Assembly (NCBI GenBank): GCA_045634865.1
Contig: JAZRBB010000002.1
Span: forward strand, 5,088 to 69,087
Length of the DNA: 64,000 nt
DNA from: Candidatus Enterousia sp.
GTDB lineage: Bacteria > Pseudomonadota > Alphaproteobacteria > Rs-D84
Direction of reading: 5' to 3'
Part shown: positions 1-64,000 of the stretch, one piece after another
How positions within the stretch are numbered: position 1 is the stretch's first letter
Layout of the letters: the number at the start of each line of letters is the position of its first letter
Notes under the pieces: generated by a model
Databases searched by the model: none
Told to the model about the DNA's origin: nothing
What the model saw: the letters and a program-made list of their open reading frames with translations, nothing else
Position numbers and translations under genes: made by a program

Positions 1-1125
<1,125 letters not shown>

Positions 1126-1143
1126 ACCAAGGAGGAAAATAAA

Positions 1144-2127
1144 ATGCCAAAAAAACAAATAGAAGTAATTGATATGGGTGGCAAAAAAACTGTCGCCAAA
1201 AAAACATCTGTGGTAACAACAACTAAACGTATATTTGCAATCGTCACAGTAATTTGGTTTGCGTTTATTGCGTGGTTTCCTTTGCATGTAAAAAACAATT
1301 ATTCTGGACCAATTAAAAAGTCTTTGGTTGTGTCGATGTTTTTTGATTTGCAACGCAGTATTGCGGAACAATATGAAAAACTATTGAGCGGAATTAAAAA
1401 ATCTATCAATCTGGAAAAACCAATTGGTGTTGCAATCGAAAAAGTCAAAATAGTAGAAGGAACTGTGGACAAGGCTTCCAATGCAACAGCCAAGGCAAAA
1501 TCACAAACGAACAAAGTCAAACAGGAAACCAGCAAAGTTTCCGCATTGACTGGAATCGCAAACAAATTCGGTGTCAAAACAGACGGTGTTGATAAAGCTG
1601 TTCAGAATGCGAACAATACTGTTGCCAAGGCTGATAAAGGCATTGCCAAGGTTGATGATGTCACACAAATGGTGAATAAAAAATTAGATACTGTAAAAAC
1701 AGAATTGGTAAAGGTTTCACAAACAGAAGTTGATAAAATGATTGATGAAGCAATTAAAAAACAACTGGATAAAAATTCTGGTGGTTTGGGAACAACATTG
1801 TTAACTAATTATGGAATCAAGCATGTTTATCCATGGCGTCCATCTTCATGGCCTGTGGCAACCAAAATTTATAACGATTTGGAAAAATCTAATGTCGGTG
1901 TTGTTCAGATTTTAACAAACACAGTGAATAAGTATTTTGGTTATGTTGCATGGGGTTTGGTAATTGCAACATGGGTTGTTGGTTTGATAGTTTGGTTTAT
2001 TGCCAAAGGCAAAGTAAAACAAGTCGTATCACCATGGTTGGTATGTCCAAGATGTGGTCATACGTTTGCAGACAAACGGACTGCAATGGGATTATTAAAG
2101 ATTTTCCAACCATGGAAATGGTTTTAA
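1144..2127 (+). CDS. membrane protein with N-terminal TM, central K/T-rich coiled-coil-like region, C-terminal TM and CPRCGH zinc-ribbon-like motif
   Basis: RBS aaggagg upstream; hydrophobic segments at aa 30-50 and about 265-290; no recognisable family. Confidence 0.45.
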   Translation: MPKKQIEVIDMGGKKTVAKKTSVVTTTKRIFAIVTVIWFAFIAWFPLHVKNNYSGPIKKSLVVSMFFDLQRSIAEQYEKLLSGIKKSINLEKPIGVAIEKVKIVEGTVDKASNATAKAKSQTNKVKQETSKVSALTGIANKFGVKTDGVDKAVQNANNTVAKADKGIAKVDDVTQMVNKKLDTVKTELVKVSQTEVDKMIDEAIKKQLDKNSGGLGTTLLTNYGIKHVYPWRPSSWPVATKIYNDLEKSNVGVVQILTNTVNKYFGYVAWGLVIATWVVGLIVWFIAKGKVKQVVSPWLVCPRCGHTFADKRTAMGLLKIFQPWKWF

Positions 2128-2188
2128 CGAATAAAATTCAACAAATAAAAATCCGCCGTTGTGGCGGATTTTTTGTTGTATAAATTTT

Positions 2189-2722
2189 TTAATGAACGTT
2201 CTGGTTTGCTTTCTGCAATCTGGCATCTATTTTCTTAAATACATTAAATGCGAATTCAGATTTTATTCCATGTTTGATATGTACAACCCCGACACCATAA
2301 TTTATTGTATCCAATTGGTTGTGCAATAAATTTTGTTCCTGTTCATCTGTTGTGTTGATTAAATTTTCTTGAATTCTGTTCACTGTTGGAATCAATAAAA
2401 AATCAGGCTTGCGCAAAACGATAATGCTGGCTACATCATTATAAAATTTGTTTCTGCATTCTTTAAGTTCGTGTAAAACAACAGAATTCAGATATTCAAC
2501 ATTGTCCAACAAACATTTTGATGCATCATAAACTTGTTTGAACAATTCTACATTTTTGTTGCGCGCAGCATTTGACATCAAACCATAAGCAATATCATAG
2601 CCTTCTTCTATGATGCTGGCAATTTTTTTAGATTCTTTTTCAGATGCGACTTTTTTGCGACTTGTTGATAGTTTGCTGATAATATTATCCAATTGTGTTA
2701 TATTTTGCACTGGTTCAATCAT
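2189..2722 (-). CDS. hypothetical protein
   Basis: ORF 2189..2764; internal Met (MIEPVQ) is the likelier start; divergent from 2899..3804. Confidence 0.35.
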   Translation of the reverse strand: MIEPVQNITQLDNIISKLSTSRKKVASEKESKKIASIIEEGYDIAYGLMSNAARNKNVELFKQVYDASKCLLDNVEYLNSVVLHELKECRNKFYNDVASIIVLRKPDFLLIPTVNRIQENLINTTDEQEQNLLHNQLDTINYGVGVVHIKHGIKSEFAFNVFKKIDARLQKANQNVH

Positions 2723-2898
2723 AATTTTGTCCTTTTTGTTAAAAGCAATGAATAATACGAGCAAAACAGCGCATTTGTCAATGATTTTGTTATATAAGGA
2801 ATTACGCTTGACGTTGTGCGTTTTTTGGCTATGCTTATAAAAAGTGAAAAATAAAATAAAAAGTGATAAAATATATAAAATAAAGACAGGAGGAATAT

Positions 2899-3804
2899 AT
2901 GCCAGTTTTTATGAAATTGGGTTTAATATCTAAGATACACAATGTTATAGAATCAAATCCAAAAGTGCACAAAAATATCGGTAATTTAGTGTTTACACCA
3001 AAGGCTGATGTGCAAAATGTCGATTGGTCCAAAGCCAAAGTTTTTGTACCAGGTGATCCGACCGCGGTACCTTGGATTAAACAAGCACTTTCAGAATTGC
3101 CAAAAGATGTTAAATTCACAACTGCATTTTTAGGTGGCAACAACAAGAAATATGATAAAAATTCTTTAGAAACAAAATTGGCAAGGCTGATGGCTATTTT
3201 CAACGGATATGAATTGAAACCATTTGAAAAAGGGATTGAATCTGAAATAATTTCAGAGATGGTAAAAGATGTTCTGCATGGCCCAATTGAGTTGGAAAAA
3301 GAGTCTTCTAATTCCAAAGCAAACTGGGAAAAAGCATTTGCACAAGGCATGTTGAATGATGTCCAAACAATTATAATTGTATATTCTAATGAAGGTGTAA
3401 CACGTCACATAGGAATATTAAAAGCAACTTTGACAAGACATGGTTTGGATACAAACAAATATAACATAATTGCGTGGCCATATACCGCAACAATTTCGTC
3501 TGAGAATCTGAATTTATATCAACAATCCTTGGGGGTAGATTTTCCTGTGCCAAAGGGTTTGATTGCATGCGATAAAGATACTTTTAATAAATCTGCATGG
3601 GGAATATATCGCACATTTATGGAACTGTTGGCTATTAACAGATGGTCCAAGAAAGGGGATGTTTATTTAACAGCCGAACAAAAACAATTGTTGAACAATA
3701 TATTCAGCGTCAAGACATTGGCTTTTGCTTTGGGCAAGACTGTGGTCACAGAAATGAAAAAAACACCAAAGAAATTGGCTAACTTGTTCAACAAAGAACG
3801 CTAA
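2899..3804 (+). CDS. hypothetical protein (301 aa)
   Basis: RBS gacaggagg upstream of ATG; followed by hairpin terminator at 3826-3850. Confidence 0.45.
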   Translation: MPVFMKLGLISKIHNVIESNPKVHKNIGNLVFTPKADVQNVDWSKAKVFVPGDPTAVPWIKQALSELPKDVKFTTAFLGGNNKKYDKNSLETKLARLMAIFNGYELKPFEKGIESEIISEMVKDVLHGPIELEKESSNSKANWEKAFAQGMLNDVQTIIIVYSNEGVTRHIGILKATLTRHGLDTNKYNIIAWPYTATISSENLNLYQQSLGVDFPVPKGLIACDKDTFNKSAWGIYRTFMELLAINRWSKKGDVYLTAEQKQLLNNIFSVKTLAFALGKTVVTEMKKTPKKLANLFNKER

Positions 3805-3825
3805 TCAAAATAAAACATCAAATAA

Positions 3826-3850
3826 TAAAACCCGCAATTTGCGGGTTTTT
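3826..3850. terminator. bidirectional rho-independent terminator (aaaacccgcaaattgcgggtttttac-like hairpin)
   Basis: GC stem cccgca/tgcggg flanked by A and T runs, between convergent genes. Confidence 0.6.
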
Positions 3851-3857
3851 ACAAATC

Positions 3858-4037
3858 TTAGTGAGGCATTTTCGCTTCTGTAAACTTGACATGCTTGCGC
3901 AGTTTTGGATCATACTTGCGGAAAGACATTTTGCCCTGAGTATTTTCAGATTTAGTATTTTTTGTAGTCACATAGAAAAAACCGGTTTCTTTGTTTTCCA
4001 GTTTTACGACTTCTTTGCTACCTTTTTTAGATGCCAT
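3858..4037 (-). CDS. rpmG: 50S ribosomal protein L33 (59 aa; below ORF-track cutoff)
   Basis: Manual translation MASKKGSKEVVKLENKETGFFYVTTKNTKSENTQGKMSFRKYDPKLRKHVKFTEAKMPH matches the L33 signature FYxTTKN...KYDP..RKHV. Confidence 0.7.
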   Translation of the reverse strand: MASKKGSKEVVKLENKETGFFYVTTKNTKSENTQGKMSFRKYDPKLRKHVKFTEAKMPH

Positions 4038-4200
4038 TTTTATTACCTTTTTTAATTACTGTGCGTCATTGTATGCTATATTTTACGTAAAATCAAGTTT
4101 TTTTTTATAGTGCTTATTAACGAAAAACAATCATGAAAAACAAAAAGATTGACAATTATAATGTTTTGTGCTATTATTGGGGCAATAAAAGGATGTTTAT

Positions 4201-5301
4201 ATGCAACCAGAATTGTCGATAATTATTCCGGTATATAACTGCGAAAAATATATTATTCGCTGTCTGGGGTCTGTATTGCGTCAGCAAGGTTCGGATAAAT
4301 ACGAAATAATTGTTGTAAATGATGGTTCGACTGATAACACTGCACAAAAATTAAATCAATTCACACCAAAGTATAAAAATATAAATGTTATTCATCAGAA
4401 AAATGCAGGTGTGTCTGCGGCTCGGAATGTTGGGATTTCCGCTTCACATGGTAAATATATAACTTTTATTGATGGCGATGATATGGTTGGGTTTAATGCA
4501 TTGGCGTTTGATAAGCACCTACAAGATTTTAAATGCAAAAACTGGTGTGATATAATGTGTGTTGGTACTCACAAGGATGTTCCAAAAAAATTGACCGCAG
4601 AATACTTTGATAATGGATATTTTGTGAATATGTTAAATGTTGCATATAAAACCAAAGCAGATATTGTTTTGGGGGGCTATGTTGGTATAGATTATGAGGG
4701 TGATTTTAATGGACCGCATTTATGGTGCAATGTTTACGACGCACAATATGTTTATAAAGATACGCCCAAAGATAAACAAATTGCGATGGGGGTTGTTGAT
4801 TTGCGCCAAAGTGCAAATTTTGCTTTATATAGTCGCGAATTCCTGGATAAACATGATTTGCGTTTTGTTGCTAATATGCAATTAGATGAAGATATATTGT
4901 TTGGTATGTTGGCTGTGTTATATGCCCAAAAAATTGCTACAGCACCAGACGTCACATATTTTTACAACAGACATTCTGGTAGCTTATCCAATATGGATAG
5001 TTTATTAAAATATGACATTGCATACATTCAAAGATTTGCTGTGCTGTTAAATGAAATCGCAAAGATGCCGAAATATGAAAGTTTGTTTACACAATATACA
5101 CAAGAATATGTGCAATATGTCACCCGATATATTATGCAATCTGATAGAGAGATAAATTTCCCCAAAAGTATGTATAATTGTAAAGATTGTAAACGAACAA
5201 GTTGCACAGGTTTTGTAGAATGTCAAATTGTAAATGATGTGTTGGAACATTGCAGACAAAATATAATAAAATATCTTCCAAATTCAAACGTTCGGATGTA
5301 A
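4201..5301 (+). CDS. family 2 glycosyltransferase
   Basis: N-terminal GT-A motifs: IIIPVYNCEKYI, VNDGSTDNT, IDGDD. Confidence 0.8.
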   Translation: MQPELSIIIPVYNCEKYIIRCLGSVLRQQGSDKYEIIVVNDGSTDNTAQKLNQFTPKYKNINVIHQKNAGVSAARNVGISASHGKYITFIDGDDMVGFNALAFDKHLQDFKCKNWCDIMCVGTHKDVPKKLTAEYFDNGYFVNMLNVAYKTKADIVLGGYVGIDYEGDFNGPHLWCNVYDAQYVYKDTPKDKQIAMGVVDLRQSANFALYSREFLDKHDLRFVANMQLDEDILFGMLAVLYAQKIATAPDVTYFYNRHSGSLSNMDSLLKYDIAYIQRFAVLLNEIAKMPKYESLFTQYTQEYVQYVTRYIMQSDREINFPKSMYNCKDCKRTSCTGFVECQIVNDVLEHCRQNIIKYLPNSNVRM

Positions 5302-5381
5302 TGACGATTTACGACGCGATATATAAAACAAATATTATTTGTTAGTCCGCCTTCGCAGTTCTTAAAATGTGAAAATGTATT

Positions 5382-5448
5382 CAAGAATTTGTTGTGCTAC
5401 GCCGCGACACTCGATTTTCAACCCTTGCTTCGCTGCGGTGAAAATCGG
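5382..5448 (-). repeat. tRNA 3'-trailer hairpin element, copy 1 (abuts tRNA-Leu 3' end)
   Basis: About 80% identical to 52196..52262, which abuts tRNA-Ala in the same relative orientation; stem ccgattttcacc/ggtgaaaatcgg. Confidence 0.6.
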
Positions 5449-5533
<85 letters not shown>

Positions 5534-5683
5534 AGTAAATCAATAAACCGGATAATTGCGTGGATAACCTTCGCTGCGAACCAGGTCAGATTTGACCCCA
5601 CAGCCAGCCAACACGATTAAACAAATTATCACGATTATTTTTTTCATGCCCAGATTATAAAGAACTTTATCGCCAATGTCAAT

Positions 5684-6004
5684 TTATGAAATGATTATTC
5701 CGACCACACCGAATTTGTCTTGGGCAGATTTATCATAAAAAAGTTCCATAATTTTCAGCGCGTTTTCTTTGTCACCCAGTCCCGTTTTTGATATATCGAT
5801 TATATCAAATAGAGAATCAAAGTTTTGTGCCAATATTAATCCTTTGATAGTAACTGGAAAACATTCGTTTCCATGGTCAAAAACTATCGTATCGCCAGGT
5901 TGAACTTTTCGCCTTTTTTCATCCCATAAGCGTAGTTCAATAGTTTTTGCACCGTTTTTAATCAAATCAAAATAAGGCTGTTTCAAATTCATATTGTGTG
6001 TCGC
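5684..6004 (-). CDS. ASCH domain protein
   Basis: ORF 5684..6064, likely start at the internal MATHNM; TIELRLWDEKRRKVQPGDTIVF resembles the ASCH beta-barrel. Confidence 0.55.
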   Translation of the reverse strand, partial: ATHNMNLKQPYFDLIKNGAKTIELRLWDEKRRKVQPGDTIVFDHGNECFPVTIKGLILAQNFDSLFDIIDISKTGLGDKENALKIMELFYDKSAQDKFGVVGIIIS

Positions 6005-6142
6005 CATAACAAAACCTCTGTGTTCTACATGTGACATATAATAACATAAAAATACCAAATGCAAAATATTTGAAAAAATACTTGCAATTTGTCCGCAGTT
6101 ATTATAATATAACAGGGCTTTGTGATAACAAAGAACAGTTTT

Positions 6143-6220
6143 GGGGTGTTAGCTCAGCTGGTTTAGAGCGTCTGCCTGTCACGCAGAAGGTCGAGGGTTC
6201 GAGCCCCTTACATCCCGCCA
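6143..6220 (+). tRNA. tRNA-Asp(GTC)
   Basis: Cloverleaf with anticodon loop CTGTCAC, discriminator G73, CCA encoded. Confidence 0.85.
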
Positions 6221-6232
6221 CCATTTTCAATT

Positions 6233-6307
6233 GGCCCCATCGTCTAATGGTTAGGACACCGCCCTTTCAAGGCGAGAATCCCGGTTCAAATCCGAGTGGG
6301 GCTGCCA
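6233..6307 (+). tRNA. tRNA-Glu(TTC)
   Basis: GGCCCCATCGTCTAATGG...CCGCCCTTTCAAGGCG... resembles E. coli tRNA-Glu; one T-stem mismatch; CCA encoded. Confidence 0.8.
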
Positions 6308-6609
6308 AAATAAAAAGAGCACCGTTATGGTGGTCGTTTTATTTTGCTTGGTATCTCACTGGATTGGAACCGCTTAGGTTCACTATGAGTGCTAACGAGT
6401 GAGGTCAGGGCATCACGGCACGTTATGTGCCGTACAAAAACGCAGTTTTTGTGGGCGAAGCCCAAGGTGTGCATGACCAAATCCGAGTGGGGCAATTAAG
6501 AAAATCTTAAAAAATCGACAAACGGAGATTTTTTTGATTTTCGTTATTGGTGTGAGTTCGAAAGTTAGGTGGTAAAACCCATACCTGTTTTACACATTTA
6601 CGAACTGTA

Positions 6610-7629
6610 TTATCTGCCAGCATATGTCATAGAGTTTGAATTGAGACGATTATTTTTTTCAAAATGTATAACGTTAACTTGTTTTGTGGTTGGTATGTAT
6701 TTCTTGCTTTTTGTGCCGTCGGCATTATAGACAATCACACCGTCAGACAAATTAGGGGGAACTTCGATATTATCAAAACGTTCTTGTAAAAATAACGCAG
6801 GGTCTATTATTCCGGAAATCCCCATTCTTTCTAAATAAGTCTGAATTGCTTGTATCGGTGTGGTTCTGTTTGTCGATGTTTTTAATGTTCTCATAACTAA
6901 TAAATCATGACAAGCTTGTTCTATATATGTATCATTCCACCAATTGATAGAGTGATAAAATAATTTTTGAAGTCTTTTTGCCGGTAATTTCCATAGTTCA
7001 GTCAAATTGGAAAAAATATGATTGTTAATATTTATTTCATCATTATTGAATATGTTTTTCCAATGAGCCAAAACAAAATCGCGTTTCGCCAGTTTTTCAT
7101 AAAAACTTGCTTTTGTTAACATATATTTATAAACCAAATAACCATCATAAACGGCACATTTTTCAAATTCTGGTAATTTTATCAGTTCTTGTTCAAGTGT
7201 TATTTCTAGTAACCAGGTTTCCATTTCTGCCATTTTTGAAATGCGAAAAGTTTGACCATCTGATGGGGTTATAATGTCGTCAATATTCAGCCCTGATTTT
7301 TTCTGATTTGCGTGACATAATTCATGTGCAAACACCGTTAAAAAATTCATCTTTCCTTGGGGGGTATCATAATCTAATTTTTTTATATTAATCATTATTC
7401 GGTTGGTGCCAGGCGAATAAGCTGCTTTATTATCATGAATATTCGTTGAAAAAACAATCTGCAAACCATCTGGTAAATTGTTCAAGATATTTTGCATTTG
7501 CGGGATATCACGCAAATAATTCATCGCATCGTTTATGATGCTTCTTTTATTCATTTTTTGTCGAATGAGTCGTGTTTTTTCTTTATATATTTTTTTGATT
7601 GCATCAATATACGTCTGTGGCTTTGTCAT
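6610..7629 (-). CDS. hypothetical protein with HExxH zincin-like motif (FAHELCHANQ)
   Basis: 339 aa, no signal peptide; single HExxH motif; first gene after the tRNA-Glu direct repeat. Confidence 0.45.
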   Translation of the reverse strand: MTKPQTYIDAIKKIYKEKTRLIRQKMNKRSIINDAMNYLRDIPQMQNILNNLPDGLQIVFSTNIHDNKAAYSPGTNRIMINIKKLDYDTPQGKMNFLTVFAHELCHANQKKSGLNIDDIITPSDGQTFRISKMAEMETWLLEITLEQELIKLPEFEKCAVYDGYLVYKYMLTKASFYEKLAKRDFVLAHWKNIFNNDEININNHIFSNLTELWKLPAKRLQKLFYHSINWWNDTYIEQACHDLLVMRTLKTSTNRTTPIQAIQTYLERMGISGIIDPALFLQERFDNIEVPPNLSDGVIVYNADGTKSKKYIPTTKQVNVIHFEKNNRLNSNSMTYAGR

Positions 7630-7688
7630 AAGAGTACTCGTTTATTCTGTGAATGCCTGTTTATACATTTACGAACTTTTTATTTTGA

Positions 7689-8450
7689 TTAACTTATAAA
7701 ATCTGCAAGTTCCAAAGCGATTTCAAAATGTTTCGCATCGTGTTGGGTTCCTTCAACCTGGCCTTCAAAAGCGTGCCTTTCATCCCATTCCGGTGCATCA
7801 AGCAAATCCCCACTTGTAAAAAATACATAAAAATCAAGTCCGCGAAAATCACACATTGCTTGAACGGCTGCACTTTCCATTTCAACACTTATACAACCAG
7901 CTGCTTTTCTTTTTTCAAAATTACCTCGTGTTTCACGATAGAAAGAATCTGTTGTCCAAGTTTTTCCACGAACAAACGGCAGTTTGTTTTGTTCCATAAA
8001 TTCACATACTTTTTCACAATTAAGAACTTCAACCCAGTCACTTGCTGGCATATAATGGTAAGAAGTTCCTTCATCTCTCCAAGCAGCATCTGGAACCATT
8101 ATTTTACCACGAGCAATTTCTTTATTTAAGCAACCAGCACCACCAAAAAGAACATATTTCTTGGTATTAATTTTACCCAAAGCATCTTCAATAGAACCTA
8201 CACAAGCTGGAGCACCAACATAAGTTTTAAAGAAAGCAAATTTTTTACCATTATGTTCAATTAACCATATCGGTGTGATACCTGTTGCAAAATGAAACTC
8301 ACCGATTTTAGTGGGTTTAAAATGAGATAATACATATTCTTCTATTTTGTAGGAAAAAGTGATAATACATGCGTCAACAACGACTGCGTCTGGGTTTTCT
8401 TCTGGATTTATAATTGCAGGTGTAGCATTATCAAAAGCGTCTGTTATCAT
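7689..8450 (-). CDS. PNP/UDP-family nucleoside phosphorylase (uridine-phosphorylase-like, 253 aa)
   Basis: Motifs FGGAGCL and VEMESAAV typical of the PNP_UDP_1 fold; same length as E. coli Udp. Confidence 0.65.
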   Translation of the reverse strand: MITDAFDNATPAIINPEENPDAVVVDACIITFSYKIEEYVLSHFKPTKIGEFHFATGITPIWLIEHNGKKFAFFKTYVGAPACVGSIEDALGKINTKKYVLFGGAGCLNKEIARGKIMVPDAAWRDEGTSYHYMPASDWVEVLNCEKVCEFMEQNKLPFVRGKTWTTDSFYRETRGNFEKRKAAGCISVEMESAAVQAMCDFRGLDFYVFFTSGDLLDAPEWDERHAFEGQVEGTQHDAKHFEIALELADFIS

Positions 8451-8607
8451 TTTATAATCCTTTCATTATTCAAAAGTAATTATATCACAAAATTTGCAAA
8501 AATGTTTTTATTTCTTTCCCGAACTGCAACAAATCTTGGATAAAATCAGTTCGTGAATTGCACAGATGGCCATGCCAAAATAAAAGACCACCGTTTTGGT
8601 GGTCTTT

Positions 8608-8859
8608 TTATTTTTTCCATCTTTTTAATGTCGGATATATTTTTTGACAATATTCACGCATTTGATCACCAGTCATGTTTGCCTGATGTGCGAACGGAAC
8701 CATCATTTCGATGTATTCTTCCATAGTTGCTTGTTGAAGAAATTGACCATCTTTATAGCAATAAATACAATAATCTGAATTTTTAGAACCGTCTTTGTTT
8801 GTTCCAAATACAGATTCATCGTTCATCGGCATAGCACAGCTTTGACATATTTTTTGCAT
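8608..8859 (-). CDS. zinc-ribbon domain protein (83 aa)
   Basis: CQSC...(18)...CIYC pattern. Confidence 0.45.
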   Translation of the reverse strand: MQKICQSCAMPMNDESVFGTNKDGSKNSDYCIYCYKDGQFLQQATMEEYIEMMVPFAHQANMTGDQMREYCQKIYPTLKRWKK

Positions 8860-9023
8860 GAAACTTCCTTTGTTTATACAGACATTATATCAAGACTTAT
8901 ATGCAGTTGCAAGTTGTAACAACATCTTAACATCTTTCCCGAATGACAACAATTCATGAATAAAATCAACTCGTGAATTGCACGGTAAAATTATTTGATT
9001 TTATTCCTGAATACCTTTAAGAT

Positions 9024-10196
9024 ATGTGCATGGAAATACGCAGAAATATACTTTTATTTAAATTATATTATTTGTTTTCGGCAGTGTGGCCGTTGGCGGC
9101 GTTGGCTATTGTGTTTTTTCATAAAATAACCGGTTCGTATGCTTTCGCATTGGGTGTATTTTCAATTGTGAATATAGTACAAAGTATTGCAGAGGTTCCA
9201 ACAGGTGTCATTTCTGATAAAATCGGGCGCAAAAAGACCATGGCTTTATCGTCTGTTTTGACAGCTTTGGCATACATAATATTTGCTTTGGCGGGCACTT
9301 TTGCATACAAATATTTATTGATTTTGGGTGCTGTAATATGGGCAATTGCTGATGCGTTTGCATCAGGAACAGATGATGCATTAATGTATGAGACTATGGA
9401 AGAATTACGCAAGGCAGATAAATACGATATAATATATGCGCGCAGTAAAACCTTTGATCAAATTGGGATGGGAATGGGGGCATTGATTGCTGCAATTGTG
9501 ACATATTTTTATTCATTAAATGTTTTAGCATGGGTTTCTGTGGCTTTCAGTATTATACCAATATTTGTTTGTTTGCGTTTTGTGGAACCCAAAAAACATA
9601 CTGTGGAAGATTGTGCATCTGTGAAACATTTTATGTCTGCAATCAAAGCCTTTGTGCAAAACAAAAAGTTACGTATATTGGCAACAATACAAATGTTAAA
9701 TCGTGGTATCAGTTTTTCTGGTCATCAGTTTGAAGCGGCATATTTTAATATGCTGATACCAACTTGGGCGGTAAATATAGCACGTTTGGTGAAACAAACT
9801 TGCGGAACAATAAGTTTTGCAATTGCTCCATATTTTCGCAAATTTGGTTTTTACAGAATTTTAATTGCTTCTAGTATTGGTATGACGATAATCAAAGGAA
9901 CTGCGGTTATCTTGAATAATTTTGCGACACCTTTTATACAATCTTGTGTGAATCTTTTGTGGGGAACGTCATCTACTGCTGAATCTGCATTGTTGCAACA
10001 AGAATTGTCATCAAAACAGCGCGCAACAATGGGATCAATCGTTTCTCTGTTGGGTGGAATATTATCAGCCGTAATTTATTGGTTGGTTGGTTTTGTTGCA
10101 GACGTTTCATCTGTTTATTTCGCAATTATTATGCTGATTTGTAGTAATTTGTTCATCAGTGCTGGTTATTATTGGATGTTAAAAAAGTATAAATGA
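9024..10196 (+). CDS. MFS transporter
   Basis: About 12 predicted TM segments; MFS-like GRK motif DKIGRKK between TM2 and TM3. Confidence 0.7.
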   Translation: MCMEIRRNILLFKLYYLFSAVWPLAALAIVFFHKITGSYAFALGVFSIVNIVQSIAEVPTGVISDKIGRKKTMALSSVLTALAYIIFALAGTFAYKYLLILGAVIWAIADAFASGTDDALMYETMEELRKADKYDIIYARSKTFDQIGMGMGALIAAIVTYFYSLNVLAWVSVAFSIIPIFVCLRFVEPKKHTVEDCASVKHFMSAIKAFVQNKKLRILATIQMLNRGISFSGHQFEAAYFNMLIPTWAVNIARLVKQTCGTISFAIAPYFRKFGFYRILIASSIGMTIIKGTAVILNNFATPFIQSCVNLLWGTSSTAESALLQQELSSKQRATMGSIVSLLGGILSAVIYWLVGFVADVSSVYFAIIMLICSNLFISAGYYWMLKKYK

Positions 10197-10329
10197 TATT
10201 ATTAAAAATCCCTTAACATCTTTCCCAAACGATAATGAATTGCACAGTATGTTTTAACATTGCTTTTTTATGCTGATTACAGAAAAAACAGGATTTATTT
10301 ACCTAGGGTTATCATATATCGATTGGATT

Positions 10330-10764
10330 CTAAGCAACCATACGTTTTTTATTATCGCCATCTAACATATATTCCACAGCAGAAGACACAAATGCGGAAC
10401 GGTTTTTAGATATTCTATCTATTCTGGCAACCAATCTACTGTCCATAGAAATTAAGATTTTCTGTGTTCCAAATCCTGGAATGGCAGGAATAATAGCAGT
10501 TATATAATCAGGTGCCTCTTTAATCCAGTTTTTCCACTCAGACCAAGTTTTTTTGATTTTCTCAAAAGTAGAAGGTTCTGGAATATCCTCACCTAATTCT
10601 TTCATAACTTCTATATGACTGGCTAAACCTTCTGTTGCAGATTGAACAGCTTCTTCAAAAGAATCGCCAACAGAAGAGAATCCAGGAAAATCAGGGACAA
10701 CAACACCATATTTTCCAGTTTCTTTATCTTGTTCAAATAAAGCGATATAATTATTGTTTTTCAT
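10330..10764 (-). CDS. hicB: HicB-family antitoxin (N-terminal HicB/UPF0150 fold plus C-terminal RHH-like DNA-binding tail)
   Basis: 144 aa immediately downstream of hicA on the same strand; N-terminal YGVVVPDFPGFSSVGDSFEEA typical of HicB; C-terminal LVARIDRIS...FVSSAVEYML ribbon-helix-helix-like. Confidence 0.7.
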   Translation of the reverse strand: MKNNNYIALFEQDKETGKYGVVVPDFPGFSSVGDSFEEAVQSATEGLASHIEVMKELGEDIPEPSTFEKIKKTWSEWKNWIKEAPDYITAIIPAIPGFGTQKILISMDSRLVARIDRISKNRSAFVSSAVEYMLDGDNKKRMVA

Positions 10765-10787
10765 CTCTTGCCCCCATTTCGTTTTAT

Positions 10788-10982
10788 TTATTTTAATCCA
10801 GCCTGACGAAGAACGCTGTTAGCAGTTCCCATAGGCATATCTTTTTCAGGATGTTTCACTGTAACAATTCCTGATTTGGTTGGGTGTCTAAAATGATGAT
10901 GCGAGCCTTTGCATCTGACTTCATACCAACCATCTTTTGTTATTAACGCAATTAAATCAGCACTTGAATATCTTATCGGCAT
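10788..10982 (-). CDS. hicA: HicA-family mRNA-interferase toxin
   Basis: 64 aa; motif KGSHHHFRHP...VTVKHP....PMGTANSVLRQAGL matches the HicA dsRBD-like family. Confidence 0.75.
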   Translation of the reverse strand: MPIRYSSADLIALITKDGWYEVRCKGSHHHFRHPTKSGIVTVKHPEKDMPMGTANSVLRQAGLK

Positions 10983-11396
10983 AATATGTTACCTTTCTTT
11001 TTCTTATCGTCCCTATTATATATCTTTATGTATATCTTGTCAAGTGTTTTTTCAAGTGATGATTTAAACAAAAAATCGCCAGTGGGAGATTTTTTTGGTT
11101 TTCATTATTATGTCAGTTCGTAAGTCGGATGAAAATCTTTGTTTATAATTCATATTTACTTTTTATGTATAATTGGTTATACTAGGCATTGAATCCAATG
11201 GGTATTGGGTTCGGGCTGTGGTAAGCCTTCAAAAATCCGATGCAAAAGCATCGTAATCCGATGTTTGCGGTGCTTTTTGCATCGTTATCATCCCTGATCA
11301 TTATGGTCGGGGAACAGACTTGATTTTTGGTCTTTACCACTCCCCGACCGCCAATTCTGTTGGCGGTTTAATTTTTTTATAACAAAGGAGTTGTTT

Positions 11397-12059
11397 ATGA
11401 AAAAAATTGCTTTTTATGGAATTTGCGGAATGGCTATTTCTCAGGCCGCTCTTGCTTCTAATTTTGTTGATGTTGTACATCCTTTTATAGAAGGGGGCAT
11501 AGGAATAACGGTTAATAGCCAAAAGACGGATGTGGTAGAAAAATATGGTGTCCCATACAGTACTTTTGCAGCAAACAATCCAAATTTCACTTATGGGGTT
11601 AATGCTGGTGTGCGTTTGTTGGACGATTCTTATATTTATCATCCTGGTTTCCAAATGTTTTATAATGGAATAACAGGTTCTGCAAATTTAAACGTGGCTA
11701 GTGCTTATGGCAGTACTGATTTTGATATAGATGCATCCCACAATTTATATGGTGGCGAATTTGATAATTATATCAGAGTGGAACACAATGAAAAAAGTGA
11801 TATCTTTGGTGATAGGTGGAATGGATATATTGTGCTTGGGCTTGATTTGGGCAAAATAAAATCTAAATATTCCATCAGTTTATCTGGTACAGACTTTAAC
11901 ATAAAAGACGATGGGAGTTTTTATGGTGCAAAAATAGAGTATCTTACAGAGAATAGACAAGGACTTGGTATTACGATTAGCATGAAGTTGTTAAAAACAG
12001 ATACAGAAGCATTATCAACAATGTTAATAACCCGGTGGGGGGTGAGATATACTTTTTAA
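11397..12059 (+). CDS. outer-membrane beta-barrel protein (OmpA-like/porin family)
   Basis: Signal peptide MKKIAFYGICGMAISQAALA; alternating-hydrophobic strands; C-terminal aromatic residue (..RYTF); terminator hairpin at 12117-12150. Confidence 0.6.
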   Translation: MKKIAFYGICGMAISQAALASNFVDVVHPFIEGGIGITVNSQKTDVVEKYGVPYSTFAANNPNFTYGVNAGVRLLDDSYIYHPGFQMFYNGITGSANLNVASAYGSTDFDIDASHNLYGGEFDNYIRVEHNEKSDIFGDRWNGYIVLGLDLGKIKSKYSISLSGTDFNIKDDGSFYGAKIEYLTENRQGLGITISMKLLKTDTEALSTMLITRWGVRYTF

Positions 12060-12179
12060 TCGATAAAAGTGTTCTGTTTTAACATTGCTTTTTTATGCAA
12101 ATTATGGTATAATCTTGGCAATCGGACAGACGGCATTTTGCCGTCTGTTTTTTATTATAAACAATCAAAGGAGTTATAA

Positions 12180-12785
12180 ATGGAACCAACTTATATATCA
12201 GCATTTCCAGGCATTGGCACAACCAGAATGTATGTTGGAAACGATGGAAATATTTATGAGTTTAGTGGTGGTAGCAGGGCATGGCGTAATAATAACCCTG
12301 GAAATCTGGAAGACGGAAAATTTGCACGTAATAATGGTGCTATTGGAACGGACGGCAGATTTGCAATATTTCCGGATACAACTACTGGTTTTAATGCTAT
12401 GGCTGGTTTGTTAGCAACAAGTTCATATCAAAATCTAACAATCGAAGGTGCAATAAACAGATATGCACCATCAAACGAAAATAATGTTGAAAATTACTTG
12501 AAATCCATAGAACGACAGACTGGTTTTACGCGTTCAACACCAATGAATAACCTTTCCAAAGATAATTTGCTGAATTTAGCCAAGGCGATGACTAAACATG
12601 AAGGAAATATACCTGGCAAAAAACGTTTGGTTTCTAAGCATGAAAAATATGTTTGGACAACGGTTGGTGATGACAGAGTTCAACCAGAACATGAAATACT
12701 GGACGGCAAAGTTAGAACATGGTATGATTATCCTCGGCCAGGGGAAGAATGCGGATGCAGATGCCATGCAGAAAGTTTTGATTAA
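12180..12785 (+). CDS. orphan phage MuF / SPP1-gp7-like head-morphogenesis domain protein with Gly/Asn-rich N-terminal domain
   Basis: C-terminal W.TVGDDRVQPEHEILDGKV....PRPGEECGCRC matches the PF04233 (Mu_F) signature RVRP.H..LDG..........CRC; strong RBS aaaggag. Confidence 0.6.
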   Translation: MEPTYISAFPGIGTTRMYVGNDGNIYEFSGGSRAWRNNNPGNLEDGKFARNNGAIGTDGRFAIFPDTTTGFNAMAGLLATSSYQNLTIEGAINRYAPSNENNVENYLKSIERQTGFTRSTPMNNLSKDNLLNLAKAMTKHEGNIPGKKRLVSKHEKYVWTTVGDDRVQPEHEILDGKVRTWYDYPRPGEECGCRCHAESFD

Positions 12786-13263
12786 TTTTTTCTTTTTATT
12801 GTTATGTGCGGCGTGTTCAAGACAGGTTGAATATACTGCTGTTTTTTCTGACGGCTTGCCCAAGCCAGATAAAACAGAGGTTTTTGATTTATCAGAAGAT
12901 TACGGAACAAAACAAATAGATACTTTTTATTTGGATATAAATAATGATGGTAAGAAAGACATCATCAAACGTGGACGTTTTGTGACAGGGACGGCACATT
13001 CATACACTTTTTATGATTTATATCTAGATAATGGTGAATTGCTTGCACATTTAACGACACTGGAAGGTGCAGATTGCGTATTGCGCGCTTATAAATTTCA
13101 AACGCAACCGTTTGTAATAACAAGCGCATCTAGACCTGTGGGCAAAGATTACGCTGAACCAACAAAAGCAAACCTAGAAACATTGAAAATCAAAAACAAT
13201 AAAATAGAATCTGTATCAGACAAAGAACATGGCGCAATTTGTGATGTCAGATATTTATTATAA
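12766..13263 (+). CDS. small lipoprotein, 20-nt overlap with MuF-domain gene
   Basis: Internal start MQKVLINFFFLLLCAACS gives a lipobox (LCAAC); ORF 12598..13263 upstream part lacks RBS. Confidence 0.5.
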   Translation: MQKVLINFFFLLLCAACSRQVEYTAVFSDGLPKPDKTEVFDLSEDYGTKQIDTFYLDINNDGKKDIIKRGRFVTGTAHSYTFYDLYLDNGELLAHLTTLEGADCVLRAYKFQTQPFVITSASRPVGKDYAEPTKANLETLKIKNNKIESVSDKEHGAICDVRYLL

Positions 13264-13283
13264 CAAGGTATAATTTTGCCAGA

Positions 13284-14525
13284 TTATCTGCATACTGCTG
13301 TATACGGGAATACTGACTTTTCAGTGTCTATTTCGCGGTCGCCACAATCCATACAGTTAAACATACGATTTTGGCTGTGGTTGCGGTCCAGTATAATTGT
13401 TGCGTTTTGCAATCCAGGTATGCCATCAATGCGTGATTTTTGTGTAAAACCAAAATATATTCCATGCATTGAATCTGAACAATCATCAACGCTGCCAGCA
13501 TAGCAATTTTCGTCATTTAATTTTGATGGGTCAGGTATGCAGTATGTTTCGCATGTTTCTTCGTCAACATATACCTGTTCGCAATCTGTGCAAGATATAC
13601 TGCGAACACGCAAAGTCGCACCGCCACCACGTCGTCCCTGGGCCCTGTGTGCAACACCTTCGCATTTCTTTACGGTTTTGGTCGTATTTGGGTCATCGAT
13701 ACATTCCCATTCAAGTTCGTTATAATTCAATCTGGCAATCATACCCGGGGGACATGTTTTATCAGCAAAAGGATCAACGCATTCCCAGACGTCATCAACC
13801 ATAACTGCAGTCTGATTGTTTGCACACAATGGCTTTCTGGTTTCGTCTGCAACGCAGTCCATCAATGCGGAATCCCAAATTGTATCCCCAGTACAAGATA
13901 TTTTATAGTTATAATTTATACATTGCCACCGTCCAAAACGATATGTTTTCATCGTTCCGCCCGGACACACCAAATCAGAACCGTCAACCAAAGGATAATC
14001 TATGTTTTCATCAGGTATGGTATATTGCATAATATATACCAATTGGCCGTTTGTAAGTTTGGCTGTATTTGTTATTTTATCAGGTATTGTGCGTCTGCTG
14101 ATAGAACCGGCAGAAATCAAATCAGGTTTTGCGAATATGCCAAATGTGCCAGCATCAGGATAATATTGTTCCAATATTTCCAGCATATTGTTGTATTTTG
14201 ATTCTGGTAAAGGGGTGCTGGCGGTTATTATAAAGTTATAAACAGGTGGTTTTCCAGTATAAGAATCACAAGACATAATATTGTATTTATCGTTCATACA
14301 GATATATTGGCTTGTGATTTCATAGCGTTCTATGCATGGGTCTATAAAGTTTTCGCCATACATAACGGCATTCTGTTGTGATACAACACATTCTGCCATG
14401 GACCGTAATTCAGCCTTTTTTAACGCATATTCTGTTTCTTGTTTGACGACACGCTGAGACGGGCTGGATATCAAATAGTACCCCGCCATAAACATTACGG
14501 ATAACAGGATTAAAAAAATATTCAC
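13284..14525 (-). CDS. cysteine-rich single-pass membrane/secreted protein (413 aa)
   Basis: N-terminal hydrophobic anchor MNIFLILLSVMFMAGYYLI; more than 30 Cys spread through the ectodomain; no family recognised. Confidence 0.45.
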   Translation of the reverse strand: MNIFLILLSVMFMAGYYLISSPSQRVVKQETEYALKKAELRSMAECVVSQQNAVMYGENFIDPCIERYEITSQYICMNDKYNIMSCDSYTGKPPVYNFIITASTPLPESKYNNMLEILEQYYPDAGTFGIFAKPDLISAGSISRRTIPDKITNTAKLTNGQLVYIMQYTIPDENIDYPLVDGSDLVCPGGTMKTYRFGRWQCINYNYKISCTGDTIWDSALMDCVADETRKPLCANNQTAVMVDDVWECVDPFADKTCPPGMIARLNYNELEWECIDDPNTTKTVKKCEGVAHRAQGRRGGGATLRVRSISCTDCEQVYVDEETCETYCIPDPSKLNDENCYAGSVDDCSDSMHGIYFGFTQKSRIDGIPGLQNATIILDRNHSQNRMFNCMDCGDREIDTEKSVFPYTAVCR

Positions 14526-14590
14526 CTTTCCCTCTTGCGATTTATGAAAAGTGTAGCTAATATATAATCAAAGTTCAACAGGAAAAAGAT

Positions 14591-15055
14591 ATGAAAAAAA
14601 TACTTTTATGTTTAATGCTTGCAGGATGTAGTTTTCAACCTGTGTTTTCGGGTGGCAGTACAGACGTTTATGTTGCGCCAATCAACGGTATTAACGGAAT
14701 TGAATTGCGTAATTCTTTGAACGCAAAATTTGGTGGTGCACACGAAGAATCTGCAGAAAACGCTAAATATAATTTAACTGTCAATTTGCGTGACCCAAAT
14801 ACACATTATATGGCATTGAATCGTGCAGGTGGTGCAACATGGCAAGAGGTTAAATTAAATGCTTCTTATGTTTTGAAAGAGGGTAACAAAGAAATCGCGC
14901 GTGGCAATGAATCTGCGGCAGAAAGTTACGCGATTGTTGGTTATTTGGTGGCTGCGAATGCATCTTATAATGATGCGGTATTAAATACGATTAATGTTTT
15001 GTCTGAAAAAATCAGTATGCATGTTATGGCTGAAATACGAAAACTTGAAAATTAG
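14591..15055 (+). CDS. lptE: LptE-like lipoprotein (conserved position upstream of holA)
   Basis: Lipobox LMLAGCSF; synteny lptE-holA. Confidence 0.5.
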   Translation: MKKILLCLMLAGCSFQPVFSGGSTDVYVAPINGINGIELRNSLNAKFGGAHEESAENAKYNLTVNLRDPNTHYMALNRAGGATWQEVKLNASYVLKEGNKEIARGNESAAESYAIVGYLVAANASYNDAVLNTINVLSEKISMHVMAEIRKLEN

Positions 15056-15062
15056 TTGAATA

Positions 15063-16049
15063 ATGAAGTGGAAAGAATCTGATTTTAATAATGGTATATT
15101 GAAAATCAAATCTGTTTTGATATATGGGCCAGATGCGGGTTTGGTTGATGAATTGTGCGACAAAGCAATTGATAAATTGGAAATTGAAAAAGATAATTTG
15201 TTGGCAATCGATGCAAATGAATTACGTGAAAAACAAGACGCTTTGTTTGCAGAAAGTTGCAGTCCGTCTATGTTCGGTGGCCAGAAGGCAGTCATAATTG
15301 CAGGTGCCGGGGATAGCGATACAAAAATTATATCTGATTTGGTTACGTCATCTTCTTTGTGTGCAACGGTTATAATTACTGCGGGTGATTTGCGTGTTGG
15401 TTCGTTGCGAAAGTTGTTCGAAGACGGTAAAGATATTGCCGCAATCGCTTGTTATGCTGATGATACAAAAACTCTGGAAGCATTGATACATAAAGAATTG
15501 TCGGCTGATGCCGGTATTCGTCAGGTGACCCCAGACGCGATGTCTTATATGTTATCGCATCTTGGTGGTGACAGGGGAATTACACGCAGTTTTTTACAAA
15601 AAATCGCGATATATGTTTCAGATAAACATGTTGTTGATTTGGAAGATGTTGAAAAATGTTTGCCTGATACATCTGCGTCCAGTGCTGATGATTACATGTA
15701 TTCTTTGACTGCGGGACACATCAATCAAACGATGGTTGCGCTGGACAGATTGATGTATGCAGGTGCAGATGCAAATATGTTGGTTCGTATGCTTTATAAC
15801 CATTTTACGCGGCTTTTAACAGCGGTTGTTGATGGACAATTACCAAAACTGTTTTGGAAAGTTGCAGATAAATTTAATATGGCTGTGAAAATATGGCCCG
15901 AAGCAGAAATTGTAAATGTGTTATCAAAATTAAACGAATTGGAAAAACAGTTCCGAACAAATGGTATGCAACCAGAAATTTTAATTCGCGATTTTTCATT
16001 AAAATTATCTGTGCGTGCTGCAAAATTGGCTCTAAAACGAAGGAAATAA
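15063..16049 (+). CDS. holA: DNA polymerase III delta subunit
   Basis: 328 aa; N-terminal VLIYGPDAGLV..; position after lptE. Confidence 0.7.
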   Translation: MKWKESDFNNGILKIKSVLIYGPDAGLVDELCDKAIDKLEIEKDNLLAIDANELREKQDALFAESCSPSMFGGQKAVIIAGAGDSDTKIISDLVTSSSLCATVIITAGDLRVGSLRKLFEDGKDIAAIACYADDTKTLEALIHKELSADAGIRQVTPDAMSYMLSHLGGDRGITRSFLQKIAIYVSDKHVVDLEDVEKCLPDTSASSADDYMYSLTAGHINQTMVALDRLMYAGADANMLVRMLYNHFTRLLTAVVDGQLPKLFWKVADKFNMAVKIWPEAEIVNVLSKLNELEKQFRTNGMQPEILIRDFSLKLSVRAAKLALKRRK

Positions 16050-16051
16050 AA

Positions 16052-16819
16052 ATGTTAGCATCAGTATATGCACCAAAAGATTTTAAGCGTTTACGTGTTT
16101 CTGGTGATTTAGTTGCCAGATGTTTTGATTTTATAACACCGCATGTTGTTGCTGGAACTTCCACAGGCGAAATAGACAGATTGGTTGCGCAGTTTTTGCG
16201 TGAAAATGGCGCACGTTCTTCTGATTTAGGCTATATGGGATATCCAAAAAGTATATGTACATCTGTGAACGATGTTATCGTGCATGGCATACCAAGTGAT
16301 GATGTAATATTGAAAGATGGCGATATTGTAAATGTAGATTTAACTGCTGAATATCATGGTTTTCATGCAGATGCTTCGCGTATGTTTATGATTGGCAAAG
16401 TGTCTAATCAGGCGCGCGAATTGGTCCAAACGTGTCAAGATGCTTTGAATGCGGCTATTTCCATTTGTGCACCTGGTGTTCCATTGTCAGAGATTGGCAA
16501 AACCATAGAGGCTGTTGTAAAACCACATGGTTTTTCGATATCGCGTGATTTTGTTGGACATGGCATTGGCAAAGTTATGCACGATGATCCGCAGATATTC
16601 CATTTTTATGATAAAATGTGGGACAAAGTAAAAATGGTTCCAGGATTGGTATTTACGATTGAACCAATGGTAAATACTGGTAAACCAGATTGCAAAATTG
16701 ACCCAGACGGATGGACAGCCAGAACAGTTGATGGTGGCTTGTCTGCCCAATGGGAACATACTTTGGGAATCACAGAAGACGGTGTAATAATATTCACTGA
16801 AAAAATGTTGCATGAATAA
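16052..16819 (+). CDS. map: type I methionine aminopeptidase
   Basis: ORF-track start 15893 overlaps holA; true start at 16052 (MLASVYAPKDF); metal ligands D..D..H..E..E pattern and VHGIP motif. Confidence 0.9.
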   Translation: MLASVYAPKDFKRLRVSGDLVARCFDFITPHVVAGTSTGEIDRLVAQFLRENGARSSDLGYMGYPKSICTSVNDVIVHGIPSDDVILKDGDIVNVDLTAEYHGFHADASRMFMIGKVSNQARELVQTCQDALNAAISICAPGVPLSEIGKTIEAVVKPHGFSISRDFVGHGIGKVMHDDPQIFHFYDKMWDKVKMVPGLVFTIEPMVNTGKPDCKIDPDGWTARTVDGGLSAQWEHTLGITEDGVIIFTEKMLHE

Positions 16820-17507
16820 GTTGGAGGATAAAGCATCTTTATCACTTGGTCACAGACAGCGACTTCGTCAGAAGTTTCTGGCAGGACAGTTGTCAGATAG
16901 TGAAATCGTTGAATTGCTGTTGGCTTATGCAATACCGCGATGTGATGTCAGACCTTTGTCGCGATTATTGTTGAAGAAATATGGAAGTATACATCGTTTA
17001 TTGAATGCACCGATTGATTCATTGATGGGTAATAGTGGCGTCAAAGAAAATACTGCGGTTTTGTTGAAACTTATTCATTTGATAACAAAATTGGATTACA
17101 AGGAAGTATTGGAATCAGAACCAATATTTCACGATATAAAAACTTTGGAAAACTATTGCAGGTGTGCGCTTGGTGGTAAAAGCATAGAAGAGTTTCATAT
17201 TTTATTTTTAGATGCCCAGTTCAGATTGATAAAAGACCAATTACACAGTTCTGGCACGATTGATTGGGCGGCTGTTTATGTGCGTGAAATTGTTAAAACC
17301 GCGTTAGACCTGAATGCACATAGTATTTTATTGTTACATAACCACCCGACACCAAATACTTGTTTTTCAATGCAAGATATAGATATAACACGTAAAGTTG
17401 AAGATGCACTGGCCCAGGTTGATATTTGTTTGTATGATCATTTTGTTGTTTCGGGTGATGTTGTATATTCTGCACGTAATTTACATTTTTTGGATAAAAA
17501 ACATTAA
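16812..17507 (+). CDS. radC: RadC-family JAB-domain protein
   Basis: C-terminal JAMM motif HNHPTPN....D; N-terminal HhH-like region. Confidence 0.8.
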   Translation: MNKLEDKASLSLGHRQRLRQKFLAGQLSDSEIVELLLAYAIPRCDVRPLSRLLLKKYGSIHRLLNAPIDSLMGNSGVKENTAVLLKLIHLITKLDYKEVLESEPIFHDIKTLENYCRCALGGKSIEEFHILFLDAQFRLIKDQLHSSGTIDWAAVYVREIVKTALDLNAHSILLLHNHPTPNTCFSMQDIDITRKVEDALAQVDICLYDHFVVSGDVVYSARNLHFLDKKH

Positions 17508-17514
17508 AATAAAT

Positions 17515-17979
17515 TTATTCTACTTCTGGCATTGTAATCGGTCCAGAATCAATAACATCAAAAGTTTCGTTTAAAAGATATTCGTCAGAACTACCAAGGT
17601 TTTTATTTCGCAGGTTTAATAATTCATCAACTTGGGCGCGTGATACTTGTTTTATTTCACATTGTTGCGAAAACAAGTTATCGCCATATACAACATTCAC
17701 AATAGGTTTTACCAAAGCTAACACCGCAAAAATCAAAAACAAAGATTTTGCATTATGGGATATAGTATCCAGTTTAACGCCCTTGAATATGTATAATACT
17801 GCCCAACCAAATAGCATTATACCAGTCAAAAACACAATAACAAACCATGCATAATTTAACACTGTATCAAACGCAGGAAATATACAAGCAGGATCTTCGA
17901 AAGAAATAAAACTGTCATCTATGTTGATAACTTTCAGACCTGCGTTTGTAAGTAAAGTTTTAATAGTTGCTGTGTTCAT
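17515..17979 (-). CDS. small membrane protein (2 TM)
   Basis: Start overlaps upstream acidic-protein gene stop (operon). Confidence 0.4.
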   Translation of the reverse strand: MNTATIKTLLTNAGLKVINIDDSFISFEDPACIFPAFDTVLNYAWFVIVFLTGIMLFGWAVLYIFKGVKLDTISHNAKSLFLIFAVLALVKPIVNVVYGDNLFSQQCEIKQVSRAQVDELLNLRNKNLGSSDEYLLNETFDVIDSGPITMPEVE

Positions 17980-17982
17980 ATT

Positions 17983-18906
17983 TTATTTCTTTGATGATGC
18001 ATTTGTAAAAAATCCAGGCACAGAAAAATCTTCATCATTTGCTGCAACACCGGCCCAGCCAAACAAATCGCCCAACCCTTGATCTTTGTGTTTAGATTGT
18101 TTGAACGGCAATATGTTGCGCAATTTGCCAATTTTACTGCGTCCCGAAGACTTTGTCTCAGATGCAATTTTATCTTGGGTTTCTGCGAATTCTGTTGCCA
18201 GTTGTTGTAATGTTGCATCAACATCTTCTGAAACATCGTCATCTGAATCAGATTCGTCTTGGACAACTGGCGCGACATTTTCTTCCAATACATCTTCCTG
18301 CAAAGGTGTCATCGCAGATAGCAATTTTTCCAAATCTGGTTCGCCTTCGTTTTCTGTTTCAGGGTTTTCATCTATTTCAGTTATAATATCATCAGACTTG
18401 GTTTCTTCGATAATTTCTTCGTCTGTGGTAACATCTTCTATAATTTCTGTTTCTTGTGTTTTTTCCGTTTCTGAATCATCTGTTTGTTGTTCGCTGGACA
18501 ATACAGACAGAATAGGCGCAACAGTTTCGACAGGTTCATCAACTTGTGTTTCCTGTGTTGGTTCATCGTCATCAGGTTCTTGCACTTTTGTTGATTTGCG
18601 TGCACGTTTTGCTTTTGGTTTTGGTTCTGTTGGTATTTCTTCAATAACAGTTTCCACAGATTCTATAATCTCTACTGGTTCGTCTGGATTTTCGGGTTCA
18701 ATAACAGTATCTTGAACGATTTCTTTGTCGGCATCTGTCGTGGCAGTTGTTGTGCCAAGACCTGCATCTTCCTGGTCCACAGGAACACCGAACAAAACAG
18801 TATCGGAATCAAGTTGCAAAGCATTACGAACTTCATCAAAAGCGGCGCGTATATCTGTAATGTTGAAAATCTCACTGCCTGAAATATAGATAATTTTCGT
18901 TTTCAT
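17983..18906 (-). CDS. highly acidic D/E/T-rich protein with conserved C-terminal GLGDLFGW motif
   Basis: Low-complexity acidic repeats (EPV, EIIE); plausible start MKTKIIYISG. Confidence 0.45.
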   Translation of the reverse strand: MKTKIIYISGSEIFNITDIRAAFDEVRNALQLDSDTVLFGVPVDQEDAGLGTTTATTDADKEIVQDTVIEPENPDEPVEIIESVETVIEEIPTEPKPKAKRARKSTKVQEPDDDEPTQETQVDEPVETVAPILSVLSSEQQTDDSETEKTQETEIIEDVTTDEEIIEETKSDDIITEIDENPETENEGEPDLEKLLSAMTPLQEDVLEENVAPVVQDESDSDDDVSEDVDATLQQLATEFAETQDKIASETKSSGRSKIGKLRNILPFKQSKHKDQGLGDLFGWAGVAANDEDFSVPGFFTNASSKK

Positions 18907-18987
18907 AAAACACATCCCTTACTTAATGACACCATTATATCACATTTTAGTGTTGAACGCATATAAAAAATGTCTTAAAATGCAATT

Positions 18988-19200
18988 ATGTCGGATATAA
19001 AACAGCAAATTTTTCAAGAATTGGATTCTTTGGAATCATTGGCTTTGCATTTGCGTGCAGATGCCACCTGTGCCAGCAAGCAAACAGACCTGGAAGTTGC
19101 GATTTTAAGCAAACAGGTCAAAACTTTGCGGGAAAAAAATGAACGCGCCAAAGATTTAATCGAAAAATCTGTATCTATCTTAGAGAAATTGAAAAAATGA
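18988..19200 (+). CDS. small coiled-coil protein (ZapB/DUF4164-like) upstream of zapA
   Basis: 70 aa, heptad pattern; stop overlaps zapA start. Confidence 0.4.
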   Translation: MSDIKQQIFQELDSLESLALHLRADATCASKQTDLEVAILSKQVKTLREKNERAKDLIEKSVSILEKLKK

Positions 19201-19475
19201 GTGTCGTATCAATACCTATTGTCAATAAAAACTACCCAATGGGCTGTGAAGATGGCCAGGAAGGGCGTCTGATAGAGTTGGGGCGTTTGGTTGATGCGCG
19301 CGCGCGTCAGATTTTGGATAAAATTGGTCCATTACAGGAAAGTTCTTTGTTGGCAACATTGTGTATTGTTTTGGCCGATGAAATTCAGAATAAATCGCAA
19401 AAGCCGGCTGTTTCTGATGAAGATTTACACGAAATCTTGGCCCGAATTCGTGAAATAAAACATAAACTATCATAA
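19197..19475 (+). CDS. zapA: cell division protein ZapA
   Basis: 92 aa; VSIPIVNKNYPMGCEDGQEGRLIELGRLVDARARQI resembles ZapA N-terminus. Confidence 0.6.
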   Translation: MSVVSIPIVNKNYPMGCEDGQEGRLIELGRLVDARARQILDKIGPLQESSLLATLCIVLADEIQNKSQKPAVSDEDLHEILARIREIKHKLS

Positions 19476-19498
19476 AAACCGCCTGTTTGGCGGTTGTT

Positions 19499-20497
19499 TT
19501 ATATCAGTTTTCCCATTGCTACGGCGGTATCGCACATACGGTTGGAAAAGCCCCATTCGTTATCATACCATGCTGTCACATGCAAAACATCGTTATCAAC
19601 AACACGTGTCAGCGCTGTATCAACAATCGCGCTGTGTGAATCGTGTGTATAGTCTGTGGACACCAAAGGTTTGTCTGAAATCCCAAAAATACTTGATTGC
19701 GATGCAGTAAATAATTTATTTACAGATTCAACAGATACTTTCTTTTTCATATTCAGCATTAATTCAATCAGTGAAACATCAGGTGTTGGAACGCGAACAG
19801 AGATGCCGTCCATTTTGCCAGCCAATTTAGGCAATATTAAACCGATTGTTTTTGCAGCGCCAGTGCTGGTCGGAACAATTGACAGATTCGCGGCACGTGC
19901 ACGTCGAAAATCTTTGTGGTTTTTATCCAATAATTGTTGGTCGCCTGTATAAGAATGAACAGTCGTCATCCAGCCGTTTTTTACACCAAACTTTTTATCC
20001 AATATATTTAATACCGGCGCCAAACAATTTGTAGTACATGATGCATTTGACACGATAATATCTTTACGGGTCAATTTATTATCGTTCACACCAAAAACTA
20101 TTGTTTTGTCTGCGCCCACAGATGGTGCGGATATTAAAACACGCTTTGCCCCACAATCGATATGAACGCGCGCTTTGTCTGCGTTTGTGAATAATCCAGT
20201 GCATTCCATAACGATATCAACATTTAACTTTTTCCATGGTAATTTTGACGGATCGCGTTCAGATAAACATTTTATTTTATTTTTGCCGATAATGATATAT
20301 TCGCCACTTTGTTTAACAGTCATTGGCAATTTGCCATGTACAGAATCATATTCCAATAAATAAGCATTTTGTTCAATTGGTGTAATGTCGTTAATTGCGA
20401 CAAATTCAATATCTTTGCGACCAGATTCCAATGCTGCACGCAAAACCAATCGACCGATACGGCCGAACCCATTTATAGCAACGCGAATTTTTTTCAT
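19499..20497 (-). CDS. gap: glyceraldehyde-3-phosphate dehydrogenase
   Basis: NGFGRIGR NAD motif; active site SCTTNCLAP; true start MKKIRVAING (ORF-track 5' extension is spurious). Confidence 0.9.
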   Translation of the reverse strand: MKKIRVAINGFGRIGRLVLRAALESGRKDIEFVAINDITPIEQNAYLLEYDSVHGKLPMTVKQSGEYIIIGKNKIKCLSERDPSKLPWKKLNVDIVMECTGLFTNADKARVHIDCGAKRVLISAPSVGADKTIVFGVNDNKLTRKDIIVSNASCTTNCLAPVLNILDKKFGVKNGWMTTVHSYTGDQQLLDKNHKDFRRARAANLSIVPTSTGAAKTIGLILPKLAGKMDGISVRVPTPDVSLIELMLNMKKKVSVESVNKLFTASQSSIFGISDKPLVSTDYTHDSHSAIVDTALTRVVDNDVLHVTAWYDNEWGFSNRMCDTAVAMGKLI

Positions 20498-20612
20498 CTT
20501 GAAAGCCTTCCTTGTTATAATCTGTATTGTATCGTATTTATAGCAAAAATACAATTTGATTTTTTTCAATGAATTACTTGAAATTGATAGCTAGGCTTTT
20601 ATAATTCATTGT

Positions 20613-21515
20613 ATGAAAACAAAATCTTTGATTATCACAGGCCCCACAGCATCAGGCAAATCAGACTTTGCACATAAATTGGCGTTGAAAATAAATGGTG
20701 CGATTATAAATTGCGATAGTGTCCAGATTTATCGTGGTATTGAAACTGTATCAGCGTCGCCTTTTGCAGGGGTACGAACCGATAGTTTTGATGAACTAGA
20801 TGGTGTGCCTTATAAACTGTTTTCAATTCTACCTTTGTCAGAGCATCTTAGCGTGGCTGACTATTTGCGTTTGGCGACCGATGCGTTTAATGAAGTTATG
20901 GCTATGGGCAAAACACCAATTTTTGTTGGTGGGACAGGATACTATATAAATGTTTTAATCAATGGCATATCTTCGATTCCAGAGGTCAGCGAAGAAACCA
21001 GAAAACGTGCGCGCGATATGGTTAAAAACAATATTGACGAAGTGTATAAGTTGTTGCCCGCAGATTTTGTCAGGACAGACCCACAACGTACAGCGCGTGC
21101 TTTGGAAGTTTTTTTGGAAACAGGCAAACCATTATCTGATTGGCAAAAATTGCCACGCAGCGGTGCGCTGGTGCCTGATGCTTGTAAAATACTGATAAAC
21201 CCAAAACGCGAAATATTGCTGGAACGTATCGCAAAACGCGTGCCAGAGATGGTGTCCGGTGATGCTTTGATAGAGGCGAAAAATATAATCGCAAATAATA
21301 TGGAAGAAAATCGCGCCATTGGCACAGAACAATTATGCAAAATGTTGCGTGGCGAAATATCAAGGTCAGAAGCAATAAATAACTGGATTACAAAAACAAA
21401 TCAATACGCAAAAAGACAGCGTACTTGGTTCAAGACGCAATATGTTCCGGACTATCAGATTTTGCGTGTGCCGACAGACGATGATTTGGAAAAAGTGATT
21501 GAAAAAATATCATAA
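20613..21515 (+). CDS. miaA: tRNA dimethylallyltransferase
   Basis: P-loop GPTASGKS; DSVQIYRG motif. Confidence 0.9.
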   Translation: MKTKSLIITGPTASGKSDFAHKLALKINGAIINCDSVQIYRGIETVSASPFAGVRTDSFDELDGVPYKLFSILPLSEHLSVADYLRLATDAFNEVMAMGKTPIFVGGTGYYINVLINGISSIPEVSEETRKRARDMVKNNIDEVYKLLPADFVRTDPQRTARALEVFLETGKPLSDWQKLPRSGALVPDACKILINPKREILLERIAKRVPEMVSGDALIEAKNIIANNMEENRAIGTEQLCKMLRGEISRSEAINNWITKTNQYAKRQRTWFKTQYVPDYQILRVPTDDDLEKVIEKIS

Positions 21516-21533
21516 AACCAGTATGTTGAAAGT

Positions 21534-23738
21534 ATGTTCAAATCTGGTGACATTGTCAAAGTTCTTATCCCAAATGTAATAAATACAGGCTATGATTATC
21601 GTCTGACTGCGCCTGCTGATATTGGTGCTTTTGTTCGTTGCACAGTAATGAACAGGCAGTATGTTGGTGTCATTGTTGGTGTTGGGGACAGCAATCTGGA
21701 ACAATCAAAAATAAAACCAATAATTGAAGTTTGCGATTTGGGTAAATTATCAAGGGCCGATATAGATTGGATATATAAAATGTCTGATTGGACTTTGATG
21801 ACGCCTGGCGCGGTATTGCGTTTGATTATAAATGTCCCAGATGCTTTTAATCCACCTGCTACCGAACAACTTTATTCATTTAATTTTGATAAAAATATCA
21901 AAATGACAGATGCACGATTGGCTGTGTCTGATGCTTTTCAGTCGAATGATAATGATGCTATGTCCGTCAATGATATTAAGAATATTGCGCATGTCAGTTC
22001 GGCTGTCATAAAAACAATGATAAAAAATGGCGGTTTAATTCCGGTGGACCAGCGGGTAAAAAATAAAGCAACATTTGACTATAAATATCGCGATATGGGG
22101 ACTGTCGTTTTGAATGATGAACAACAGTCGGCTGCAAACGAAATTGCCGATGCATTAAAACAAAATAACTTTTCTGTGCATTTGTTGGACGGAATAACGG
22201 GTTCAGGCAAGACCCAGGTTTATTTTGATTCTGCTTTGCATGCATATAATGCGGGTAAATCAGTTTTGTTGATGATGCCTGAAATTGCATTGACCGCCCA
22301 GTTTATGTCCCGATTTGAAAAGCGTTTTGGTGCGCCACCTGTGGTTTGGCACAGCAATCTGACGGCTGCGCGTCGACGTGATATTTGGCGTGGTGTTGCA
22401 GACGGGGCTATTAAAATGGTTGTTGGAACACGTAGCGCTTTGTTTCTGCCATGGCAAAATTTGGGATTGATAGTTGTTGATGAAGAACACGATACTTCAT
22501 ATAAACAGGAAGATATGGGAAATTATCACGCGCGTGACATGGCGATTTTGCGTGCAAAAATTGCGAATTTTCCGGTTGTGTTGGCCAGTGCTACACCGTC
22601 AGTTGAAACTTTGCATAATGTTGCGCTGGGAAAATACAAGCGTCTGCGTTTAATGTCGCGTTTTGGTGGGGCCCAGTTGCCAAAGATTGAAACCATAGAT
22701 ATGCGTGTGCAAAGACCTGAATCATACAAAGTTGATAAAGATTCAGAAAATGAAACATCTGGTAATTTATCACCACAACTATGCGAAGCAATATCAGATA
22801 CTTTGGCACAGCACAGACAGGTTATGTTGTTTATAAATCGTCGTGGTTTTGCACCGATTGTCCAGTGCAAAAAATGCGGTTGGGTTGCAGAGTGTCCTGA
22901 TTGTTCTGTGGGTATGAATTATCATAAACGTATTGGAAAATTGCTTTGTCATATGTGTGGTAAAACTGTCGCGTTGCCTGATAAGTGCCCACAATGTGGT
23001 AATGATGTTTCTATGCGTGGTGTTGGATTGGAAAAAATTCAAGAAGAAGTATCAGCAAAGTTTCCAAACGCGCGCACAGCATTGGTGTCCAGCGATACGA
23101 TTATGTCGCGTGAAGCATTGGAAAGATTAGTTCACAAAATGGAAAGCGGTGAAATAGACATCGTAATTGGAACCCAGATTTTAGCCAAAGGACACCATTT
23201 CCCAAATCTAACTTTGGTTGGTGTGGTTGATGCAGATATGGGCTTGTTTGGCACAGACTTTCGCGCTGGCGAACATACTTTCCAACAATTATTTCAGGTT
23301 GCGGGTCGGGCAGGGCGTGGTGAATTCCCAGGCCACGTATTGTTGCAAACGTATCAGCCCGAACATCCTGTGATAACGGCAATATGTAAAGGTAATCGTG
23401 ATGATTTTATGGCATCCGATATGGAATCGCGCAAAAGCGCAAAAATGCCACCGTATGGCCAACTGATTGCTGTGGTGGTAGAGGCGGACAAAGAAACAAC
23501 ATTGAAAAAGTATTGCGAACAATTGGCAAATGCAGCACCAAAATTAAACGGTGGAAAAATTATGGGACCAATCGCAGCACAAATTTATCAAATTCGCAAT
23601 TGGTACCGTATGCGTTTTTTGGTCGCAGGCGAAGCCAAAGCAAACTTGCAACCGATTGTTCGTGATTGGCTGAACAAAGTAAAACAGCCTGCCAATGTTC
23701 GTGTTAAAATCGACGTCAACCCACAGAATTTTATGTAG
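21534..23738 (+). CDS. priA: primosomal protein N' (replication restart helicase)
   Basis: 734 aa; Walker A GITGSGKT; DEEH; zinc-binding Cys cluster CKKCGW..CPDC...CHMCG...CPQCG. Confidence 0.9.
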   Translation: MFKSGDIVKVLIPNVINTGYDYRLTAPADIGAFVRCTVMNRQYVGVIVGVGDSNLEQSKIKPIIEVCDLGKLSRADIDWIYKMSDWTLMTPGAVLRLIINVPDAFNPPATEQLYSFNFDKNIKMTDARLAVSDAFQSNDNDAMSVNDIKNIAHVSSAVIKTMIKNGGLIPVDQRVKNKATFDYKYRDMGTVVLNDEQQSAANEIADALKQNNFSVHLLDGITGSGKTQVYFDSALHAYNAGKSVLLMMPEIALTAQFMSRFEKRFGAPPVVWHSNLTAARRRDIWRGVADGAIKMVVGTRSALFLPWQNLGLIVVDEEHDTSYKQEDMGNYHARDMAILRAKIANFPVVLASATPSVETLHNVALGKYKRLRLMSRFGGAQLPKIETIDMRVQRPESYKVDKDSENETSGNLSPQLCEAISDTLAQHRQVMLFINRRGFAPIVQCKKCGWVAECPDCSVGMNYHKRIGKLLCHMCGKTVALPDKCPQCGNDVSMRGVGLEKIQEEVSAKFPNARTALVSSDTIMSREALERLVHKMESGEIDIVIGTQILAKGHHFPNLTLVGVVDADMGLFGTDFRAGEHTFQQLFQVAGRAGRGEFPGHVLLQTYQPEHPVITAICKGNRDDFMASDMESRKSAKMPPYGQLIAVVVEADKETTLKKYCEQLANAAPKLNGGKIMGPIAAQIYQIRNWYRMRFLVAGEAKANLQPIVRDWLNKVKQPANVRVKIDVNPQNFM

Positions 23739-23814
23739 AAAAGTACACACTAAGGAAACTTTTTTAATTCTACATTTTTTTGCAGAATGGTCACTTTATC
23801 TTGATGACATACAA

Positions 23815-23965
23815 CCAACAGAAACCGTAGGTTTCTGTCATTGCGAGCGTAAGCGTGGCAATCCAGGTTAATGAACTCCCATCGCGAAGCGATGATACAA
23901 ATTTGTTAAAAGAATTGATATACCTGGATGCTCACGCTCGCTTGTCGCTCGCTCAGCATGACACA
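23815..23965. repeat. imperfect palindromic intergenic element (tgtcattgcgagcg..agcgtggcaatccagg / cctggatgctcacgctcgc..tcagcatgaca)
   Basis: Two arms about 30 nt each that are reverse complements with several mismatches, separated by about 60 nt; GC-richer than surroundings. Confidence 0.5.
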
Positions 23966-24075
23966 GCCCTTTGGGCCGTTATATTAATCCACAGAAGGAA
24001 AACACGTTTATAAGGGCGGGGAATTGATAGTTATCACTAAACAAAATAAAAAGCCCTGAATTACAGGGCTTTTGA

Positions 24076-24339
24076 TTAACGCCCATTTTGGTTGTTTTTA
24101 AGGTTTTCAGCGCGTTTGGCTTTTATGTTTTGTATTTGATTGTATATGAAATTTACCGATACACCCAACGCATAACATGTGCTAAGAAATTCGAACGTTT
24201 CAGACATTATATCTATCCATTGAACTGGTTGACCGAGTTTGGAACCAACAACCAGCCCCAGAAAATATGGACACGTTAATTTTATAGAGGTATTAAATAT
24301 CTTGTCCCATTGTATAGATGGTGTTTCAGATTGTGACAT
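24076..24339 (-). CDS. small membrane protein
   Basis: 87 aa, two hydrophobic segments; downstream of the virB11-like gene. Confidence 0.35.
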   Translation of the reverse strand: MSQSETPSIQWDKIFNTSIKLTCPYFLGLVVGSKLGQPVQWIDIMSETFEFLSTCYALGVSVNFIYNQIQNIKAKRAENLKNNQNGR

Positions 24340-24411
24340 TTTGTTCGCTCCTTTGTTCTATCACTGATAATATAGCACAAAAAATTACAATGTCAAGTTT
24401 TGATATAAAAA

Positions 24412-25407
24412 CTATACAACTTCTGTCACAGCACGCAGTGCGCCATCACGCGATAATTGAACCACGCGGATTTTCTTTTTCATTTCTGCGATTAAGTCTG
24501 TGCGGTTATATGCCGGTTGGGTATGCAAAATACGGTCTGCAAATGCTGCGTATGCAGCCTCTGCCGACTCTGCATGAATTGTCGTATAGAAATGGTCGTG
24601 TCCTGTGCCTAACATTTCCCACAGCACAGACGCATTGTCTGTTGATATTTCACCACCGATAATTACGTCAGGTGTCATACGAACAACCAAGTCCAGCAAT
24701 CTGGCATAATTAAAATCGTTTGTTTGTTCTGTTCTGGATAATACAAAATGTACGCGATTTTTTTGTGGAACTTTGATTTCACGCGCGTCTTCCACAGTAA
24801 TAACACGACTGTTCTGGTCGATAAGTGTCAACATATGATTCAGAAATGTTGTTTTACCAGTTGCGGTTGCACCGCTTATTAAAATAGGACTGCCGTCATT
24901 GATTGCAGACATCAATCTGTCATATGGGTCGTCTGGGCGAATCGATTTACGGGGTTTGACTTTCAATAACTTTTTGCCCCGTTCCAAATGATAATTCTTG
25001 AAATCAACATCTGGGGCACCACCACCACGAATATTCAGTGCAACACCGCCAGTCACATCACGTTCATCATATTGGACGTTTGGACCAGCAATCGCAGAAA
25101 AACGATGATTGCCGGGCAGGGTAGCGTAAACCACAGGCATACCACGAATCGGATCAAACGGGCGTTCGTAAATGTTGGCAACAGTGTGAATCAAATCAAC
25201 CAGATATTGTTTTGACAAGATATCTGAATTATACGCCACCCATGGAACGCGCGCACCATGCAGACGCATCCATACTTCGCCAGCGTGGTTTATTGCGATT
25301 TCTTCCACGAAAGACGGAGTATAAAAATCTTCCAATGGTTTCAATAAAGATTCCAGAACTACATTTCCCATAATTACTATTTTATCATAAATCGTTGCTT
25401 GAATCAA
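24412..25407 (-). CDS. virB11: VirB11/TrbB-family type IV secretion ATPase
   Basis: 331 aa; Walker A GATATGKTT; Asp box, Walker B and His box in VirB11 order; VirB11-like size. Confidence 0.75.
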   Translation of the reverse strand: MIQATIYDKIVIMGNVVLESLLKPLEDFYTPSFVEEIAINHAGEVWMRLHGARVPWVAYNSDILSKQYLVDLIHTVANIYERPFDPIRGMPVVYATLPGNHRFSAIAGPNVQYDERDVTGGVALNIRGGGAPDVDFKNYHLERGKKLLKVKPRKSIRPDDPYDRLMSAINDGSPILISGATATGKTTFLNHMLTLIDQNSRVITVEDAREIKVPQKNRVHFVLSRTEQTNDFNYARLLDLVVRMTPDVIIGGEISTDNASVLWEMLGTGHDHFYTTIHAESAEAAYAAFADRILHTQPAYNRTDLIAEMKKKIRVVQLSRDGALRAVTEVV

Positions 25408-25449
25408 AATGCTTTATTTGATAAAATGAAAAAAAAGAGAGAAAGAAAA

Positions 25450-25998
25450 ATGAAAAAATCTGTATTTTGTCTTTTGGGTTTGGCTTTGATTGTGGGGGCT
25501 TGTGGGGCTGGCAATCGTGAATATTATGGAGATGATTCTGGTGGCTTGGCATACAGCGAACGAACAAACGAATATATTTCTGATAAAAACGAATTTGCAG
25601 AAATCGATTCGTATCGCCCGCGGACTATGGCTGAACGCGAAGCGACATCAAATCATTGGGATACTGCACGCAAAGAAACCAGATGGCAGGAATACAAGGG
25701 GACGATGGTTCGCGTTGAAATCTTGTTGGGTGATACCGATGTTCGTGAAATGCGTTTACGCTTGATACAAAATGCTTCGGGTACAGATGTTGATGCAGAT
25801 TCCAGAACAATATTGGCGCGTGTCGCAGACTATGAAATGAAACGTGTTTGTGGCCGTAATGCTGAAAGTATTGTAAAGGTTTATGATGAACCGTCATTCG
25901 AAGTGATGCGTCCAACCTCTTTCTTTGATTATAGGATAGAGGCAGAAGGTGTCACAATGCGCGAATATGGATTCAGATGTGTCTATAACAAACAATAA
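25450..25998 (+). CDS. lipoprotein
   Basis: Start at MKKSVFCLLGLALIVGACGAG (lipobox); ORF-track start 25399 lacks RBS. Confidence 0.5.
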   Translation: MKKSVFCLLGLALIVGACGAGNREYYGDDSGGLAYSERTNEYISDKNEFAEIDSYRPRTMAEREATSNHWDTARKETRWQEYKGTMVRVEILLGDTDVREMRLRLIQNASGTDVDADSRTILARVADYEMKRVCGRNAESIVKVYDEPSFEVMRPTSFFDYRIEAEGVTMREYGFRCVYNKQ

Positions 25999-26018
25999 AA
26001 AAACAAAAGGAAAATGAT

Positions 26019-26342
26019 ATGAAGAAAGTTTTATCTTTGGCCGCTTTGTGTGGTGTTGTTGCTTTGGCAGGATGTGAAAAAATCGCAAAAAATGGCGATA
26101 CTGTTATAATTGATTATGCTGGATTTTTAGGCGAAGAACAATTCGAAGGTGGCACCGCATTTAATCAACCATTAAAATTGGGCAGCGGTCAATTTGTACC
26201 TGGATTCGAAGAACAATTGGTTGGTGCAAAGATTGGCGAAGAACGTGATGTGAAAATCACTTTCCCACAACAATATGTGCCACACTTGGCTGGCAAAGAC
26301 GTTGTGTTCAAGGTCACAATCAAAGATATCAAAAGAAAATAA
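26019..26342 (+). CDS. FKBP-type peptidyl-prolyl cis-trans isomerase (lipoprotein)
   Basis: Lipobox LAGCEK; FKBP core GDTVIIDYAGFL..G..F........LGSGQFVPGFEEQLVG. Confidence 0.8.
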   Translation: MKKVLSLAALCGVVALAGCEKIAKNGDTVIIDYAGFLGEEQFEGGTAFNQPLKLGSGQFVPGFEEQLVGAKIGEERDVKITFPQQYVPHLAGKDVVFKVTIKDIKRK

Positions 26343-26502
26343 TAGTTTTGATATACAAAACGGACAAGTAATAAATGCTCTCGGTACTGTGTTGAGGGCA
26401 TTTTTTTAGTTCCCATAGTGTGTAATATTCTGTATCCTTATAACATTTTTATTACATTTGGGCAAGAATTCAATATAATCAACATACAGAAAGGCGTTTA
26501 TA

Positions 26503-27498
26503 ATGACGGATATAAATAATCAAATTGCTATATATGTTGCAGAAAATGGTCAAGCCAAAATAGATGTTCGGGTTCAAGATGATACTGTTTGGCTGACGCA
26601 AAATGCTATATCTAAATTATTTGGAACAACAACACCCAATATAAATATGCATATTAAAAATGTTTTGTCCGAAGGCGAATTAGACGCAAATTCAACTATT
26701 AAGGATTTCTTAATAGTTCGAACCGAAGGAAAACGGCAGATTTCTCGTAATATAACACACTATAATTTGGATATGATTTTGTCTGTTGGATATCGGGTTA
26801 AATCTAAAACCGCAACTCAATTTCGTATCTGGGCAACAAAAACATTAAAAGATTATTTATTGCAAGGTTATGTTGTAAATCAACAAATGTTGTCTGAACA
26901 GAAATCTAAGATGCTGATGCTACAAAAAACTATGGATTTAATGACGCGCAGTATTGAAAATCAGGCTGAAAACCTGGATGCAGCACAACAAGTGTCGCGT
27001 GTATTAAATGATTTTGTAAAAGGACTGAATTTATTGGACGATTTTGACCATAAAACATTAGACACCAAAGGCAAGACCAAGGCAAAAGCAGTTGTTATAA
27101 AGCCAGATGAATTTTTATCTGTGGTTGATAAAATGAAAGGCTGTTTTGCAAGCGATGTATTCGCTAAACCAAAAGACGCAAGTTTTTACAGTTCTGTATC
27201 CCAGATATATCAAACATTTGATAGCAAAGACCTGTATCCAACATTGGAAGAAAAGGCTGCAACATTACTTTATTTAATTGTTAAAAATCACAGTTTTGTT
27301 GATGGAAACAAACGTATTGGTGCCAGTTGTTTTCTGTATTTCTTGGATAAAAACAATATGCTTTATGACGATATAGGGCAAAATTTAATTGATGATTCGA
27401 CATTGTTTGCATTGACATTGTTGATAGCAGAAAGCAATCCAGCAGAAATTGATACTGTGAAACAGGTTGTTATCAGCATATTAAATCGCAGAATGTAA
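26503..27498 (+). CDS. RhuM-family protein with C-terminal Fic/Doc domain
   Basis: N-terminal RhuM-like region (VWLTQNAISKLF); C-terminal Doc motif HSFVDGNKRIGA. Confidence 0.7.
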   Translation: MTDINNQIAIYVAENGQAKIDVRVQDDTVWLTQNAISKLFGTTTPNINMHIKNVLSEGELDANSTIKDFLIVRTEGKRQISRNITHYNLDMILSVGYRVKSKTATQFRIWATKTLKDYLLQGYVVNQQMLSEQKSKMLMLQKTMDLMTRSIENQAENLDAAQQVSRVLNDFVKGLNLLDDFDHKTLDTKGKTKAKAVVIKPDEFLSVVDKMKGCFASDVFAKPKDASFYSSVSQIYQTFDSKDLYPTLEEKAATLLYLIVKNHSFVDGNKRIGASCFLYFLDKNNMLYDDIGQNLIDDSTLFALTLLIAESNPAEIDTVKQVVISILNRRM

Positions 27499-27499
27499 T

Positions 27500-28315
27500 T
27501 TATATTGCTTTGATAAATATTTTTGCTTTGTTTGCGGCATCTAATACAGCCTGTTTATCAATTATAAAACATGTTTTTGTGTTCACAATAATTCCATGTA
27601 ATTTTGCAGCAGCAACTGCTTTTATTGTATCAACACCAATCGCAGGAATATCAATGCGCAAATCTTGGCCAGGTTTAGTCATCTTTGCAAATACACCACC
27701 AGTCTTTCTTCTGTTTTTGCGCATTTCAACAACACGTTCAAGCATTCTGGCAGTACCTTCTGCCGCTTCAACTGCGATAACCTGCTTGTCAACAACGACC
27801 GAAGCACCAATATCTTCGCGACCAATTGTGTGTGATACCTGAATCGCACGTTCAATATCGTGTTCATCAGATTTAGATGGCTTGGTTTTTGTCTGAATGC
27901 CAGGTTTTTCAAATGTCAATTCTGGTGCTAAATCTTGGGCGGCAACAACCTCATACCCACGTTTTTCCAATGCTTTTGTAAATGCGACAGCCATAGAATC
28001 ATACCCCCGTTGATTTTTCCAAACACTTATCAATACAGACAAAGACCATAAATCAGGCCGTATATCTGACAAGTTCACATGACCCAGTGCGCCAACAAAC
28101 ATCAGTTTGCGAATACCGCGCTTTTTGCATTCGCGCGCAGCGGTTCCGGCACCACCCAGACGAATAACCAAATCTGGATTTAATTTTGGGTCATAAAAGT
28201 TTTTCAGCCCAATCACATATACTTCCCATCCATTTTTGCGCAACGCGTCGCGCGTCAAAAATGGCAAGGATAAAGCACCTGCGAATAAAGCAACTTTTTT
28301 ATCTGTATTTTTCAT
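27500..28315 (-). CDS. lpxI: UDP-2,3-diacylglucosamine hydrolase LpxI (DUF1009)
   Basis: Start at MKNTDKKVALFAG; LpxI family features; alphaproteobacterial lipid A pathway. Confidence 0.65.
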   Translation of the reverse strand: MKNTDKKVALFAGALSLPFLTRDALRKNGWEVYVIGLKNFYDPKLNPDLVIRLGGAGTAARECKKRGIRKLMFVGALGHVNLSDIRPDLWSLSVLISVWKNQRGYDSMAVAFTKALEKRGYEVVAAQDLAPELTFEKPGIQTKTKPSKSDEHDIERAIQVSHTIGREDIGASVVVDKQVIAVEAAEGTARMLERVVEMRKNRRKTGGVFAKMTKPGQDLRIDIPAIGVDTIKAVAAAKLHGIIVNTKTCFIIDKQAVLDAANKAKIFIKAI

Positions 28316-28382
28316 AATACTTATATAATAATTATAAAATGAATTGTAATCAAGACAGATTTTAATATTCAAGGTGTTGCAT

Positions 28383-29312
28383 ATGGCTCGGTGTCCTTTC
28401 TTTGATTTGTGTGGTGGTTGCGAGTATGATTTTACTGATGCAAAATATCGCAAAGATAAAACAGCATTATTGCCACAAATTCAGTTTACAGATGCGCCAA
28501 TGTGGGGTAAGCCTGGCACGCGTCGCAGGGCAGATTTTGCTTTTACAGATGGGCATTTTGGTTTTTTCAGAAAGCATTCCAAAGATATTGTTGATATAAA
28601 CAAATGCCAAAATGTTGTCGATGAAATAAATGATGTGTTACCGAATATTTCCAAATTACCATGGGCTGGTTCAGGCAGTGTTCTAATTACAAAATGTGAA
28701 AATGGTATTGATGTTTTAATTACATCGGGTGTGCCGTATTTTGGAACAGATTTCAGAAATGCGGTTGAAAAATTGCCTGCATCAATAATACGTGTTATGT
28801 GGAATGATAAAGAAATCAGAAAATACGCAAACCCTGAAATTAAATTTAATGATAAAATTATAAATTATATGCCTGGTGCTTTTCTTCAGCCAACTGTGGA
28901 AACAGAACAGGCTCTGCGTGATTTGGTTGTTAGACATACGGATAACGCAAAGAAAGTTGCTGATTTGTTTTGCGGTTTGGGTAATTTTACATTTGTGACA
29001 AATGCAACAGGTTTTGATATTGTTGGTAATGGTGTAAAGCGTGATTTGTTCAAGAAACCATTAAGTGCAAAGAATCTGAATCAGTATGATGTTGTTATTA
29101 TGGATCCGCCACGTGCAGGCGCAGCCGAGCAGGTCAAAGAATTATCAAAATCAAACGTAAAAAAAATAATATATGTGTCTTGTAATCCAGCCAGTTTTAT
29201 TCGTGATGCTAAACAATTAGCCAAGGGCGGATATAAAATGACAACAGCGATTCCCGTGGATCAGTTTGTCGGCTCTGCACATTGGGAAATATTCTGCGTT
29301 TTTGTAAAATAA
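28383..29312 (+). CDS. SAM-dependent RNA (uracil-5-)methyltransferase, TrmA/RlmD family
   Basis: N-terminal Cys cluster CPFFDLCGGC; C-terminal MTase motifs DLFCGLGNF, MDPPRAG. Confidence 0.7.
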   Translation: MARCPFFDLCGGCEYDFTDAKYRKDKTALLPQIQFTDAPMWGKPGTRRRADFAFTDGHFGFFRKHSKDIVDINKCQNVVDEINDVLPNISKLPWAGSGSVLITKCENGIDVLITSGVPYFGTDFRNAVEKLPASIIRVMWNDKEIRKYANPEIKFNDKIINYMPGAFLQPTVETEQALRDLVVRHTDNAKKVADLFCGLGNFTFVTNATGFDIVGNGVKRDLFKKPLSAKNLNQYDVVIMDPPRAGAAEQVKELSKSNVKKIIYVSCNPASFIRDAKQLAKGGYKMTTAIPVDQFVGSAHWEIFCVFVK

Positions 29313-29331
29313 TTTTTATGGGATAATAAAT

Positions 29332-29362
29332 AAAAAAATACCGCTGTTTCCAGCGGTATTTT
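29332..29362 (+). terminator. rho-independent terminator
   Basis: aaaaaataccgctgtttccagcggtatttt hairpin plus T-run. Confidence 0.6.
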
Positions 29363-29704
29363 CCGGATGCCTTGAAAGGAAGGAAAGGAGAAAAAGAAAT
29401 AGGCATCCTAAACTGATTTTGGGCCCAAAGTCCAGAGGAGAGAGAATGTAGGAGGGAGTCTGAAAACCCTGGGCCCCAACAGACATTTTGTGTCTGGTTA
29501 ATGGAATTGCTTCCTTTAACGAATCGAAATATAATACACAAACAAGGGTTTGTCAAGTGGTTTGTCAAAAAAAAGTTTGGTATTTTCATTTTGGGGTATT
29601 TTTCACAGGAAAACAAACCAGTATATGCAGATTGAATTTATTCGCAAAATCAATTATTATTAGATTGTTGGATTGGAAAACCAAAGAAAAATAGGAGAAT
29701 AGTC

Positions 29705-29947
29705 ATGACGCATGAAGATGTGTGGAGCGCAATAGAAAAATTTGCTACTGAACATAATATGTCGTGTTCTGGTTTAGCAAAATGTAGTGGTCTGGACCCG
29801 ACAACATTCAACAAAAGTAAACGTTGGTCAAAAGAAGGGCAACCCAGATGGCCATCGACAAACAGTATTTCCAAGATTTTATCTTCTACGGGTGCATCTT
29901 TGGAAGATTTTACTAAATTCATCCCATCACAAAACGTTGATAGATAA
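29705..29947 (+). CDS. stand-alone HTH domain resembling the N-terminal domain of alphaproteobacterial CI/LexA-like (S24) phage repressors; no peptidase domain
   Basis: VWSAIEKFATEHNMSCSGLAKCSGLDPTTFNKSKR...RWPSTNSISKILSSTGASLEDF matches the conserved N-terminal module of that repressor family; 80 aa only. Confidence 0.55.
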   Translation: MTHEDVWSAIEKFATEHNMSCSGLAKCSGLDPTTFNKSKRWSKEGQPRWPSTNSISKILSSTGASLEDFTKFIPSQNVDR

Positions 29948-30067
29948 AAATATGCCTGTATGTTTTTCAATGTGCAGGCATATAATTATGTTTTTCATCA
30001 TCCTCAATCAATTTTATATCATTAATAATATGTTGCACAAAGCCGTTTTATTGGATATCGTGTAAGT

Positions 30068-30487
30068 ATGATAGAGAACATAAAAGTTTATACATCTGAT
30101 AAATATTGGCGCCAAATTTTCACTGATTTGGGCATGGGTGTTGTGGCAACACCAAATCTGGCAGATGTTGTCTTTGACGATATCAATATCAAAACACCAA
30201 TTTCAATTATGGATTTGCAAGCGCTGATACTGAATCATTTTGATAATTCAGATATCATACATAAAATTTTTGGTAAAGATGTTGTGTTGTCCAATTTGCA
30301 ACGTAAATTGATAGTGTTCTTGTATAAAAACCCAGATATTACAATGCGTGAATTAAAGGTTGCTTTGGGTTTGTCGCCCGATATAACAACGCATGCGGTG
30401 GAAACTGCGGTCTATCAGTTGCGTAAAAAATACGGACATAACTTTATAATAAACGAAAATGGGAAATATAAAATTGGACGGTTATAA
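30068..30487 (+). CDS. winged-helix protein (OmpR/PhoB-type Trans_reg_C-like C-terminus)
   Basis: LQRKLIVFLYKNPDITMRELKVALGL....THAVETAVYQLRKKYGHNFIINENGKYKI resembles the Trans_reg_C effector domain; no receiver domain. Confidence 0.4.
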   Translation: MIENIKVYTSDKYWRQIFTDLGMGVVATPNLADVVFDDINIKTPISIMDLQALILNHFDNSDIIHKIFGKDVVLSNLQRKLIVFLYKNPDITMRELKVALGLSPDITTHAVETAVYQLRKKYGHNFIINENGKYKIGRL

Positions 30488-31139
30488 ACTGATGTCTTTC
30501 GGAAAAATATCCAGCACCCAAGATTTGGCGCTTGATTTGATTGTTCGGAATGAAGCATCTGATAAAACCGTTATCGTTGCAGAATCCCAAACTGCTGGGC
30601 GTGGTCGATACAAGCGTAAGTGGGTATCAAACACCGGTAATTTATATGCCAGTTTTATATATAAAATATCCGAACGTGATCCAAAGTTATCTTATGCGAT
30701 TGCCGTGGCTGTGGCTGAAACAATGATTCATTTTGGTATTAGCCCGCAAATTAAATGGCCAAACGATGTTTTAATAGATGGTAAAAAGATAAGCGGTATT
30801 TTGATTGAATATGCTGGCAACTTTGTAATTATTGGTATTGGAATAAATGTTGAAAGTTGTCCAACCAAAAATGAATATAAAACAACCAAAGTAAATGATT
30901 ATGTAAATGTATCTGTCCAAGATGTACTGAATATTTTGATAAAGAAAATAAATAAATGGCGCGATGCAGATTTTGCACTTGTTCGTGAACATTGGATGAA
31001 TATGGCGATGGCTATAAACAAAACGATAAAATATCAGGGCAAAGTCGCAGAATTAATAGGCTTGAACGAAAGTGGCGCATTGGTTTTGCGCTGTGGCGAG
31101 AAATATATTTTAACCTATGGCGATGAAATCTTTGTTTAA
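30459..31139 (+). CDS. birA: biotin--[acetyl-CoA-carboxylase] ligase (group I, no HTH)
   Basis: GRGRxGRxW-type motif QTAGRGRYKRKW; BPL catalytic domain. Confidence 0.85.
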   Translation: MGNIKLDGYKLMSFGKISSTQDLALDLIVRNEASDKTVIVAESQTAGRGRYKRKWVSNTGNLYASFIYKISERDPKLSYAIAVAVAETMIHFGISPQIKWPNDVLIDGKKISGILIEYAGNFVIIGIGINVESCPTKNEYKTTKVNDYVNVSVQDVLNILIKKINKWRDADFALVREHWMNMAMAINKTIKYQGKVAELIGLNESGALVLRCGEKYILTYGDEIFV

Positions 31140-31283
31140 TTGTCTTGACTTTTATGTCAATTTGTGATATTATATGAAACATCAAGAATAGAAATATTGT
31201 CCGCGTTGTGCGGATTTTTTTATTCTTTATTTGTGCCCATGCATTTTTATGCGTGGGCTTTTTTCAACTAAAACAGGTCAAAC

Positions 31284-31694
31284 ATGCAACTAACATTGAT
31301 TGAAAACCCAGATAATACAAAATCTGTATTATATAAATTGGCACGCATAGTTTATGCGGAAACATTGGCGTCATCTTTGCAAATCACAGAAGCAATGGCT
31401 TCAATGATTTATAATATTCATATTAAATATAATAAATCGTTTGAAGATATAGCAAACGATTCAGATTTATTTGAATCGCTGAACGAAACATCTGCGCGTC
31501 ATGAATATCTGAATGTTCCGGTGCCGGACAGAAAGTTTCAAATGTGTTTACGTGTCGTGCAAAAAATGATGCATGGTCATTTACGCGATTGTGTTTTTGG
31601 TGCAACAAATTTTCATCATTCAGATGTGATGCCACAATGGGCTGTTTCACGTGGTTATATTGCAGAGTTTGATGATGTTCTGTTTTATCTTTGA
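31284..31694 (+). CDS. SleB-like cell-wall hydrolase (phage/GTA-type endolysin)
   Basis: LARIVYAE...ATNFH motif of Hydrolase_2 family; first gene of the phage-like block. Confidence 0.65.
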   Translation: MQLTLIENPDNTKSVLYKLARIVYAETLASSLQITEAMASMIYNIHIKYNKSFEDIANDSDLFESLNETSARHEYLNVPVPDRKFQMCLRVVQKMMHGHLRDCVFGATNFHHSDVMPQWAVSRGYIAEFDDVLFYL

Positions 31695-31712
31695 TATAAA
31701 AAGGATTTCAAT

Positions 31713-31904
31713 ATGAATAAAATAATCAAAGGCGGATATTTAGCAGGACGTAAAACATACGTGATTTCTGCGGTTGGCATAATGTCTGCGATTGGCGCTT
31801 ATTTAATAGGCGAAGGCGATATATTTACAACATTGCAAACGATTTTCACGTTGGGCGGTATTTATTTTCTGAAACAAGAATCTTCAACACAAAGGAAAAA
31901 ATAA
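31713..31904 (+). CDS. small membrane protein (possible holin)
   Basis: 63 aa, two hydrophobic helices; adjacent to the endolysin-like gene. Confidence 0.35.
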   Translation: MNKIIKGGYLAGRKTYVISAVGIMSAIGAYLIGEGDIFTTLQTIFTLGGIYFLKQESSTQRKK

Positions 31905-32566
31905 TGGAACAGATACCAGAAAAATTTCTTGATGAAAACGGTGAATTAAATACATCTGCTTTGGTTAAATCATATTGTGAACTGGAAAAGAAGATGGGAA
32001 CAATGGTTTCTGTGCCAAATGAAAACAGTGATGATACAACAAAACAAAAATTTAATCATGCAATTGGTGTGCCTGATAATGCATCTGAATATCCAACCAA
32101 TTCATTACTTGATGACGAATCGGTTCGCGAAAAATTTCATGAAATTGGATTGACTTCTAAACAAGTTGAACAAATTTATAACATCGCTGAAGAATTTTTA
32201 CAACCAACAATAAATAATTTGTTTGCATTACAAACACAAACAAATGCAATAAATGAATTGAAAAATTTTTTTGGTGGAACAGAAAAAATGAACGAAGCAA
32301 TGAAAGCAATAAATGCATTCGGTGAAAAATTTTTGCCGACTGATGCGTTTGATGCATTGTGCTCTACACCCCAGGGAATCCAAGGGGTATACAAGATGAT
32401 GCAATCTTTAGAACCAGAAGTTTTGATGAATAAAAATGCAACAGAAAATCTTACTGATGATGATTTAAGAATGATGATGCGTGATCCAAAATATTGGCGT
32501 GATCATGATGAAGAGTATGTAAGAAAAATAGAAAATGGTTTCAAGAAATTATATTCACAAAAATGA
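31904..32566 (+). CDS. acidic alpha-helical protein, possible scaffolding protein (T7 gp9 position)
   Basis: Position immediately upstream of the capsid gene; acidic composition. Confidence 0.35.
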   Translation: MEQIPEKFLDENGELNTSALVKSYCELEKKMGTMVSVPNENSDDTTKQKFNHAIGVPDNASEYPTNSLLDDESVREKFHEIGLTSKQVEQIYNIAEEFLQPTINNLFALQTQTNAINELKNFFGGTEKMNEAMKAINAFGEKFLPTDAFDALCSTPQGIQGVYKMMQSLEPEVLMNKNATENLTDDDLRMMMRDPKYWRDHDEEYVRKIENGFKKLYSQK

Positions 32567-32659
32567 TTTTTATTCTTTACTATTTTATTTTATTCATATA
32601 AAATATAAATTAAGAACAAAATAATTTTGTTCTATCCAAAAACTTAAAAGGAGAGAATT

Positions 32660-32953
32660 ATGTTCTTTGGTTCTAAGAAAAAATGCACAGCTGCAAAACC
32701 AGCTGCAAAAAAAGTAGCAGTTAAAAAAGTTGCTGCTAAAAAACCAGCTGCAAAAAAAGTTGCTGCAAAGAAACCAGTTGCTAAGAAAGTAGCAGTTAAA
32801 AAACCTGTTGCAAAAAAAGTAGTTGCTAAAAAAGCACCTACAAAAAAAGTAGCAGTTAAAAAAGTTGCTGCTAAAAAACCAGCTGCAAAAAAAGTAGTTG
32901 CTAAAAAAGCACCTGCAAAAAAGGCTGTTAAAAAAGTTGCAAAGAAAAAATAA
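32660..32953 (+). CDS. histone H1-like lysine/alanine-rich repeat protein (tandem AAKKPAAKKV(A) units)
   Basis: 97 aa, about 14 tandem repeats of a 7-8 aa KK(P/V)AAKK unit; strong RBS aaaggagag; the 32644..32961 minus-strand ORF is its antisense mirror. Confidence 0.6.
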   Translation: MFFGSKKKCTAAKPAAKKVAVKKVAAKKPAAKKVAAKKPVAKKVAVKKPVAKKVVAKKAPTKKVAVKKVAAKKPAAKKVVAKKAPAKKAVKKVAKKK

Positions 32954-33190
32954 TAAATCAACGCATGTATGTGCGTAATGTTATTTTATCCCCGAAAATG
33001 TAGGTTTCGGGGATTTTTTTATGATGAATTATTCAGTTAGATTTCGTATCTAACTGAATTTTTTATTGGATAATCCGTTTGTGGACCCGTTTTATTTTGT
33101 TTGTGTGGCGCAATTTATTTGCATAACCATCAATCAAGATTTTATTGTCGCCCAATTGGGCAAACATAAACTTAAACAAAAGGATTTTAT

Positions 33191-34018
33191 ATGTCTATGT
33201 CTGTAGATCAAGTGTTTATAAAACAATTTGAAGCAGATGTTCATTTGGCTTATCAACAAATGGGCACAAAATTGCGTTCCACAATTCGCAGTAAAACTGG
33301 TGTTGTTGGAACATCAACAACTTTTCAGAAAGTTGGCAAAGGTATCGCCAGCACAAAATCGCGTCATGGTATTGTGCCAGTTATGAATCTAAATCACACA
33401 CCAGTAGAATGTACATTGCAAGATTACTATGCAGGTGATTGGATTGATGCATTGGATGAATTGAAAACAAACGTTGATGAACGTCGTGTTGTTGCGTCTG
33501 CTGGTGCATATGCTTTGGGTCGTAAAACAGATGAATTAATTATTGCGGCGATGAATACAGCAACTCAATACGTTGGTGATTATTCTACGGGCTTAACCAA
33601 AGCATTGATAATGTCAGCAATTGAAAAACTGAATACAAACGATGTTCCAGATGATGGTCGCAGATATGCAGTTGTTGGTGTTCATCAATGGAATGAATTG
33701 TTGGCTTTGGATGAATTTGTTTCTGCTGACTATGTTGGCGGTTCTACACCATTAATCGACGGCTGTGAATCCAGAAAATGGTTGGGTGTGAATTGGATTT
33801 TGTGCAACGCATTGCCTTTGGCAAGCGGTGATGATCGTGATTGCTTTATTTATCACGCTTCCAGCATTGGTCATGCATGTGGTCAAGAAGTTAAAACAGA
33901 TATTACATGGCATGGTGAACGTGCTGCACACTTTATCAGCAACAGCATGTCCCAGGGTGCTGTATTGATTGATGCAGAAGGAATTGTCCGTATTAAATGT
34001 GACGATGATGCTGCTTAA
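33191..34018 (+). CDS. T7-like (gp10-family) major capsid protein
   Basis: Collinear similarity to T7 gp10A blocks (VDERRVVASAGAYALGRKTDELIIAAM ~ YDVRSEYTSQLGESLAMAADGAVLAEI; C-terminal G.ESRKWLGVNWILCNALP ~ G.IRNVMGFEVVEVPHL). Confidence 0.65.
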   Translation: MSMSVDQVFIKQFEADVHLAYQQMGTKLRSTIRSKTGVVGTSTTFQKVGKGIASTKSRHGIVPVMNLNHTPVECTLQDYYAGDWIDALDELKTNVDERRVVASAGAYALGRKTDELIIAAMNTATQYVGDYSTGLTKALIMSAIEKLNTNDVPDDGRRYAVVGVHQWNELLALDEFVSADYVGGSTPLIDGCESRKWLGVNWILCNALPLASGDDRDCFIYHASSIGHACGQEVKTDITWHGERAAHFISNSMSQGAVLIDAEGIVRIKCDDDAA

Positions 34019-34041
34019 CATATAACCAAAAGGAAAATCAA

Positions 34042-34272
34042 ATGGCATTTCAAAACAAAAATTTATCTGTAATTGCGTATGCAAATGGTTTTACTCTGTG
34101 GCATTACAAAGCAAATGAAACATTGGCGACAATAACCGCATCGGGATACTTTTCCAGCGTGAACAGTTTGATGAATACTGGCGATATTATTTTAATCAAT
34201 GGTTCTAACGGAACAACAATGAAATCTATCGCTGTTTCAGATGGTGTTGTCACAGTTGCTTCGTTATCTTAA
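34042..34272 (+). CDS. small phage protein
   Basis: 76 aa, RBS; between the capsid and tail tube A genes. Confidence 0.3.
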   Translation: MAFQNKNLSVIAYANGFTLWHYKANETLATITASGYFSSVNSLMNTGDIILINGSNGTTMKSIAVSDGVVTVASLS

Positions 34273-34340
34273 TAAAATTGCAACAGAATAATTTGTAACG
34301 GGTCGATAATCGGCCCGTTTTATATTAAATAGGTAGAAAA

Positions 34341-34859
34341 ATGTTTACGAAAATAGATTTATGTTCTATGGCTTTGTTGAAATTAGGTGAAACACCAATT
34401 CAATCTTTGCGTGAAGAGTCTGTCAAAGCACAATTGGCCAGAACTTTGTTTGATTCCACAGTAGATACTTTGTTATCTATGTTTCCATGGCGATTTGCGA
34501 CTCAATCAATAGTGTTGAATAAAAATTCTGATGGCGATTTTATTATTCCATCTAATGTTTTAAGAATCATTAAATGTGATGGTAAAATTATTGGTAATAA
34601 AATCATAAATTCATCAGAAATAACAGAAATTATAGCGATTGTCCGCACAGAACCAGAATCTTTCCCTGGATATTTTGCAACTTTGGTCGCAACAAAATTA
34701 GCAGTAGAATTCAGCATTCCATTGATTGGTGATACAAATATATTCAATATGATGATGGCTTTGTATGAATCAGAATATCAATCTGCAAAATTCATAGACA
34801 GCACAACATCGAACCAAACAAATATTGATAACTTTTCTTTGATAAATTCCAGATTTTAA
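34341..34859 (+). CDS. T7 gp11-like tail tubular protein A
   Basis: N-terminus MALLKLGETPIQSLREESVKA ~ T7 gp11 [20 protein letters not shown]; size and gene order. Confidence 0.55.
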   Translation: MFTKIDLCSMALLKLGETPIQSLREESVKAQLARTLFDSTVDTLLSMFPWRFATQSIVLNKNSDGDFIIPSNVLRIIKCDGKIIGNKIINSSEITEIIAIVRTEPESFPGYFATLVATKLAVEFSIPLIGDTNIFNMMMALYESEYQSAKFIDSTTSNQTNIDNFSLINSRF

Positions 34860-34874
34860 TCAAAAGGATTTGAT

Positions 34875-36587
34875 ATGGGAAACTTTCTTAGTACACAAAA
34901 TATGTTTTCTTGTGGAGAAGTATCGCCAGAATTTTATGCAACACACAATATGCATGGACTGACAAAACTAGAAAATATGGATGTATTGCAATCTGGCGGA
35001 TTAAAACGTAGACCCGGACTGAAATCCGTAAAAACAATATCTGGCGAGTCAATTTTAATTCCGTTTATTGTTAACGATACGGAAAAATATCTGGTTTTGG
35101 TACGTGATTCAGCGATAGATATATACAGTAATGATGTAAAAATAAAATCTTTACCAGCCCCATGGGGAGTATCTGATTTCAAGAAGTTGCAATATGCACA
35201 GCGATTTAACAAATTATTTTTTGTGCACCCAAATTACAAGCCACGTGTGCTAACCAGAACAGACAACAATTTTAATATTGCTACATTTGTTTTCAAGGCC
35301 AATTCAGATGCCAGTGCCAATATGCCGTTTACACGCTTTGAAGACACAGAAGGTATGTCAATTACAATCAGTCATAGTGATATTGATAACAGTCATGCAG
35401 TATTTACTACAAGTGCAGATTTTTTTACAAATGCATCTGTGGGGCAAGTTTTATTGGTATTATCAAAACAATGGATTGTTCAGAGTGTTCAGAGTGCGCG
35501 TGTTGCAACGGTTTATACTAATGGTGGTTATACACTTCCGAATGCCCCGGTTTATGACTGGTACGAATGTGTTTTTTCTGATAAACGTGGTTGGCCATCT
35601 TGTGTATCATTTCATCAGAATCGACTGGTTTTTGCGGGGACTCCATCGGCTCCAAATGGAATATGGATGTCCAAGACTGGTGATTATTATAACTTTGATA
35701 CAGGAACTGGTTTAGATGACGATGCAATTTATACATCTTTGTTATCAGCGCAACATCATCAAATTTGCACAGTTGTAAGCAGTGATAAATTACAAATTTT
35801 GACATCACTAGGCGAATGGGCTATATCCAGTTCACCGTTAACCCCATCTTCTGTATCTATTAAACAACATACTTCTGTGGGGACTAATGCGGATATATAT
35901 TTGCCACCCCAACAAATAGAAGGAAGTACTGTGTTCGTTGCAAAGTCGGGTAAAGATATACGCGAACTAGATTTAGACGCATTGGGCGAAAACTATAATG
36001 CAACAGATTTATGTGCCTTGTCTAAACATTTGATGAATACACCTATCAGTATGGCATATAGCCAGCAAAAACATCGGTTATTCGTTGTTATGGATAGTGG
36101 TATTATGGCTGTATTAAATAAATATTCGGGAACAGATATTTCTGCATGGGGGACATACACCACAGACGGTAAATTCAAATATGTTTGTGTTTTTGATGAT
36201 GTTGTGTATGTGATAGTAAGCAGAAATGGTACTTATTCATTGGAAAAATTTGATGATACTTGCCTGTCAGATGCAGGGACATACGGTTTTTCGTATCGAA
36301 TATCTGCATTTCCAATGATAGTAAATGGGCATTGTCCAAAGAAAATTCGTATTCGGAAAGTGTCTTTGCGTGTAATGAATACAAAAACGTTATTTATAAA
36401 TGAACAACGTATTGAAATACCTAATCTTGTTTATACAGACGATAACCCTGGATACAGTGGAGATTTGTCTGTAAATATGTTGGGAACCCAAAACGAAACC
36501 ATGAAAGCATTGTGGTCTTTATCAAGCAGTGAACAATTACCAGCAACCATATTATCTATCAGTGTTGATGGCTGGTATTCAATATAA
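34875..36587 (+). CDS. T7 gp12-like tail tubular protein B (570 aa)
   Basis: Position after the gp11-like gene; large beta-rich protein; family assignment mostly by synteny. Confidence 0.45.
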   Translation: MGNFLSTQNMFSCGEVSPEFYATHNMHGLTKLENMDVLQSGGLKRRPGLKSVKTISGESILIPFIVNDTEKYLVLVRDSAIDIYSNDVKIKSLPAPWGVSDFKKLQYAQRFNKLFFVHPNYKPRVLTRTDNNFNIATFVFKANSDASANMPFTRFEDTEGMSITISHSDIDNSHAVFTTSADFFTNASVGQVLLVLSKQWIVQSVQSARVATVYTNGGYTLPNAPVYDWYECVFSDKRGWPSCVSFHQNRLVFAGTPSAPNGIWMSKTGDYYNFDTGTGLDDDAIYTSLLSAQHHQICTVVSSDKLQILTSLGEWAISSSPLTPSSVSIKQHTSVGTNADIYLPPQQIEGSTVFVAKSGKDIRELDLDALGENYNATDLCALSKHLMNTPISMAYSQQKHRLFVVMDSGIMAVLNKYSGTDISAWGTYTTDGKFKYVCVFDDVVYVIVSRNGTYSLEKFDDTCLSDAGTYGFSYRISAFPMIVNGHCPKKIRIRKVSLRVMNTKTLFINEQRIEIPNLVYTDDNPGYSGDLSVNMLGTQNETMKALWSLSSSEQLPATILSISVDGWYSI

Positions 36588-36617
36588 TTTTCAATTTAGT
36601 CCAAAGGAGATTTTAAC

Positions 36618-36965
36618 ATGGGACAGTTAGTGTCAGATGTGACAAAAGTGTTAGATTACAAAGAATCTAAGAAAAATGCAGAAAGCGAACGTCAAAAAAT
36701 TTTGGCAGCAATGGCAGAAGACGAAAAAGCAAAGAATAATCTAATAAAAAAAGTTTTAGCGCAGCAACGTGCTGTATATGGTGCGTCTGGTAATTCGGGT
36801 ACCAGTTTTTCTGAAAATGCAGTATTAAAACGTTTGCGTTCAGAAACAGCGGAATCTTATGATGAAAAATGTAAAAATAATTTGGATAAAATAAATAATC
36901 TGAAAGTCAAAAGACCAAATTTATTAAAAAGTTGGTTGGCAAAAATAGATAAAATAGCAGGATAG
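36618..36965 (+). CDS. small basic coiled-coil phage protein
   Basis: 115 aa; strong RBS aaaggag. Confidence 0.35.
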   Translation: MGQLVSDVTKVLDYKESKKNAESERQKILAAMAEDEKAKNNLIKKVLAQQRAVYGASGNSGTSFSENAVLKRLRSETAESYDEKCKNNLDKINNLKVKRPNLLKSWLAKIDKIAG

Positions 36966-36974
36966 GGGGCACAT

Positions 36975-37523
36975 ATGTATAAAATATCATATACCTCTGA
37001 TGGTGTAAGTACAGAATATACTTTTTCTTTTCCTTTTTTCCAAAACGCAGATATCAAAGTATCTGTTGATGATGTTGTATTAGATGACAATGATTACACA
37101 GTGACCCCAAATAGCAATTTTATTGGCGGAACAATTTGTTTAGCAAATGCACCACAATCTGGCAAACAAATAGATGTTTTCAGGCATGTGTCATTGAATA
37201 GGGTGATTGATTATCAGCCAACGCTGAAAATAGATCCAGAAGATTTAAATTCAGATTTCAATTTTTTGTTGGCGGTATGTCAAGATTTGCAAGATATTGA
37301 TATCGATGTTTCAGAGTGGGCAAATTTGCGTGACAACATTTTACCAAAAATTAATTATGTTATTGATACTATATCAGATAAAATGTCTGGTGGTGCGGTA
37401 TTGGGACTTTATAACAATTTGTTGAATGTTTTGGACGGCGCTTTGCCTCTGTTGATAAATGATTATGGATTAGTTTCTGAAGAAGCAGACAATGCAACCA
37501 GTGACGATTACGGCAGCATATAA
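36975..37523 (+). CDS. tail fibre protein, N-terminal tail-attachment domain only (T7 gp17 N-terminus-like)
   Basis: YKISYTSDGVSTEYTFSFPFF....KVSVDDVVL...DYTV......I.L.......IDVFRHVSLNRVIDYQPT parallels T7 gp17 residues 1-150; only 182 aa, no distal domain. Confidence 0.6.
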   Translation: MYKISYTSDGVSTEYTFSFPFFQNADIKVSVDDVVLDDNDYTVTPNSNFIGGTICLANAPQSGKQIDVFRHVSLNRVIDYQPTLKIDPEDLNSDFNFLLAVCQDLQDIDIDVSEWANLRDNILPKINYVIDTISDKMSGGAVLGLYNNLLNVLDGALPLLINDYGLVSEEADNATSDDYGSI

Positions 37524-38118
37524 TTTTCTGGATGCTTGGAATAATGTGTTGGGATTCCAGACACCAAAACACCATCGACAGATAATGGAATTTTTGACCG
37601 ATGTATTAAATAATGAACCACATCGTGGATTATTAAATGCTTTTCGGCATTCTGGGAAATCTACGGTTGTTGGGGTGTTTGCGGCATGTGTTTTATATCA
37701 CAGACCTGAAACCAGAATATTAATATTATCTGCAGAATCAAATTTAGCGTCGCGCATGGTTGCACATATTCGCAATATTTTGGAAAACCATCCTTGGTGC
37801 ACAGATATTTTACCAAAGGTAAAAAAAGAGTGGGGAACACATAAAATTACAATTAAACGTCCCATAGGAATTCGAGAACCGTCTGTTATATGCCAAGGAA
37901 TTTCCGGAAATATAACAGGTATGCGTTCTGATTTGATAATATGTGATGATGTAGAGGTGCCAAATACTTGTAATACCCGGCAGAAACGCGACAATTTGAG
38001 AGAAAGGCTACGTGAATTGGATTTTATTTTATCACCAAACGGAACAATGATTTACATAGGCACACCACATACCAAAGATACAATATACAAAACAGATCAA
38101 GATATATCAGATAATTGA
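37492..38118 (+). pseudogene. large terminase subunit, N-terminal ATPase part (gene interrupted after the ATPase domain)
   Basis: Walker A-like RHSGKST; ...LIICDDVEVPNTCNTRQKRD... IYIGTPH; frame terminates at 38118 where the insertion begins. Confidence 0.7.
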
Positions 38119-38745
38119 CATAAATGTACGTAATTTAGTCAGCAGTTCTTCACCTGCTTCACCGAACATGGGCAGGTATGTTTCGAATTCAAGCATATCT
38201 GCCTGAATTTGAGCGCGACTGCGGTCCGTCAAAGGTTCTGATGTTAGTCGTTTTGCGGTATCCCAAGTGCGATATGCCTTGTCAGTACGAGAAACCAAAT
38301 CCCATTTTGCCAGTAATTCATTATTATTTGCTAGCATTGGTTTAATACTATCAACCCAATCATGGCCGAACTTTTTTACAAAAGGTAATTGATTGATTTT
38401 GCTTAATCCTTCGGGGGTTGTTTCGAAATTATCCAAAGCAATTTGTAGTTGTTTGATTTCGTCTGGTGTCAAAGATGTTTCGGTTTCATGACCAAACATC
38501 ATGCCACCGTATGGTAATAAATCAACCTCTATAGAATCCATAGGTGTTTTGCCACTGCGCAGATTTTCAATATGTTTAACTAGTTTTGCACCGGTTGGCA
38601 GAGATGCCAAAGCGGTAATAACATTTTCATCATTGGATTCGCGCAAAAACACTTCGTTGACAGCCGCCCAACCGCCTTCTATGACATGTTCTTGGCGATA
38701 CAGATTCAGTAACCTTTGGGCTGTCACTAATGTGTGTTGTTGCAT
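38107..38745 (-). CDS. hypothetical protein (212 aa) within the terminase-interrupting segment
   Basis: Opposite strand to the phage structural genes; no family recognised. Confidence 0.4.
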   Translation of the reverse strand: MQQHTLVTAQRLLNLYRQEHVIEGGWAAVNEVFLRESNDENVITALASLPTGAKLVKHIENLRSGKTPMDSIEVDLLPYGGMMFGHETETSLTPDEIKQLQIALDNFETTPEGLSKINQLPFVKKFGHDWVDSIKPMLANNNELLAKWDLVSRTDKAYRTWDTAKRLTSEPLTDRSRAQIQADMLEFETYLPMFGEAGEELLTKLRTFMSII

Positions 38746-38773
38746 TTGTCCCTCCCTCTCTTATAGGATGTGG

Positions 38774-39781
38774 CTATTTCGTCAAAACCATTATAACCTT
38801 GTGCATGGTTTTGCCTGTCACTTTTTCATCTGGATTTGAAATATGGCCGTACAATTTGCCAGATGAATCTTTGCGGACAACTGCAATCTGGGCAGAAACA
38901 GTATCATTTTCAGTCAAAGAACTAAAATCAGCATCCACAATCACAGCCAAATCACCAACAGCAGGAGTAAGACTTGCATCTGCAAATACATAAGAATTTT
39001 CGGGTATAAAACCGCCCAGACGTTTAGAATTTGGTTCTATTGCGTAAACACAACAACAGCCCTCCAAAGAAACGGGGGCAACAATCATAGTTTCATCAGA
39101 TTTCTTGAATTTGATTGATTTTTCAGATGGTGTGCCGAACACAGGAACCAATTTTTTACGCGCATTATCATACAATTGTGCACCATATAAACCGCAGTTC
39201 ATATTCAAGCCAGATGCAGGATTGCAAGGTTCCAAAACCGCTTTGACACGTTCTTTAACTTTGTTCATTTGTTTATTTAATTCCCCAGAATTATACAATC
39301 TGGCAATTTCATCAAACAATTGAGATGCGGTATAACCAAAAACATTTGCCAAAGGCTCAATTTCATTTTCATAAACTTCACGTTGACCAACTTCAAGTTT
39401 ATGATAAACAGACAGAGTCATATTTGCTGCCTTCGCAGTTTCCGCAATGGTTTTATCTGCACGCTGACGGATTTTACGTAGACCGCTACCAAAAACTTTC
39501 AGACCGCTGTCTTCATTATCTGTTAAACGGCGTTTGATTTCATTTTGCCATTTATCTGCATACTTATCTGTTTCATGTATAAACAGGTCAGATAATTTGC
39601 AACCCAATATAGAGCACACATTTAACAATTGCTTTTGATTCAGGCGACGAACGCCTTTTTCAATTTTTGACACAGCAGACAAAGATAAATTTGCGCGTCT
39701 TGCTAATTCGGTCATACGCATCCCTTTGGATGCACGAATATTACGAATATTATTTGGAAAAATGATTTCTTCTTGGGCCAT
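38774..39781 (-). CDS. CI/LexA-like repressor: two tandem XRE-family HTH domains plus C-terminal S24-peptidase-like domain
   Basis: Start MAQEEIIF with perfect RBS aaggag; two HTH_3 units (RASKGMRMTELARRANLSLSAVSKIEKG and RQRADKTIAETAKAANMTLSVYHKLEVG); C-terminal beta-rich domain with LexA-like architecture. Confidence 0.6.
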   Translation of the reverse strand: MAQEEIIFPNNIRNIRASKGMRMTELARRANLSLSAVSKIEKGVRRLNQKQLLNVCSILGCKLSDLFIHETDKYADKWQNEIKRRLTDNEDSGLKVFGSGLRKIRQRADKTIAETAKAANMTLSVYHKLEVGQREVYENEIEPLANVFGYTASQLFDEIARLYNSGELNKQMNKVKERVKAVLEPCNPASGLNMNCGLYGAQLYDNARKKLVPVFGTPSEKSIKFKKSDETMIVAPVSLEGCCCVYAIEPNSKRLGGFIPENSYVFADASLTPAVGDLAVIVDADFSSLTENDTVSAQIAVVRKDSSGKLYGHISNPDEKVTGKTMHKVIMVLTK

Positions 39782-39849
39782 GATAAACTCCTTAAAGTAC
39801 TTTGACAAAATAATAGTCAATTTTTATAAAATTAGCAAGGAAAAATTTA

Positions 39850-41394
39850 TTAAATGAAATCATCTGGTGCATCAATAACGTCAGGAACCACAGAAGTATC
39901 AGCAACATTTTGTTGTTGATACTGAGTATCAAATTCATCTGTTGCAGGTTGTGGACCAAATTGGTTAAGATTGTCAAACAAATAGTATTCGCCAAAGAAA
40001 CTTAAATGCACTGTTTCAGGTTTTCCATGACGGTTTTTTGCGATAATTAAATCAGCCTTGTTTCTGGCATTGTCCAGACGATTCTGCCAATGCTGGGTCG
40101 CATTTTCAGATGCATTACCAGACAGTCGTTGTTCAGGTGAACGTCCGCTTAGATAATATTCTTCGCGGTATGTGAACATAACAATATCAGCATCTTGCTC
40201 AATAGAACCGGATTCACGCAAATCTGATAACACAGGGCGTTTATCATCGCGTTGTTCGACACTACGTGACAATTGTGATAGGGCGATTACGGGGACGTCC
40301 AGCTCTTTTGCTAAGATTTTCAATCCACGAGTAATTTCAGATAATTCTTGGACACGATTATCGCTGTGTTTGCCCCCAGGCGAAGTCATCAACTGCAAAT
40401 AATCGATAACGATTAAAGCAATGCCGCCAGATTGACGGGCAATTCTGCGTGCACGTGTTTTTATCATAGCCACAGACATATTTGCGGTGTCATCAATAAC
40501 CAATGGCAATTTCGATAATGCATTGGCATATTCAGACATTTTCATAATGTCTTCGTCAGTTAAATTACCATCGCGCATACGTGCCGCAGGAATTTTTGAT
40601 TGGGAAGATAATATACGTGCTGCTAATTGTTGATTTGACATTTCAAGACTGAAAAACACGACTGCGCCATGGTATTTATCATTTGCGCGCTTGTTAAATA
40701 TAGCATTTGCAGCATTGAATGCGATATTCATTGCAACAGTAGTTTTACCCATACCAGGACGACCAGCAATAATCAGCAAATCAGAATGATGCAGGCCACT
40801 GATAGATTTATCCAAATCATCAAGACCAGTGGTCAAACCAGACAATTTACCATCGGCTTTATAAGCAATTTCTGCTTCTTCCAAAGCACCTTTTAATGCG
40901 TCTGCCAATGAAACAATATTATGTTCAGACTTACCGGTTGAAGCCAAGTTAAACAATTTTTGTTCAGCAGATTCAATTTGTACGCTGACAGGATTATCCA
41001 AATCTTCGGTATATGCGTTGTCCATAACGCTTTGCCCCAGACCGATTAAATCGCGACGTCTGGCATTATCAAAAACGATTTGTGCATAATGGTCGACATT
41101 TACAACAGTTGAACCAGCAGATGCCAGTTTAGAAAGGTATTCTACACCGCCAACGTTTTCCAAAACACCTTGTTGTTCAAGATATGTTTTTGCGGTGATT
41201 ATATCAAACGGTATCCCCGCAGAAAATTGACGTAATGCCAGTTTATAAATTTCTTGGTGAGCGGGATGCGAAAAATGCTCTGGCAACAGAAAATCAGAGA
41301 TGTTTTCCAATGCACGATTGTTCATCAAGACCGCGGCCAGAACGGCTTGTTCGGCTTCTAGATTCACAGGTAAGGTTTTCGGAGTAAAGTCCAT
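39850..41394 (-). CDS. dnaB: replicative DNA helicase DnaB
   Basis: Start MDFTPKTLPVNLEAEQAVL (ORF-track 5' extension is spurious); Walker A GRPGMGKTT; Walker B LIVIDYLQLM; RecA-like and N-terminal DnaB domains. Confidence 0.85.
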   Translation of the reverse strand: MDFTPKTLPVNLEAEQAVLAAVLMNNRALENISDFLLPEHFSHPAHQEIYKLALRQFSAGIPFDIITAKTYLEQQGVLENVGGVEYLSKLASAGSTVVNVDHYAQIVFDNARRRDLIGLGQSVMDNAYTEDLDNPVSVQIESAEQKLFNLASTGKSEHNIVSLADALKGALEEAEIAYKADGKLSGLTTGLDDLDKSISGLHHSDLLIIAGRPGMGKTTVAMNIAFNAANAIFNKRANDKYHGAVVFFSLEMSNQQLAARILSSQSKIPAARMRDGNLTDEDIMKMSEYANALSKLPLVIDDTANMSVAMIKTRARRIARQSGGIALIVIDYLQLMTSPGGKHSDNRVQELSEITRGLKILAKELDVPVIALSQLSRSVEQRDDKRPVLSDLRESGSIEQDADIVMFTYREEYYLSGRSPEQRLSGNASENATQHWQNRLDNARNKADLIIAKNRHGKPETVHLSFFGEYYLFDNLNQFGPQPATDEFDTQYQQQNVADTSVVPDVIDAPDDFI

Positions 41395-42241
41395 GTCTTT
41401 TAGATTAAACGAAAATTTTAATAATTCAATACCTTTTTTGGTGGGGTATAAACATTTGAAAATACCAATAGTCGACAGTGCCGGAAATCCAGCATGGCCA
41501 GAGTTATTTCCAATTGAAAAAATCAACGATTTACAACGAATTGTGGGCCCAAGACATTTTTCTGCCCAAATGATGTTGGAATATATATCAGAAGAAAAAG
41601 CATATCTGGACCCTGGGGCATTAAAGTTTTACGTCGACGATTTTGATTACCGTAATTCACATATCGGGGAACATTTAATCACAGGTGTTTCGTTGTATTG
41701 GGATCCATCATCTGGACATCACGTATCAGATGGTAGTGTTTGTGCCTTGGTTTATCGTGATGATAAAAATAAAACCGCTTTTATTCACGACATTATGTAC
41801 ATGAATGTCGAGGACGAAGATTTGCATCCGCTGGCGACACAATGCGAACAGGTGCTGGCTTTTATGCAAAGACACAAAATAAGCAGAATAGGGGTTGAAA
41901 TCAATGGTATTGGTAATGCATTACCCGAAATATTGCGACGCATATCGGATGCAGAGCAAATGTCTATCAATATTATTCAGATAGCAAATCACACCAAAAA
42001 AGAAACCAGAATTTTGAATGCTATTGAACCGATGTTGACTACGGGTCGCTTGTTTGCCAGAAACACAATTCAGCAAACAATGTTGCTGTCTGAAATGTTG
42101 GCGTGGTCGCCAATTGGTTCCAAAGAACATGATGATGGTTTGGATGCTGTTGCAGGTGCACTTGCAATGACACCGATTCCAACCAGAACTTTGATAAATC
42201 ACTCTGGTTTAATCAAGGCAAATACTGAATTCAACATATAA
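41393..42241 (+). pseudogene. large terminase subunit, C-terminal hinge plus nuclease part (TIGR01630-like); no start codon of its own
   Basis: NPAWPELFPIEKINDLQRIVGPRHFSAQMMLEYIS hinge motif; acidic nuclease residues (VDDFDYR, HDDGLDAVAGA); frame is open from 41300 but overlaps the dnaB start on the opposite strand. Confidence 0.65.
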
Positions 42242-42263
42242 CAAAAACAAAAGGATAAAATAA

Positions 42264-43487
42264 ATGCAAAAAAATCTTATGCAATTATATAAACGTGCGC
42301 TAGATGAACGCAGTGTATGGCTTAATCGCTGGAAAACGGCTATGCGATATACAATTCCAACAGACGATTCAGATGTCGCAACACTATTTGATGCTACTGC
42401 ATCTGATGCCGTTGATAATTTGGCAGCATCTATGTATTCTTTGCTGACACCACCAGAATCTTTGTGGATAAATTTAGTTCGTGAAAGCGAATTGTCACCA
42501 AATGCAGAATTTGCAACAGATATGTTGCGTGCGCATTTGAACGATTCTAATTTTTATACAACAATACATCAATGTTATACAGATTTGGTTGTTTTGGGTA
42601 CAGCGTGTTTATTTATGGCAGAAAATCCAATCGGTGCAGATTCTGCATTTTCATTTACTGCAATTCCAATGTCTGACATAGCGATATTACCAGGCGCAGT
42701 TTTTCATGCGACTTCTATGCCAGCCTGTGATTTGATGGACAAATATCCAGATTTTGTAATGCCGTCGCATATGCGCGATACCGTTAAAAATAATCCGCAA
42801 ACCCAAATCAGATTGGTTCAATCTTTGATAGGTAAAGATTTTACAGCATGGGTTGATGTCGGTGGGGATATTGAAAATAATATTGTTTCGCGTGGCACAT
42901 TTGAAACAAATCCATATATTATATTCCGTTGGTCTGTGGTTAGTGGTGAATTATATGGACGGGGGCCGGTATTGCGTGCTTTGCCAGATATAAAAACTGT
43001 AAATAAAGTTGTAGAATTAGTCTTGAAAAATGCAACTATCGCAGTCAGTGGTATATGGCAGGCTGATGATGATGGAGTTATCAATTTATCAAATATAAAT
43101 TTAACACCTGGGGCAATTATACCAAAAGCTGTGGGCAGTTCGGGTTTAACCCCGTTATCCAGTGGTGCAGATTTTGATATATCGCAAATTGTACTACGTG
43201 ATTTACGCGACAGAATCAGACATACTTTATTGGCAGACAGACTTGGGTTATTATCAGATAAAGAAATGACCGCCACAGAAATATTAGCGCGTAATTCGGA
43301 TATGGTGCGCATATTGGGCGCAACCTATGGCCGTTTGTTGCACGAATTTATCAGGCCACTTTGTGAACGTGGTTTGCAGATATTATCACGTCGTGGATTG
43401 ATAGATAAAATATCTTTGCACAGCGATGCAGAATTGAAATATATTGCGCCAATCGCACAAATGGCACGTGAAGAAATGGCTATATAG
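42264..43487 (+). CDS. T7 gp8-like portal (head-to-tail connector) protein, 407 aa
   Basis: N-terminus LYKRALDERSVWLNRWKTAMRYTIPTDDSD.....DAVDNLAASMYSLL parallels T7 gp8 VYERLKNDRAPYETRAQNCAQYTIPSLFPKDSD...GARGLNNLASKLMLAL. Confidence 0.65.
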   Translation: MQKNLMQLYKRALDERSVWLNRWKTAMRYTIPTDDSDVATLFDATASDAVDNLAASMYSLLTPPESLWINLVRESELSPNAEFATDMLRAHLNDSNFYTTIHQCYTDLVVLGTACLFMAENPIGADSAFSFTAIPMSDIAILPGAVFHATSMPACDLMDKYPDFVMPSHMRDTVKNNPQTQIRLVQSLIGKDFTAWVDVGGDIENNIVSRGTFETNPYIIFRWSVVSGELYGRGPVLRALPDIKTVNKVVELVLKNATIAVSGIWQADDDGVINLSNINLTPGAIIPKAVGSSGLTPLSSGADFDISQIVLRDLRDRIRHTLLADRLGLLSDKEMTATEILARNSDMVRILGATYGRLLHEFIRPLCERGLQILSRRGLIDKISLHSDAELKYIAPIAQMAREEMAI

Positions 43488-43496
43488 GATTGAAAA

Positions 43497-43697
43497 ATGC
43501 AAGATATAGAAAAACAATATGCACGAACATTTGCTACACCATCTGGAAAACAAGTGCTGATTCATTTGCGTTCCATAACATTGGAACGCATTGTCGGACC
43601 AAATGCTTCAAATGAAGATTTGCGCTGGTGGGCTGCACAAAATGCTTTGGTACATCAAATTGAAAATTTAATAAACAAAGGGAAAAATCCAACATGA
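43497..43697 (+). CDS. small phage protein
   Basis: 66 aa, overlaps next gene start. Confidence 0.3.
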   Translation: MQDIEKQYARTFATPSGKQVLIHLRSITLERIVGPNASNEDLRWWAAQNALVHQIENLINKGKNPT

Positions 43698-43954
43698 CAA
43701 AGCAAAATACAATGAATGACATATTAGAAATTCTGCGCAACAGTTGGTTTTTAATTGCTTTTGTCGCAGGCATTATTTATTGGGTTGCGCGTCAGGATTC
43801 GTCATTGTCTGAATTGGAACGCCAAGAACAACGGATAACATCTTTGGAAAACAGAACCACAATTCTTGAATCTGGTATCGGTCAATTGCAATTGAAAATA
43901 GACGGAATCAAAGAAGATGTGACAATGATTAAAAGCGCAGTTATTAAAAACTAG
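43694..43954 (+). CDS. small membrane-anchored coiled-coil protein
   Basis: TM helix WFLIAFVAGIIYWV followed by heptad region. Confidence 0.35.
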   Translation: MTKQNTMNDILEILRNSWFLIAFVAGIIYWVARQDSSLSELERQEQRITSLENRTTILESGIGQLQLKIDGIKEDVTMIKSAVIKN

Positions 43955-44328
43955 ATTGCATTTTTTGCCCAATATATTTTATGACCACAGACAACGATTA
44001 CATCAAATCTGGCATCGCCAGTCCAATGCGTGTTCATCAGATATGTTTCTGCTGCGCGTCGTAATCGTGCAGATTGATTTGGTGTAATCGCATTCCACGC
44101 CGCATCAATACTTTGACGACATTTTACTTCTATGAAAACAATAGTATTTTTGTGGCGTGCGATTATATCTATTTCTGCACGATTGGTATTTTTACCAGTT
44201 ATATATCTGCTTTTTAATATTTTATAACCATGAAAGCGTAAATACCATCTGGCCAGAAATTCAGAATATAAACCAATTGTGTAAGAAGTTTTTTTAGAAT
44301 GCATACGGTTTAGCCTGGAAATTTTCAC
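43951..44328 (-). CDS. yraN: YraN-family (UPF0102) endonuclease-like protein
   Basis: IDIIARHKNTIVFIEVKCR motif of UPF0102. Confidence 0.65.
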   Translation of the reverse strand: MKISRLNRMHSKKTSYTIGLYSEFLARWYLRFHGYKILKSRYITGKNTNRAEIDIIARHKNTIVFIEVKCRQSIDAAWNAITPNQSARLRRAAETYLMNTHWTGDARFDVIVVCGHKIYWAKNAI

Positions 44329-45076
44329 GTGCAGATTGAATGTTGTTTGCAGAATCAGTCGCGTTTAATCCCTTGTCAGATAATACCAGTTGGCCATAAT
44401 AAGCCTGCATCATTGGGCCATAAGCATTTTCAGATGAAATCCATTTGTCTTCATCAGAATTCGGGGTACCGTATTTATCCAAAACCCCTTGCCAGAAAGC
44501 CAGAATCTTTTTTTCACGTTGATTGGCAAATTTTTCACTTTCCCCGTCCATATCATTGACATCATTGTTATATACAACTTTCCAAACAAGATTGTCTGTA
44601 GCATTACTCGTAAAATATATATCAATAGTTTCGCCAGTAAACTGTCTTTCCAAATGAATTTCAGAAACATATAATAAACCGCGATTGCGTGCCAAAGAAT
44701 AAATACATTTTTCCAATTTTTCAGGCACATAAATTTTGTTCTGGCGACATTCATAATCCAGATTATATTTCCAATCTTTATTGATAGTATATATCACACT
44801 GTTTTTTTTGCGCGGTGCATACAGGCCAGAGCCATTAAAAAACAAATTATTTACCTCGTCATAAGACATCCCAAGCATTATTCCAGCAATATCAAAATGT
44901 TGAACATCAACAACGTCTGCATCAGAATTCAATGAAACACTTTCTGTTTCGACATCTTCGCCAGAGTCATCAACAATTGCGAAATCATCAAAAGACGTTT
45001 CATCTTCGGCACGAATGGCTGATATATTAAAAGCCGTTACACATATGGATATCAAAAGTAAAAGTTTTTTTATCAT
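44294..45076 (-). CDS. secreted protein, possible VirB9-like component (position only)
   Basis: Signal peptide MIKKLLLLISICVTAFNISAIRA; last gene of the lipoprotein-TM-TM-secreted operon. Confidence 0.3.
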   Translation of the reverse strand: MIKKLLLLISICVTAFNISAIRAEDETSFDDFAIVDDSGEDVETESVSLNSDADVVDVQHFDIAGIMLGMSYDEVNNLFFNGSGLYAPRKKNSVIYTINKDWKYNLDYECRQNKIYVPEKLEKCIYSLARNRGLLYVSEIHLERQFTGETIDIYFTSNATDNLVWKVVYNNDVNDMDGESEKFANQREKKILAFWQGVLDKYGTPNSDEDKWISSENAYGPMMQAYYGQLVLSDKGLNATDSANNIQSARENFQAKPYAF

Positions 45077-45085
45077 TAATGTGCC

Positions 45086-45718
45086 TCAGATTTTTTGTAT
45101 ATTTTCCACCCTGAACCTGAACAGTGTAGCAGGATTACCACCATTTTTCAACAGTTCTCTTATGCTTTTCATATCTACACTTTGTTTTAATCCTGGTTCA
45201 AATGTTATTTGTAATAACACGGTTCCAAAATAATCAACCACAGGCGCAGCCATATTGTTAGATTCTTGCCATGTTCTGGTTGCATAATGAACCTCAAATA
45301 AATCAGGGTCTTTGGTGGGCAGTATGTTCACAGGATCAACCCACACATTACGAAACATTTTGTGTTGAGCCATATCTTTTATTGTGTTGGCTTCACCAGT
45401 CATCCATTGTGAATAAACTTCTTTGCTGGATAATTTTTCAATATTAGTTTCTTGATTTATATTGTTTTCCACTGGGATAACCTTGAAATATTCTGCAACA
45501 TATTTTTGTATAAGTTTGTTGCGCACGGCTTCTGGGGACATCTTGTTCATGTTTTCCAATGGGCCAGGTCTTTGTAATGAACTGTCATCCATCTGGAAAA
45601 TATAAGTTTTTATGGATATTTGCTTGTTCGCATTATAAATCAAAACCGTCAAGAAGATTGTCGCAAAAGTGATTGCGAATAGCAAAATTCCCATAAAAAA
45701 CGATTTCAGTTTATTCAT
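45086..45718 (-). CDS. VirB8-like bitopic membrane protein (paralog 2)
   Basis: N-terminal TM, about 170-aa periplasmic domain, C-terminal NPATLFRFRV resembling the VirB8 NPxG region. Confidence 0.4.
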   Translation of the reverse strand: MNKLKSFFMGILLFAITFATIFLTVLIYNANKQISIKTYIFQMDDSSLQRPGPLENMNKMSPEAVRNKLIQKYVAEYFKVIPVENNINQETNIEKLSSKEVYSQWMTGEANTIKDMAQHKMFRNVWVDPVNILPTKDPDLFEVHYATRTWQESNNMAAPVVDYFGTVLLQITFEPGLKQSVDMKSIRELLKNGGNPATLFRFRVENIQKI

Positions 45719-46427
45719 TTTTTATTCCTAAATCGCCAGACATTCTGTATGCATTAAAATCTTGGACATAATAGCCAGAATTTGCAGGATATTTCCCTTT
45801 TTTATCTTGTCCTAATTCTAAAAACACTAATACTTCAACTATACCATGTTGAGCCGACATTATTGTTGCGAAAGATTGCCAGATGTTTGACGCGCTTTCA
45901 GCTTGGGCCGGTGGTGTGATTAATTGTGCCACAACATGCATGGTTTCGAATTCTTGTTCTATTCTGTCGCGATATTCAGGTATAATTTTTTCTGTAAATT
46001 GCTGGAATAATTCTGAGCTGGATGAACAATATAGCGCGCATTGTGTGTCCATCGGATCATAGCGTTCCAATGAATTACAATCGCGGTTATTACACGTTTT
46101 CCACAAAGATTCGTTTACGGAGTTATCTTCATTTATGCTGAACCAGTATTCCACATACTTCCGAACCAGATTTTCCTGGATAATTTGATTTGTTGTGATT
46201 TTAGATGTGTCTTCTGGATATGCGGCTATGCTCCAATCAGATGTTAATGGATCGGCAGAAATCAACAATGGAAAATTATTTTTAGATTTTATCAATAATA
46301 ACATCAACCCACAAGAACAAATAATCAGAAAGAAAACAATCATAATCCAAATAGAAGCACTACGGGAAAGTGCTATCGTTTTCCCAGCAGGAAAAGTTGG
46401 TGTGTTAAAATCGTTTGGGTAATTCAA
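45711..46427 (-). CDS. VirB8-like bitopic membrane protein (paralog 1)
   Basis: Same architecture as 45086..45718; LVRKYVEYWF ~ LIQKYVAEYF shared block. Confidence 0.4.
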   Translation of the reverse strand: MNYPNDFNTPTFPAGKTIALSRSASIWIMIVFFLIICSCGLMLLLIKSKNNFPLLISADPLTSDWSIAAYPEDTSKITTNQIIQENLVRKYVEYWFSINEDNSVNESLWKTCNNRDCNSLERYDPMDTQCALYCSSSSELFQQFTEKIIPEYRDRIEQEFETMHVVAQLITPPAQAESASNIWQSFATIMSAQHGIVEVLVFLELGQDKKGKYPANSGYYVQDFNAYRMSGDLGIKNE

Positions 46428-46453
46428 TCAATCCCCCCAATGATATAACCCTG

Positions 46454-46609
46454 TTATGCTTGATATACCAAAACACAAGCACAAGGACTTAATTTCAATT
46501 CATTATTGTCATAGCCGATACCAACTGGTTCACGATCATAAATCTGACCACAGCCAGCAATTCCAAGGCCGATAACAAGCAATACAAAAACCATCAGAAT
46601 TTTTTTCAT
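46454..46609 (-). CDS. small lipoprotein (VirB7-like position)
   Basis: Start MKKILMVFVLLVIGLGIAGCGQ with RBS aaggag; about 51 aa. Confidence 0.35.
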   Translation of the reverse strand: MKKILMVFVLLVIGLGIAGCGQIYDREPVGIGYDNNELKLSPCACVLVYQA

Positions 46610-46673
46610 GTTCAATCTCCTTTCCTTTCTAAAAGTATAAGAAAAATTCATCCCCCGCGTCAAGACAAAACAA

Positions 46674-48932
46674 TCAGAATTGTGTTGCAAATGAAAGCAA
46701 GAAACGTTGTTCCTGATCGTATTTATTCATCTTTAATGGCCAGCCCCAAGAAAAGTTCATCGGTCCCATTGGGGTGTTCCAATAAATACCAACACCAGCA
46801 GATGTTCGCCAATCTTCATCAATATGAATATTTGGGTTGGCTGTATTCAGATTTTTCATTGGTGGTTTACCCAATATACCATAGTCTGCAAATATAAAAC
46901 CCTTGATTTGATATTCATCAGGAATAAATATTGGGAAATTCAATTGTGTTGAACCATTGGCTTTCCATAATCCACCCAAAGAGTATGACCCAAATCTTGA
47001 ACCAATACCTGCGACATCAAAACCGCGCAAAGAATCACCGCCCAAGAAATAACGATATACACGTGGAAGATAATTATCGCTTTCCAAAGATTGTACATAT
47101 CCAAAATCCCAAGATGTTTTCAACTGCCACCTGTCGTCCAAGAATTTAACCATTGCAGTAATATCTGCGCTGTATCGCATGAAAGTATTTGTTCCGCCAA
47201 ATCCAGTATAAGCAACGCCAAAATCTCCAACTATACCGGTATGAGTGTTTTGTTGGAAATTTGTGTTCAGATTATAATAGCGCAGGCTTGTCCCCAATGT
47301 ATAAAGATTTGCCTTGTGCCAACCACCTAACTGCAAATCATAGTTTTGGTCAAACGTTGCAGATAGACGCATCGTTTGTGTCCATTGGTCAGTCAAACGC
47401 CAGCCTAGACGACCAGAAACTGCGAAAGAATCACGGTCGTACCCATAACCACCTAAACTGGAATAATCATATTTAGTATAAGATACATCAAAACCGCCAG
47501 ATAATTCACGATTGAATAAAAATGGTTCTGTAAAACTGAACAATGCCTGTTTTTGATATTGTGCGATTGAGCCCTTAATCTGAACTATTTGACCGCGTCC
47601 CATAAAATTATTTTCAGTTATTCCAGCATCAACCATAAAACCGTTTATTGATGACCACCCAAGCCCACCAGATAATTCCCCAGTTGGCTGTTCTTCGACC
47701 TTTACATCTAAATTCATCATATTAGCATCAGACAGACGTGTAGGAACCATCTGAACATCTTTGAAATAACGGGTTCGCATCAGATTCTGGCGCGCAGTTT
47801 CAACAGTCTGTAATGAAAACGGGTCGCCTTCACGCATAGGTAAATGATGTTCGATAACATTATCAAAAGTACGAACATTCCCTAACAGATTTATGTTGTT
47901 TATATAAATTCGATTTGTCTTTTTTATCTTGAAATTGATATCAACAATTTGTGTATCATCGTGTTTATCAGGAATAACATCAACATTGATAAACGCATAC
48001 CCATGATCTGCCACAGCACTTCTTAATGCGTTTATAGAAGCGTCTATTTCATCGATGTTATAAACATCACGTTTGGAAACTGTCAAAACATCAAATAGTT
48101 CATCATTTGGAACATCAGGAAAAGGGTTGTCAATAGTAATATTACCAATTTTATACTGTTTTCCTTCATCTACAGTATATTTTACAGAATAGTATTCGCG
48201 GTCTGGGGTAAATTCGCCTTTGACTTCTGTGATACGAAAATCTAAAAATCCATTTCGCATATAGAATTGGTGCAACATTTGTTGGTCGTATTTTATTCTG
48301 TCTTCATCATACACATCAAATTGTGTCATGATACGCCACCAAGCGTGCTCGCGTGATAATATCTCGCTACGTAATTCGCGCGAACGGAATTTTTTATTAT
48401 TCTCAAAATCTATGTCTCGAATATAGGTTGGATGTCCTTCCTTGATCTCATACACAACATTGACGCGATTGTTATCCAGTTCTATTTTCTTTGGATTTAT
48501 CTTTGTCCCAAAGAAACCTTTGCGTTGATAAAGTGTCAACATGCGCTGAACATCTGCACCAATCACAGAAATATCATAAGATGCACGTTCTTTGGTTTTT
48601 ATTTCTTTTTTCAAATCATCGGTATCGATTTCATCGTTCCCTTCGACTGTCACCATATTTATAATAGGTGCCTCTTGAACGGTGATTTTCAATGTGTTGC
48701 CGTTTAATGTCGCATTCACAGATGAAAAATAACCGCTGGCTTGTAGTTTTTTAGCAACATTGTTTATCTTTTCAGAATTGACATTATCGCCAACTTTTAC
48801 ATTTGATAAAATACGTACAGATTCAGCATCCATACGCTGATTACCAACAACATCAATGCGTGATAATATTGTGGCATTTGCATGACCACAAAATCCAAAC
48901 ATTCCCAAACAAAATATCAGTTTTTTATACAT
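46674..48932 (-). CDS. bamA: outer membrane protein assembly factor BamA
   Basis: 752 aa; signal peptide; POTRA repeats; C-terminal Omp85 barrel ending ...SFATQF. Confidence 0.9.
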   Translation of the reverse strand: MYKKLIFCLGMFGFCGHANATILSRIDVVGNQRMDAESVRILSNVKVGDNVNSEKINNVAKKLQASGYFSSVNATLNGNTLKITVQEAPIINMVTVEGNDEIDTDDLKKEIKTKERASYDISVIGADVQRMLTLYQRKGFFGTKINPKKIELDNNRVNVVYEIKEGHPTYIRDIDFENNKKFRSRELRSEILSREHAWWRIMTQFDVYDEDRIKYDQQMLHQFYMRNGFLDFRITEVKGEFTPDREYYSVKYTVDEGKQYKIGNITIDNPFPDVPNDELFDVLTVSKRDVYNIDEIDASINALRSAVADHGYAFINVDVIPDKHDDTQIVDINFKIKKTNRIYINNINLLGNVRTFDNVIEHHLPMREGDPFSLQTVETARQNLMRTRYFKDVQMVPTRLSDANMMNLDVKVEEQPTGELSGGLGWSSINGFMVDAGITENNFMGRGQIVQIKGSIAQYQKQALFSFTEPFLFNRELSGGFDVSYTKYDYSSLGGYGYDRDSFAVSGRLGWRLTDQWTQTMRLSATFDQNYDLQLGGWHKANLYTLGTSLRYYNLNTNFQQNTHTGIVGDFGVAYTGFGGTNTFMRYSADITAMVKFLDDRWQLKTSWDFGYVQSLESDNYLPRVYRYFLGGDSLRGFDVAGIGSRFGSYSLGGLWKANGSTQLNFPIFIPDEYQIKGFIFADYGILGKPPMKNLNTANPNIHIDEDWRTSAGVGIYWNTPMGPMNFSWGWPLKMNKYDQEQRFLLSFATQF

Positions 48933-48934
48933 AT

Positions 48935-49996
48935 TTAACCTAACTTGAACACTCGTGCTATGTCATTCCACATTGTAAAGACGAATAGTAACATTATAAA
49001 AACCCAACCACATATAATAACAATTTCCATTGCTTTGCCATCCAGTTTACGACGAATAATCGCCTCTATCAGCAATATTAATAAATAGCCCCCGTCAAGT
49101 ACAGGTAATGGTAATAAATTGATTATCCCCAGGTTTACAGAAAGCAGGGCGATGATGGATAAAAATGCAAAGAAACCCATTTCCAAAGCCTTGCCAGATA
49201 TCTGGGCAATAGTTATGAACGAGCCAAGTTGTTTAGAAGACCGTTCGCCAGTAATAATTTGTTTCAACACAATCAATAAATTTTTAGATTGATAGTATGT
49301 TTCACGTAAACCGGAATACAGCGCCTTGAAAAATGGTTTTGTCCTTGGTTCTGTCTTTTTACTGCCATCGGCAATCAGCCCCCAACGTTCAGCAGGTTGC
49401 AAAGTCAGTTTTACCAATTTATCTTTGCGCGCCACCAAAACATCTGAATCTTTTTTTGATGATAATTCTTTTGCGATAATCAATTCGCCCCAGTTATCAA
49501 TGCTGGCATTATTTATTTTCATTATGACATCACCAGGCTTTACACCAGCCTTGAATGCAACACTGTCACGAACAACCTGACCAATAACAGGTAATTGAAC
49601 AGCACGTGGCCTGAACATAAAATCGGCAGAATAAATTACCCATGCCAACAGGAAATTCATACATACACCCGCCGCAATAATTATGAATTGTTTCCATGCA
49701 GGTACAGACAAATAATGTCCAAGTTTCTTATCTTTTGGAAGTTCTGCATACTTTTTACGATGGAACATATCTTCTTGGCCGTATATGGAAACATAACCAC
49801 CCAACGGCAGACAACACAATTTCCATATTGTGCCATGTTTATCAGACCATTTTAATATCGCAGGGCCAAAACCAATTGAAAACGCATCAACACGAACACC
49901 AGCCCATCTGGCAGCCATAAAATGTCCCAGTTCGTGAACAAAAACCACAACACCCAAAACAATTAATAATGCAACAATAGTCAATACAGTATGCAT
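48935..49996 (-). CDS. rseP: RIP zinc metalloprotease RseP (site-2 protease)
   Basis: HELGH in TM1; PDZ domain; LDGG motif. Confidence 0.85.
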   Translation of the reverse strand: MHTVLTIVALLIVLGVVVFVHELGHFMAARWAGVRVDAFSIGFGPAILKWSDKHGTIWKLCCLPLGGYVSIYGQEDMFHRKKYAELPKDKKLGHYLSVPAWKQFIIIAAGVCMNFLLAWVIYSADFMFRPRAVQLPVIGQVVRDSVAFKAGVKPGDVIMKINNASIDNWGELIIAKELSSKKDSDVLVARKDKLVKLTLQPAERWGLIADGSKKTEPRTKPFFKALYSGLRETYYQSKNLLIVLKQIITGERSSKQLGSFITIAQISGKALEMGFFAFLSIIALLSVNLGIINLLPLPVLDGGYLLILLIEAIIRRKLDGKAMEIVIICGWVFIMLLFVFTMWNDIARVFKLG

Positions 49997-50020
49997 ATCT
50001 TACTTTCCTTGCTCTTTAAT

Positions 50021-50701
50021 TTATTTTAATAACAACCATAATAATGGCAAAACATACAGCCAGCCATCAACACGATCTAAAACACCACCATGTCCTGGTA
50101 ATAAATTACTAAAATCTTTGATGCCCATGCGTCTTTTGATTGCGCTGGCAGTCAAATCACCATATTGAGATAACAAAGAAACACCAATACCAAACCATAT
50201 TGCACCAGACAAATTTGTTCCAAATAATTGGCTATATAAAACAGACATTGCAGTTCCGCAAATGATACCACCAATTTGCCCGGCCCAAGTTTTATGCTCT
50301 GAAATGCGTTCCCATAATTTGTCGCCACCAAACAACATGCCAAACAACCAGCCACCGACATCTGCGCCAACTATTATCATCAGCACGCATAACATAATCC
50401 AAACATGCTGACCTACTGTGCATACAGATACCAATACGAAAATCAACCACAGCATAAATAATACAAAGGGCAGGGGCCGTTTTTTTATTGTCTTATTCGG
50501 CGCAACCTTTATACAACTTATCATTTCATATATACAAACCGCAAATACGATAATCCCAAGCCACATTACCGCATGAAAAGGGCGAATACCAAAAAATGGC
50601 ATGCCATATCTTTCAAGCAAGGCAGCGATTCCAATAACAAAAGCAATCGCACAGCCTGTAATTATACGCAACGAGGAATTGGATAATTCAGATAATTTCA
50701 T
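50021..50701 (-). CDS. cdsA: phosphatidate cytidylyltransferase
   Basis: Multi-TM; C-terminal CTP-transferase signature KRRMGIKDFSNLLPGHGGVLDRVD. Confidence 0.8.
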   Translation of the reverse strand: MKLSELSNSSLRIITGCAIAFVIGIAALLERYGMPFFGIRPFHAVMWLGIIVFAVCIYEMISCIKVAPNKTIKKRPLPFVLFMLWLIFVLVSVCTVGQHVWIMLCVLMIIVGADVGGWLFGMLFGGDKLWERISEHKTWAGQIGGIICGTAMSVLYSQLFGTNLSGAIWFGIGVSLLSQYGDLTASAIKRRMGIKDFSNLLPGHGGVLDRVDGWLYVLPLLWLLLK

Positions 50702-51456
50702 TTTTTATCCCCCAGATAATTTTTCTTTTTGCCACCACCAAAGCGTCTGTCGCGTTTGGTATATTCATCCAAAACATGTTGCCACAATTTTTCAGACTTT
50801 ACCAATTCTGGCCAATGTTCTGGGATGAATAGCAATTCGGCATAAGCCAATTTCCAAAGCAAGAAATTAGATATCCTGTGTTCATTGCTGGTACGTACCA
50901 CTAAATCGATAGGTAATAAATCGCCCGTATCCATAAATGTTTCGAATGTTTCTTTGTCCACTGGTTGACCGTTTTCAATCGCATCGTTCACAGCGCGCAC
51001 AATTTCGTCTTGGCCACCATAATTAAGCGCGAATACAACTGTGCCACCTGTGTTTTCTGCAGAACTTTCTTCTAATTTGTCGCATACGTCTGCCAATTTT
51101 TTTGGTAATTCTTTACGTGAACCAACAATGCGATAGCGCAGGTTTTTCTTGACCGCGTTTTCCATGTTTTTCTTCATTTCTGTATAAAACAGTTCCATCA
51201 GGAAATCTACTTCTTCTTTGGTTCTGGACCAGTTTTCAGTTGAAAATATAAAGAAAGAAACTGTTGAAACACCACGTTTCATAAACCAATCAACCAAGTT
51301 TTCGAAATTAGAAATACCAGCCTTGTGCCCCATCAAAGGTGGCAAGCCACGTTGTTCGGCCCACCTGCGATTGCCGTCACAAATAAACGCGATATGTTGT
51401 GGAATCTTTGCAGGCTTTGATTGCTCAGATTGTTTTTTCTTGAATATGTGAAACAT
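50698..51456 (-). CDS. uppS: undecaprenyl pyrophosphate synthase
   Basis: HIAFICDGNRRWA, FSTENW, ERR...GD motifs; ORF-track 5' extension to 51576 overlaps frr and lacks RBS. Confidence 0.85.
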   Translation of the reverse strand: MFHIFKKKQSEQSKPAKIPQHIAFICDGNRRWAEQRGLPPLMGHKAGISNFENLVDWFMKRGVSTVSFFIFSTENWSRTKEEVDFLMELFYTEMKKNMENAVKKNLRYRIVGSRKELPKKLADVCDKLEESSAENTGGTVVFALNYGGQDEIVRAVNDAIENGQPVDKETFETFMDTGDLLPIDLVVRTSNEHRISNFLLWKLAYAELLFIPEHWPELVKSEKLWQHVLDEYTKRDRRFGGGKKKNYLGDKK

Positions 51457-51469
51457 TTTCAACTCCGTC

Positions 51470-52030
51470 TTAAACAGACATAATGTCTGATTCTTTCTGT
51501 TTTGCCAAAGCATCAACTTCCGAAGCACGCATATCAAAGACTTTTTGTATGTCCTCTTCATATTTACGTTGATCATCTTCAGAAATTTCTTTGTCGGTCA
51601 CAGCACGCTTGATTTTGCCCATTGCATCTTGGCGAATATTACGCATAGATATTTTTGCTTCTTCTGCGTATTTTCCGGCGACTTTGGTCAATTCGCGACG
51701 ACGTTCTTCGGTTAGTGGTGGCAAATTCAGACGAATAACACCACCAGCAGTCATCGGATTCAATCCCAAACCTGAATCACGAATCGCCTTTTCCACAGCA
51801 GGTGCGTTTGCAACGTCCCACACCGTCACAGACAAAGTTTGCGTGTCTGGGGTTGATACCGTTGCCACCTGATTTAGTGGCATTTCAGAACCATAGACAG
51901 GTACGCGAACGCCGTCCAGTAAATGCACAGATGCACGACCAGTGCGCAAACCAGCGAATTCGTTCTGTAATACTTCCAATGTCTGGGCAGTTTTCTGTTC
52001 TACTTCTGATTTCAGGGCAGAATAATCCAT
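51470..52030 (-). CDS. frr: ribosome recycling factor
   Basis: Start MDYSALKSEVE; 186 aa; conserved Frr sequence. Confidence 0.9.
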   Translation of the reverse strand: MDYSALKSEVEQKTAQTLEVLQNEFAGLRTGRASVHLLDGVRVPVYGSEMPLNQVATVSTPDTQTLSVTVWDVANAPAVEKAIRDSGLGLNPMTAGGVIRLNLPPLTEERRRELTKVAGKYAEEAKISMRNIRQDAMGKIKRAVTDKEISEDDQRKYEEDIQKVFDMRASEVDALAKQKESDIMSV

Positions 52031-52119
52031 AAAAATCTCCTTTGATATAAATGTTCGTATCAACATTAGCAAAATGATTTGACATTTGGCAAGAAGAAAT
52101 ATAGAATAAATCTCCGCAA

Positions 52120-52195
52120 GGGGTTGTAGCTCAGTTGGTAGAGCACTTGCATGGCATGCAAGGGGTCGTCAGTTCGAGTCTGATCAGCTCCACCA
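52120..52195 (+). tRNA. tRNA-Ala(GGC)
   Basis: G3:U70 identity pair, anticodon loop ATGGCAT, CCA encoded. Confidence 0.85.
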
Positions 52196-52262
52196 CCGAT
52201 TTTCACCGAAGCGGAGCGAGGGCTGAAAATCGAGTGTCTCGCCGAAGCACAGCGAATTCTTG
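52196..52262 (+). repeat. tRNA 3'-trailer hairpin element, copy 2 (abuts tRNA-Ala)
   Basis: ccgattttcaccgaagcggagcgagggctgaaaatcgagtgtc.. is about 80% identical to the reverse complement of 5382..5448. Confidence 0.6.
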
Positions 52263-52341
52263 GAAATAAAATTCAAGATTAAAGTAATGCGAAGGCGGAC
52301 AGAAAGTAAAAAGACCATGCTGTAATAAATAGACAGTTATG

Positions 52342-52418
52342 GCGGGTGTAGCTCAGTTGGTTAGAGCGTTGGTTTGTGGTACCAAATGTCGCCAGTTCGA
52401 ATCTGGTCACCCGCCCCA
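52342..52418 (+). tRNA. tRNA-His(GTG) with genomically encoded G-1 (52341) opposite C73
   Basis: Anticodon loop TTGTGGT; G-1:C73; CCA encoded. Confidence 0.8.
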
Positions 52419-52427
52419 TAAATAAAA

Positions 52428-52456
52428 AAGCGCACCGAATGGTGCGGTTTTTTTAT
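52428..52456 (+). terminator. rho-independent terminator after the tRNA-His gene
   Basis: gcgcaccgaatggtgcg hairpin plus T7 run. Confidence 0.65.
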
Positions 52457-52634
52457 TTATCTGGTCGGGTCAGATTCGAACTGGCGAAGAAGCCAGTCGA
52501 CCCGCAGGCGAAAGGCAGACGGAAGTATGCTGGTGAGCGGAGCGAAAGAGCCAAGGGAGTGAAGCGAAGCGCAACAATCTGGTCATCACACTTTGTTAAA
52601 ACTTCGTGTGATAAACCCGCCCCATAGTAAACTC

Positions 52635-52979
52635 TTATGCTGTCAATTCATACGACATTTCTATCAAATGTTGGATGTTTTTTATCGGTAATGTCCCGTC
52701 TAACAATATTGTAATCCAATGATTTTTGTTCATGTGATATGCTGGTAAAATACCCTTTACACCACGAAAGAATTCTGCATCGCTTGTTTTTACGTTTATA
52801 AAATCTATTTTGCCATCACCCGACAGTTTCAAGATTCGGCGCGGAACAGTGCCGACTAATGCAAACCATTTTTTATTATTTTTATGCCTAAATATGCAAT
52901 GTGTTGTATAACGCCTCCACAGATATTCTGGGGAAGCGTTATATTTTTTATCTATGAATTTTATAATGTCTTGTTTCAT
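52635..52979 (-). CDS. MmcQ/YjbR-family protein
   Basis: 114 aa; YjbR-like. Confidence 0.6.
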   Translation of the reverse strand: MKQDIIKFIDKKYNASPEYLWRRYTTHCIFRHKNNKKWFALVGTVPRRILKLSGDGKIDFINVKTSDAEFFRGVKGILPAYHMNKNHWITILLDGTLPIKNIQHLIEMSYELTA

Positions 52980-54001
52980 TATTTCAGATTAGCCCTAAAG
53001 AACTGTTCCATTTTATCAAATGGTATTACATCCATATTGTCATATAAATCAACATGGTTTGCCCCTGGGATAATCATCAATTCCTTATTATTACCAGTGA
53101 GTTTAGCAAAAGCACCTTCACTGAAATAACGGCTGTGCGCCTTTTCGCCGTGTATCAATAATACAGGTGTACGAATTTCGTGTGCATATTGCAAGATTGG
53201 CATGTTGATAAATGACAAAGAACTTGTCTTGTTCCAACCGCCGTTTGAATTCAATGAACGTTTATGATATCCACGTGGTGTTTTGTAATATGCATAGTAA
53301 TCTTTAACGAATTGTGGCGCATCATCTGGTAATGGGTCAACAACACCACCCGCCAAATCATACTTGCCATTTTTGTAATCAACGGTTCTTTGATTATTCA
53401 TTGCAACCTTGTTTGCGTATCTGGAATCTGCATTATCATCAACATCGTCATAGCCCTTAGCAGAAATACGTGTCATATCATACATTGTTGATGCCACAGT
53501 TGCCTTGATACGTGTATCCATTGCAGCTGCATTTATCGCCATTCCACCCCAACCACAAATACCAATGATACCAATTTTTTCTGCATCTACATCTTTGCGG
53601 TTTGCTAAGTAATCAACGGCAGCAGAAAAATCTTCTGTGTTTATATCGGGGGATGCAACATAACGAACATTGCCACCACTTTCGCCAGTAAATGATGGGT
53701 CAAATGCTAATGTTATAAATCCCCGTGATGCCATTTCTTGGGCGTATAGTCCAGATGATTGTTCTTTAACTGCACCAAATGGACCAGATACTGCGATTGC
53801 TGGCATCTTTTCTGCTGTTTTATTTTTAGGCATATACAAATTACCAGTCAATTCGATTCCATATCTGTTGTGGAAATGAACCTTTTGCATGACAACATTT
53901 GGATTTTTTGGAAATACATTATCCCATTTGTTGCATGGTATAAGAAAATATCCGAATATTCCTAAAATTGCTACGATTGCGATTATGATGATTGTTTTCA
54001 T
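52979..54001 (-). CDS. membrane-anchored alpha/beta hydrolase (dienelactone hydrolase/peptidase S9-like)
   Basis: N-terminal TM; nucleophile elbow GICGWGG; C-terminal His. Confidence 0.6.
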   Translation of the reverse strand: MKTIIIIAIVAILGIFGYFLIPCNKWDNVFPKNPNVVMQKVHFHNRYGIELTGNLYMPKNKTAEKMPAIAVSGPFGAVKEQSSGLYAQEMASRGFITLAFDPSFTGESGGNVRYVASPDINTEDFSAAVDYLANRKDVDAEKIGIIGICGWGGMAINAAAMDTRIKATVASTMYDMTRISAKGYDDVDDNADSRYANKVAMNNQRTVDYKNGKYDLAGGVVDPLPDDAPQFVKDYYAYYKTPRGYHKRSLNSNGGWNKTSSLSFINMPILQYAHEIRTPVLLIHGEKAHSRYFSEGAFAKLTGNNKELMIIPGANHVDLYDNMDVIPFDKMEQFFRANLK

Positions 54002-54089
54002 TTTTGACTCCTTTCATTTTGGAATGATACAGAATATGCAAAAGTTTTGCAAGTGAATAACTAAATGTTCCGTCAATCATCTTGTCAGA

Positions 54090-55853
54090 TTATTTCACGA
54101 TATTATGGAAAATTGTGGCTGGTAATGTTCCACCAGTTATCTTTGATGACATTGGTGTAAAGTCGTCTTTGCCAACCCATATTCCCATTACATAATTTGG
54201 TGTAGCACCAACAAACCAAGCATCACGATTGTTATTGCTGGTTCCTGTTTTGCCACCGAATACATTGGGGGTATATGCGCGTTTGCCTGTTCCGTTTACA
54301 ACAACATCGTATAACAACTGCTTCATGTATTCGACTGTGGTTTCAGATAAAATTTGGATTTCATCAGACGGATTGCGCTCATAAACAATATTTCCATTTG
54401 CGTCTTTGATTTTTGTAATTGAATAGGGGTGCACAGATTGACCGTCATTCCAAATCACAGAATATATTGTGGTTAAATCCAACAAACTCATTTCCGAAGC
54501 ACCCAATACAGTTGAATATTCGCGCTTTAACTTATGTCCCACCCCCAATCGTGAAGCCATATTTAATACTGAATCTATGCCGTATTGTTTAGTCAATTTT
54601 AACGGGACAGAATTAACGCTTTTTGCAAATGCAGTTGCCAAAGTTATATCGCCATAGTATTTATCATCATAATTCTTTGGATTATAGTCGCCAATTGCAA
54701 ATTGTGAATCATTGACATAAGAGTCTGGCGTCATACCGTTTTCCAACGCGACCAGATACACCACAGGTTTGAACGAAGAACCAGGCTGTCTTAATGCCAA
54801 AACACGATTAAACTGGCTGACCTGATAATCATCGCCGCCCACCATAGATTGTATTGCACCATCACGCGCAATTGCAATAATTGCACCTTGATATTCGCCA
54901 ATATTTGCGGATAAAGTTGCGGCAACCTGTGTCTGTAATTTTGTGTCCATAGTAGTGTATACATATAAATCTTGATTTATGTTTCCAACTCTGGATTCTA
55001 TTTCGTCCATAACAAAGTCAGTCCAATAACGATATATATTTTTATCTTGTTTTACGGTTGTTGCTTTCAATTCTTGGGCTGCACGTTGCGCGGTTTCCAA
55101 TGGTATATAACCTTGCTTTACCATTTCAGTCAAAACAACACGTGCGCGTTTAATATTGCGTTCAGGATTTTTTAATGGGCTGTAAGTTGTTGGTGCTTTT
55201 AACATTGCTGCAATTTGTGCGCTTTCTGCCACAGTCATTTTATTTGCGCCATGTCCGAACAACAAACTTGATGCTGCATCAATACCACGCAATCCACCGA
55301 CCAATGAAATTCGATTCATATACAAATCCAGAATCTGATTTTTATCAAATTTGTTTTCCAGCCAATAAGACAATATCAATTCTTGAACTTTTCTGGATAC
55401 CTTTTTATCGCGCGATAAGAATATGTTTTTTGCGGTTTGCTGGGTTATGGTCGAGCCACCTGCGGCAAATCGACCATGAAACAAGTTCACAAACAAAGCT
55501 CGCATTGTTCCACGATATGATAACGCACCATGTTTATAGAAATTTTTATCTTCGATTGCTAAAATTGCTTGATACACATGCGGTGGCAAAGTTTTAACTG
55601 AAACAGGTGTTCCCATAATACGTCCGCTGGATCGGATTTCTTCGCCGTTTTTATCCAGAAAAACAATTGCAGGTTCACGGGTTTCGTGCAATACAGAATC
55701 CAAAGATGGCATTTGTAAAAACACAAATAAAACATACAACCCAACTAGCGCAACAACCACCAAACCACAGTTAAAGAAAAACGCAAACAATCGCGATTTG
55801 AATGAACGTTTTTTGTTTTCTGACCTTTCTTTGCGAATGTTGTGTTGTTGCAT
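54090..55853 (-). CDS. bifunctional penicillin-binding protein 1A-like (GT51 transglycosylase plus transpeptidase)
   Basis: N-terminal TM; GT51 motifs (EDKNFYKH, GGSTITQQ); TPase SSFKP and KTGTS. Confidence 0.85.
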   Translation of the reverse strand: MQQHNIRKERSENKKRSFKSRLFAFFFNCGLVVVALVGLYVLFVFLQMPSLDSVLHETREPAIVFLDKNGEEIRSSGRIMGTPVSVKTLPPHVYQAILAIEDKNFYKHGALSYRGTMRALFVNLFHGRFAAGGSTITQQTAKNIFLSRDKKVSRKVQELILSYWLENKFDKNQILDLYMNRISLVGGLRGIDAASSLLFGHGANKMTVAESAQIAAMLKAPTTYSPLKNPERNIKRARVVLTEMVKQGYIPLETAQRAAQELKATTVKQDKNIYRYWTDFVMDEIESRVGNINQDLYVYTTMDTKLQTQVAATLSANIGEYQGAIIAIARDGAIQSMVGGDDYQVSQFNRVLALRQPGSSFKPVVYLVALENGMTPDSYVNDSQFAIGDYNPKNYDDKYYGDITLATAFAKSVNSVPLKLTKQYGIDSVLNMASRLGVGHKLKREYSTVLGASEMSLLDLTTIYSVIWNDGQSVHPYSITKIKDANGNIVYERNPSDEIQILSETTVEYMKQLLYDVVVNGTGKRAYTPNVFGGKTGTSNNNRDAWFVGATPNYVMGIWVGKDDFTPMSSKITGGTLPATIFHNIVK

Positions 55854-55867
55854 AAACGCCCCCACGA

Positions 55868-57889
<2,022 letters not shown>

Positions 57890-57934
57890 TTAATAAAAAA
57901 ACACCGCCATTTTCGGCGGTGTATATTGAATTAT

Positions 57935-58186
57935 TTATCTGCCATTATTGCGTGTTTGACTGTTATACGCATTGAAAAAGGCTTTTTTCTTTAATTCGTG
58001 GCTTAAATTAGTTTTGGTGTGTATCAATTCGTAGTACTCACTCCAACTCTCAGAGGATTCAAATTGCACAGTGTTATTTGCAAAGGCGATAACAATGTCG
58101 TTAATGCGACGCTGTTTCTCAGAGACGTCTTGGACATCAACAGTCGCTAAAATATCATCTCTGGTTATAAGTCGTTTGTCTATCAT
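57935..58186 (-). CDS. small protein, paralog of 58228..58545 (shared ..IAFA.N......S..SW......I..K...S...K...Y.NAYN.Q.....NNGR)
   Basis: 83 aa; followed by a hairpin terminator. Confidence 0.4.
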   Translation of the reverse strand: MIDKRLITRDDILATVDVQDVSEKQRRINDIVIAFANNTVQFESSESWSEYYELIHTKTNLSHELKKKAFFNAYNSQTRNNGR

Positions 58187-58227
58187 TTAATCCTCTTTTG
58201 TGTCTGAGCCACAGACAAAAACATATT

Positions 58228-58545
58228 TTATCTGCCGTTGTTGTTCGCTTGTTTGCGCGTACCACGTAACATTTCTAGTTGTTTGTTATAAGCATTAGAA
58301 TATGCGTTATACTTGATGCTTTCACTAAAACTGGACTTTTTGTATATCACGTTGCAGAATGCTTCCCATGAATCCAAAGAATCCAACCGCATATCATTAT
58401 CAGCAAAAGCAAGACAAATTTTGTTAATGTATCTTTGGCGATTTGTTTTTGTATTGTTAATCGCATAAATATCTTTTGCGGTGATAACTTTGTTTTTCAG
58501 AATTTGGTCAATATATTCTTCTGTTATAATTTCATTGTTTGTCAT
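58228..58545 (-). CDS. small protein, paralog of 57935..58186
   Basis: 105 aa; identical C-terminal NNGR; tandem duplication. Confidence 0.4.
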   Translation of the reverse strand: MTNNEIITEEYIDQILKNKVITAKDIYAINNTKTNRQRYINKICLAFADNDMRLDSLDSWEAFCNVIYKKSSFSESIKYNAYSNAYNKQLEMLRGTRKQANNNGR

Positions 58546-58637
58546 TTTTTACACCTCTTTTACGCACACTATAAACTAAAAAATCGATTTGTCACGTAAA
58601 ATCAACAAAAAAACACCGCCCGTTTGGGCAGTTATGA

Positions 58638-59384
58638 TTAGCGTAAATAAAACGTTATCGTTGATACTACACGAACGCGTTTATTTATTGCCTGCTTTTC
58701 ATTATCAGACCATGCATCAGTTTGATCGCGTGCAGAAATGCTGAATACACCCTGGTTAGCAGACTGAATTTTTCCCAATTTAGCATCTGCATCTTTGGCA
58801 AATTGCTCACCCGCAGCAGTTGCGTTTTTGGTTGCAGCCTCTATCATCTTTATTTTGATATCATTCAGCCCATTGAACAAATAAATCGGACCAGCATAAT
58901 CTTCTGTCACTGTGACACCTTGTCGGACCAGGTCGCCCATTTTGCGTGATGCCGAATCAACTAAATCAACAGATGTCGAACGAACCATTACACCCGTTTC
59001 AACAACATATCTGTCATTTTGTTCTTCGCCCTGACGTTGTGCGTCAGAATAGCCTGCAAATTTATCACGTACCTGAACACGCAGGTTTTGCAATTCAGAA
59101 TCCTTGAACCCGTTTTCTATTAAAAAAGCACGCGTCTTTTTAATATCATTATCAATATCTGATTGAACACGTGCCAAATCACGACCAACACGATTGAATT
59201 TTATATTCCAAACGGCAGTATCAGCCACAACATCCATTTCTGCCAGACCCTTTACCGTCACTGTCCTGCGATTTAATGATTCGTATATTCCATCGCCAAT
59301 AAAGAACCCGCCAAGCGCCACACCAAACGCCAACACAACACCGAATAAAACAGATTTAGATTTAATTTTTTCAGATATTTTCAT
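58638..59384 (-). CDS. SIMPL-domain (DUF541/BP26-like) periplasmic protein
   Basis: Start MKISEKIKSK; TM anchor; SIMPL signature VTVKGLAEMDVVADTAVWNIKF. Confidence 0.65.
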   Translation of the reverse strand: MKISEKIKSKSVLFGVVLAFGVALGGFFIGDGIYESLNRRTVTVKGLAEMDVVADTAVWNIKFNRVGRDLARVQSDIDNDIKKTRAFLIENGFKDSELQNLRVQVRDKFAGYSDAQRQGEEQNDRYVVETGVMVRSTSVDLVDSASRKMGDLVRQGVTVTEDYAGPIYLFNGLNDIKIKMIEAATKNATAAGEQFAKDADAKLGKIQSANQGVFSISARDQTDAWSDNEKQAINKRVRVVSTITFYLR

Positions 59385-59605
59385 TGTTATCCCCCATAAC
59401 GCAGCAATTATAACAACAATGCACATGTATATCAATCAGAAAAAACTTGATAAATTTTTTCCTATGATGTATAGTGTTCGCTATCAACCATTTGGGAATC
59501 TTTTCCAATATGTATGTTTGCGTTTAGTTTTTGGAAACAATTTAACCGACAATCTGTCTGATTGACGGGTTGTTTTGTTTAACCTTGATAAACAAAGGAT
59601 AAAAG

Positions 59606-61396
59606 ATGCGTTCTAAAACTAAAAAATCATCAGACAAGATGATATTGCCTGCGTCGCTGTGGCAATTTTATATGCATTATGCGTTCAAGGGTTTTTGGTT
59701 CGTAATGATTTTGTTTTGTATAGTTAATTTAATAACTTTCACAGACGGAATTGTTTGGCCATATATTCAACAAAAGTTTATACATTTGTTTGAAGCAACG
59801 GTGCCAGCAGGCATGTCTTTGTTGCAATATTCTATGCCAACAATTGTATGGATAATTGTGACATTTATATTGCTGGATTTAACAAATATTTTTGGTAATT
59901 TTCTGTGGACCAAGAATGCCCCCAGGGTCAGAAATCAAATATCAGAAATTATGACCGATTATGTTCATAAACAATCAATGTCATTCTGGACCAGTAAGAT
60001 GTCTGGGTCTATAAACAGTCAGATAGGTTATATTTCGGACGGAATATGGGCTTTTAATGTATGTTCTCAAATTATTGGCAGAATAATGATTGTGTTTGTA
60101 AATGCGGGTATGTTGTTTTCTCTGAATAAATATATCGCGTATTTATTTACAGTTGCGTTTGTATTGCGTGCTACGTATATGTGGTTTCTAAGAAAACGTA
60201 TCAAGAAAACCAGTGCTGATGCTGCTGATGCGAATAGTGCATTAAATGGTAAATTGGTGGACAGTTTTTCTAATTATGCCATTGTTAAATATTTTGCCGG
60301 TACAAAAAAAGAAGAACAAGCACTTAAAGAACCACGTATGAAAATGCTAAAAACACGATTCTTGGCTTCTTATATGCAAAGACTGTCTTGGGCTTTTCCT
60401 GTGATGATATGGGATGTATTATACGGTTTGACAATGTTGTTTTGCATAATGCTTTATCAGCGTGGACAAATGAGTGTTTCTGATGTTGTGTTTGCTACAA
60501 CAGTTTATATGGTTGTTATGGGGTCTATAAACGCAATCATAAATCAAATACCAGATGTTATAACGCATTTTGCAGATGCCAAGAAAGCATACAATAAACT
60601 GGTTATGCCAATCAATATTGTTGATAAACCAAATGCACCAGATTTAGTGGTTAAAAAAGGTTTGATTGAATTCAGACATATTGTGTTTGGGTATCGTAAT
60701 CGCCCTGTGCTGACAGATTTAATGTTGCGTATCAAACCTGGCGAACGTGTTGGTATTGTTGGTTCCAGCGGTGCTGGTAAAACAACATTGGTCAATTTGC
60801 TGATGCGTTTTTATGAACCAAAACATGGTCAGATTTTAATTGATGGGCAAGATATTGCAGATGTCAAGCAAGATTCTTTGCGTTCACAAATTGCATTTAT
60901 ACCTCAAGATCCGTCTATGTTTAATCGAACAATCGGTGAAAATATTGGGTACGGTAAATTTGGTGCAACCAAGGCTGAAATTCGTAAAGCAGCAAAAAGT
61001 GCATCTGCTGACGAATTTATTATGAAAACAGACAAGAAATATAATTCTTTGGTTGGTGATAAAGGCATCAAATTGTCTGGTGGTCAAAGACAACGTATCG
61101 CAATTGCACGTGCTTTTCTGAAAGATGCGCCTATATTGGTTCTGGACGAAGCAACATCTGCGCTGGACAGTGAAACCGAAGTCGCAATTCAGGAATCGTT
61201 TGAGAAATTGTCCAAGGGCAGAACGACCATAGCGATTGCACATCGTTTATCTACTTTACGTAATATGGACAGAATCATAGTGCTGGACAAAGGTGTGATA
61301 GCAGAACAGGGAACGCACCAACAGTTGTTGCGCAAAAAAGGAAAATACTATCAACTTTGGCAAATGCAATCTGGTGGATTTTTAACAGAAAAATAA
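59606..61396 (+). CDS. ABC transporter permease/ATPase (MsbA-like exporter)
   Basis: 6 TM plus NBD with GSSGAGKTT, LSGGQRQR, LVLDEATSALD. Confidence 0.8.
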   Translation: MRSKTKKSSDKMILPASLWQFYMHYAFKGFWFVMILFCIVNLITFTDGIVWPYIQQKFIHLFEATVPAGMSLLQYSMPTIVWIIVTFILLDLTNIFGNFLWTKNAPRVRNQISEIMTDYVHKQSMSFWTSKMSGSINSQIGYISDGIWAFNVCSQIIGRIMIVFVNAGMLFSLNKYIAYLFTVAFVLRATYMWFLRKRIKKTSADAADANSALNGKLVDSFSNYAIVKYFAGTKKEEQALKEPRMKMLKTRFLASYMQRLSWAFPVMIWDVLYGLTMLFCIMLYQRGQMSVSDVVFATTVYMVVMGSINAIINQIPDVITHFADAKKAYNKLVMPINIVDKPNAPDLVVKKGLIEFRHIVFGYRNRPVLTDLMLRIKPGERVGIVGSSGAGKTTLVNLLMRFYEPKHGQILIDGQDIADVKQDSLRSQIAFIPQDPSMFNRTIGENIGYGKFGATKAEIRKAAKSASADEFIMKTDKKYNSLVGDKGIKLSGGQRQRIAIARAFLKDAPILVLDEATSALDSETEVAIQESFEKLSKGRTTIAIAHRLSTLRNMDRIIVLDKGVIAEQGTHQQLLRKKGKYYQLWQMQSGGFLTEK

Positions 61397-61515
61397 AAAC
61401 ACCGCAATCGCGGTGTTTTTTTACGGCTTGTTTTAACCCTTAGTTTGTGGTATAATTTCTGGCATATGAGAAGAGAGAAAATAAACAATAAATAAACCAA
61501 ATAAAAGGACAGACA

Positions 61516-62031
61516 ATGAAAAGGGTACAACCTAACAAAGACTCTTTTAATAGAGATTCTTATATAAAAGCATTTGAAAAAAATTATAGCGGTAAAGCAA
61601 TTGTTAACTATGATTTAAATTTTTTTAATGTAAAGGTGCTGAATGCAAAAGGAAATGGTTATTTGGATGAAAAACAAATTTATGAAAAAGCTAAACAGGA
61701 TGTTAAAGAAATATGGGAAAAACAGACACCTTATATATCATCATCTTTAGCACAGTCTGGTATAAAAAACCTTCCTGCTTCAGATGCAGTTAGACAAGAA
61801 GTTTTTTATAAAATTATACAACCTTTATATTGGGCATTAGAAAATCCAAATGAACCATTGGCAAAAGAAATCATAAAGCTACAAAAAAGTTTAGAAAAAA
61901 CGGGAAAAGAGCCCCAACAAATAAATAAAAGCGGCAAAATACGCAAGGCAACACAAAAAGTGGCGTTGAATATCATGAAAAGAAAACAGCAAAAAACAAA
62001 ATCAAAAATAGCCCGAGAAATAGACAGATAA
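61516..62031 (+). CDS. lysine-rich hypothetical protein
   Basis: 171 aa; terminator hairpin at 62060-62090. Confidence 0.35.
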   Translation: MKRVQPNKDSFNRDSYIKAFEKNYSGKAIVNYDLNFFNVKVLNAKGNGYLDEKQIYEKAKQDVKEIWEKQTPYISSSLAQSGIKNLPASDAVRQEVFYKIIQPLYWALENPNEPLAKEIIKLQKSLEKTGKEPQQINKSGKIRKATQKVALNIMKRKQQKTKSKIAREIDR

Positions 62032-62105
62032 TCGTTATAAAATTTGAATAAAATAAACAAAAAAACACCCACGTTTGTGGGTGCTTTTTTATAACTGTTG
62101 TATAA

Positions 62106-62250
62106 TTATCTGCCACAGCTGCCAATCCATTTAGAAATGGAAATGTCTTTGTGCAACAAGAAGTCATATTCGCAGTTGCCAGATTTATAAGAACCTGTGC
62201 AAGCAGCCAATGTCAAAACAGCAAACAATGCTAATAATACTTTTTTCATG
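62106..62250 (-). CDS. small Cys-containing lipoprotein (about 47 aa; below ORF-track cutoff; coordinates approximate)
   Basis: Manual translation MKKVLLALFAVLTLAACTGSYKSGNCEYDFLLHKDISISKWIGSCGR; RBS ggagaaaac; lipobox LAAC. Confidence 0.35.
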
Positions 62251-62314
62251 TTTTCTCCTTTTAGGTTTTTACCCGATGACCATTATGATATAATTCCCAT
62301 ACATTTTCAAGTTT

Positions 62315-63610
62315 TTATTTTTTCAATATATCACCAGATTTAATATATTCTGGGGAGTCTTTCTTTGCCTTCTTTTGTGCAGCCTTGGCGTATTTTTTGG
62401 CGTTTTTTTCGTCACCGTTCATTTTATAAAACTCTGCCATTGCCCAGTCCGACGTTGCGCCATTTGATACGCGTGCCAAAATCCAATAAGCCAAAGGTGA
62501 TGGTTCATTTAATATAACACGTCTGCAAAGTTCGCCTGCGCGGTCTGTATCCCCAGGTTTATTACGTTCAGACAATACTAATGCCAAAGCGGTTTCAATT
62601 TGTGGCGCATTATCTGATAGTTTCAGGCTTTGTTCATACGCGTCAATACTGTCATCATAATGCCCGTATTGGTATTCTATGTCCCCCAATAATTCATAGA
62701 AATAGGGCGATTTTGGATGACGTTTAATCAATGTCTGGGTGCCTGTTTTTGCAGTGTCCAGATTCCCTGCGCGCATATTTGCAATCGCGCGCGCATAAAT
62801 TGCAGAATCAGATTTGTCTTTGTATGGGTATCTTGTCAGAACTGTTTTATCATTATCTAAATACCCAACCAATTTGGCACGCAAAATCTCATAGTTTTTA
62901 TTTTCTGTTGCAATCTCTTCAGCAGATTTCTTTGGTATATTTTTTAATTTTTCAATTTTTGTTTTCGCGTTATTCAATCTTTCATTAGTCAATGGGTGAT
63001 TTATACGATTTGGGTTTATGCGACTCTCAAATGCACCGTTTATATCACGCATTTGATTAAAGACCTCAATTAAACCGTTTGGATCTTGGTTTGCTTTGAC
63101 CATCAAATCAACAGCCATATCATCAGCCATACGTTCTTCGTCACGCGTAAATGATAACATAGATTGCTGACCAATGCCTGTAGCCCCAGCCATTACCCCT
63201 GCACCTGCAGATGGATTTCCGCCTGCAACCATCAAGCCAATCCCCAATGCCTGAATAATCATAGTACGCATCATTTCATTTTGCATGCGTTCTGATATTT
63301 GCACCATATGACCGCCAATTGTGTGTCCCAATTCGTGCGCCAGCACAGCCCGCAAAGCATTTGGTGATTTAATTTGTTTTAACAGACCTGTATAAACAAA
63401 GATATCTTCGCCACCACGAACGAAAGCATTAAAATTATCATCGCGAACGATATACACTTTTAATCTGTCTTCTGGTATGTTTGCAACTTTGGCAATCGGT
63501 GCAACAATTTTTGCAATTCCTGATTCTATTTCTGTGTCGTTAATCAGGGTTGCAGCATTTCCGCCAAACCCAACAAGCAAAGCAAATAAAATTACCAATA
63601 TGCGTTTCAT
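62315..63610 (-). CDS. bepA: M48 metalloprotease with TPR repeats (BepA/YfgC-like)
   Basis: Signal peptide; HELGH; C-terminal TPR repeats. Confidence 0.75.
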   Translation of the reverse strand: MKRILVILFALLVGFGGNAATLINDTEIESGIAKIVAPIAKVANIPEDRLKVYIVRDDNFNAFVRGGEDIFVYTGLLKQIKSPNALRAVLAHELGHTIGGHMVQISERMQNEMMRTMIIQALGIGLMVAGGNPSAGAGVMAGATGIGQQSMLSFTRDEERMADDMAVDLMVKANQDPNGLIEVFNQMRDINGAFESRINPNRINHPLTNERLNNAKTKIEKLKNIPKKSAEEIATENKNYEILRAKLVGYLDNDKTVLTRYPYKDKSDSAIYARAIANMRAGNLDTAKTGTQTLIKRHPKSPYFYELLGDIEYQYGHYDDSIDAYEQSLKLSDNAPQIETALALVLSERNKPGDTDRAGELCRRVILNEPSPLAYWILARVSNGATSDWAMAEFYKMNGDEKNAKKYAKAAQKKAKKDSPEYIKSGDILKK

Positions 63611-64000
63611 TATGCACCTGCGATTGTTGAACAGTCAAAAATCTGACGTAATGTTGCTGCCCAGACTTTGTCATCGTCATTATTATTCATTGCGGCAGTT
63701 TGTGCCAACTTGAATAAATCCCTGTGTTCGCGATAATTTACAAAATGATATTGTATCCATCCGCTTTGTTTCGTTCCCAATAATTCGCCAACACCACGCA
63801 TCATTAAATCTTGTTCTGCAATGGCAAAGCCATCTTCGGTTTCGCATAATACATCCAATCGTTTCAGACCATCAGGGGTTATGTTGTTTCCATATAACAA
63901 TATGCAATATGATTGCAAAGAACCACGTCCCACGCGTCCGCGCAATTGGTGCAATGCTGCCAGTCCAAATCTTTCTGCATTTTCAATCACCATAATTGTT
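63610..64000 (-). CDS. recG: ATP-dependent DNA helicase RecG, C-terminal part (gene continues past window end)
   Basis: Helicase motif [14 protein letters not shown] plus RecG C-terminal tail. Confidence 0.8.

What the first reader, a model, noticed from the sequence alone, without database searches (positions are those of the whole stretch)
29705..44328. T7-like structural gene cassette (scaffold, gp10 capsid, gp11, gp12, fibre stub, TerL, gp8 portal) with no RNAP, DNAP or gp14-16 core
Several proteins in this block align block-by-block with coliphage T7 virion proteins: major capsid gp10 (33191..34018), tail tube A gp11 (34341..34859), fibre N-terminus gp17 (36975..37523) and portal gp8 (42264..43487). 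A gp12-sized protein and a terminase fill the expected positions. No RNA polymerase, DNA polymerase, primase, integrase or the large internal core/ejection proteins gp14-16 are present. The fibre is only a 182-aa attachment domain, and the portal follows the terminase, which is a circularly permuted order. A lysis pair (SleB-like hydrolase plus small TM protein) leads the block. It lies between birA and yraN in a core-gene neighbourhood. Either this is a decaying podovirus prophage in a lineage where phages are barely known, or it is a domesticated particle-producing module (GTA-like, packaging host DNA) that lost autonomous replication.
Basis: partly seen in the sequence, partly recalled or inferred. 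Interest (0 to 1): 0.75.

Follow-up and report, generated by a model that had tools for sequence, protein, structure and literature searches.

The report
Domesticated T7-like particle gene cassette
A tiny-genome gut bacterium (Candidatus Enterousia, order Rs-D84) keeps a stripped-down, T7-type phage head, short tail and DNA-packaging gene set at one fixed chromosomal place in every related species examined, so it is a domesticated, probably gene-transfer-agent-like device and not a dying prophage.

Summary
Window 31284-43954 encodes an endolysin, holin, T7-type scaffold, capsid, gp11-like adaptor, gp12-like nozzle, fibre N-terminal stub, large terminase and gp8-type portal. It has no polymerase, integrase or large internal (gp15/16-like) proteins.

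- The terminase is split into an ATPase half (37492-38118) and a nuclease half (41393-42241). Three opposite-strand genes, including the host replicative helicase dnaB, lie between them.
- A lysine-rich H1-like gene sits between scaffold and capsid.
- The fibre stub is absent from about half of the species.
- A conserved promoter followed by two terminators precedes the block.

The window comes from Candidatus Enterousia (order Rs-D84, genomes under 1 Mb). All 80 species representatives fetched share the same gene order, with intact ORFs. dN/dS is 0.05-0.26, and the capsid is the best-conserved protein in the locus. Terminase catalytic motifs are invariant. Decay is excluded.

Best reading: a vertically inherited, antitermination-controlled, podovirus-like particle and DNA-packaging module, GTA-like. 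Particle production and DNA transfer are untested. Related compact cassettes without ejection proteins occur in other bacteria. I found no published description. Novelty: new variant of a known kind.

The parts
29705..29947 (+). o80: 80-aa Cro/CI-type HTH protein, a remnant of the element's repressor. A strong hairpin follows at 29950-29983.
   Evidence: PF13443 weak hit. The Enterousia profile hits the N-terminus of the 213-aa HTH+S24 repressor upstream of related cassettes at E about 1e-30. Mean identity 0.83, dN/dS 0.07. Hairpin.
30068..31139 (+). o139 (wHTH protein) and birA: host genes interleaved between the repressor remnant and the late operon. Probably not part of the device.
   Evidence: TIGR00121 147.6 bits. 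L022 and L043 have other genes upstream of lys.
31144..31283 (+). Late-operon control region. It holds a -35 TTGACT / extended -10 TGATATTAT promoter (31144-31173), a conserved leader, two tandem intrinsic terminators (31199-31222 and 31235-31264), then the RBS.
   Evidence: Promoter pattern in 64 of 64 loci. Two hairpin plus T-run sites in 58 of 64 loci and at least one in all, with 35 and 48 different stem sequences. The promoter occurs once in the window.
31284..31694 (+). Endolysin (SleB-like cell-wall hydrolase).
   Evidence: PF07486 E 2.6e-4, below cut-off; phrog_938 1.8e-7. Intact in 67 of 67 loci.
31713..31904 (+). o63: holin-like small membrane protein.
   Evidence: Hydrophobic segments and a charged C-terminus. 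Conserved in 67 of 67 loci. Function inferred.
31904..32566 (+). T7-type scaffolding (capsid assembly) protein.
   Evidence: PF05396 41.6 bits against a 27.1 cut-off; phrog_3742.
32660..32953 (+). Lysine/alanine-rich histone H1/Hc2-like protein. Probably DNA-binding; whether it enters the capsid is unknown.
   Evidence: PF07382 48.3 bits against a 40 cut-off. Present in all Enterousia loci inspected, 52-145 aa, conserved N-terminus MFFGSKKKC. Absent from L130 and L167.
32954..33190 (+). Structured leader of the capsid gene. It has two terminator-like hairpins (32988-33014 and 33031-33059) and further conserved hairpins.
   Evidence: No Rfam match.
33191..34018 (+). Major capsid protein (HK97 fold family PF19821).
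   Evidence: E 6e-73. PDB 9eg4_A 1e-24. Mean identity 0.86, dN/dS 0.067.
34042..34272 (+). o76: small beta-rich protein that always follows the capsid gene. Possibly a decoration or minor head protein. A hairpin follows at 34297-34319.
   Evidence: phrog_18004 1.2e-13. Also follows the capsid gene in L130, L131, L167 and L169.
34341..34859 (+). gp11-like adaptor (tail tubular protein A type).
   Evidence: phrog_394 4.4e-29. PF17212 below cut-off. PDB 8ck1_E 2.7e-6.
34875..36587 (+). gp12-like nozzle (tail tubular protein B type), shortened to 570 aa.
   Evidence: phrog_376 5.5e-96. PDB 8ck1_A 'Tail Nozzle' 9.4e-28.
36618..36965 (+). o115: charged coiled-coil protein at the position of the first internal virion protein (gp13/14 slot).
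   Evidence: No family hit. Profile hits the ORF after gp12 in L128, L130, L131 and L167. dN/dS 0.22.
36975..37523 (+). Fibre stub: gp17-type N-terminal attachment domain only. The gene is a presence/absence polymorphism.
   Evidence: PF03906. Present in 38 of 75 loci and cleanly absent from the rest, including the near-identical L001.
37492..38118 (+). TerN: ATPase half of the large terminase.
   Evidence: phrog_38 positions 283-459, 1.3e-45. T7 gp19 1e-26. Walker A, Walker B and GTPH motifs invariant in 75 species.
38107..38745 (-). o212: lineage-restricted all-helical protein of unknown function, inside the terminase gap.
38774..39781 (-). Double XRE-HTH regulator with a C-terminal beta domain; a candidate controller.
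   Evidence: PF01381 twice. 335 aa in 1020 homologues. dN/dS 0.07. Fold of the C-domain is inconclusive.
39850..41394 (-). dnaB, the host replicative helicase, embedded between the terminase halves.
   Evidence: NF006606 607 bits against a 540 cut-off. TIGR00665 505 against 385. The phage_DnaB cut-off is not reached.
41393..42241 (+). TerC: lid plus RNase-H-like nuclease half of the large terminase. Its ATG overlaps the dnaB ATG by 2 nt.
   Evidence: phrog_38 positions 468-703; PF22530. The CCATGTC junction is conserved and downstream indels are multiples of 3. Nuclease motifs invariant.
42264..43487 (+). Portal (T7 gp8 family).
   Evidence: PF12236 271.8 bits. T7 gp8 2e-11. dN/dS 0.063.
43497..43697 (+). 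Bbp19-like small protein that follows the portal in all relatives.
   Evidence: PF25181 27 bits against a 25 cut-off..
43694..43954 (+). o86: N-terminal TM segment plus coiled coil, spanin- or holin-like. Last gene of the block.
   Evidence: phrog_736. An o86-like ORF precedes lys in L130.

Best explanation
This is a domesticated, vertically inherited T7-type podovirus morphogenesis and DNA-packaging module of the reduced-genome gut Alphaproteobacteria Candidatus Enterousia (order Rs-D84). It most likely works like a gene transfer agent.

Shown:
- A fixed chromosomal locus with conserved gene order.
- Strong purifying selection on every structural, packaging and lysis gene.
- Invariant terminase catalytic motifs, although the terminase is split in two.
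- A conserved strong promoter followed by tandem terminators in front of the block.

Inferred mechanism:
1. The late promoter fires but transcription stops at the two leader terminators. An unidentified antiterminating or regulatory input allows read-through. Candidates are the double-HTH protein, o80, o139 and o212.
2. Scaffold, capsid and portal build procapsids.
3. TerN and TerC associate non-covalently and fill heads with host DNA. This should be non-specific, because no small terminase is recognisable.
4. The adaptor and nozzle close the portal.
5. Endolysin, holin and o86 lyse the producer cell.

The two large internal ejection proteins and a receptor-binding fibre are missing from the locus. 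Delivery therefore must differ from T7 injection. It may use the recipient's own uptake functions or parts encoded elsewhere, or the particles may serve another extracellular role.
For: Phage origin and type: Pfam, PHROG and PDB matches for scaffold, capsid, adaptor, nozzle, fibre N-domain, TerL and portal.

Host and spread: the capsid search gives 3937 homologues. The top 120 are all at least 74% identical (nearly all 80% or more), from rumen and gut 'Alphaproteobacteria bacterium' / Enterousia MAGs on contigs up to 969 kb. 320 GTDB species representatives match.

Fixation: identical gene order, including the TerN-[o212, hth, dnaB]-TerC arrangement, in 80 of 80 loci. ORFs are intact with conserved lengths.

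Selection: dN/dS is 0.067 for the capsid, 0.063 for the portal, 0.055 for TerN, 0.2 for TerC and 0.08 for gp12. The neighbours score 0.045 (dnaB), 0.08 (lpxI) and 0.16 (birA). The nearly synonymous-only WIN-L001 pair confirms this.

Codivergence with host genes: Pearson r 0.7-0.95, with the capsid evolving at about half the host-protein rate.

Active sites: all invariant. TerN plus TerC are collinear with unsplit TerLs.

No prophage functions: flanks are housekeeping genes.

Regulation: the promoter plus two covarying terminators is conserved in 58-64 of 64 loci. Terminator-like sites are enriched, 26 found against 10 +/- 3.3 expected.

Precedents: RcGTA-like head clusters kept under purifying selection in reduced endosymbionts (PMC9254644). 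A podovirus-like GTA with a second operon elsewhere (PMC12946183). GTA control by antitermination in Caulobacter (PMC11150451, title and abstract).
Against: - No direct evidence of particles, packaged DNA or transfer.
- No recognisable small terminase.
- The gp15/16-like ejection proteins carried by the nearest real phages (713-783 aa and 1049-1247 aa) are absent.
- The fibre is a stub, and is missing altogether in half of the species. A T7-style adsorption and injection cycle is therefore not possible with the genes seen.
- A split large terminase has no characterised functional precedent that I could find.
- Only 64 kb of a roughly 0.9-Mb genome was inspected, so accessory loci cannot be excluded or confirmed.
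- The antiterminator is not identified; the o212 and hth folds were uninformative.
- dS is near saturation for most species pairs, so many of the dN/dS values are approximate.
Confidence: 0.65

Rival explanations
1. The same domesticated particle exists, but its selected role is not gene transfer between bacteria. The particles (DNA-filled or not) act in the symbiont's interaction with its partner or host cell, or as released DNA or protein cargo. Producer lysis may also serve a population-level function.
For: The ejectosome and receptor-binding fibre are missing, and the fibre stub is dispensable. The hosts are predicted obligate symbionts or parasites with genomes under 1 Mb (PMC12306168). 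The same question was raised for tail-less RcGTA-like clusters of endosymbionts (PMC9254644). A lineage-specific H1-like basic protein has been added to the head module.
Against: A complete packaging motor with invariant nuclease and ATPase sites, and an adaptor and nozzle, are maintained. That argues for DNA being packaged and gated. No cargo or effector gene is evident in the block.
Confidence: 0.22
2. A defective element or satellite that still depends on a helper T7-like phage to supply the ejection proteins and fibres, and that spreads horizontally.
For: It encodes head, portal, terminase and proximal tail but lacks exactly the distal and internal parts. In this it resembles capsid-forming satellites, which steal the remainder from a helper. 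Related compact cassettes occur in unrelated GC contexts. IMG/VR lists them as viral contigs.
Against: There is no integrase, replication module or att-like boundary. The chromosomal position is the same in 80 species and the element codiverges with the host. Host genes (birA, dnaB) are interleaved. The element carries its own lysis genes. No complete related phage was seen in the same lineage.
Confidence: 0.06
3. A decaying podovirus prophage remnant with no function.
For: Replication, integration, ejection and most fibre functions are lost. The gene order is rearranged. The terminase gene is interrupted.
Against: All ORFs are intact in about 70-80 species. dN/dS is 0.05-0.26. The capsid is more conserved than DnaB (0.86 against 0.75 mean identity). 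Catalytic motifs are invariant. The regulatory leader is conserved with compensatory changes. The genome is streamlined, with coding density of about 0.9 and no pseudogene accumulation (PMC12306168).
Confidence: 0.02

Closest known systems
FpGTA of Faecalibacterium prausnitzii (PMC12946183)
   Same: A compact (about 10 kb) chromosomal operon with TerL, portal, scaffold, capsid and short-tail-type proteins. It is near-ubiquitous in its genus and lives in the gut. Further parts (fibre, RBP, lysis) lie in a second operon far away, which shows that missing parts can be encoded elsewhere.
   Different: The host is a Firmicute. Particles, 8.5-kb DNA and proteomics were shown experimentally there; nothing is shown here. 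FpGTA has a candidate TerS and an unsplit TerL. No sequence relationship was tested.
RcGTA-like clusters, including head-only clusters in Rickettsiales and Holosporaceae endosymbionts (PMC9254644)
   Same: A domesticated phage structural cluster in Alphaproteobacteria with reduced genomes, kept under purifying selection while distal tail functions are lost. Ecological role unknown.
   Different: The ancestry differs. RcGTA is siphovirus-like, with an HK97 capsid, a prohead protease and a long tail. This cassette is T7-like, with a scaffold, gp8-type portal, adaptor and nozzle, and T7-type TerL. None of the RcGTA families appeared in the Pfam scans.
Temperate T7-like podophages without RNA polymerase (Pelagibacter phage EXVC031P, Vibrio phage K411 group)
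   Same: These are the closest real phages. Capsid identity is 44% and 33% respectively. The gene string matches: portal, small protein, scaffold, capsid, small protein, adaptor, nozzle, small internal protein.
   Different: The phages are 32-34 kb and carry an integrase, replication genes, two large internal proteins (713-783 and 1049-1247 aa), a full fibre and an unsplit TerL.
Compact T7-order cassettes in other bacterial chromosomes (L167, L139, L084, L169)
   Same: The same protein families are present, with capsid identity of 52-63%. They also lack the large internal proteins, integrase and replication genes. L167 is flanked by purH and by glnD/murJ-type host genes, with a CI/LexA-like repressor whose HTH is homologous to o80.
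   Different: They keep the ancestral order (portal first, TerL last) and an unsplit TerL. Some carry a full 783-aa fibre. No dnaB insert and no H1-like gene. Whether they are domesticated is not known.
BaGTA (Bartogtaviriformidae)
   Same: An alphaproteobacterial GTA of about 14 kb with terminase, portal and capsid, associated with replication functions (PMC2697382, PMC9662315).
   Different: Sulfitobacter phage pCB2047-C, whose TerL nests inside the BaGTA TerL clade, shows no similarity to any cassette protein. BaGTA sequences themselves could not be fetched.

Membership tests
T7-like podovirus structural module | gp8-type portal (Head-tail_con) | tested here: met
   PF12236 271.8 bits against a 27 cut-off. 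T7 gp8 E 2e-11 over the full length. T7 portal structures at about 1e-7.
T7-like podovirus structural module | gp9-type scaffolding protein | tested here: met
   PF05396 41.6 bits against a 27.1 cut-off. No direct hit to T7 gp9.
T7-like podovirus structural module | Capsid protein homologous to T7 gp10 | tested here: inconclusive
   Strong PF19821 / phrog_3437 match, and phrog_267 at 1e-19. No detectable direct similarity to T7 gp10A by BLASTP or profile.
T7-like podovirus structural module | gp11 adaptor plus gp12 nozzle | tested here: met
   phrog_394 4e-29 and phrog_376 5.5e-96. PDB 8ck1 connector 2.7e-6 and nozzle 9.4e-28. PF17212 scores 19.2, below its 22.3 cut-off. T7 gp12 is only marginal at 0.03.
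T7-like podovirus structural module | gp17-type fibre | tested here: inconclusive
   The N-terminal attachment domain is present (PF03906, 29.6 against 25.2). The distal receptor-binding part is missing, and the gene is absent in 37 of 75 loci.
T7-like podovirus structural module | Internal core / ejection proteins gp14-gp16 | tested here: not met
   Only a 115-aa ORF lies between the nozzle and the fibre. There is no large unexplained ORF in the 64-kb window. The nearest phages do carry them. The rest of the genome was not searchable.
T7-like podovirus structural module | T7-type large terminase | tested here: met
   TerN against gp19: 1e-26, 33% identity. TerC by profile: 6e-7. PF22530 36.5 against 27. 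The protein is encoded as two separate ORFs.
Gene transfer agent (functional definition) | Phage-derived structural cluster fixed in the host chromosome, without its own replication or integration genes | tested here: met
Gene transfer agent (functional definition) | Vertical inheritance and purifying selection with the host | tested here: met
Gene transfer agent (functional definition) | Particles are produced and contain random host DNA fragments | not testable with these tools
   Needs VLP sequencing, proteomics or EM.
Gene transfer agent (functional definition) | Packaged DNA is delivered to recipient cells | not testable with these tools
   Needs culture or population-genomic recombination analysis. 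Absence of the ejectosome and fibre argues for a non-T7 route.
RcGTA-like (Rhodogtaviriformidae) | HK97-type capsid with prohead protease, plus siphovirus tail genes homologous to RcGTA g1-g15 | tested here: not met
   None of these families appeared in the Pfam or PHROG scans of any ORF in the block.
BaGTA-like (Bartogtaviriformidae) | TerL and capsid in the BaGTA clade | tested here: not met
   Proxy test only. Phage pCB2047-C, whose TerL nests within BaGTA TerLs (PMC9662315), shares no detectable similarity with the cassette's TerN, TerC, capsid or portal at E <= 10.
Intact or inducible prophage | Integrase, replication and lysogeny modules, att boundaries, continuation beyond the block | tested here: not met
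   Flanks are birA/lpxI/rumA and yraN/BamA/RseP. Boundaries were defined by L022, L043 and L076.
Phage satellite (capsid-forming PICI-like) | Integrase, replication initiator, variable insertion sites | tested here: not met
   None present. The position is the same in 80 species.

The most novel reading that the evidence does not exclude
The cassette is the Enterousia representative of a previously unrecognised, widely distributed family of ejectosome-less T7-type viriforms, independent of RcGTA, BaGTA and FpGTA. In Rs-D84 this family has become wired into host replication control. The two-piece terminase is functional. The late transcript has to read antisense through the dnaB operon to reach TerC and the portal, so that committing to particle production simultaneously shuts down the replicative helicase. 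Particles would carry host DNA condensed by a dedicated H1-like protein and deliver it without any injection machinery.
Probability: 0.12. Interest if true: 0.92.

Novelty: new variant of a known kind. Interest (0 to 1): 0.78.

Why it matters
If particles are made, this would be an independent domestication of a T7-type podovirus into a GTA-like element. It appears universal in an abundant but uncultured order of gut and rumen Alphaproteobacteria whose genomes are below 1 Mb, where every retained kilobase is informative.

It bears on why obligate symbionts keep phage heads, a question raised in PMC9254644. It offers a natural experiment in splitting a viral packaging ATPase/nuclease into two chains. 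It also points to a broader family of compact T7-like cassettes that lack ejection proteins.

Practically, virus-mining pipelines already list these chromosomal segments, dnaB included, as viral contigs. That inflates virus catalogues and host-virus links.

Tried and rejected
- Exact look-ups of the window portal and the MuF-like protein: not on record.
- Intein or intron explanation of the split terminase: rejected. TerN ends 8-10 residues after the GTPH motif and TerC starts just before the next conserved block. That leaves no room for intein halves, and the insert is three opposite-strand genes.
- BaGTA homology: rejected by proxy.
- hth C-terminal domain as an S24/LexA-like domain: the model is poor (pLDDT 59). 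Foldseek gives HTH hits and only weak full-length matches to lambda CI. Left inconclusive.
- Rfam on the block and on L130: nothing.
Replaced by a per-sequence terminator scan.
- A sigma-54 reading of the 'TGGCGC...TTGCAT' motif upstream of the capsid gene: rejected. The spacing is wrong, and the variable part covaries as a hairpin.
- A dif site near the GC-skew switch: none found.
- Literature searches for this cassette, for Enterousia phages and for split terminases: no description found.
- A second copy of the late promoter elsewhere in the window, to find accessory loci: none.

Full report
WHAT IS THERE. The plus strand of window 31284-43954 carries, in this order:
- a SleB-like hydrolase
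- a 63-aa two-TM protein
- a T7-type scaffold (PF05396)
- a lysine-rich H1/Hc2-like protein
- a capsid protein (PF19821, E 6e-73)
- a 76-aa protein (phrog_18004)
- a gp11-like adaptor (phrog_394)
- a 570-aa gp12-like nozzle (phrog_376; PDB 8ck1 'Tail Nozzle' 9e-28)
- a 115-aa charged protein
- a 182-aa protein that is only the gp17-type N-terminal fibre domain (PF03906)
- the large terminase
- a gp8-type portal (PF12236, 272 bits)
- a Bbp19-like protein
- an 86-aa TM plus coiled-coil protein

Against coliphage T7 itself, only the portal (2e-11) and the terminase (TerN-gp19 1e-26, 33% identity) are directly significant. The other proteins are tied to the T7-type module through family profiles and intermediate phages. 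The closest real phages by capsid are Pelagibacter phage EXVC031P (44%) and a group of 32-kb Vibrio podophages (about 32%).

The terminase is not one gene. TerN (37492-38118, 208 aa) matches phrog_38 positions 283-459. TerC (41393-42241, 282 aa) matches positions 468-703. Three genes lie between them on the minus strand:
- o212, a protein of unknown function.
- A 335-aa regulator with two XRE HTH domains.
- dnaB. It passes the curated cut-offs for the bacterial replicative helicase (NF006606, 607 against 540) and fails the phage-DnaB model.

Concatenated, TerN and TerC are collinear with unsplit 480-510-aa relatives. The break lies in a variable linker about 10 residues after the GTPH motif. 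The TerC start codon overlaps the dnaB start codon by 2 nt (CCATGTC). This junction is conserved in every species, and indels downstream of it are multiples of three.

WHOSE GENOME. The capsid has 3937 homologues at E<=1e-20. The best 120 are 74-100% identical (all but one at least 80%) and come from rumen and gut 'Alphaproteobacteria bacterium' MAGs, on contigs up to 969 kb. A scan of one genome per GTDB species found relatives in 320 species. The 80 fetched are Candidatus Enterousia and unnamed relatives, including a 958-kb circular chromosome. Enterousia belongs to order Rs-D84. Its genomes are mostly under 1 Mb, coding density is about 0.9, and an obligate symbiont or parasite lifestyle is predicted. 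The paper describing them does not mention phages (PMC12306168).

DOMESTICATION, NOT DECAY.
- All 80 loci have the same order: o80, o139, birA, lys, o63, scaffold, capsid, o76, gp11, gp12, o115, (fibre), TerN, [o212, hth, dnaB], TerC, portal, Bbp19, o86.
- L022 and L043 differ upstream of lys, and L076 differs downstream of o86. These delimit the conserved block.
- ORFs are intact and of constant length. TerN is 196-209 aa and TerC 279-287 aa.
- Nei-Gojobori dN/dS is 0.067 (capsid), 0.063 (portal), 0.055 (TerN), 0.08 (gp12), 0.19 (gp11), 0.2 (TerC), 0.26 (scaffold) and 0.25 (lysin).
- The neighbouring host genes give 0.045 (dnaB), 0.08 (lpxI) and 0.16 (birA).
- Mean protein identity is highest for the capsid (0.86), compared with 0.75 for DnaB.
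- dS is near saturation for most pairs. The close WIN-L001 pair (dS 0.1-0.4) gives the same picture.
- Cassette and host protein distances are correlated (Pearson 0.7-0.95), and the capsid changes at about half the host rate.
- Walker A, Walker B, the GTPH motif and the three nuclease acidic motifs are invariant in 73-75 species.
- The window flanks are housekeeping genes.

WHAT HAS BEEN LOST OR CHANGED. In EXVC031P and Vibrio phage K411 the nozzle gene is followed by a small protein, then two large proteins (713-783 aa and 1049-1247 aa), then a fibre. These occupy the position of T7 gp14-16. The cassette keeps only the small protein (o115) and a fibre stub. The stub gene is present in 38 of 75 loci. 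It is excised cleanly in the others, including L001, which is nearly identical to the window. No small terminase is recognisable. The H1-like gene, with a variable AKK-repeat number, is present in all Enterousia loci but not in more distant relatives.

REGULATION.
- The birA-lys spacer contains TTGACT, a 17-nt spacer with an upstream TG, then TATTAT. This pattern is present in 64 of 64 loci.
- A conserved leader follows, then two hairpin plus T-run terminators, and only then the RBS and the lys ATG.
- Two terminators are detected in 58 of 64 loci and at least one in all 64. They have 35 and 48 different stem sequences, so the structure is conserved and the sequence is not.
- More terminator-like hairpins lie between the H1-like gene and the capsid gene, and after o76.
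- No room for another promoter exists between the second terminator and lys. Expression therefore seems to need terminator read-through, as in lambdoid late operons and as reported for the Caulobacter GTA. This is an inference.
- o80 is homologous (E about 1e-30) to the HTH of a 213-aa HTH+S24 repressor that sits divergently upstream of related cassettes. It is a repressor remnant.
- TerC, portal, Bbp19 and o86 can only be transcribed from inside dnaB, or by read-through antisense to the dnaB operon. Which of these occurs is unknown.

RELATIVES AND HISTORY.
- A phmmer scan of 1.8 billion representatives with TerN shows a gap from 79% to about 50% identity. Below that gap, hits are mostly unsplit TerLs.
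- L167 (an 86-kb metagenome contig) has repressor, 132-aa ORF, portal, Bbp19, scaffold, capsid, 89-aa ORF, adaptor, nozzle, 145-aa ORF and TerL, sitting between purH and LacI...murJ/glnD.
- L139 (GC 0.72) adds a 783-aa fibre. L084 ends with TerL next to topA. L169 comes from human faeces.
- All of these lack the large internal proteins, so a family of compact T7-order cassettes exists beyond Rs-D84.
- L130 (capsid 71%, GC 0.38) has an o86-like ORF, lys, o63, scaffold ... fibre, then TerN, a 214-nt spacer (with a perfect promoter and a terminator), TerC and a host ABC-F gene.
- L128 has TerN, dnaB, an 838-aa ORF and TerC. L082/L083 have adjacent TerN and TerC ORFs.
- The ancestral order was therefore portal-Bbp19-(o86)-(lysis)-scaffold...TerL, and the Enterousia order is a circular permutation of it.
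- The terminase linker has been broken in several lineages. The L130 TerN is closer to unsplit TerLs (58-61%) than to the Enterousia TerN (48%), so the split may be recurrent.

COMPARISON WITH KNOWN SYSTEMS.
- It is not RcGTA-like; none of those families are present.
- It is not BaGTA-like by a proxy test against Sulfitobacter phage pCB2047-C.
- The best functional analogue is FpGTA, reported in 2026 as the first podovirus-like GTA. There a second operon 125 kb away supplies the fibre, RBP and lysis genes.
- The best evolutionary analogue is the retention of RcGTA head genes in reduced endosymbionts.
- Seven literature searches found no description of this cassette.

VERDICT. I put about 0.9 on a domesticated, selectively maintained module. 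I put about 0.65 on it making DNA-filled podovirus-like particles released by lysis, and about 0.35 on it mediating gene transfer between cells. The missing ejectosome, the dispensable fibre stub and the split terminase with the embedded dnaB operon are the unexplained features. They are also what make the element worth following.

Noticed in passing
window 12180-12785 (+): A 201-aa protein with a phage Mu-F / SPP1 gp7-like head-morphogenesis domain (PF04233, 34.1 bits against a 29.6 cut-off; phrog_873 1.4e-24). It lies 21 kb upstream of the cassette, among lipoprotein-like ORFs. It could be an accessory head-internal or DNA-pilot protein, or a toxin-type MuF remnant.
   Followed up: partly
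window 32954-33190: A roughly 240-nt conserved, highly structured leader upstream of the capsid gene. It has two terminator hairpins plus three further hairpins with conserved flanks and covarying stems. No Rfam family matches.
   Followed up: partly
L130 8788-9001: In a sister lineage, the gap between the two terminase halves holds only a perfect TTGACA-17-TATAAT promoter, about 100 nt, and a hairpin plus T-run. It looks like a small RNA gene or another promoter-terminator control module.
   Followed up: no
L082/L083 10001-11480: A 1.47-Mb circular contig (GC 0.49) carries a split terminase as two adjacent, overlapping ORFs (210 + 271/284 aa). It sits among alaS, tsaD, hemCD, ffh and miaB, with no capsid gene within 10 kb.
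   Followed up: no
L167 1821-11545; L139; L084 439-6770; L169: Compact cassettes of about 9-13 kb in T7 order occur in other bacterial chromosomes (GC 0.43-0.74). They run (repressor)-portal-Bbp19-scaffold-capsid-adaptor-nozzle-small ORF-(fibre)-TerL. None has large internal proteins, an integrase or replication genes. One relative (L166) pairs the same hydrolase with a GTA_holin_3TM protein.
   Followed up: partly
L086-L127 (IMG/VR UViGs): The chromosomal Enterousia cassette, with the host dnaB inside it, is catalogued many times in IMG/VR as roughly 10-kb viral contigs.
   Followed up: partly
window about 43000-45000: GC skew changes from positive to negative at the right end of the cassette, together with a switch of gene orientation. 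This could mark a replication terminus or simply reflect strand bias of genes. No dif-like site was found.
   Followed up: partly
window 30068-31139: o139 ends in a winged-helix domain and overlaps the start of a group-I-length birA. Together they resemble a class-II BirA whose DNA-binding domain has become a separate ORF. That would be a second split gene in this locus.
   Followed up: no
window 26503-27498 (+): A 331-aa Fic/Doc-domain protein (phrog_577, Doc-like toxin, 2.5e-15) lies just upstream of lpxI. It was not found by tblastn in any of the 80 related loci fetched.
   Followed up: no
L066 and L068: One MAG (RGIG4147) carries the cassette on two different contigs, with capsids 81% and 82% identical to the window. 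This is probably two strains or species binned together.
   Followed up: no

Follow-up and report, generated by a model that had tools for sequence, protein, structure and literature searches.

How a large-terminase gene can persist in two pieces, with a helicase gene of cellular type on the opposite strand between them, is the question raised by this locus, which comes from an Enterousia-like gut alphaproteobacterium of the order Rs-D84, whose Enterousia-like members have genomes smaller than 1 Mb (PMC12306168). The stretch analyzed, hereafter the window, is 64,000 nt long. Between lipB and yraN (the slot lipB ... yraN/bamA) it holds a 12.8-kb phage-derived cluster, equal in composition to host genes, in which Pfam and PHROG profile searches recognize lysis, scaffold, capsid, tail, portal, and terminase genes only. 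Its T7-type terL consists of a 208-aa and a 282-aa piece separated by 3.3 kb. Our preferred explanation, to which we give a probability of roughly 0.6, is that this is a domesticated cluster resembling a gene transfer agent (GTA), in which host genes became nested in an ancestral terL and the terminase is now made as two proteins. The features on which the argument draws are as follows.

31145..31173, plus strand: predicted structural-operon promoter, TTGACT-17 nt-TATTAT with extended TG, from a promoter scan; kept in 8 divergent loci
31199..31258, plus strand: two predicted terminators in tandem, each a hairpin with a U-run, at 31199-31215 and 31235-31258, in the leader ahead of the first gene
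31284..31694, plus strand: cell-wall hydrolase (lysis); Pfam Hydrolase_2 at E=2.6e-4, below the curated cut-off, with a same-family ortholog in L004
31904..32566, plus strand: T7-type scaffold protein; Pfam Phage_T7_Capsid assembly, E=2.3e-10
33191..34018, plus strand: major capsid protein; Pfam Phage_capsid_2, E=6e-73
34341..36587, plus strand: two tail proteins of 172 aa and 570 aa, the latter matching phrog_376 tail protein at E=5.5e-96
36975..37523, plus strand: tail-fibre N-terminal domain only, 182 aa; Pfam Phage_T7_tail, E=6.4e-7
37492..38118, plus strand: TerL-N, holding the ATPase core (Walker A, GKST; Walker B, IICDDVE; C-motif, GTPH)
38107..38745, minus strand: 212-aa all-alpha protein, the partner gene of the regulator
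38774..39781, minus strand: regulator; two HTH_3 domains, then a C-terminal domain of some 150 aa whose fold is uncertain
39802..39838, minus strand: predicted regulator promoter, TTGCTA-17 nt-TATTAT; conserved in 33 loci
39850..41394, minus strand: dnaB, cellular-type replicative helicase; NF006606, Pfam DnaB and DnaB_C
41381..42241, plus strand: TerL-C with its Shine-Dalgarno (SD) sequence GGAG at 41381-41384 and ATG at 41393
41395..41439, minus strand: predicted dnaB promoter inside TerL-C codons 1 to 16
42264..43487, plus strand: T7-type portal; Pfam Head-tail_con, E=1.1e-80
43497..43954, plus strand: Bbp19-like protein (66 aa) and an 86-aa coiled-coil protein with only faint XhlA likeness

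The sequence-only reading of this DNA had described a terL split by an opposite-strand insertion carrying a 212-aa open reading frame (ORF), a two-HTH regulator, and a full-length DnaB, and this anatomy was borne out gene by gene. The ORF at 37492..38118 matches the phrog_38 profile (terminase large subunit) over positions 283-459 and the plus-strand frame ending at 42241 matches it over 468-703, so the two are adjoining parts of one TerL. Alignment to intact homologs of 470 to 497 aa, a check proposed at the outset, agrees: the pieces cover these homologs end to end, with the gap in a loop of variable length. The profile matches the large terminases of T7 (gp19) and PhiV-1 (PDB 4BIJ, 8DGC) at E=1e-41, and the protein keeps, as they do, both Walker motifs (A and B), the C-motif, and the Asp residues of the nuclease, but it is at most 27% identical to that of any isolated phage and, unlike theirs, is cut. 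A model of the fused TerL-N and TerL-C has the canonical TerL fold (pLDDT of 87, falling below 50 only at junction residues 208-219) and matches the full-length PhiV-1, T4, D6E, and Sf6 terminases (8dgc_E at E=1.7e-27).

Two details of the first description of terL did not hold. The break does not lie at the hinge between ATPase and nuclease but within the ATPase domain itself, about 10 residues past the C-motif in a variable loop, equivalent to about residue 214 of T7 gp19; the last strand or strands of the ATPase belong to TerL-C, together with the lid helices and a nuclease of RNase H-like type (WDPS ... HDDGLDA). Nor does the second piece want for a start codon of its own: the ATG at 41393 follows GGAG, both elements are conserved among loci, and public gene callers give exactly the 282-aa product in about 90 of the 120 protein clusters listed. 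Because the cut sits in a variable loop after the C-motif, and because both pieces keep their catalytic motifs and are under purifying selection over their full length (see below), the terminase most likely works as two noncovalently assembled polypeptides, the best supported of the functional readings and one of three offered originally. We found no precedent for activity of a terminase cut within its ATPase domain. In Aeromonas phage Aeh1, nrdA is split by the inserted gene mobE, and its two products reassemble into an active enzyme. The likeness lies in an enzyme gene split by an inserted gene, with reassembly in our case a prediction; mobE encodes a selfish endonuclease and resides in a phage genome, whereas here an essential host gene and a host operon are inserted in a chromosome.

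The same arrangement occupies the same chromosomal slot in more than 30 independent assemblies of Enterousia-like Rs-D84. In the comparison with orthologous loci that had been suggested, both junctions were found in 31 loci (28 distinct sequences) with an island of 3,269 to 3,337 nt; recurrence of the same junctions in independent assemblies rules out an assembly artefact. Gene order is identical in L001, L003-L005, L009-L012, L015, L016, L040, L090, and IMG/VR loci, and the loci are collinear at 68 to 76% nucleotide identity. Estimates from unsaturated pairs give dN/dS of 0.07 for TerL-N, 0.15 for TerL-C, 0.06 for portal, 0.08 for the regulator, 0.20 for the 212-aa protein, and 0.02 for dnaB, whose estimates overall range from 0.008 to 0.02; pN is far under pS for every gene. 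Stop codons are absent from the orthologs of all these genes, among them 42 of TerL-N and 39 of TerL-C. Amino acid identities across the cluster track those of bamA and rseP, with portal, capsid, and tail conserved as strongly as bamA. In one lineage, L014, capsid, portal, and most of TerL-N are gone, although TerL-C remains as an ORF and dnaB is intact; the cluster is therefore dispensable.

Could the two pieces still yield one polypeptide? Splicing by a group I or II intron or a split intein has precedents: in Lelliottia phage phD2B and coliphage K1E, a T7-type large terminase is likewise divided between two ORFs, which jointly encode the whole protein and are separated by a homing-endonuclease intron (PMC4246154), and split inteins in fractured genes are known as well (PMC2677866). 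The insert of phD2B and K1E is a same-strand self-splicing intron from which one polypeptide results, whereas here three opposite-strand cellular genes intervene, each terL piece has its own stop or start, and a scan of the window at Rfam gathering thresholds gives no intron family. TerL-N extends only 0 to 7 residues beyond its homologous part and TerL-C has about 14 ahead of its own, too few for intein halves. Splicing is scarcely credible.

Genes interrupted by elements that are cut out during development, such as sigK by skin and nifD by the nifD element, suggest another route to a single frame, namely excision of the 3.3 kb in particle-producing cells. The interruption is lineage-fixed, and in principle the loss of dnaB would be harmless in producer cells, which would lyse anyway. 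However, neither the island nor the DNA beside it encodes a recombinase; the left junction varies between loci in sequence and length (tails of 0 to 7 residues in 28 loci); no direct repeat is common to both junctions in any of these 28 loci; and TerL-C has its conserved SD and ATG. We regard excision as very improbable.

The origin of the nested genes bears on how the block arrived. DnaB reaches 607 bits, above the cut-off of 540, with NF006606, the NCBIfam equivalog for the cellular replicative helicase, and falls below the phage_DnaB cut-off. Outside the clade its closest relatives are DnaBs of cellular type whose gene neighborhoods are ordinary, at 49 to 50% identity versus 43% for the best DnaB of an isolated phage. 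It is the sole DnaB-like sequence in the window, as had been noted along with its host-like appearance. The regulator has the two HTH domains first ascribed to it, both matching HTH_3, but an S24-like identity was not established: its C-terminal half has no Pfam or LexA match, only a weak profile match to S24 repressor (hhalign probability of 37%) with the catalytic Ser aligned to Arg. The 212-aa protein belongs to a narrow family (48 representatives), without matches in Pfam, NCBIfam, or PHROG and without a fold match for its model. A chromosomal homolog of the regulator in L173 shares 37% identity with it from end to end, and the regulator and 212-aa pair also occurs in a distant alphaproteobacterium between greA and plsY/dprA, with neither phage genes nor dnaB nearby. 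Judged from this gene order, the pair is a conserved two-gene unit. All three nested genes are of host ancestry.

These results make it very improbable that a mobile replication or lysogeny module (repressor plus helicase) landed in a prophage terminase, a second of the original readings. A repressor-like HTH protein and a helicase of the DnaB family do stand side by side, a pairing also seen in the replication regions of phages, and phrog_19 and phage repressor PHROGs match the nested genes. Against such a module stand the cellular affinity of DnaB, the chromosomal pair elsewhere, and the persistence of the island where phage genes decay (L014); moreover, the segment has no integrase, transposase, terminal repeats, target-site duplication, or compositional break in the window and at the junctions of the loci, where duplications and repeats had been proposed as a check. 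The third reading, a host helicase captured in a prophage gene, stands as to the cellular dnaB but not as to an ordinary prophage.

Host and phage-derived genes are interlocked. The start codons of dnaB and TerL-C overlap in the tetranucleotide CATG (41392-41395), the dnaB start having first been read as overlapping the terminase frame, and the GGAG of TerL-C falls in dnaB codons 4 and 5. The first 17 codons of TerL-C appear to contain a dnaB promoter, an assignment resting on geometry and conservation: -10 TAATCT (41402-41407, matching consensus at only 3 of 6 positions), -35 TTGAAT (41424-41429), and an A-tract (41432-41439), with 7 nt from -10 to ATG, which would give a leaderless mRNA. This geometry is retained in two sequence variants. 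Synonymous variation over these first ~17 codons is 0.01 to 0.14 versus 0.45 gene-wide, the sole such stretch in six genes, and the stretch travelled with dnaB in the L014 inversion. The regulator -10 is covered by a perfect palindrome, TTGAC-N9-GTCAA (39802-39820), conserved in 33 loci and the only perfect copy in the window; it is presumed to be an autoregulatory operator.

Such overlap invites the view that the cluster is a relic, whose terminase the insertion inactivated and whose pieces persist through overlap with host signals or some other role. The first 17 TerL-C codons are indeed constrained at the DNA level by something besides protein, and the TerL-C ORF survives in L014. The fibre is truncated, and profile searches of the cluster recognized neither a small terminase nor, save for a faint gp14-like match (E=0.014), internal core proteins of T7 type. 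Yet purifying selection spans both pieces well beyond the overlap, TerL-N overlaps no host signal and is the better-conserved piece, and the intact motifs, the absence of stops, and the bamA-like conservation of the structural genes all speak against decay. We consider a relic unlikely.

The domesticated cluster has its closest counterparts in RcGTA of Rhodobacter and BaGTA of Bartonella, which are likewise phage-derived head-tail-lysis clusters without replication or integration genes, vertically inherited at a fixed chromosomal position. BaGTA shows substitution rates like those of core genes (PMC3610622), as does the cluster here. The present cluster has structural genes of the type seen in T7/BPP-1 podoviruses (portal PF12236, capsid PF19821, tail tube genes; the L090 ortholog of the 172-aa tail protein gives a weak Tube match), whereas RcGTA is siphovirus-like and BaGTA is described with lambda-like portal and terminase proteins (PMC2697382). 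Also unlike RcGTA and BaGTA, the present cluster, known from its genes alone, has a two-piece terminase with nested host genes. Intact-TerL homologs lie in similarly compact chromosomal clusters with a GTA-type holin family. Because the element keeps only lysis, head, tail, and packaging genes and passes down vertically as host genes do, it has the look of a domesticated, GTA-like podovirus remnant. Delivery of DNA by any particles it makes is uncertain, since no more of the fibre than its N-terminal domain is encoded here and in some relatives, and others have none of it.

Both leader hairpins are present in 8 loci with differing stem sequences, which indicates compensatory change. With a strong promoter followed by two terminators, we infer antitermination-type control as the probable switch for the structural operon. 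The lambdoid late operon, with promoter PR', terminator tR', and antiterminator Q, similarly places a strong promoter and close terminator ahead of lysis, head, and tail genes. Unlike it, this leader has two tandem terminators, no antiterminator protein (Q-like or other) was identified, and the operon would run antisense through three host genes.

The proposed history is then as follows. The cluster would derive from a T7/BPP-1-type podovirus; in an ancestor of the lineage, a block of three host genes, dnaB and the regulator-partner operon, would have entered terL in opposite orientation at a surface loop, after which TerL-N and TerL-C would have been made separately and reassembled into a working packaging enzyme. 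Antiterminated polymerase may read antisense through the nested genes to reach TerL-C and portal. The comparative sequence evidence indicates that this arrangement, with host genes and terminase interlocked, is kept by selection across many species and is not a prophage accident.

The large terminase gene in this Candidatus Enterousia contig is encoded as two open reading frames with three genes on the opposite strand between them. This anatomy had been proposed in the sequence-only reading, and both ORF listing and profile searches bear it out:

37492-38118, plus strand: TerL-N, first terminase piece, 208 aa
38107-38745, minus strand: gene for a 212-aa protein without a family match
38774-39781, minus strand: gene for a 335-aa regulator
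39850-41394, minus strand: dnaB, full length
41393-42241, plus strand: TerL-C, second terminase piece, 282 aa

Both pieces derive from one terminase, as had been supposed, since they match the same profile in succession: TerL-N covers positions 283 to 459 of phrog_38 (terminase large subunit; E = 1.3e-45), and the plus-strand frame ending at 42241 covers positions 468 to 703 and also hits Pfam Terminase-T7_RNaseH-like. TerL-N carries the P-loop ATPase motifs SGKST, IICDDVE, and GTPH, which are kept in four orthologs and in intact homologs, and TerL-C has an above-cut-off match to the RNase H-like nuclease family PF22530 (E = 6.5e-9), with the nuclease acidic residues D312, D321, E377, D455/D456, and D459 invariant across 36 sequences. 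The two domains are not on a single polypeptide: TerL-N has a stop codon and TerL-C a start codon of its own in all 31 loci compared, and in the window 3,274 nt separate the two ORFs. The earlier statement that the TerL-C frame has no start codon of its own did not hold: an ATG at 41393 follows a GGAG (41381-41384) by 8 nt, and gene callers in public assemblies predicted TerL-C at exactly 282 aa in about 90 of 120 clusters among the matches listed. The proposed overlap with the dnaB start did hold, the two ATGs having the tetranucleotide CATG in common within a block, GGAGTAAAGTCCATG, that is invariant among relatives. The DnaB N terminus (MDFTPKTLP) is conserved and equals that of outgroup DnaBs in length, so 41394 is the true dnaB start. 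In one locus (L090, 8228-9436, protein P0054) TerL-C is 402 aa long owing to a tandem duplication of about 120 residues within the nuclease domain, which is possibly real and possibly an assembly error.

The cut had been placed at the hinge between the ATPase and nuclease halves; alignment and a joined structural model locate it inside the ATPase domain instead. Aligned to intact homologs (470 to 497 aa), TerL-N ends 10 residues past the C-motif (GTPHTKDTIYKT), TerL-C picks up at FL.GY..LKIPI, and the stretch missing at the cut is a loop that is 6 to 13 residues long among the intact proteins; in T7 gp19 the equivalent position is about residue 214. Joined in silico, the pieces were modeled at a mean pLDDT of 87, the sole internal low-confidence stretch (208-219) being the junction, and the model matched the full-length terminases of PhiV-1 (8dgc_E, E = 1.7e-27) and D6E (TM 0.6 to 0.7). 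Past the junction it has a strand at 228-232 and then two helices, the nuclease sheet starting near residue 286 to 302, and the ATPase-only structures of P74-26 and T4 align to it over about 290 to 310 columns; the cut therefore falls inside the ATPase domain and not at the hinge. Searches for a comparable split terminase found nothing relevant in the searchable literature. In phages phD2B and K1E terL is split by an intron (PMC4246154), which was not found at the terL studied here: Rfam yielded only tRNAs, and the junction has at most 21 extra residues, too few for intein halves. Splicing of the two pieces into one chain, by intron or intein, is accordingly very hard to credit.

Gene order around the split was the same in all loci of TerL-C homologs that we opened: lipB, hydrolase, scaffold, capsid, two tail genes, a gene for a 115-aa protein, a fiber N-domain where present, and TerL-N, then the 212-aa gene, regulator, and dnaB on the opposite strand, then TerL-C, portal, a Bbp19-like gene, a gene for an 86-aa protein, and yraN, with bamA and rseP farther on. 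Enterousia is placed in Rs-D84, an uncultured order with reduced genomes, mostly under 1 Mb (PMC12306168). An exact copy of the TerL-N protein is encoded by a Logan contig that has 98.2% identity to the window, and 282-aa homologs of TerL-C, one labeled Candidatus Enterousia merdequi, range from 92% down to 58% identity. A DnaB scan of one genome per GTDB species gave nine MAGs with DnaB at 65 to 74% identity, seven with identical order; the remaining two are L013 (WRIM01000036.1), a short contig with TerL-C present and a 2.2-kb insert before dnaB, and L014 (JBAYXF010000016.1), a decayed version. About 30 further loci came from IMG/VR. Both junctions are present in 31 loci (28 distinct sequences), with an island of 3,269 to 3,337 nt and collinearity with the window unbroken across both junctions at 68 to 76% nucleotide identity. 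Their recurrence in independent assemblies excludes an assembly artifact, for which the sequence-only reading had allowed. The extra DNA in L013 (1007-3182), which includes a 74%-identity homolog of the window ORF at 63610-63993 (minus strand), separates TerL-C from dnaB; the CATG junction is thus not universal.

The nested dnaB is host-like and full length, as first described. Its product has the Pfam domains PF00772 (5e-31) and PF03796 (1.6e-100), passes the cellular equivalog cut-offs (NF006606, 607 bits against 540; TIGR00665, 505 against 385), and fails that of phage_DnaB (413 against 499). It is also the only copy in the window, with no second DnaB-like sequence across the 64 kb, and a pattern-limited scan gave one DnaB hit per related assembly. 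Its best relatives outside the clade (49 to 50% identity) belong to other gut Alphaproteobacteria, where they stand in ordinary contexts, with a sugar transporter and a phosphatase upstream and YgjP, Bax1-I, and MurJ downstream; the best DnaB of an isolated phage is 43% identical. The closest outgroup loci have no flanking gene in common with the window, and ancestral dnaB neighbors were not found there. One GenBank entry labeled "Bacteriophage sp." (MT835812.1, our L089; 17 kb, DnaB 50% identical) was set aside as a phage relative: it carries DnaB, a YgjP-like peptidase, Bax1-I, and MurJ and looks like a fragment of a bacterial chromosome.

The regulator had been described as a double-HTH repressor with an S24-like C-terminal half. 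The double HTH stands (HTH_3 at residues 12-66 and 97-151); the C-terminal half has no Pfam hit even at E = 1 and no LexA match, and hhalign against an S24 repressor reaches a weak probability of 37% and places an invariant Arg where the catalytic Ser should be. At the candidate Lys position, in an alignment judged by eye, four orthologs have Arg and two have Lys. The family of the 212-aa protein, which is all-alpha and gave no fold match, is narrow, with 48 representatives out of 1.8 billion. Two distant members, in loci L171 and L173, again lie directly downstream of an HTH regulator, the upstream gene in L171 being truncated by the contig end. Along its whole length the L173 regulator has 37% identity, and this pair sits between greA and plsY/dprA with neither a phage gene nor dnaB nearby; the "repressor" therefore belongs to a conserved chromosomal unit of two genes and is not a phage immunity gene. 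Elsewhere in the window, upstream of lipB (29705-29947, plus strand), an 80-aa Cro/CI-type HTH ORF shows 42% identity to the region of L008 encoding an S24 repressor that flanks a cluster with intact TerL; this ORF may be left over from the regulatory region that the element once had.

With all three nested genes of cellular ancestry, the proposal that a mobile replication/lysogeny module landed in the terminase is contradicted. A target-site duplication or repeats had been suggested as a mark of insertion, and a repeat finder returned only chance-level short matches at the junctions, with nothing common to the 28 distinct sequences; no recombinase, repeats, or compositional trace of insertion remains. 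No intact terL was found at the lipB/yraN slot, so the preinsertion state was not recovered: TerL homologs at 57% identity or above are all split, and those at 44% or below are all intact and at other loci. Two overlapping inversions with a common end point could have left a block inverted into the gene without turning its flanks. An intervening element excised during development, as in skin or nifD, would restore one reading frame; the island has no recombinase domain and its ends no repeat in common across the 28 sequences, and we regard such excision as improbable.

Synonymous variation points to a regulatory signal at the dnaB/TerL-C junction. Across 33 to 34 loci, synonymous differences in TerL-C codons 1 to 15 are 0.08 versus 0.45 gene-wide, and 6-codon windows over codons 3 to 17 score 0.01 to 0.14; one regulator window is borderline at 0.15, and values under 0.15 occur nowhere else in the six genes scanned (TerL-N, the 212-aa gene, regulator, dnaB, TerL-C, and portal). 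Read on the dnaB strand, the constrained stretch consists of an A-tract, TTGAAT, 16 nt, TAATCT, 7 nt, and ATG, a predicted promoter, and other sub-lineages carry a second variant with unchanged geometry (TTGAAA, 16 nt, TACTAT, 7 nt, ATG). With 7 nt from −10 to ATG, the dnaB mRNA is predicted to be leaderless, in keeping with the absence of a Shine-Dalgarno sequence at dnaB. L014 offers a natural experiment in support of the promoter assignment. In this MAG (positions 1-5300) the capsid is shortened to 94 aa, TerL-N is reduced to its last 30 residues, and portal and Bbp19 are lost, with the 212-aa gene, regulator, and dnaB all intact; dnaB has been inverted in place and has carried along about 40 bp of upstream stretch, now TTGCAA-16-TATAGT-7-ATG. 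A terminator now lies downstream of the inverted dnaB.

Substitution patterns indicate that both terminase pieces are maintained (median dN/dS, from pairs with 0.1 < dS < 1).

Median dN/dS of terminase, portal, and nested genes
TerL-N: 0.07
TerL-C: 0.15
Portal: 0.06
DnaB: 0.02
Regulator: 0.08
212-aa protein: 0.20

A within-species pair gave the same picture, and internal stops were absent from all 42 TerL-N and all 39 TerL-C orthologs. Between the window and three relatives, pN is 0.04 to 0.31 and pS 0.43 to 0.83 in every gene compared, namely those of the cluster, the three nested ones, bamA, and rseP. Amino acid identities of the phage-type genes run parallel to those of bamA (83/84/74%): capsid, 95/95/81%; portal, 90/91/81%; TerL-N, 83/84/72%; TerL-C, 68/63/59%. 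GC and GC3 are alike in cluster, island, and host genes. Had the terminase been dead and retained solely for the dnaB promoter that overlaps it, selection along the entire TerL-C would be left unexplained, as would selection on TerL-N, which overlaps nothing of the kind.

The 12.8-kb interval from lipB to yraN otherwise holds only lysis, scaffold, capsid, tail, packaging/terminase, and portal genes of T7/BPP-1 type, with no integrase and no phage replication or lysogeny genes of its own. It has the hallmarks of a domesticated element resembling a gene transfer agent (GTA): a fixed locus, vertical inheritance with host-like substitution rates, restriction to particle genes, and persistence in genomes under 1 Mb. 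The cluster may produce particles or transfer DNA. No small terminase or ejection proteins were recognized in it. The fiber gene is truncated or absent across loci, so receptor recognition by any particles is in doubt; in the window (36975-37523) it is cut down to a T7-type N-terminal domain (182 aa), and among the loci compared (L003, L004, L010, L011, L016) it is wholly missing in several. Between scaffold and capsid (32660-32953, plus strand) lies a 97-aa K/A-rich ORF with a match to the histone H1-like nucleoprotein HC2 (Pfam E = 1.7e-12), which could be a DNA-condensing particle protein; a similar ORF precedes the capsid remnant of L014. Two features upstream of the cluster have no bearing on the split terminase: at 24412-25407 (minus strand) a fragment of a T2SSE-type secretion ATPase, and at 26503-27498 (plus strand) a RhuM/Fic-domain protein.

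Identity to the TerLs of isolated phages does not exceed 27%, and the nearest intact TerLs (38 to 44%) belong to equally compact chromosomal clusters of other Alphaproteobacteria, ordered portal, Bbp19, scaffold, capsid, tail A, tail B, small genes, TerL, and hydrolase. Two of the three detailed encode a GTA_holin_3TM-family protein. Such head-tail-lysis clusters with intact terminase, about 10 to 13 kb and without obvious replication or integrase genes, are widespread in other Alphaproteobacteria (L006, L007, L008, L133, and other IMG/VR loci among L115-L170). They may represent a family of domesticated podovirus-type elements that has so far gone undescribed. Many are recorded in IMG/VR as regions of about 12 to 13 kb, some with identifiers resembling those of isolate genomes, e.g., one of 72% GC; at the fiber position they have a 674- to 763-aa ORF, with a pectate-lyase domain in L006 and L007. 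We found no description of a podovirus-type GTA, or of any Rs-D84 phage element, in the searchable literature. Low GC and a helicase beside phage genes had raised the Bartonella run-off-replication/BaGTA region as a candidate, which was rejected on its different gene set of exonuclease, Twinkle-like helicase, and lambda-like terminase (PMC3610622, PMC2697382).

Transcription signals of the cluster are likewise conserved. The structural operon has a near-consensus promoter with an extended −10 (TTGACT-17-TG.TATTAT, 31145-31173), followed ahead of the first gene by two tandem hairpin-plus-U-run intrinsic terminators (31199-31215, 31235-31258); promoter and both hairpins are kept in eight of eight divergent loci examined, with stem sequences that differ through compensatory changes. 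This arrangement suggests a late-operon layout with antitermination control; no dedicated antiterminator, either a Q-like protein or an RNA, was recognized. The dnaB-regulator spacer has a conserved promoter (TTGCTA-17-TATTAT) with a perfect palindrome, TTGAC-N9-GTCAA (39802-39820, minus strand), over its −10. The palindrome is kept in 33 loci and is probably an operator for the regulator itself. There is no second perfect copy in the window, where one-mismatch matches number 4 versus 3.2 expected by chance. A TTGAC-N6-GTCAA in the late promoter was considered by eye as a further operator and rejected, its conservation stopping at the window and L004.

Constraint comparable to that at the predicted dnaB promoter is absent inside dnaB upstream of TerL-C, and TerL-C thus appears to lack a conserved promoter. 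Read-through of late transcription would explain this. We conjecture that a terminator-resistant polymerase starting at 31.2 kb would pass through TerL-N, run antisense over the island, and reach TerL-C, portal, and the last two genes, thereby meeting dnaB head-on and crossing its promoter. Taken together, a podovirus-derived GTA and the replicative helicase gene may form one regulatory unit. The terminase would be a two-chain ATPase cut inside its RecA-like core, late transcription, antiterminated to reach the second chain and portal, would shut off the helicase and stop replication upon commitment to particles, and the essential gene would in turn shield the cluster from deletion in a shrinking genome. 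We give this joint reading roughly one chance in four.

This terminase would be the first large subunit for which evolution shows that a cut within the ATPase domain can be tolerated, and it would offer a natural split-enzyme system for the study of packaging-motor construction. The cluster also points to a family of compact domesticated podovirus-type head-tail clusters in Alphaproteobacteria, and its persistence in genomes under 1 Mb that have shed most dispensable genes argues for a useful role. dnaB and TerL-C are interlocked through a common start-codon tetranucleotide, with the predicted promoter of the one and the ribosome-binding site of the other each inside its partner's coding sequence, which suggests a means of coupling particle production to replication arrest. 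An essential replication gene and a virus-derived one interleaved in this manner suggest a route by which host and domesticated element may become inseparable.
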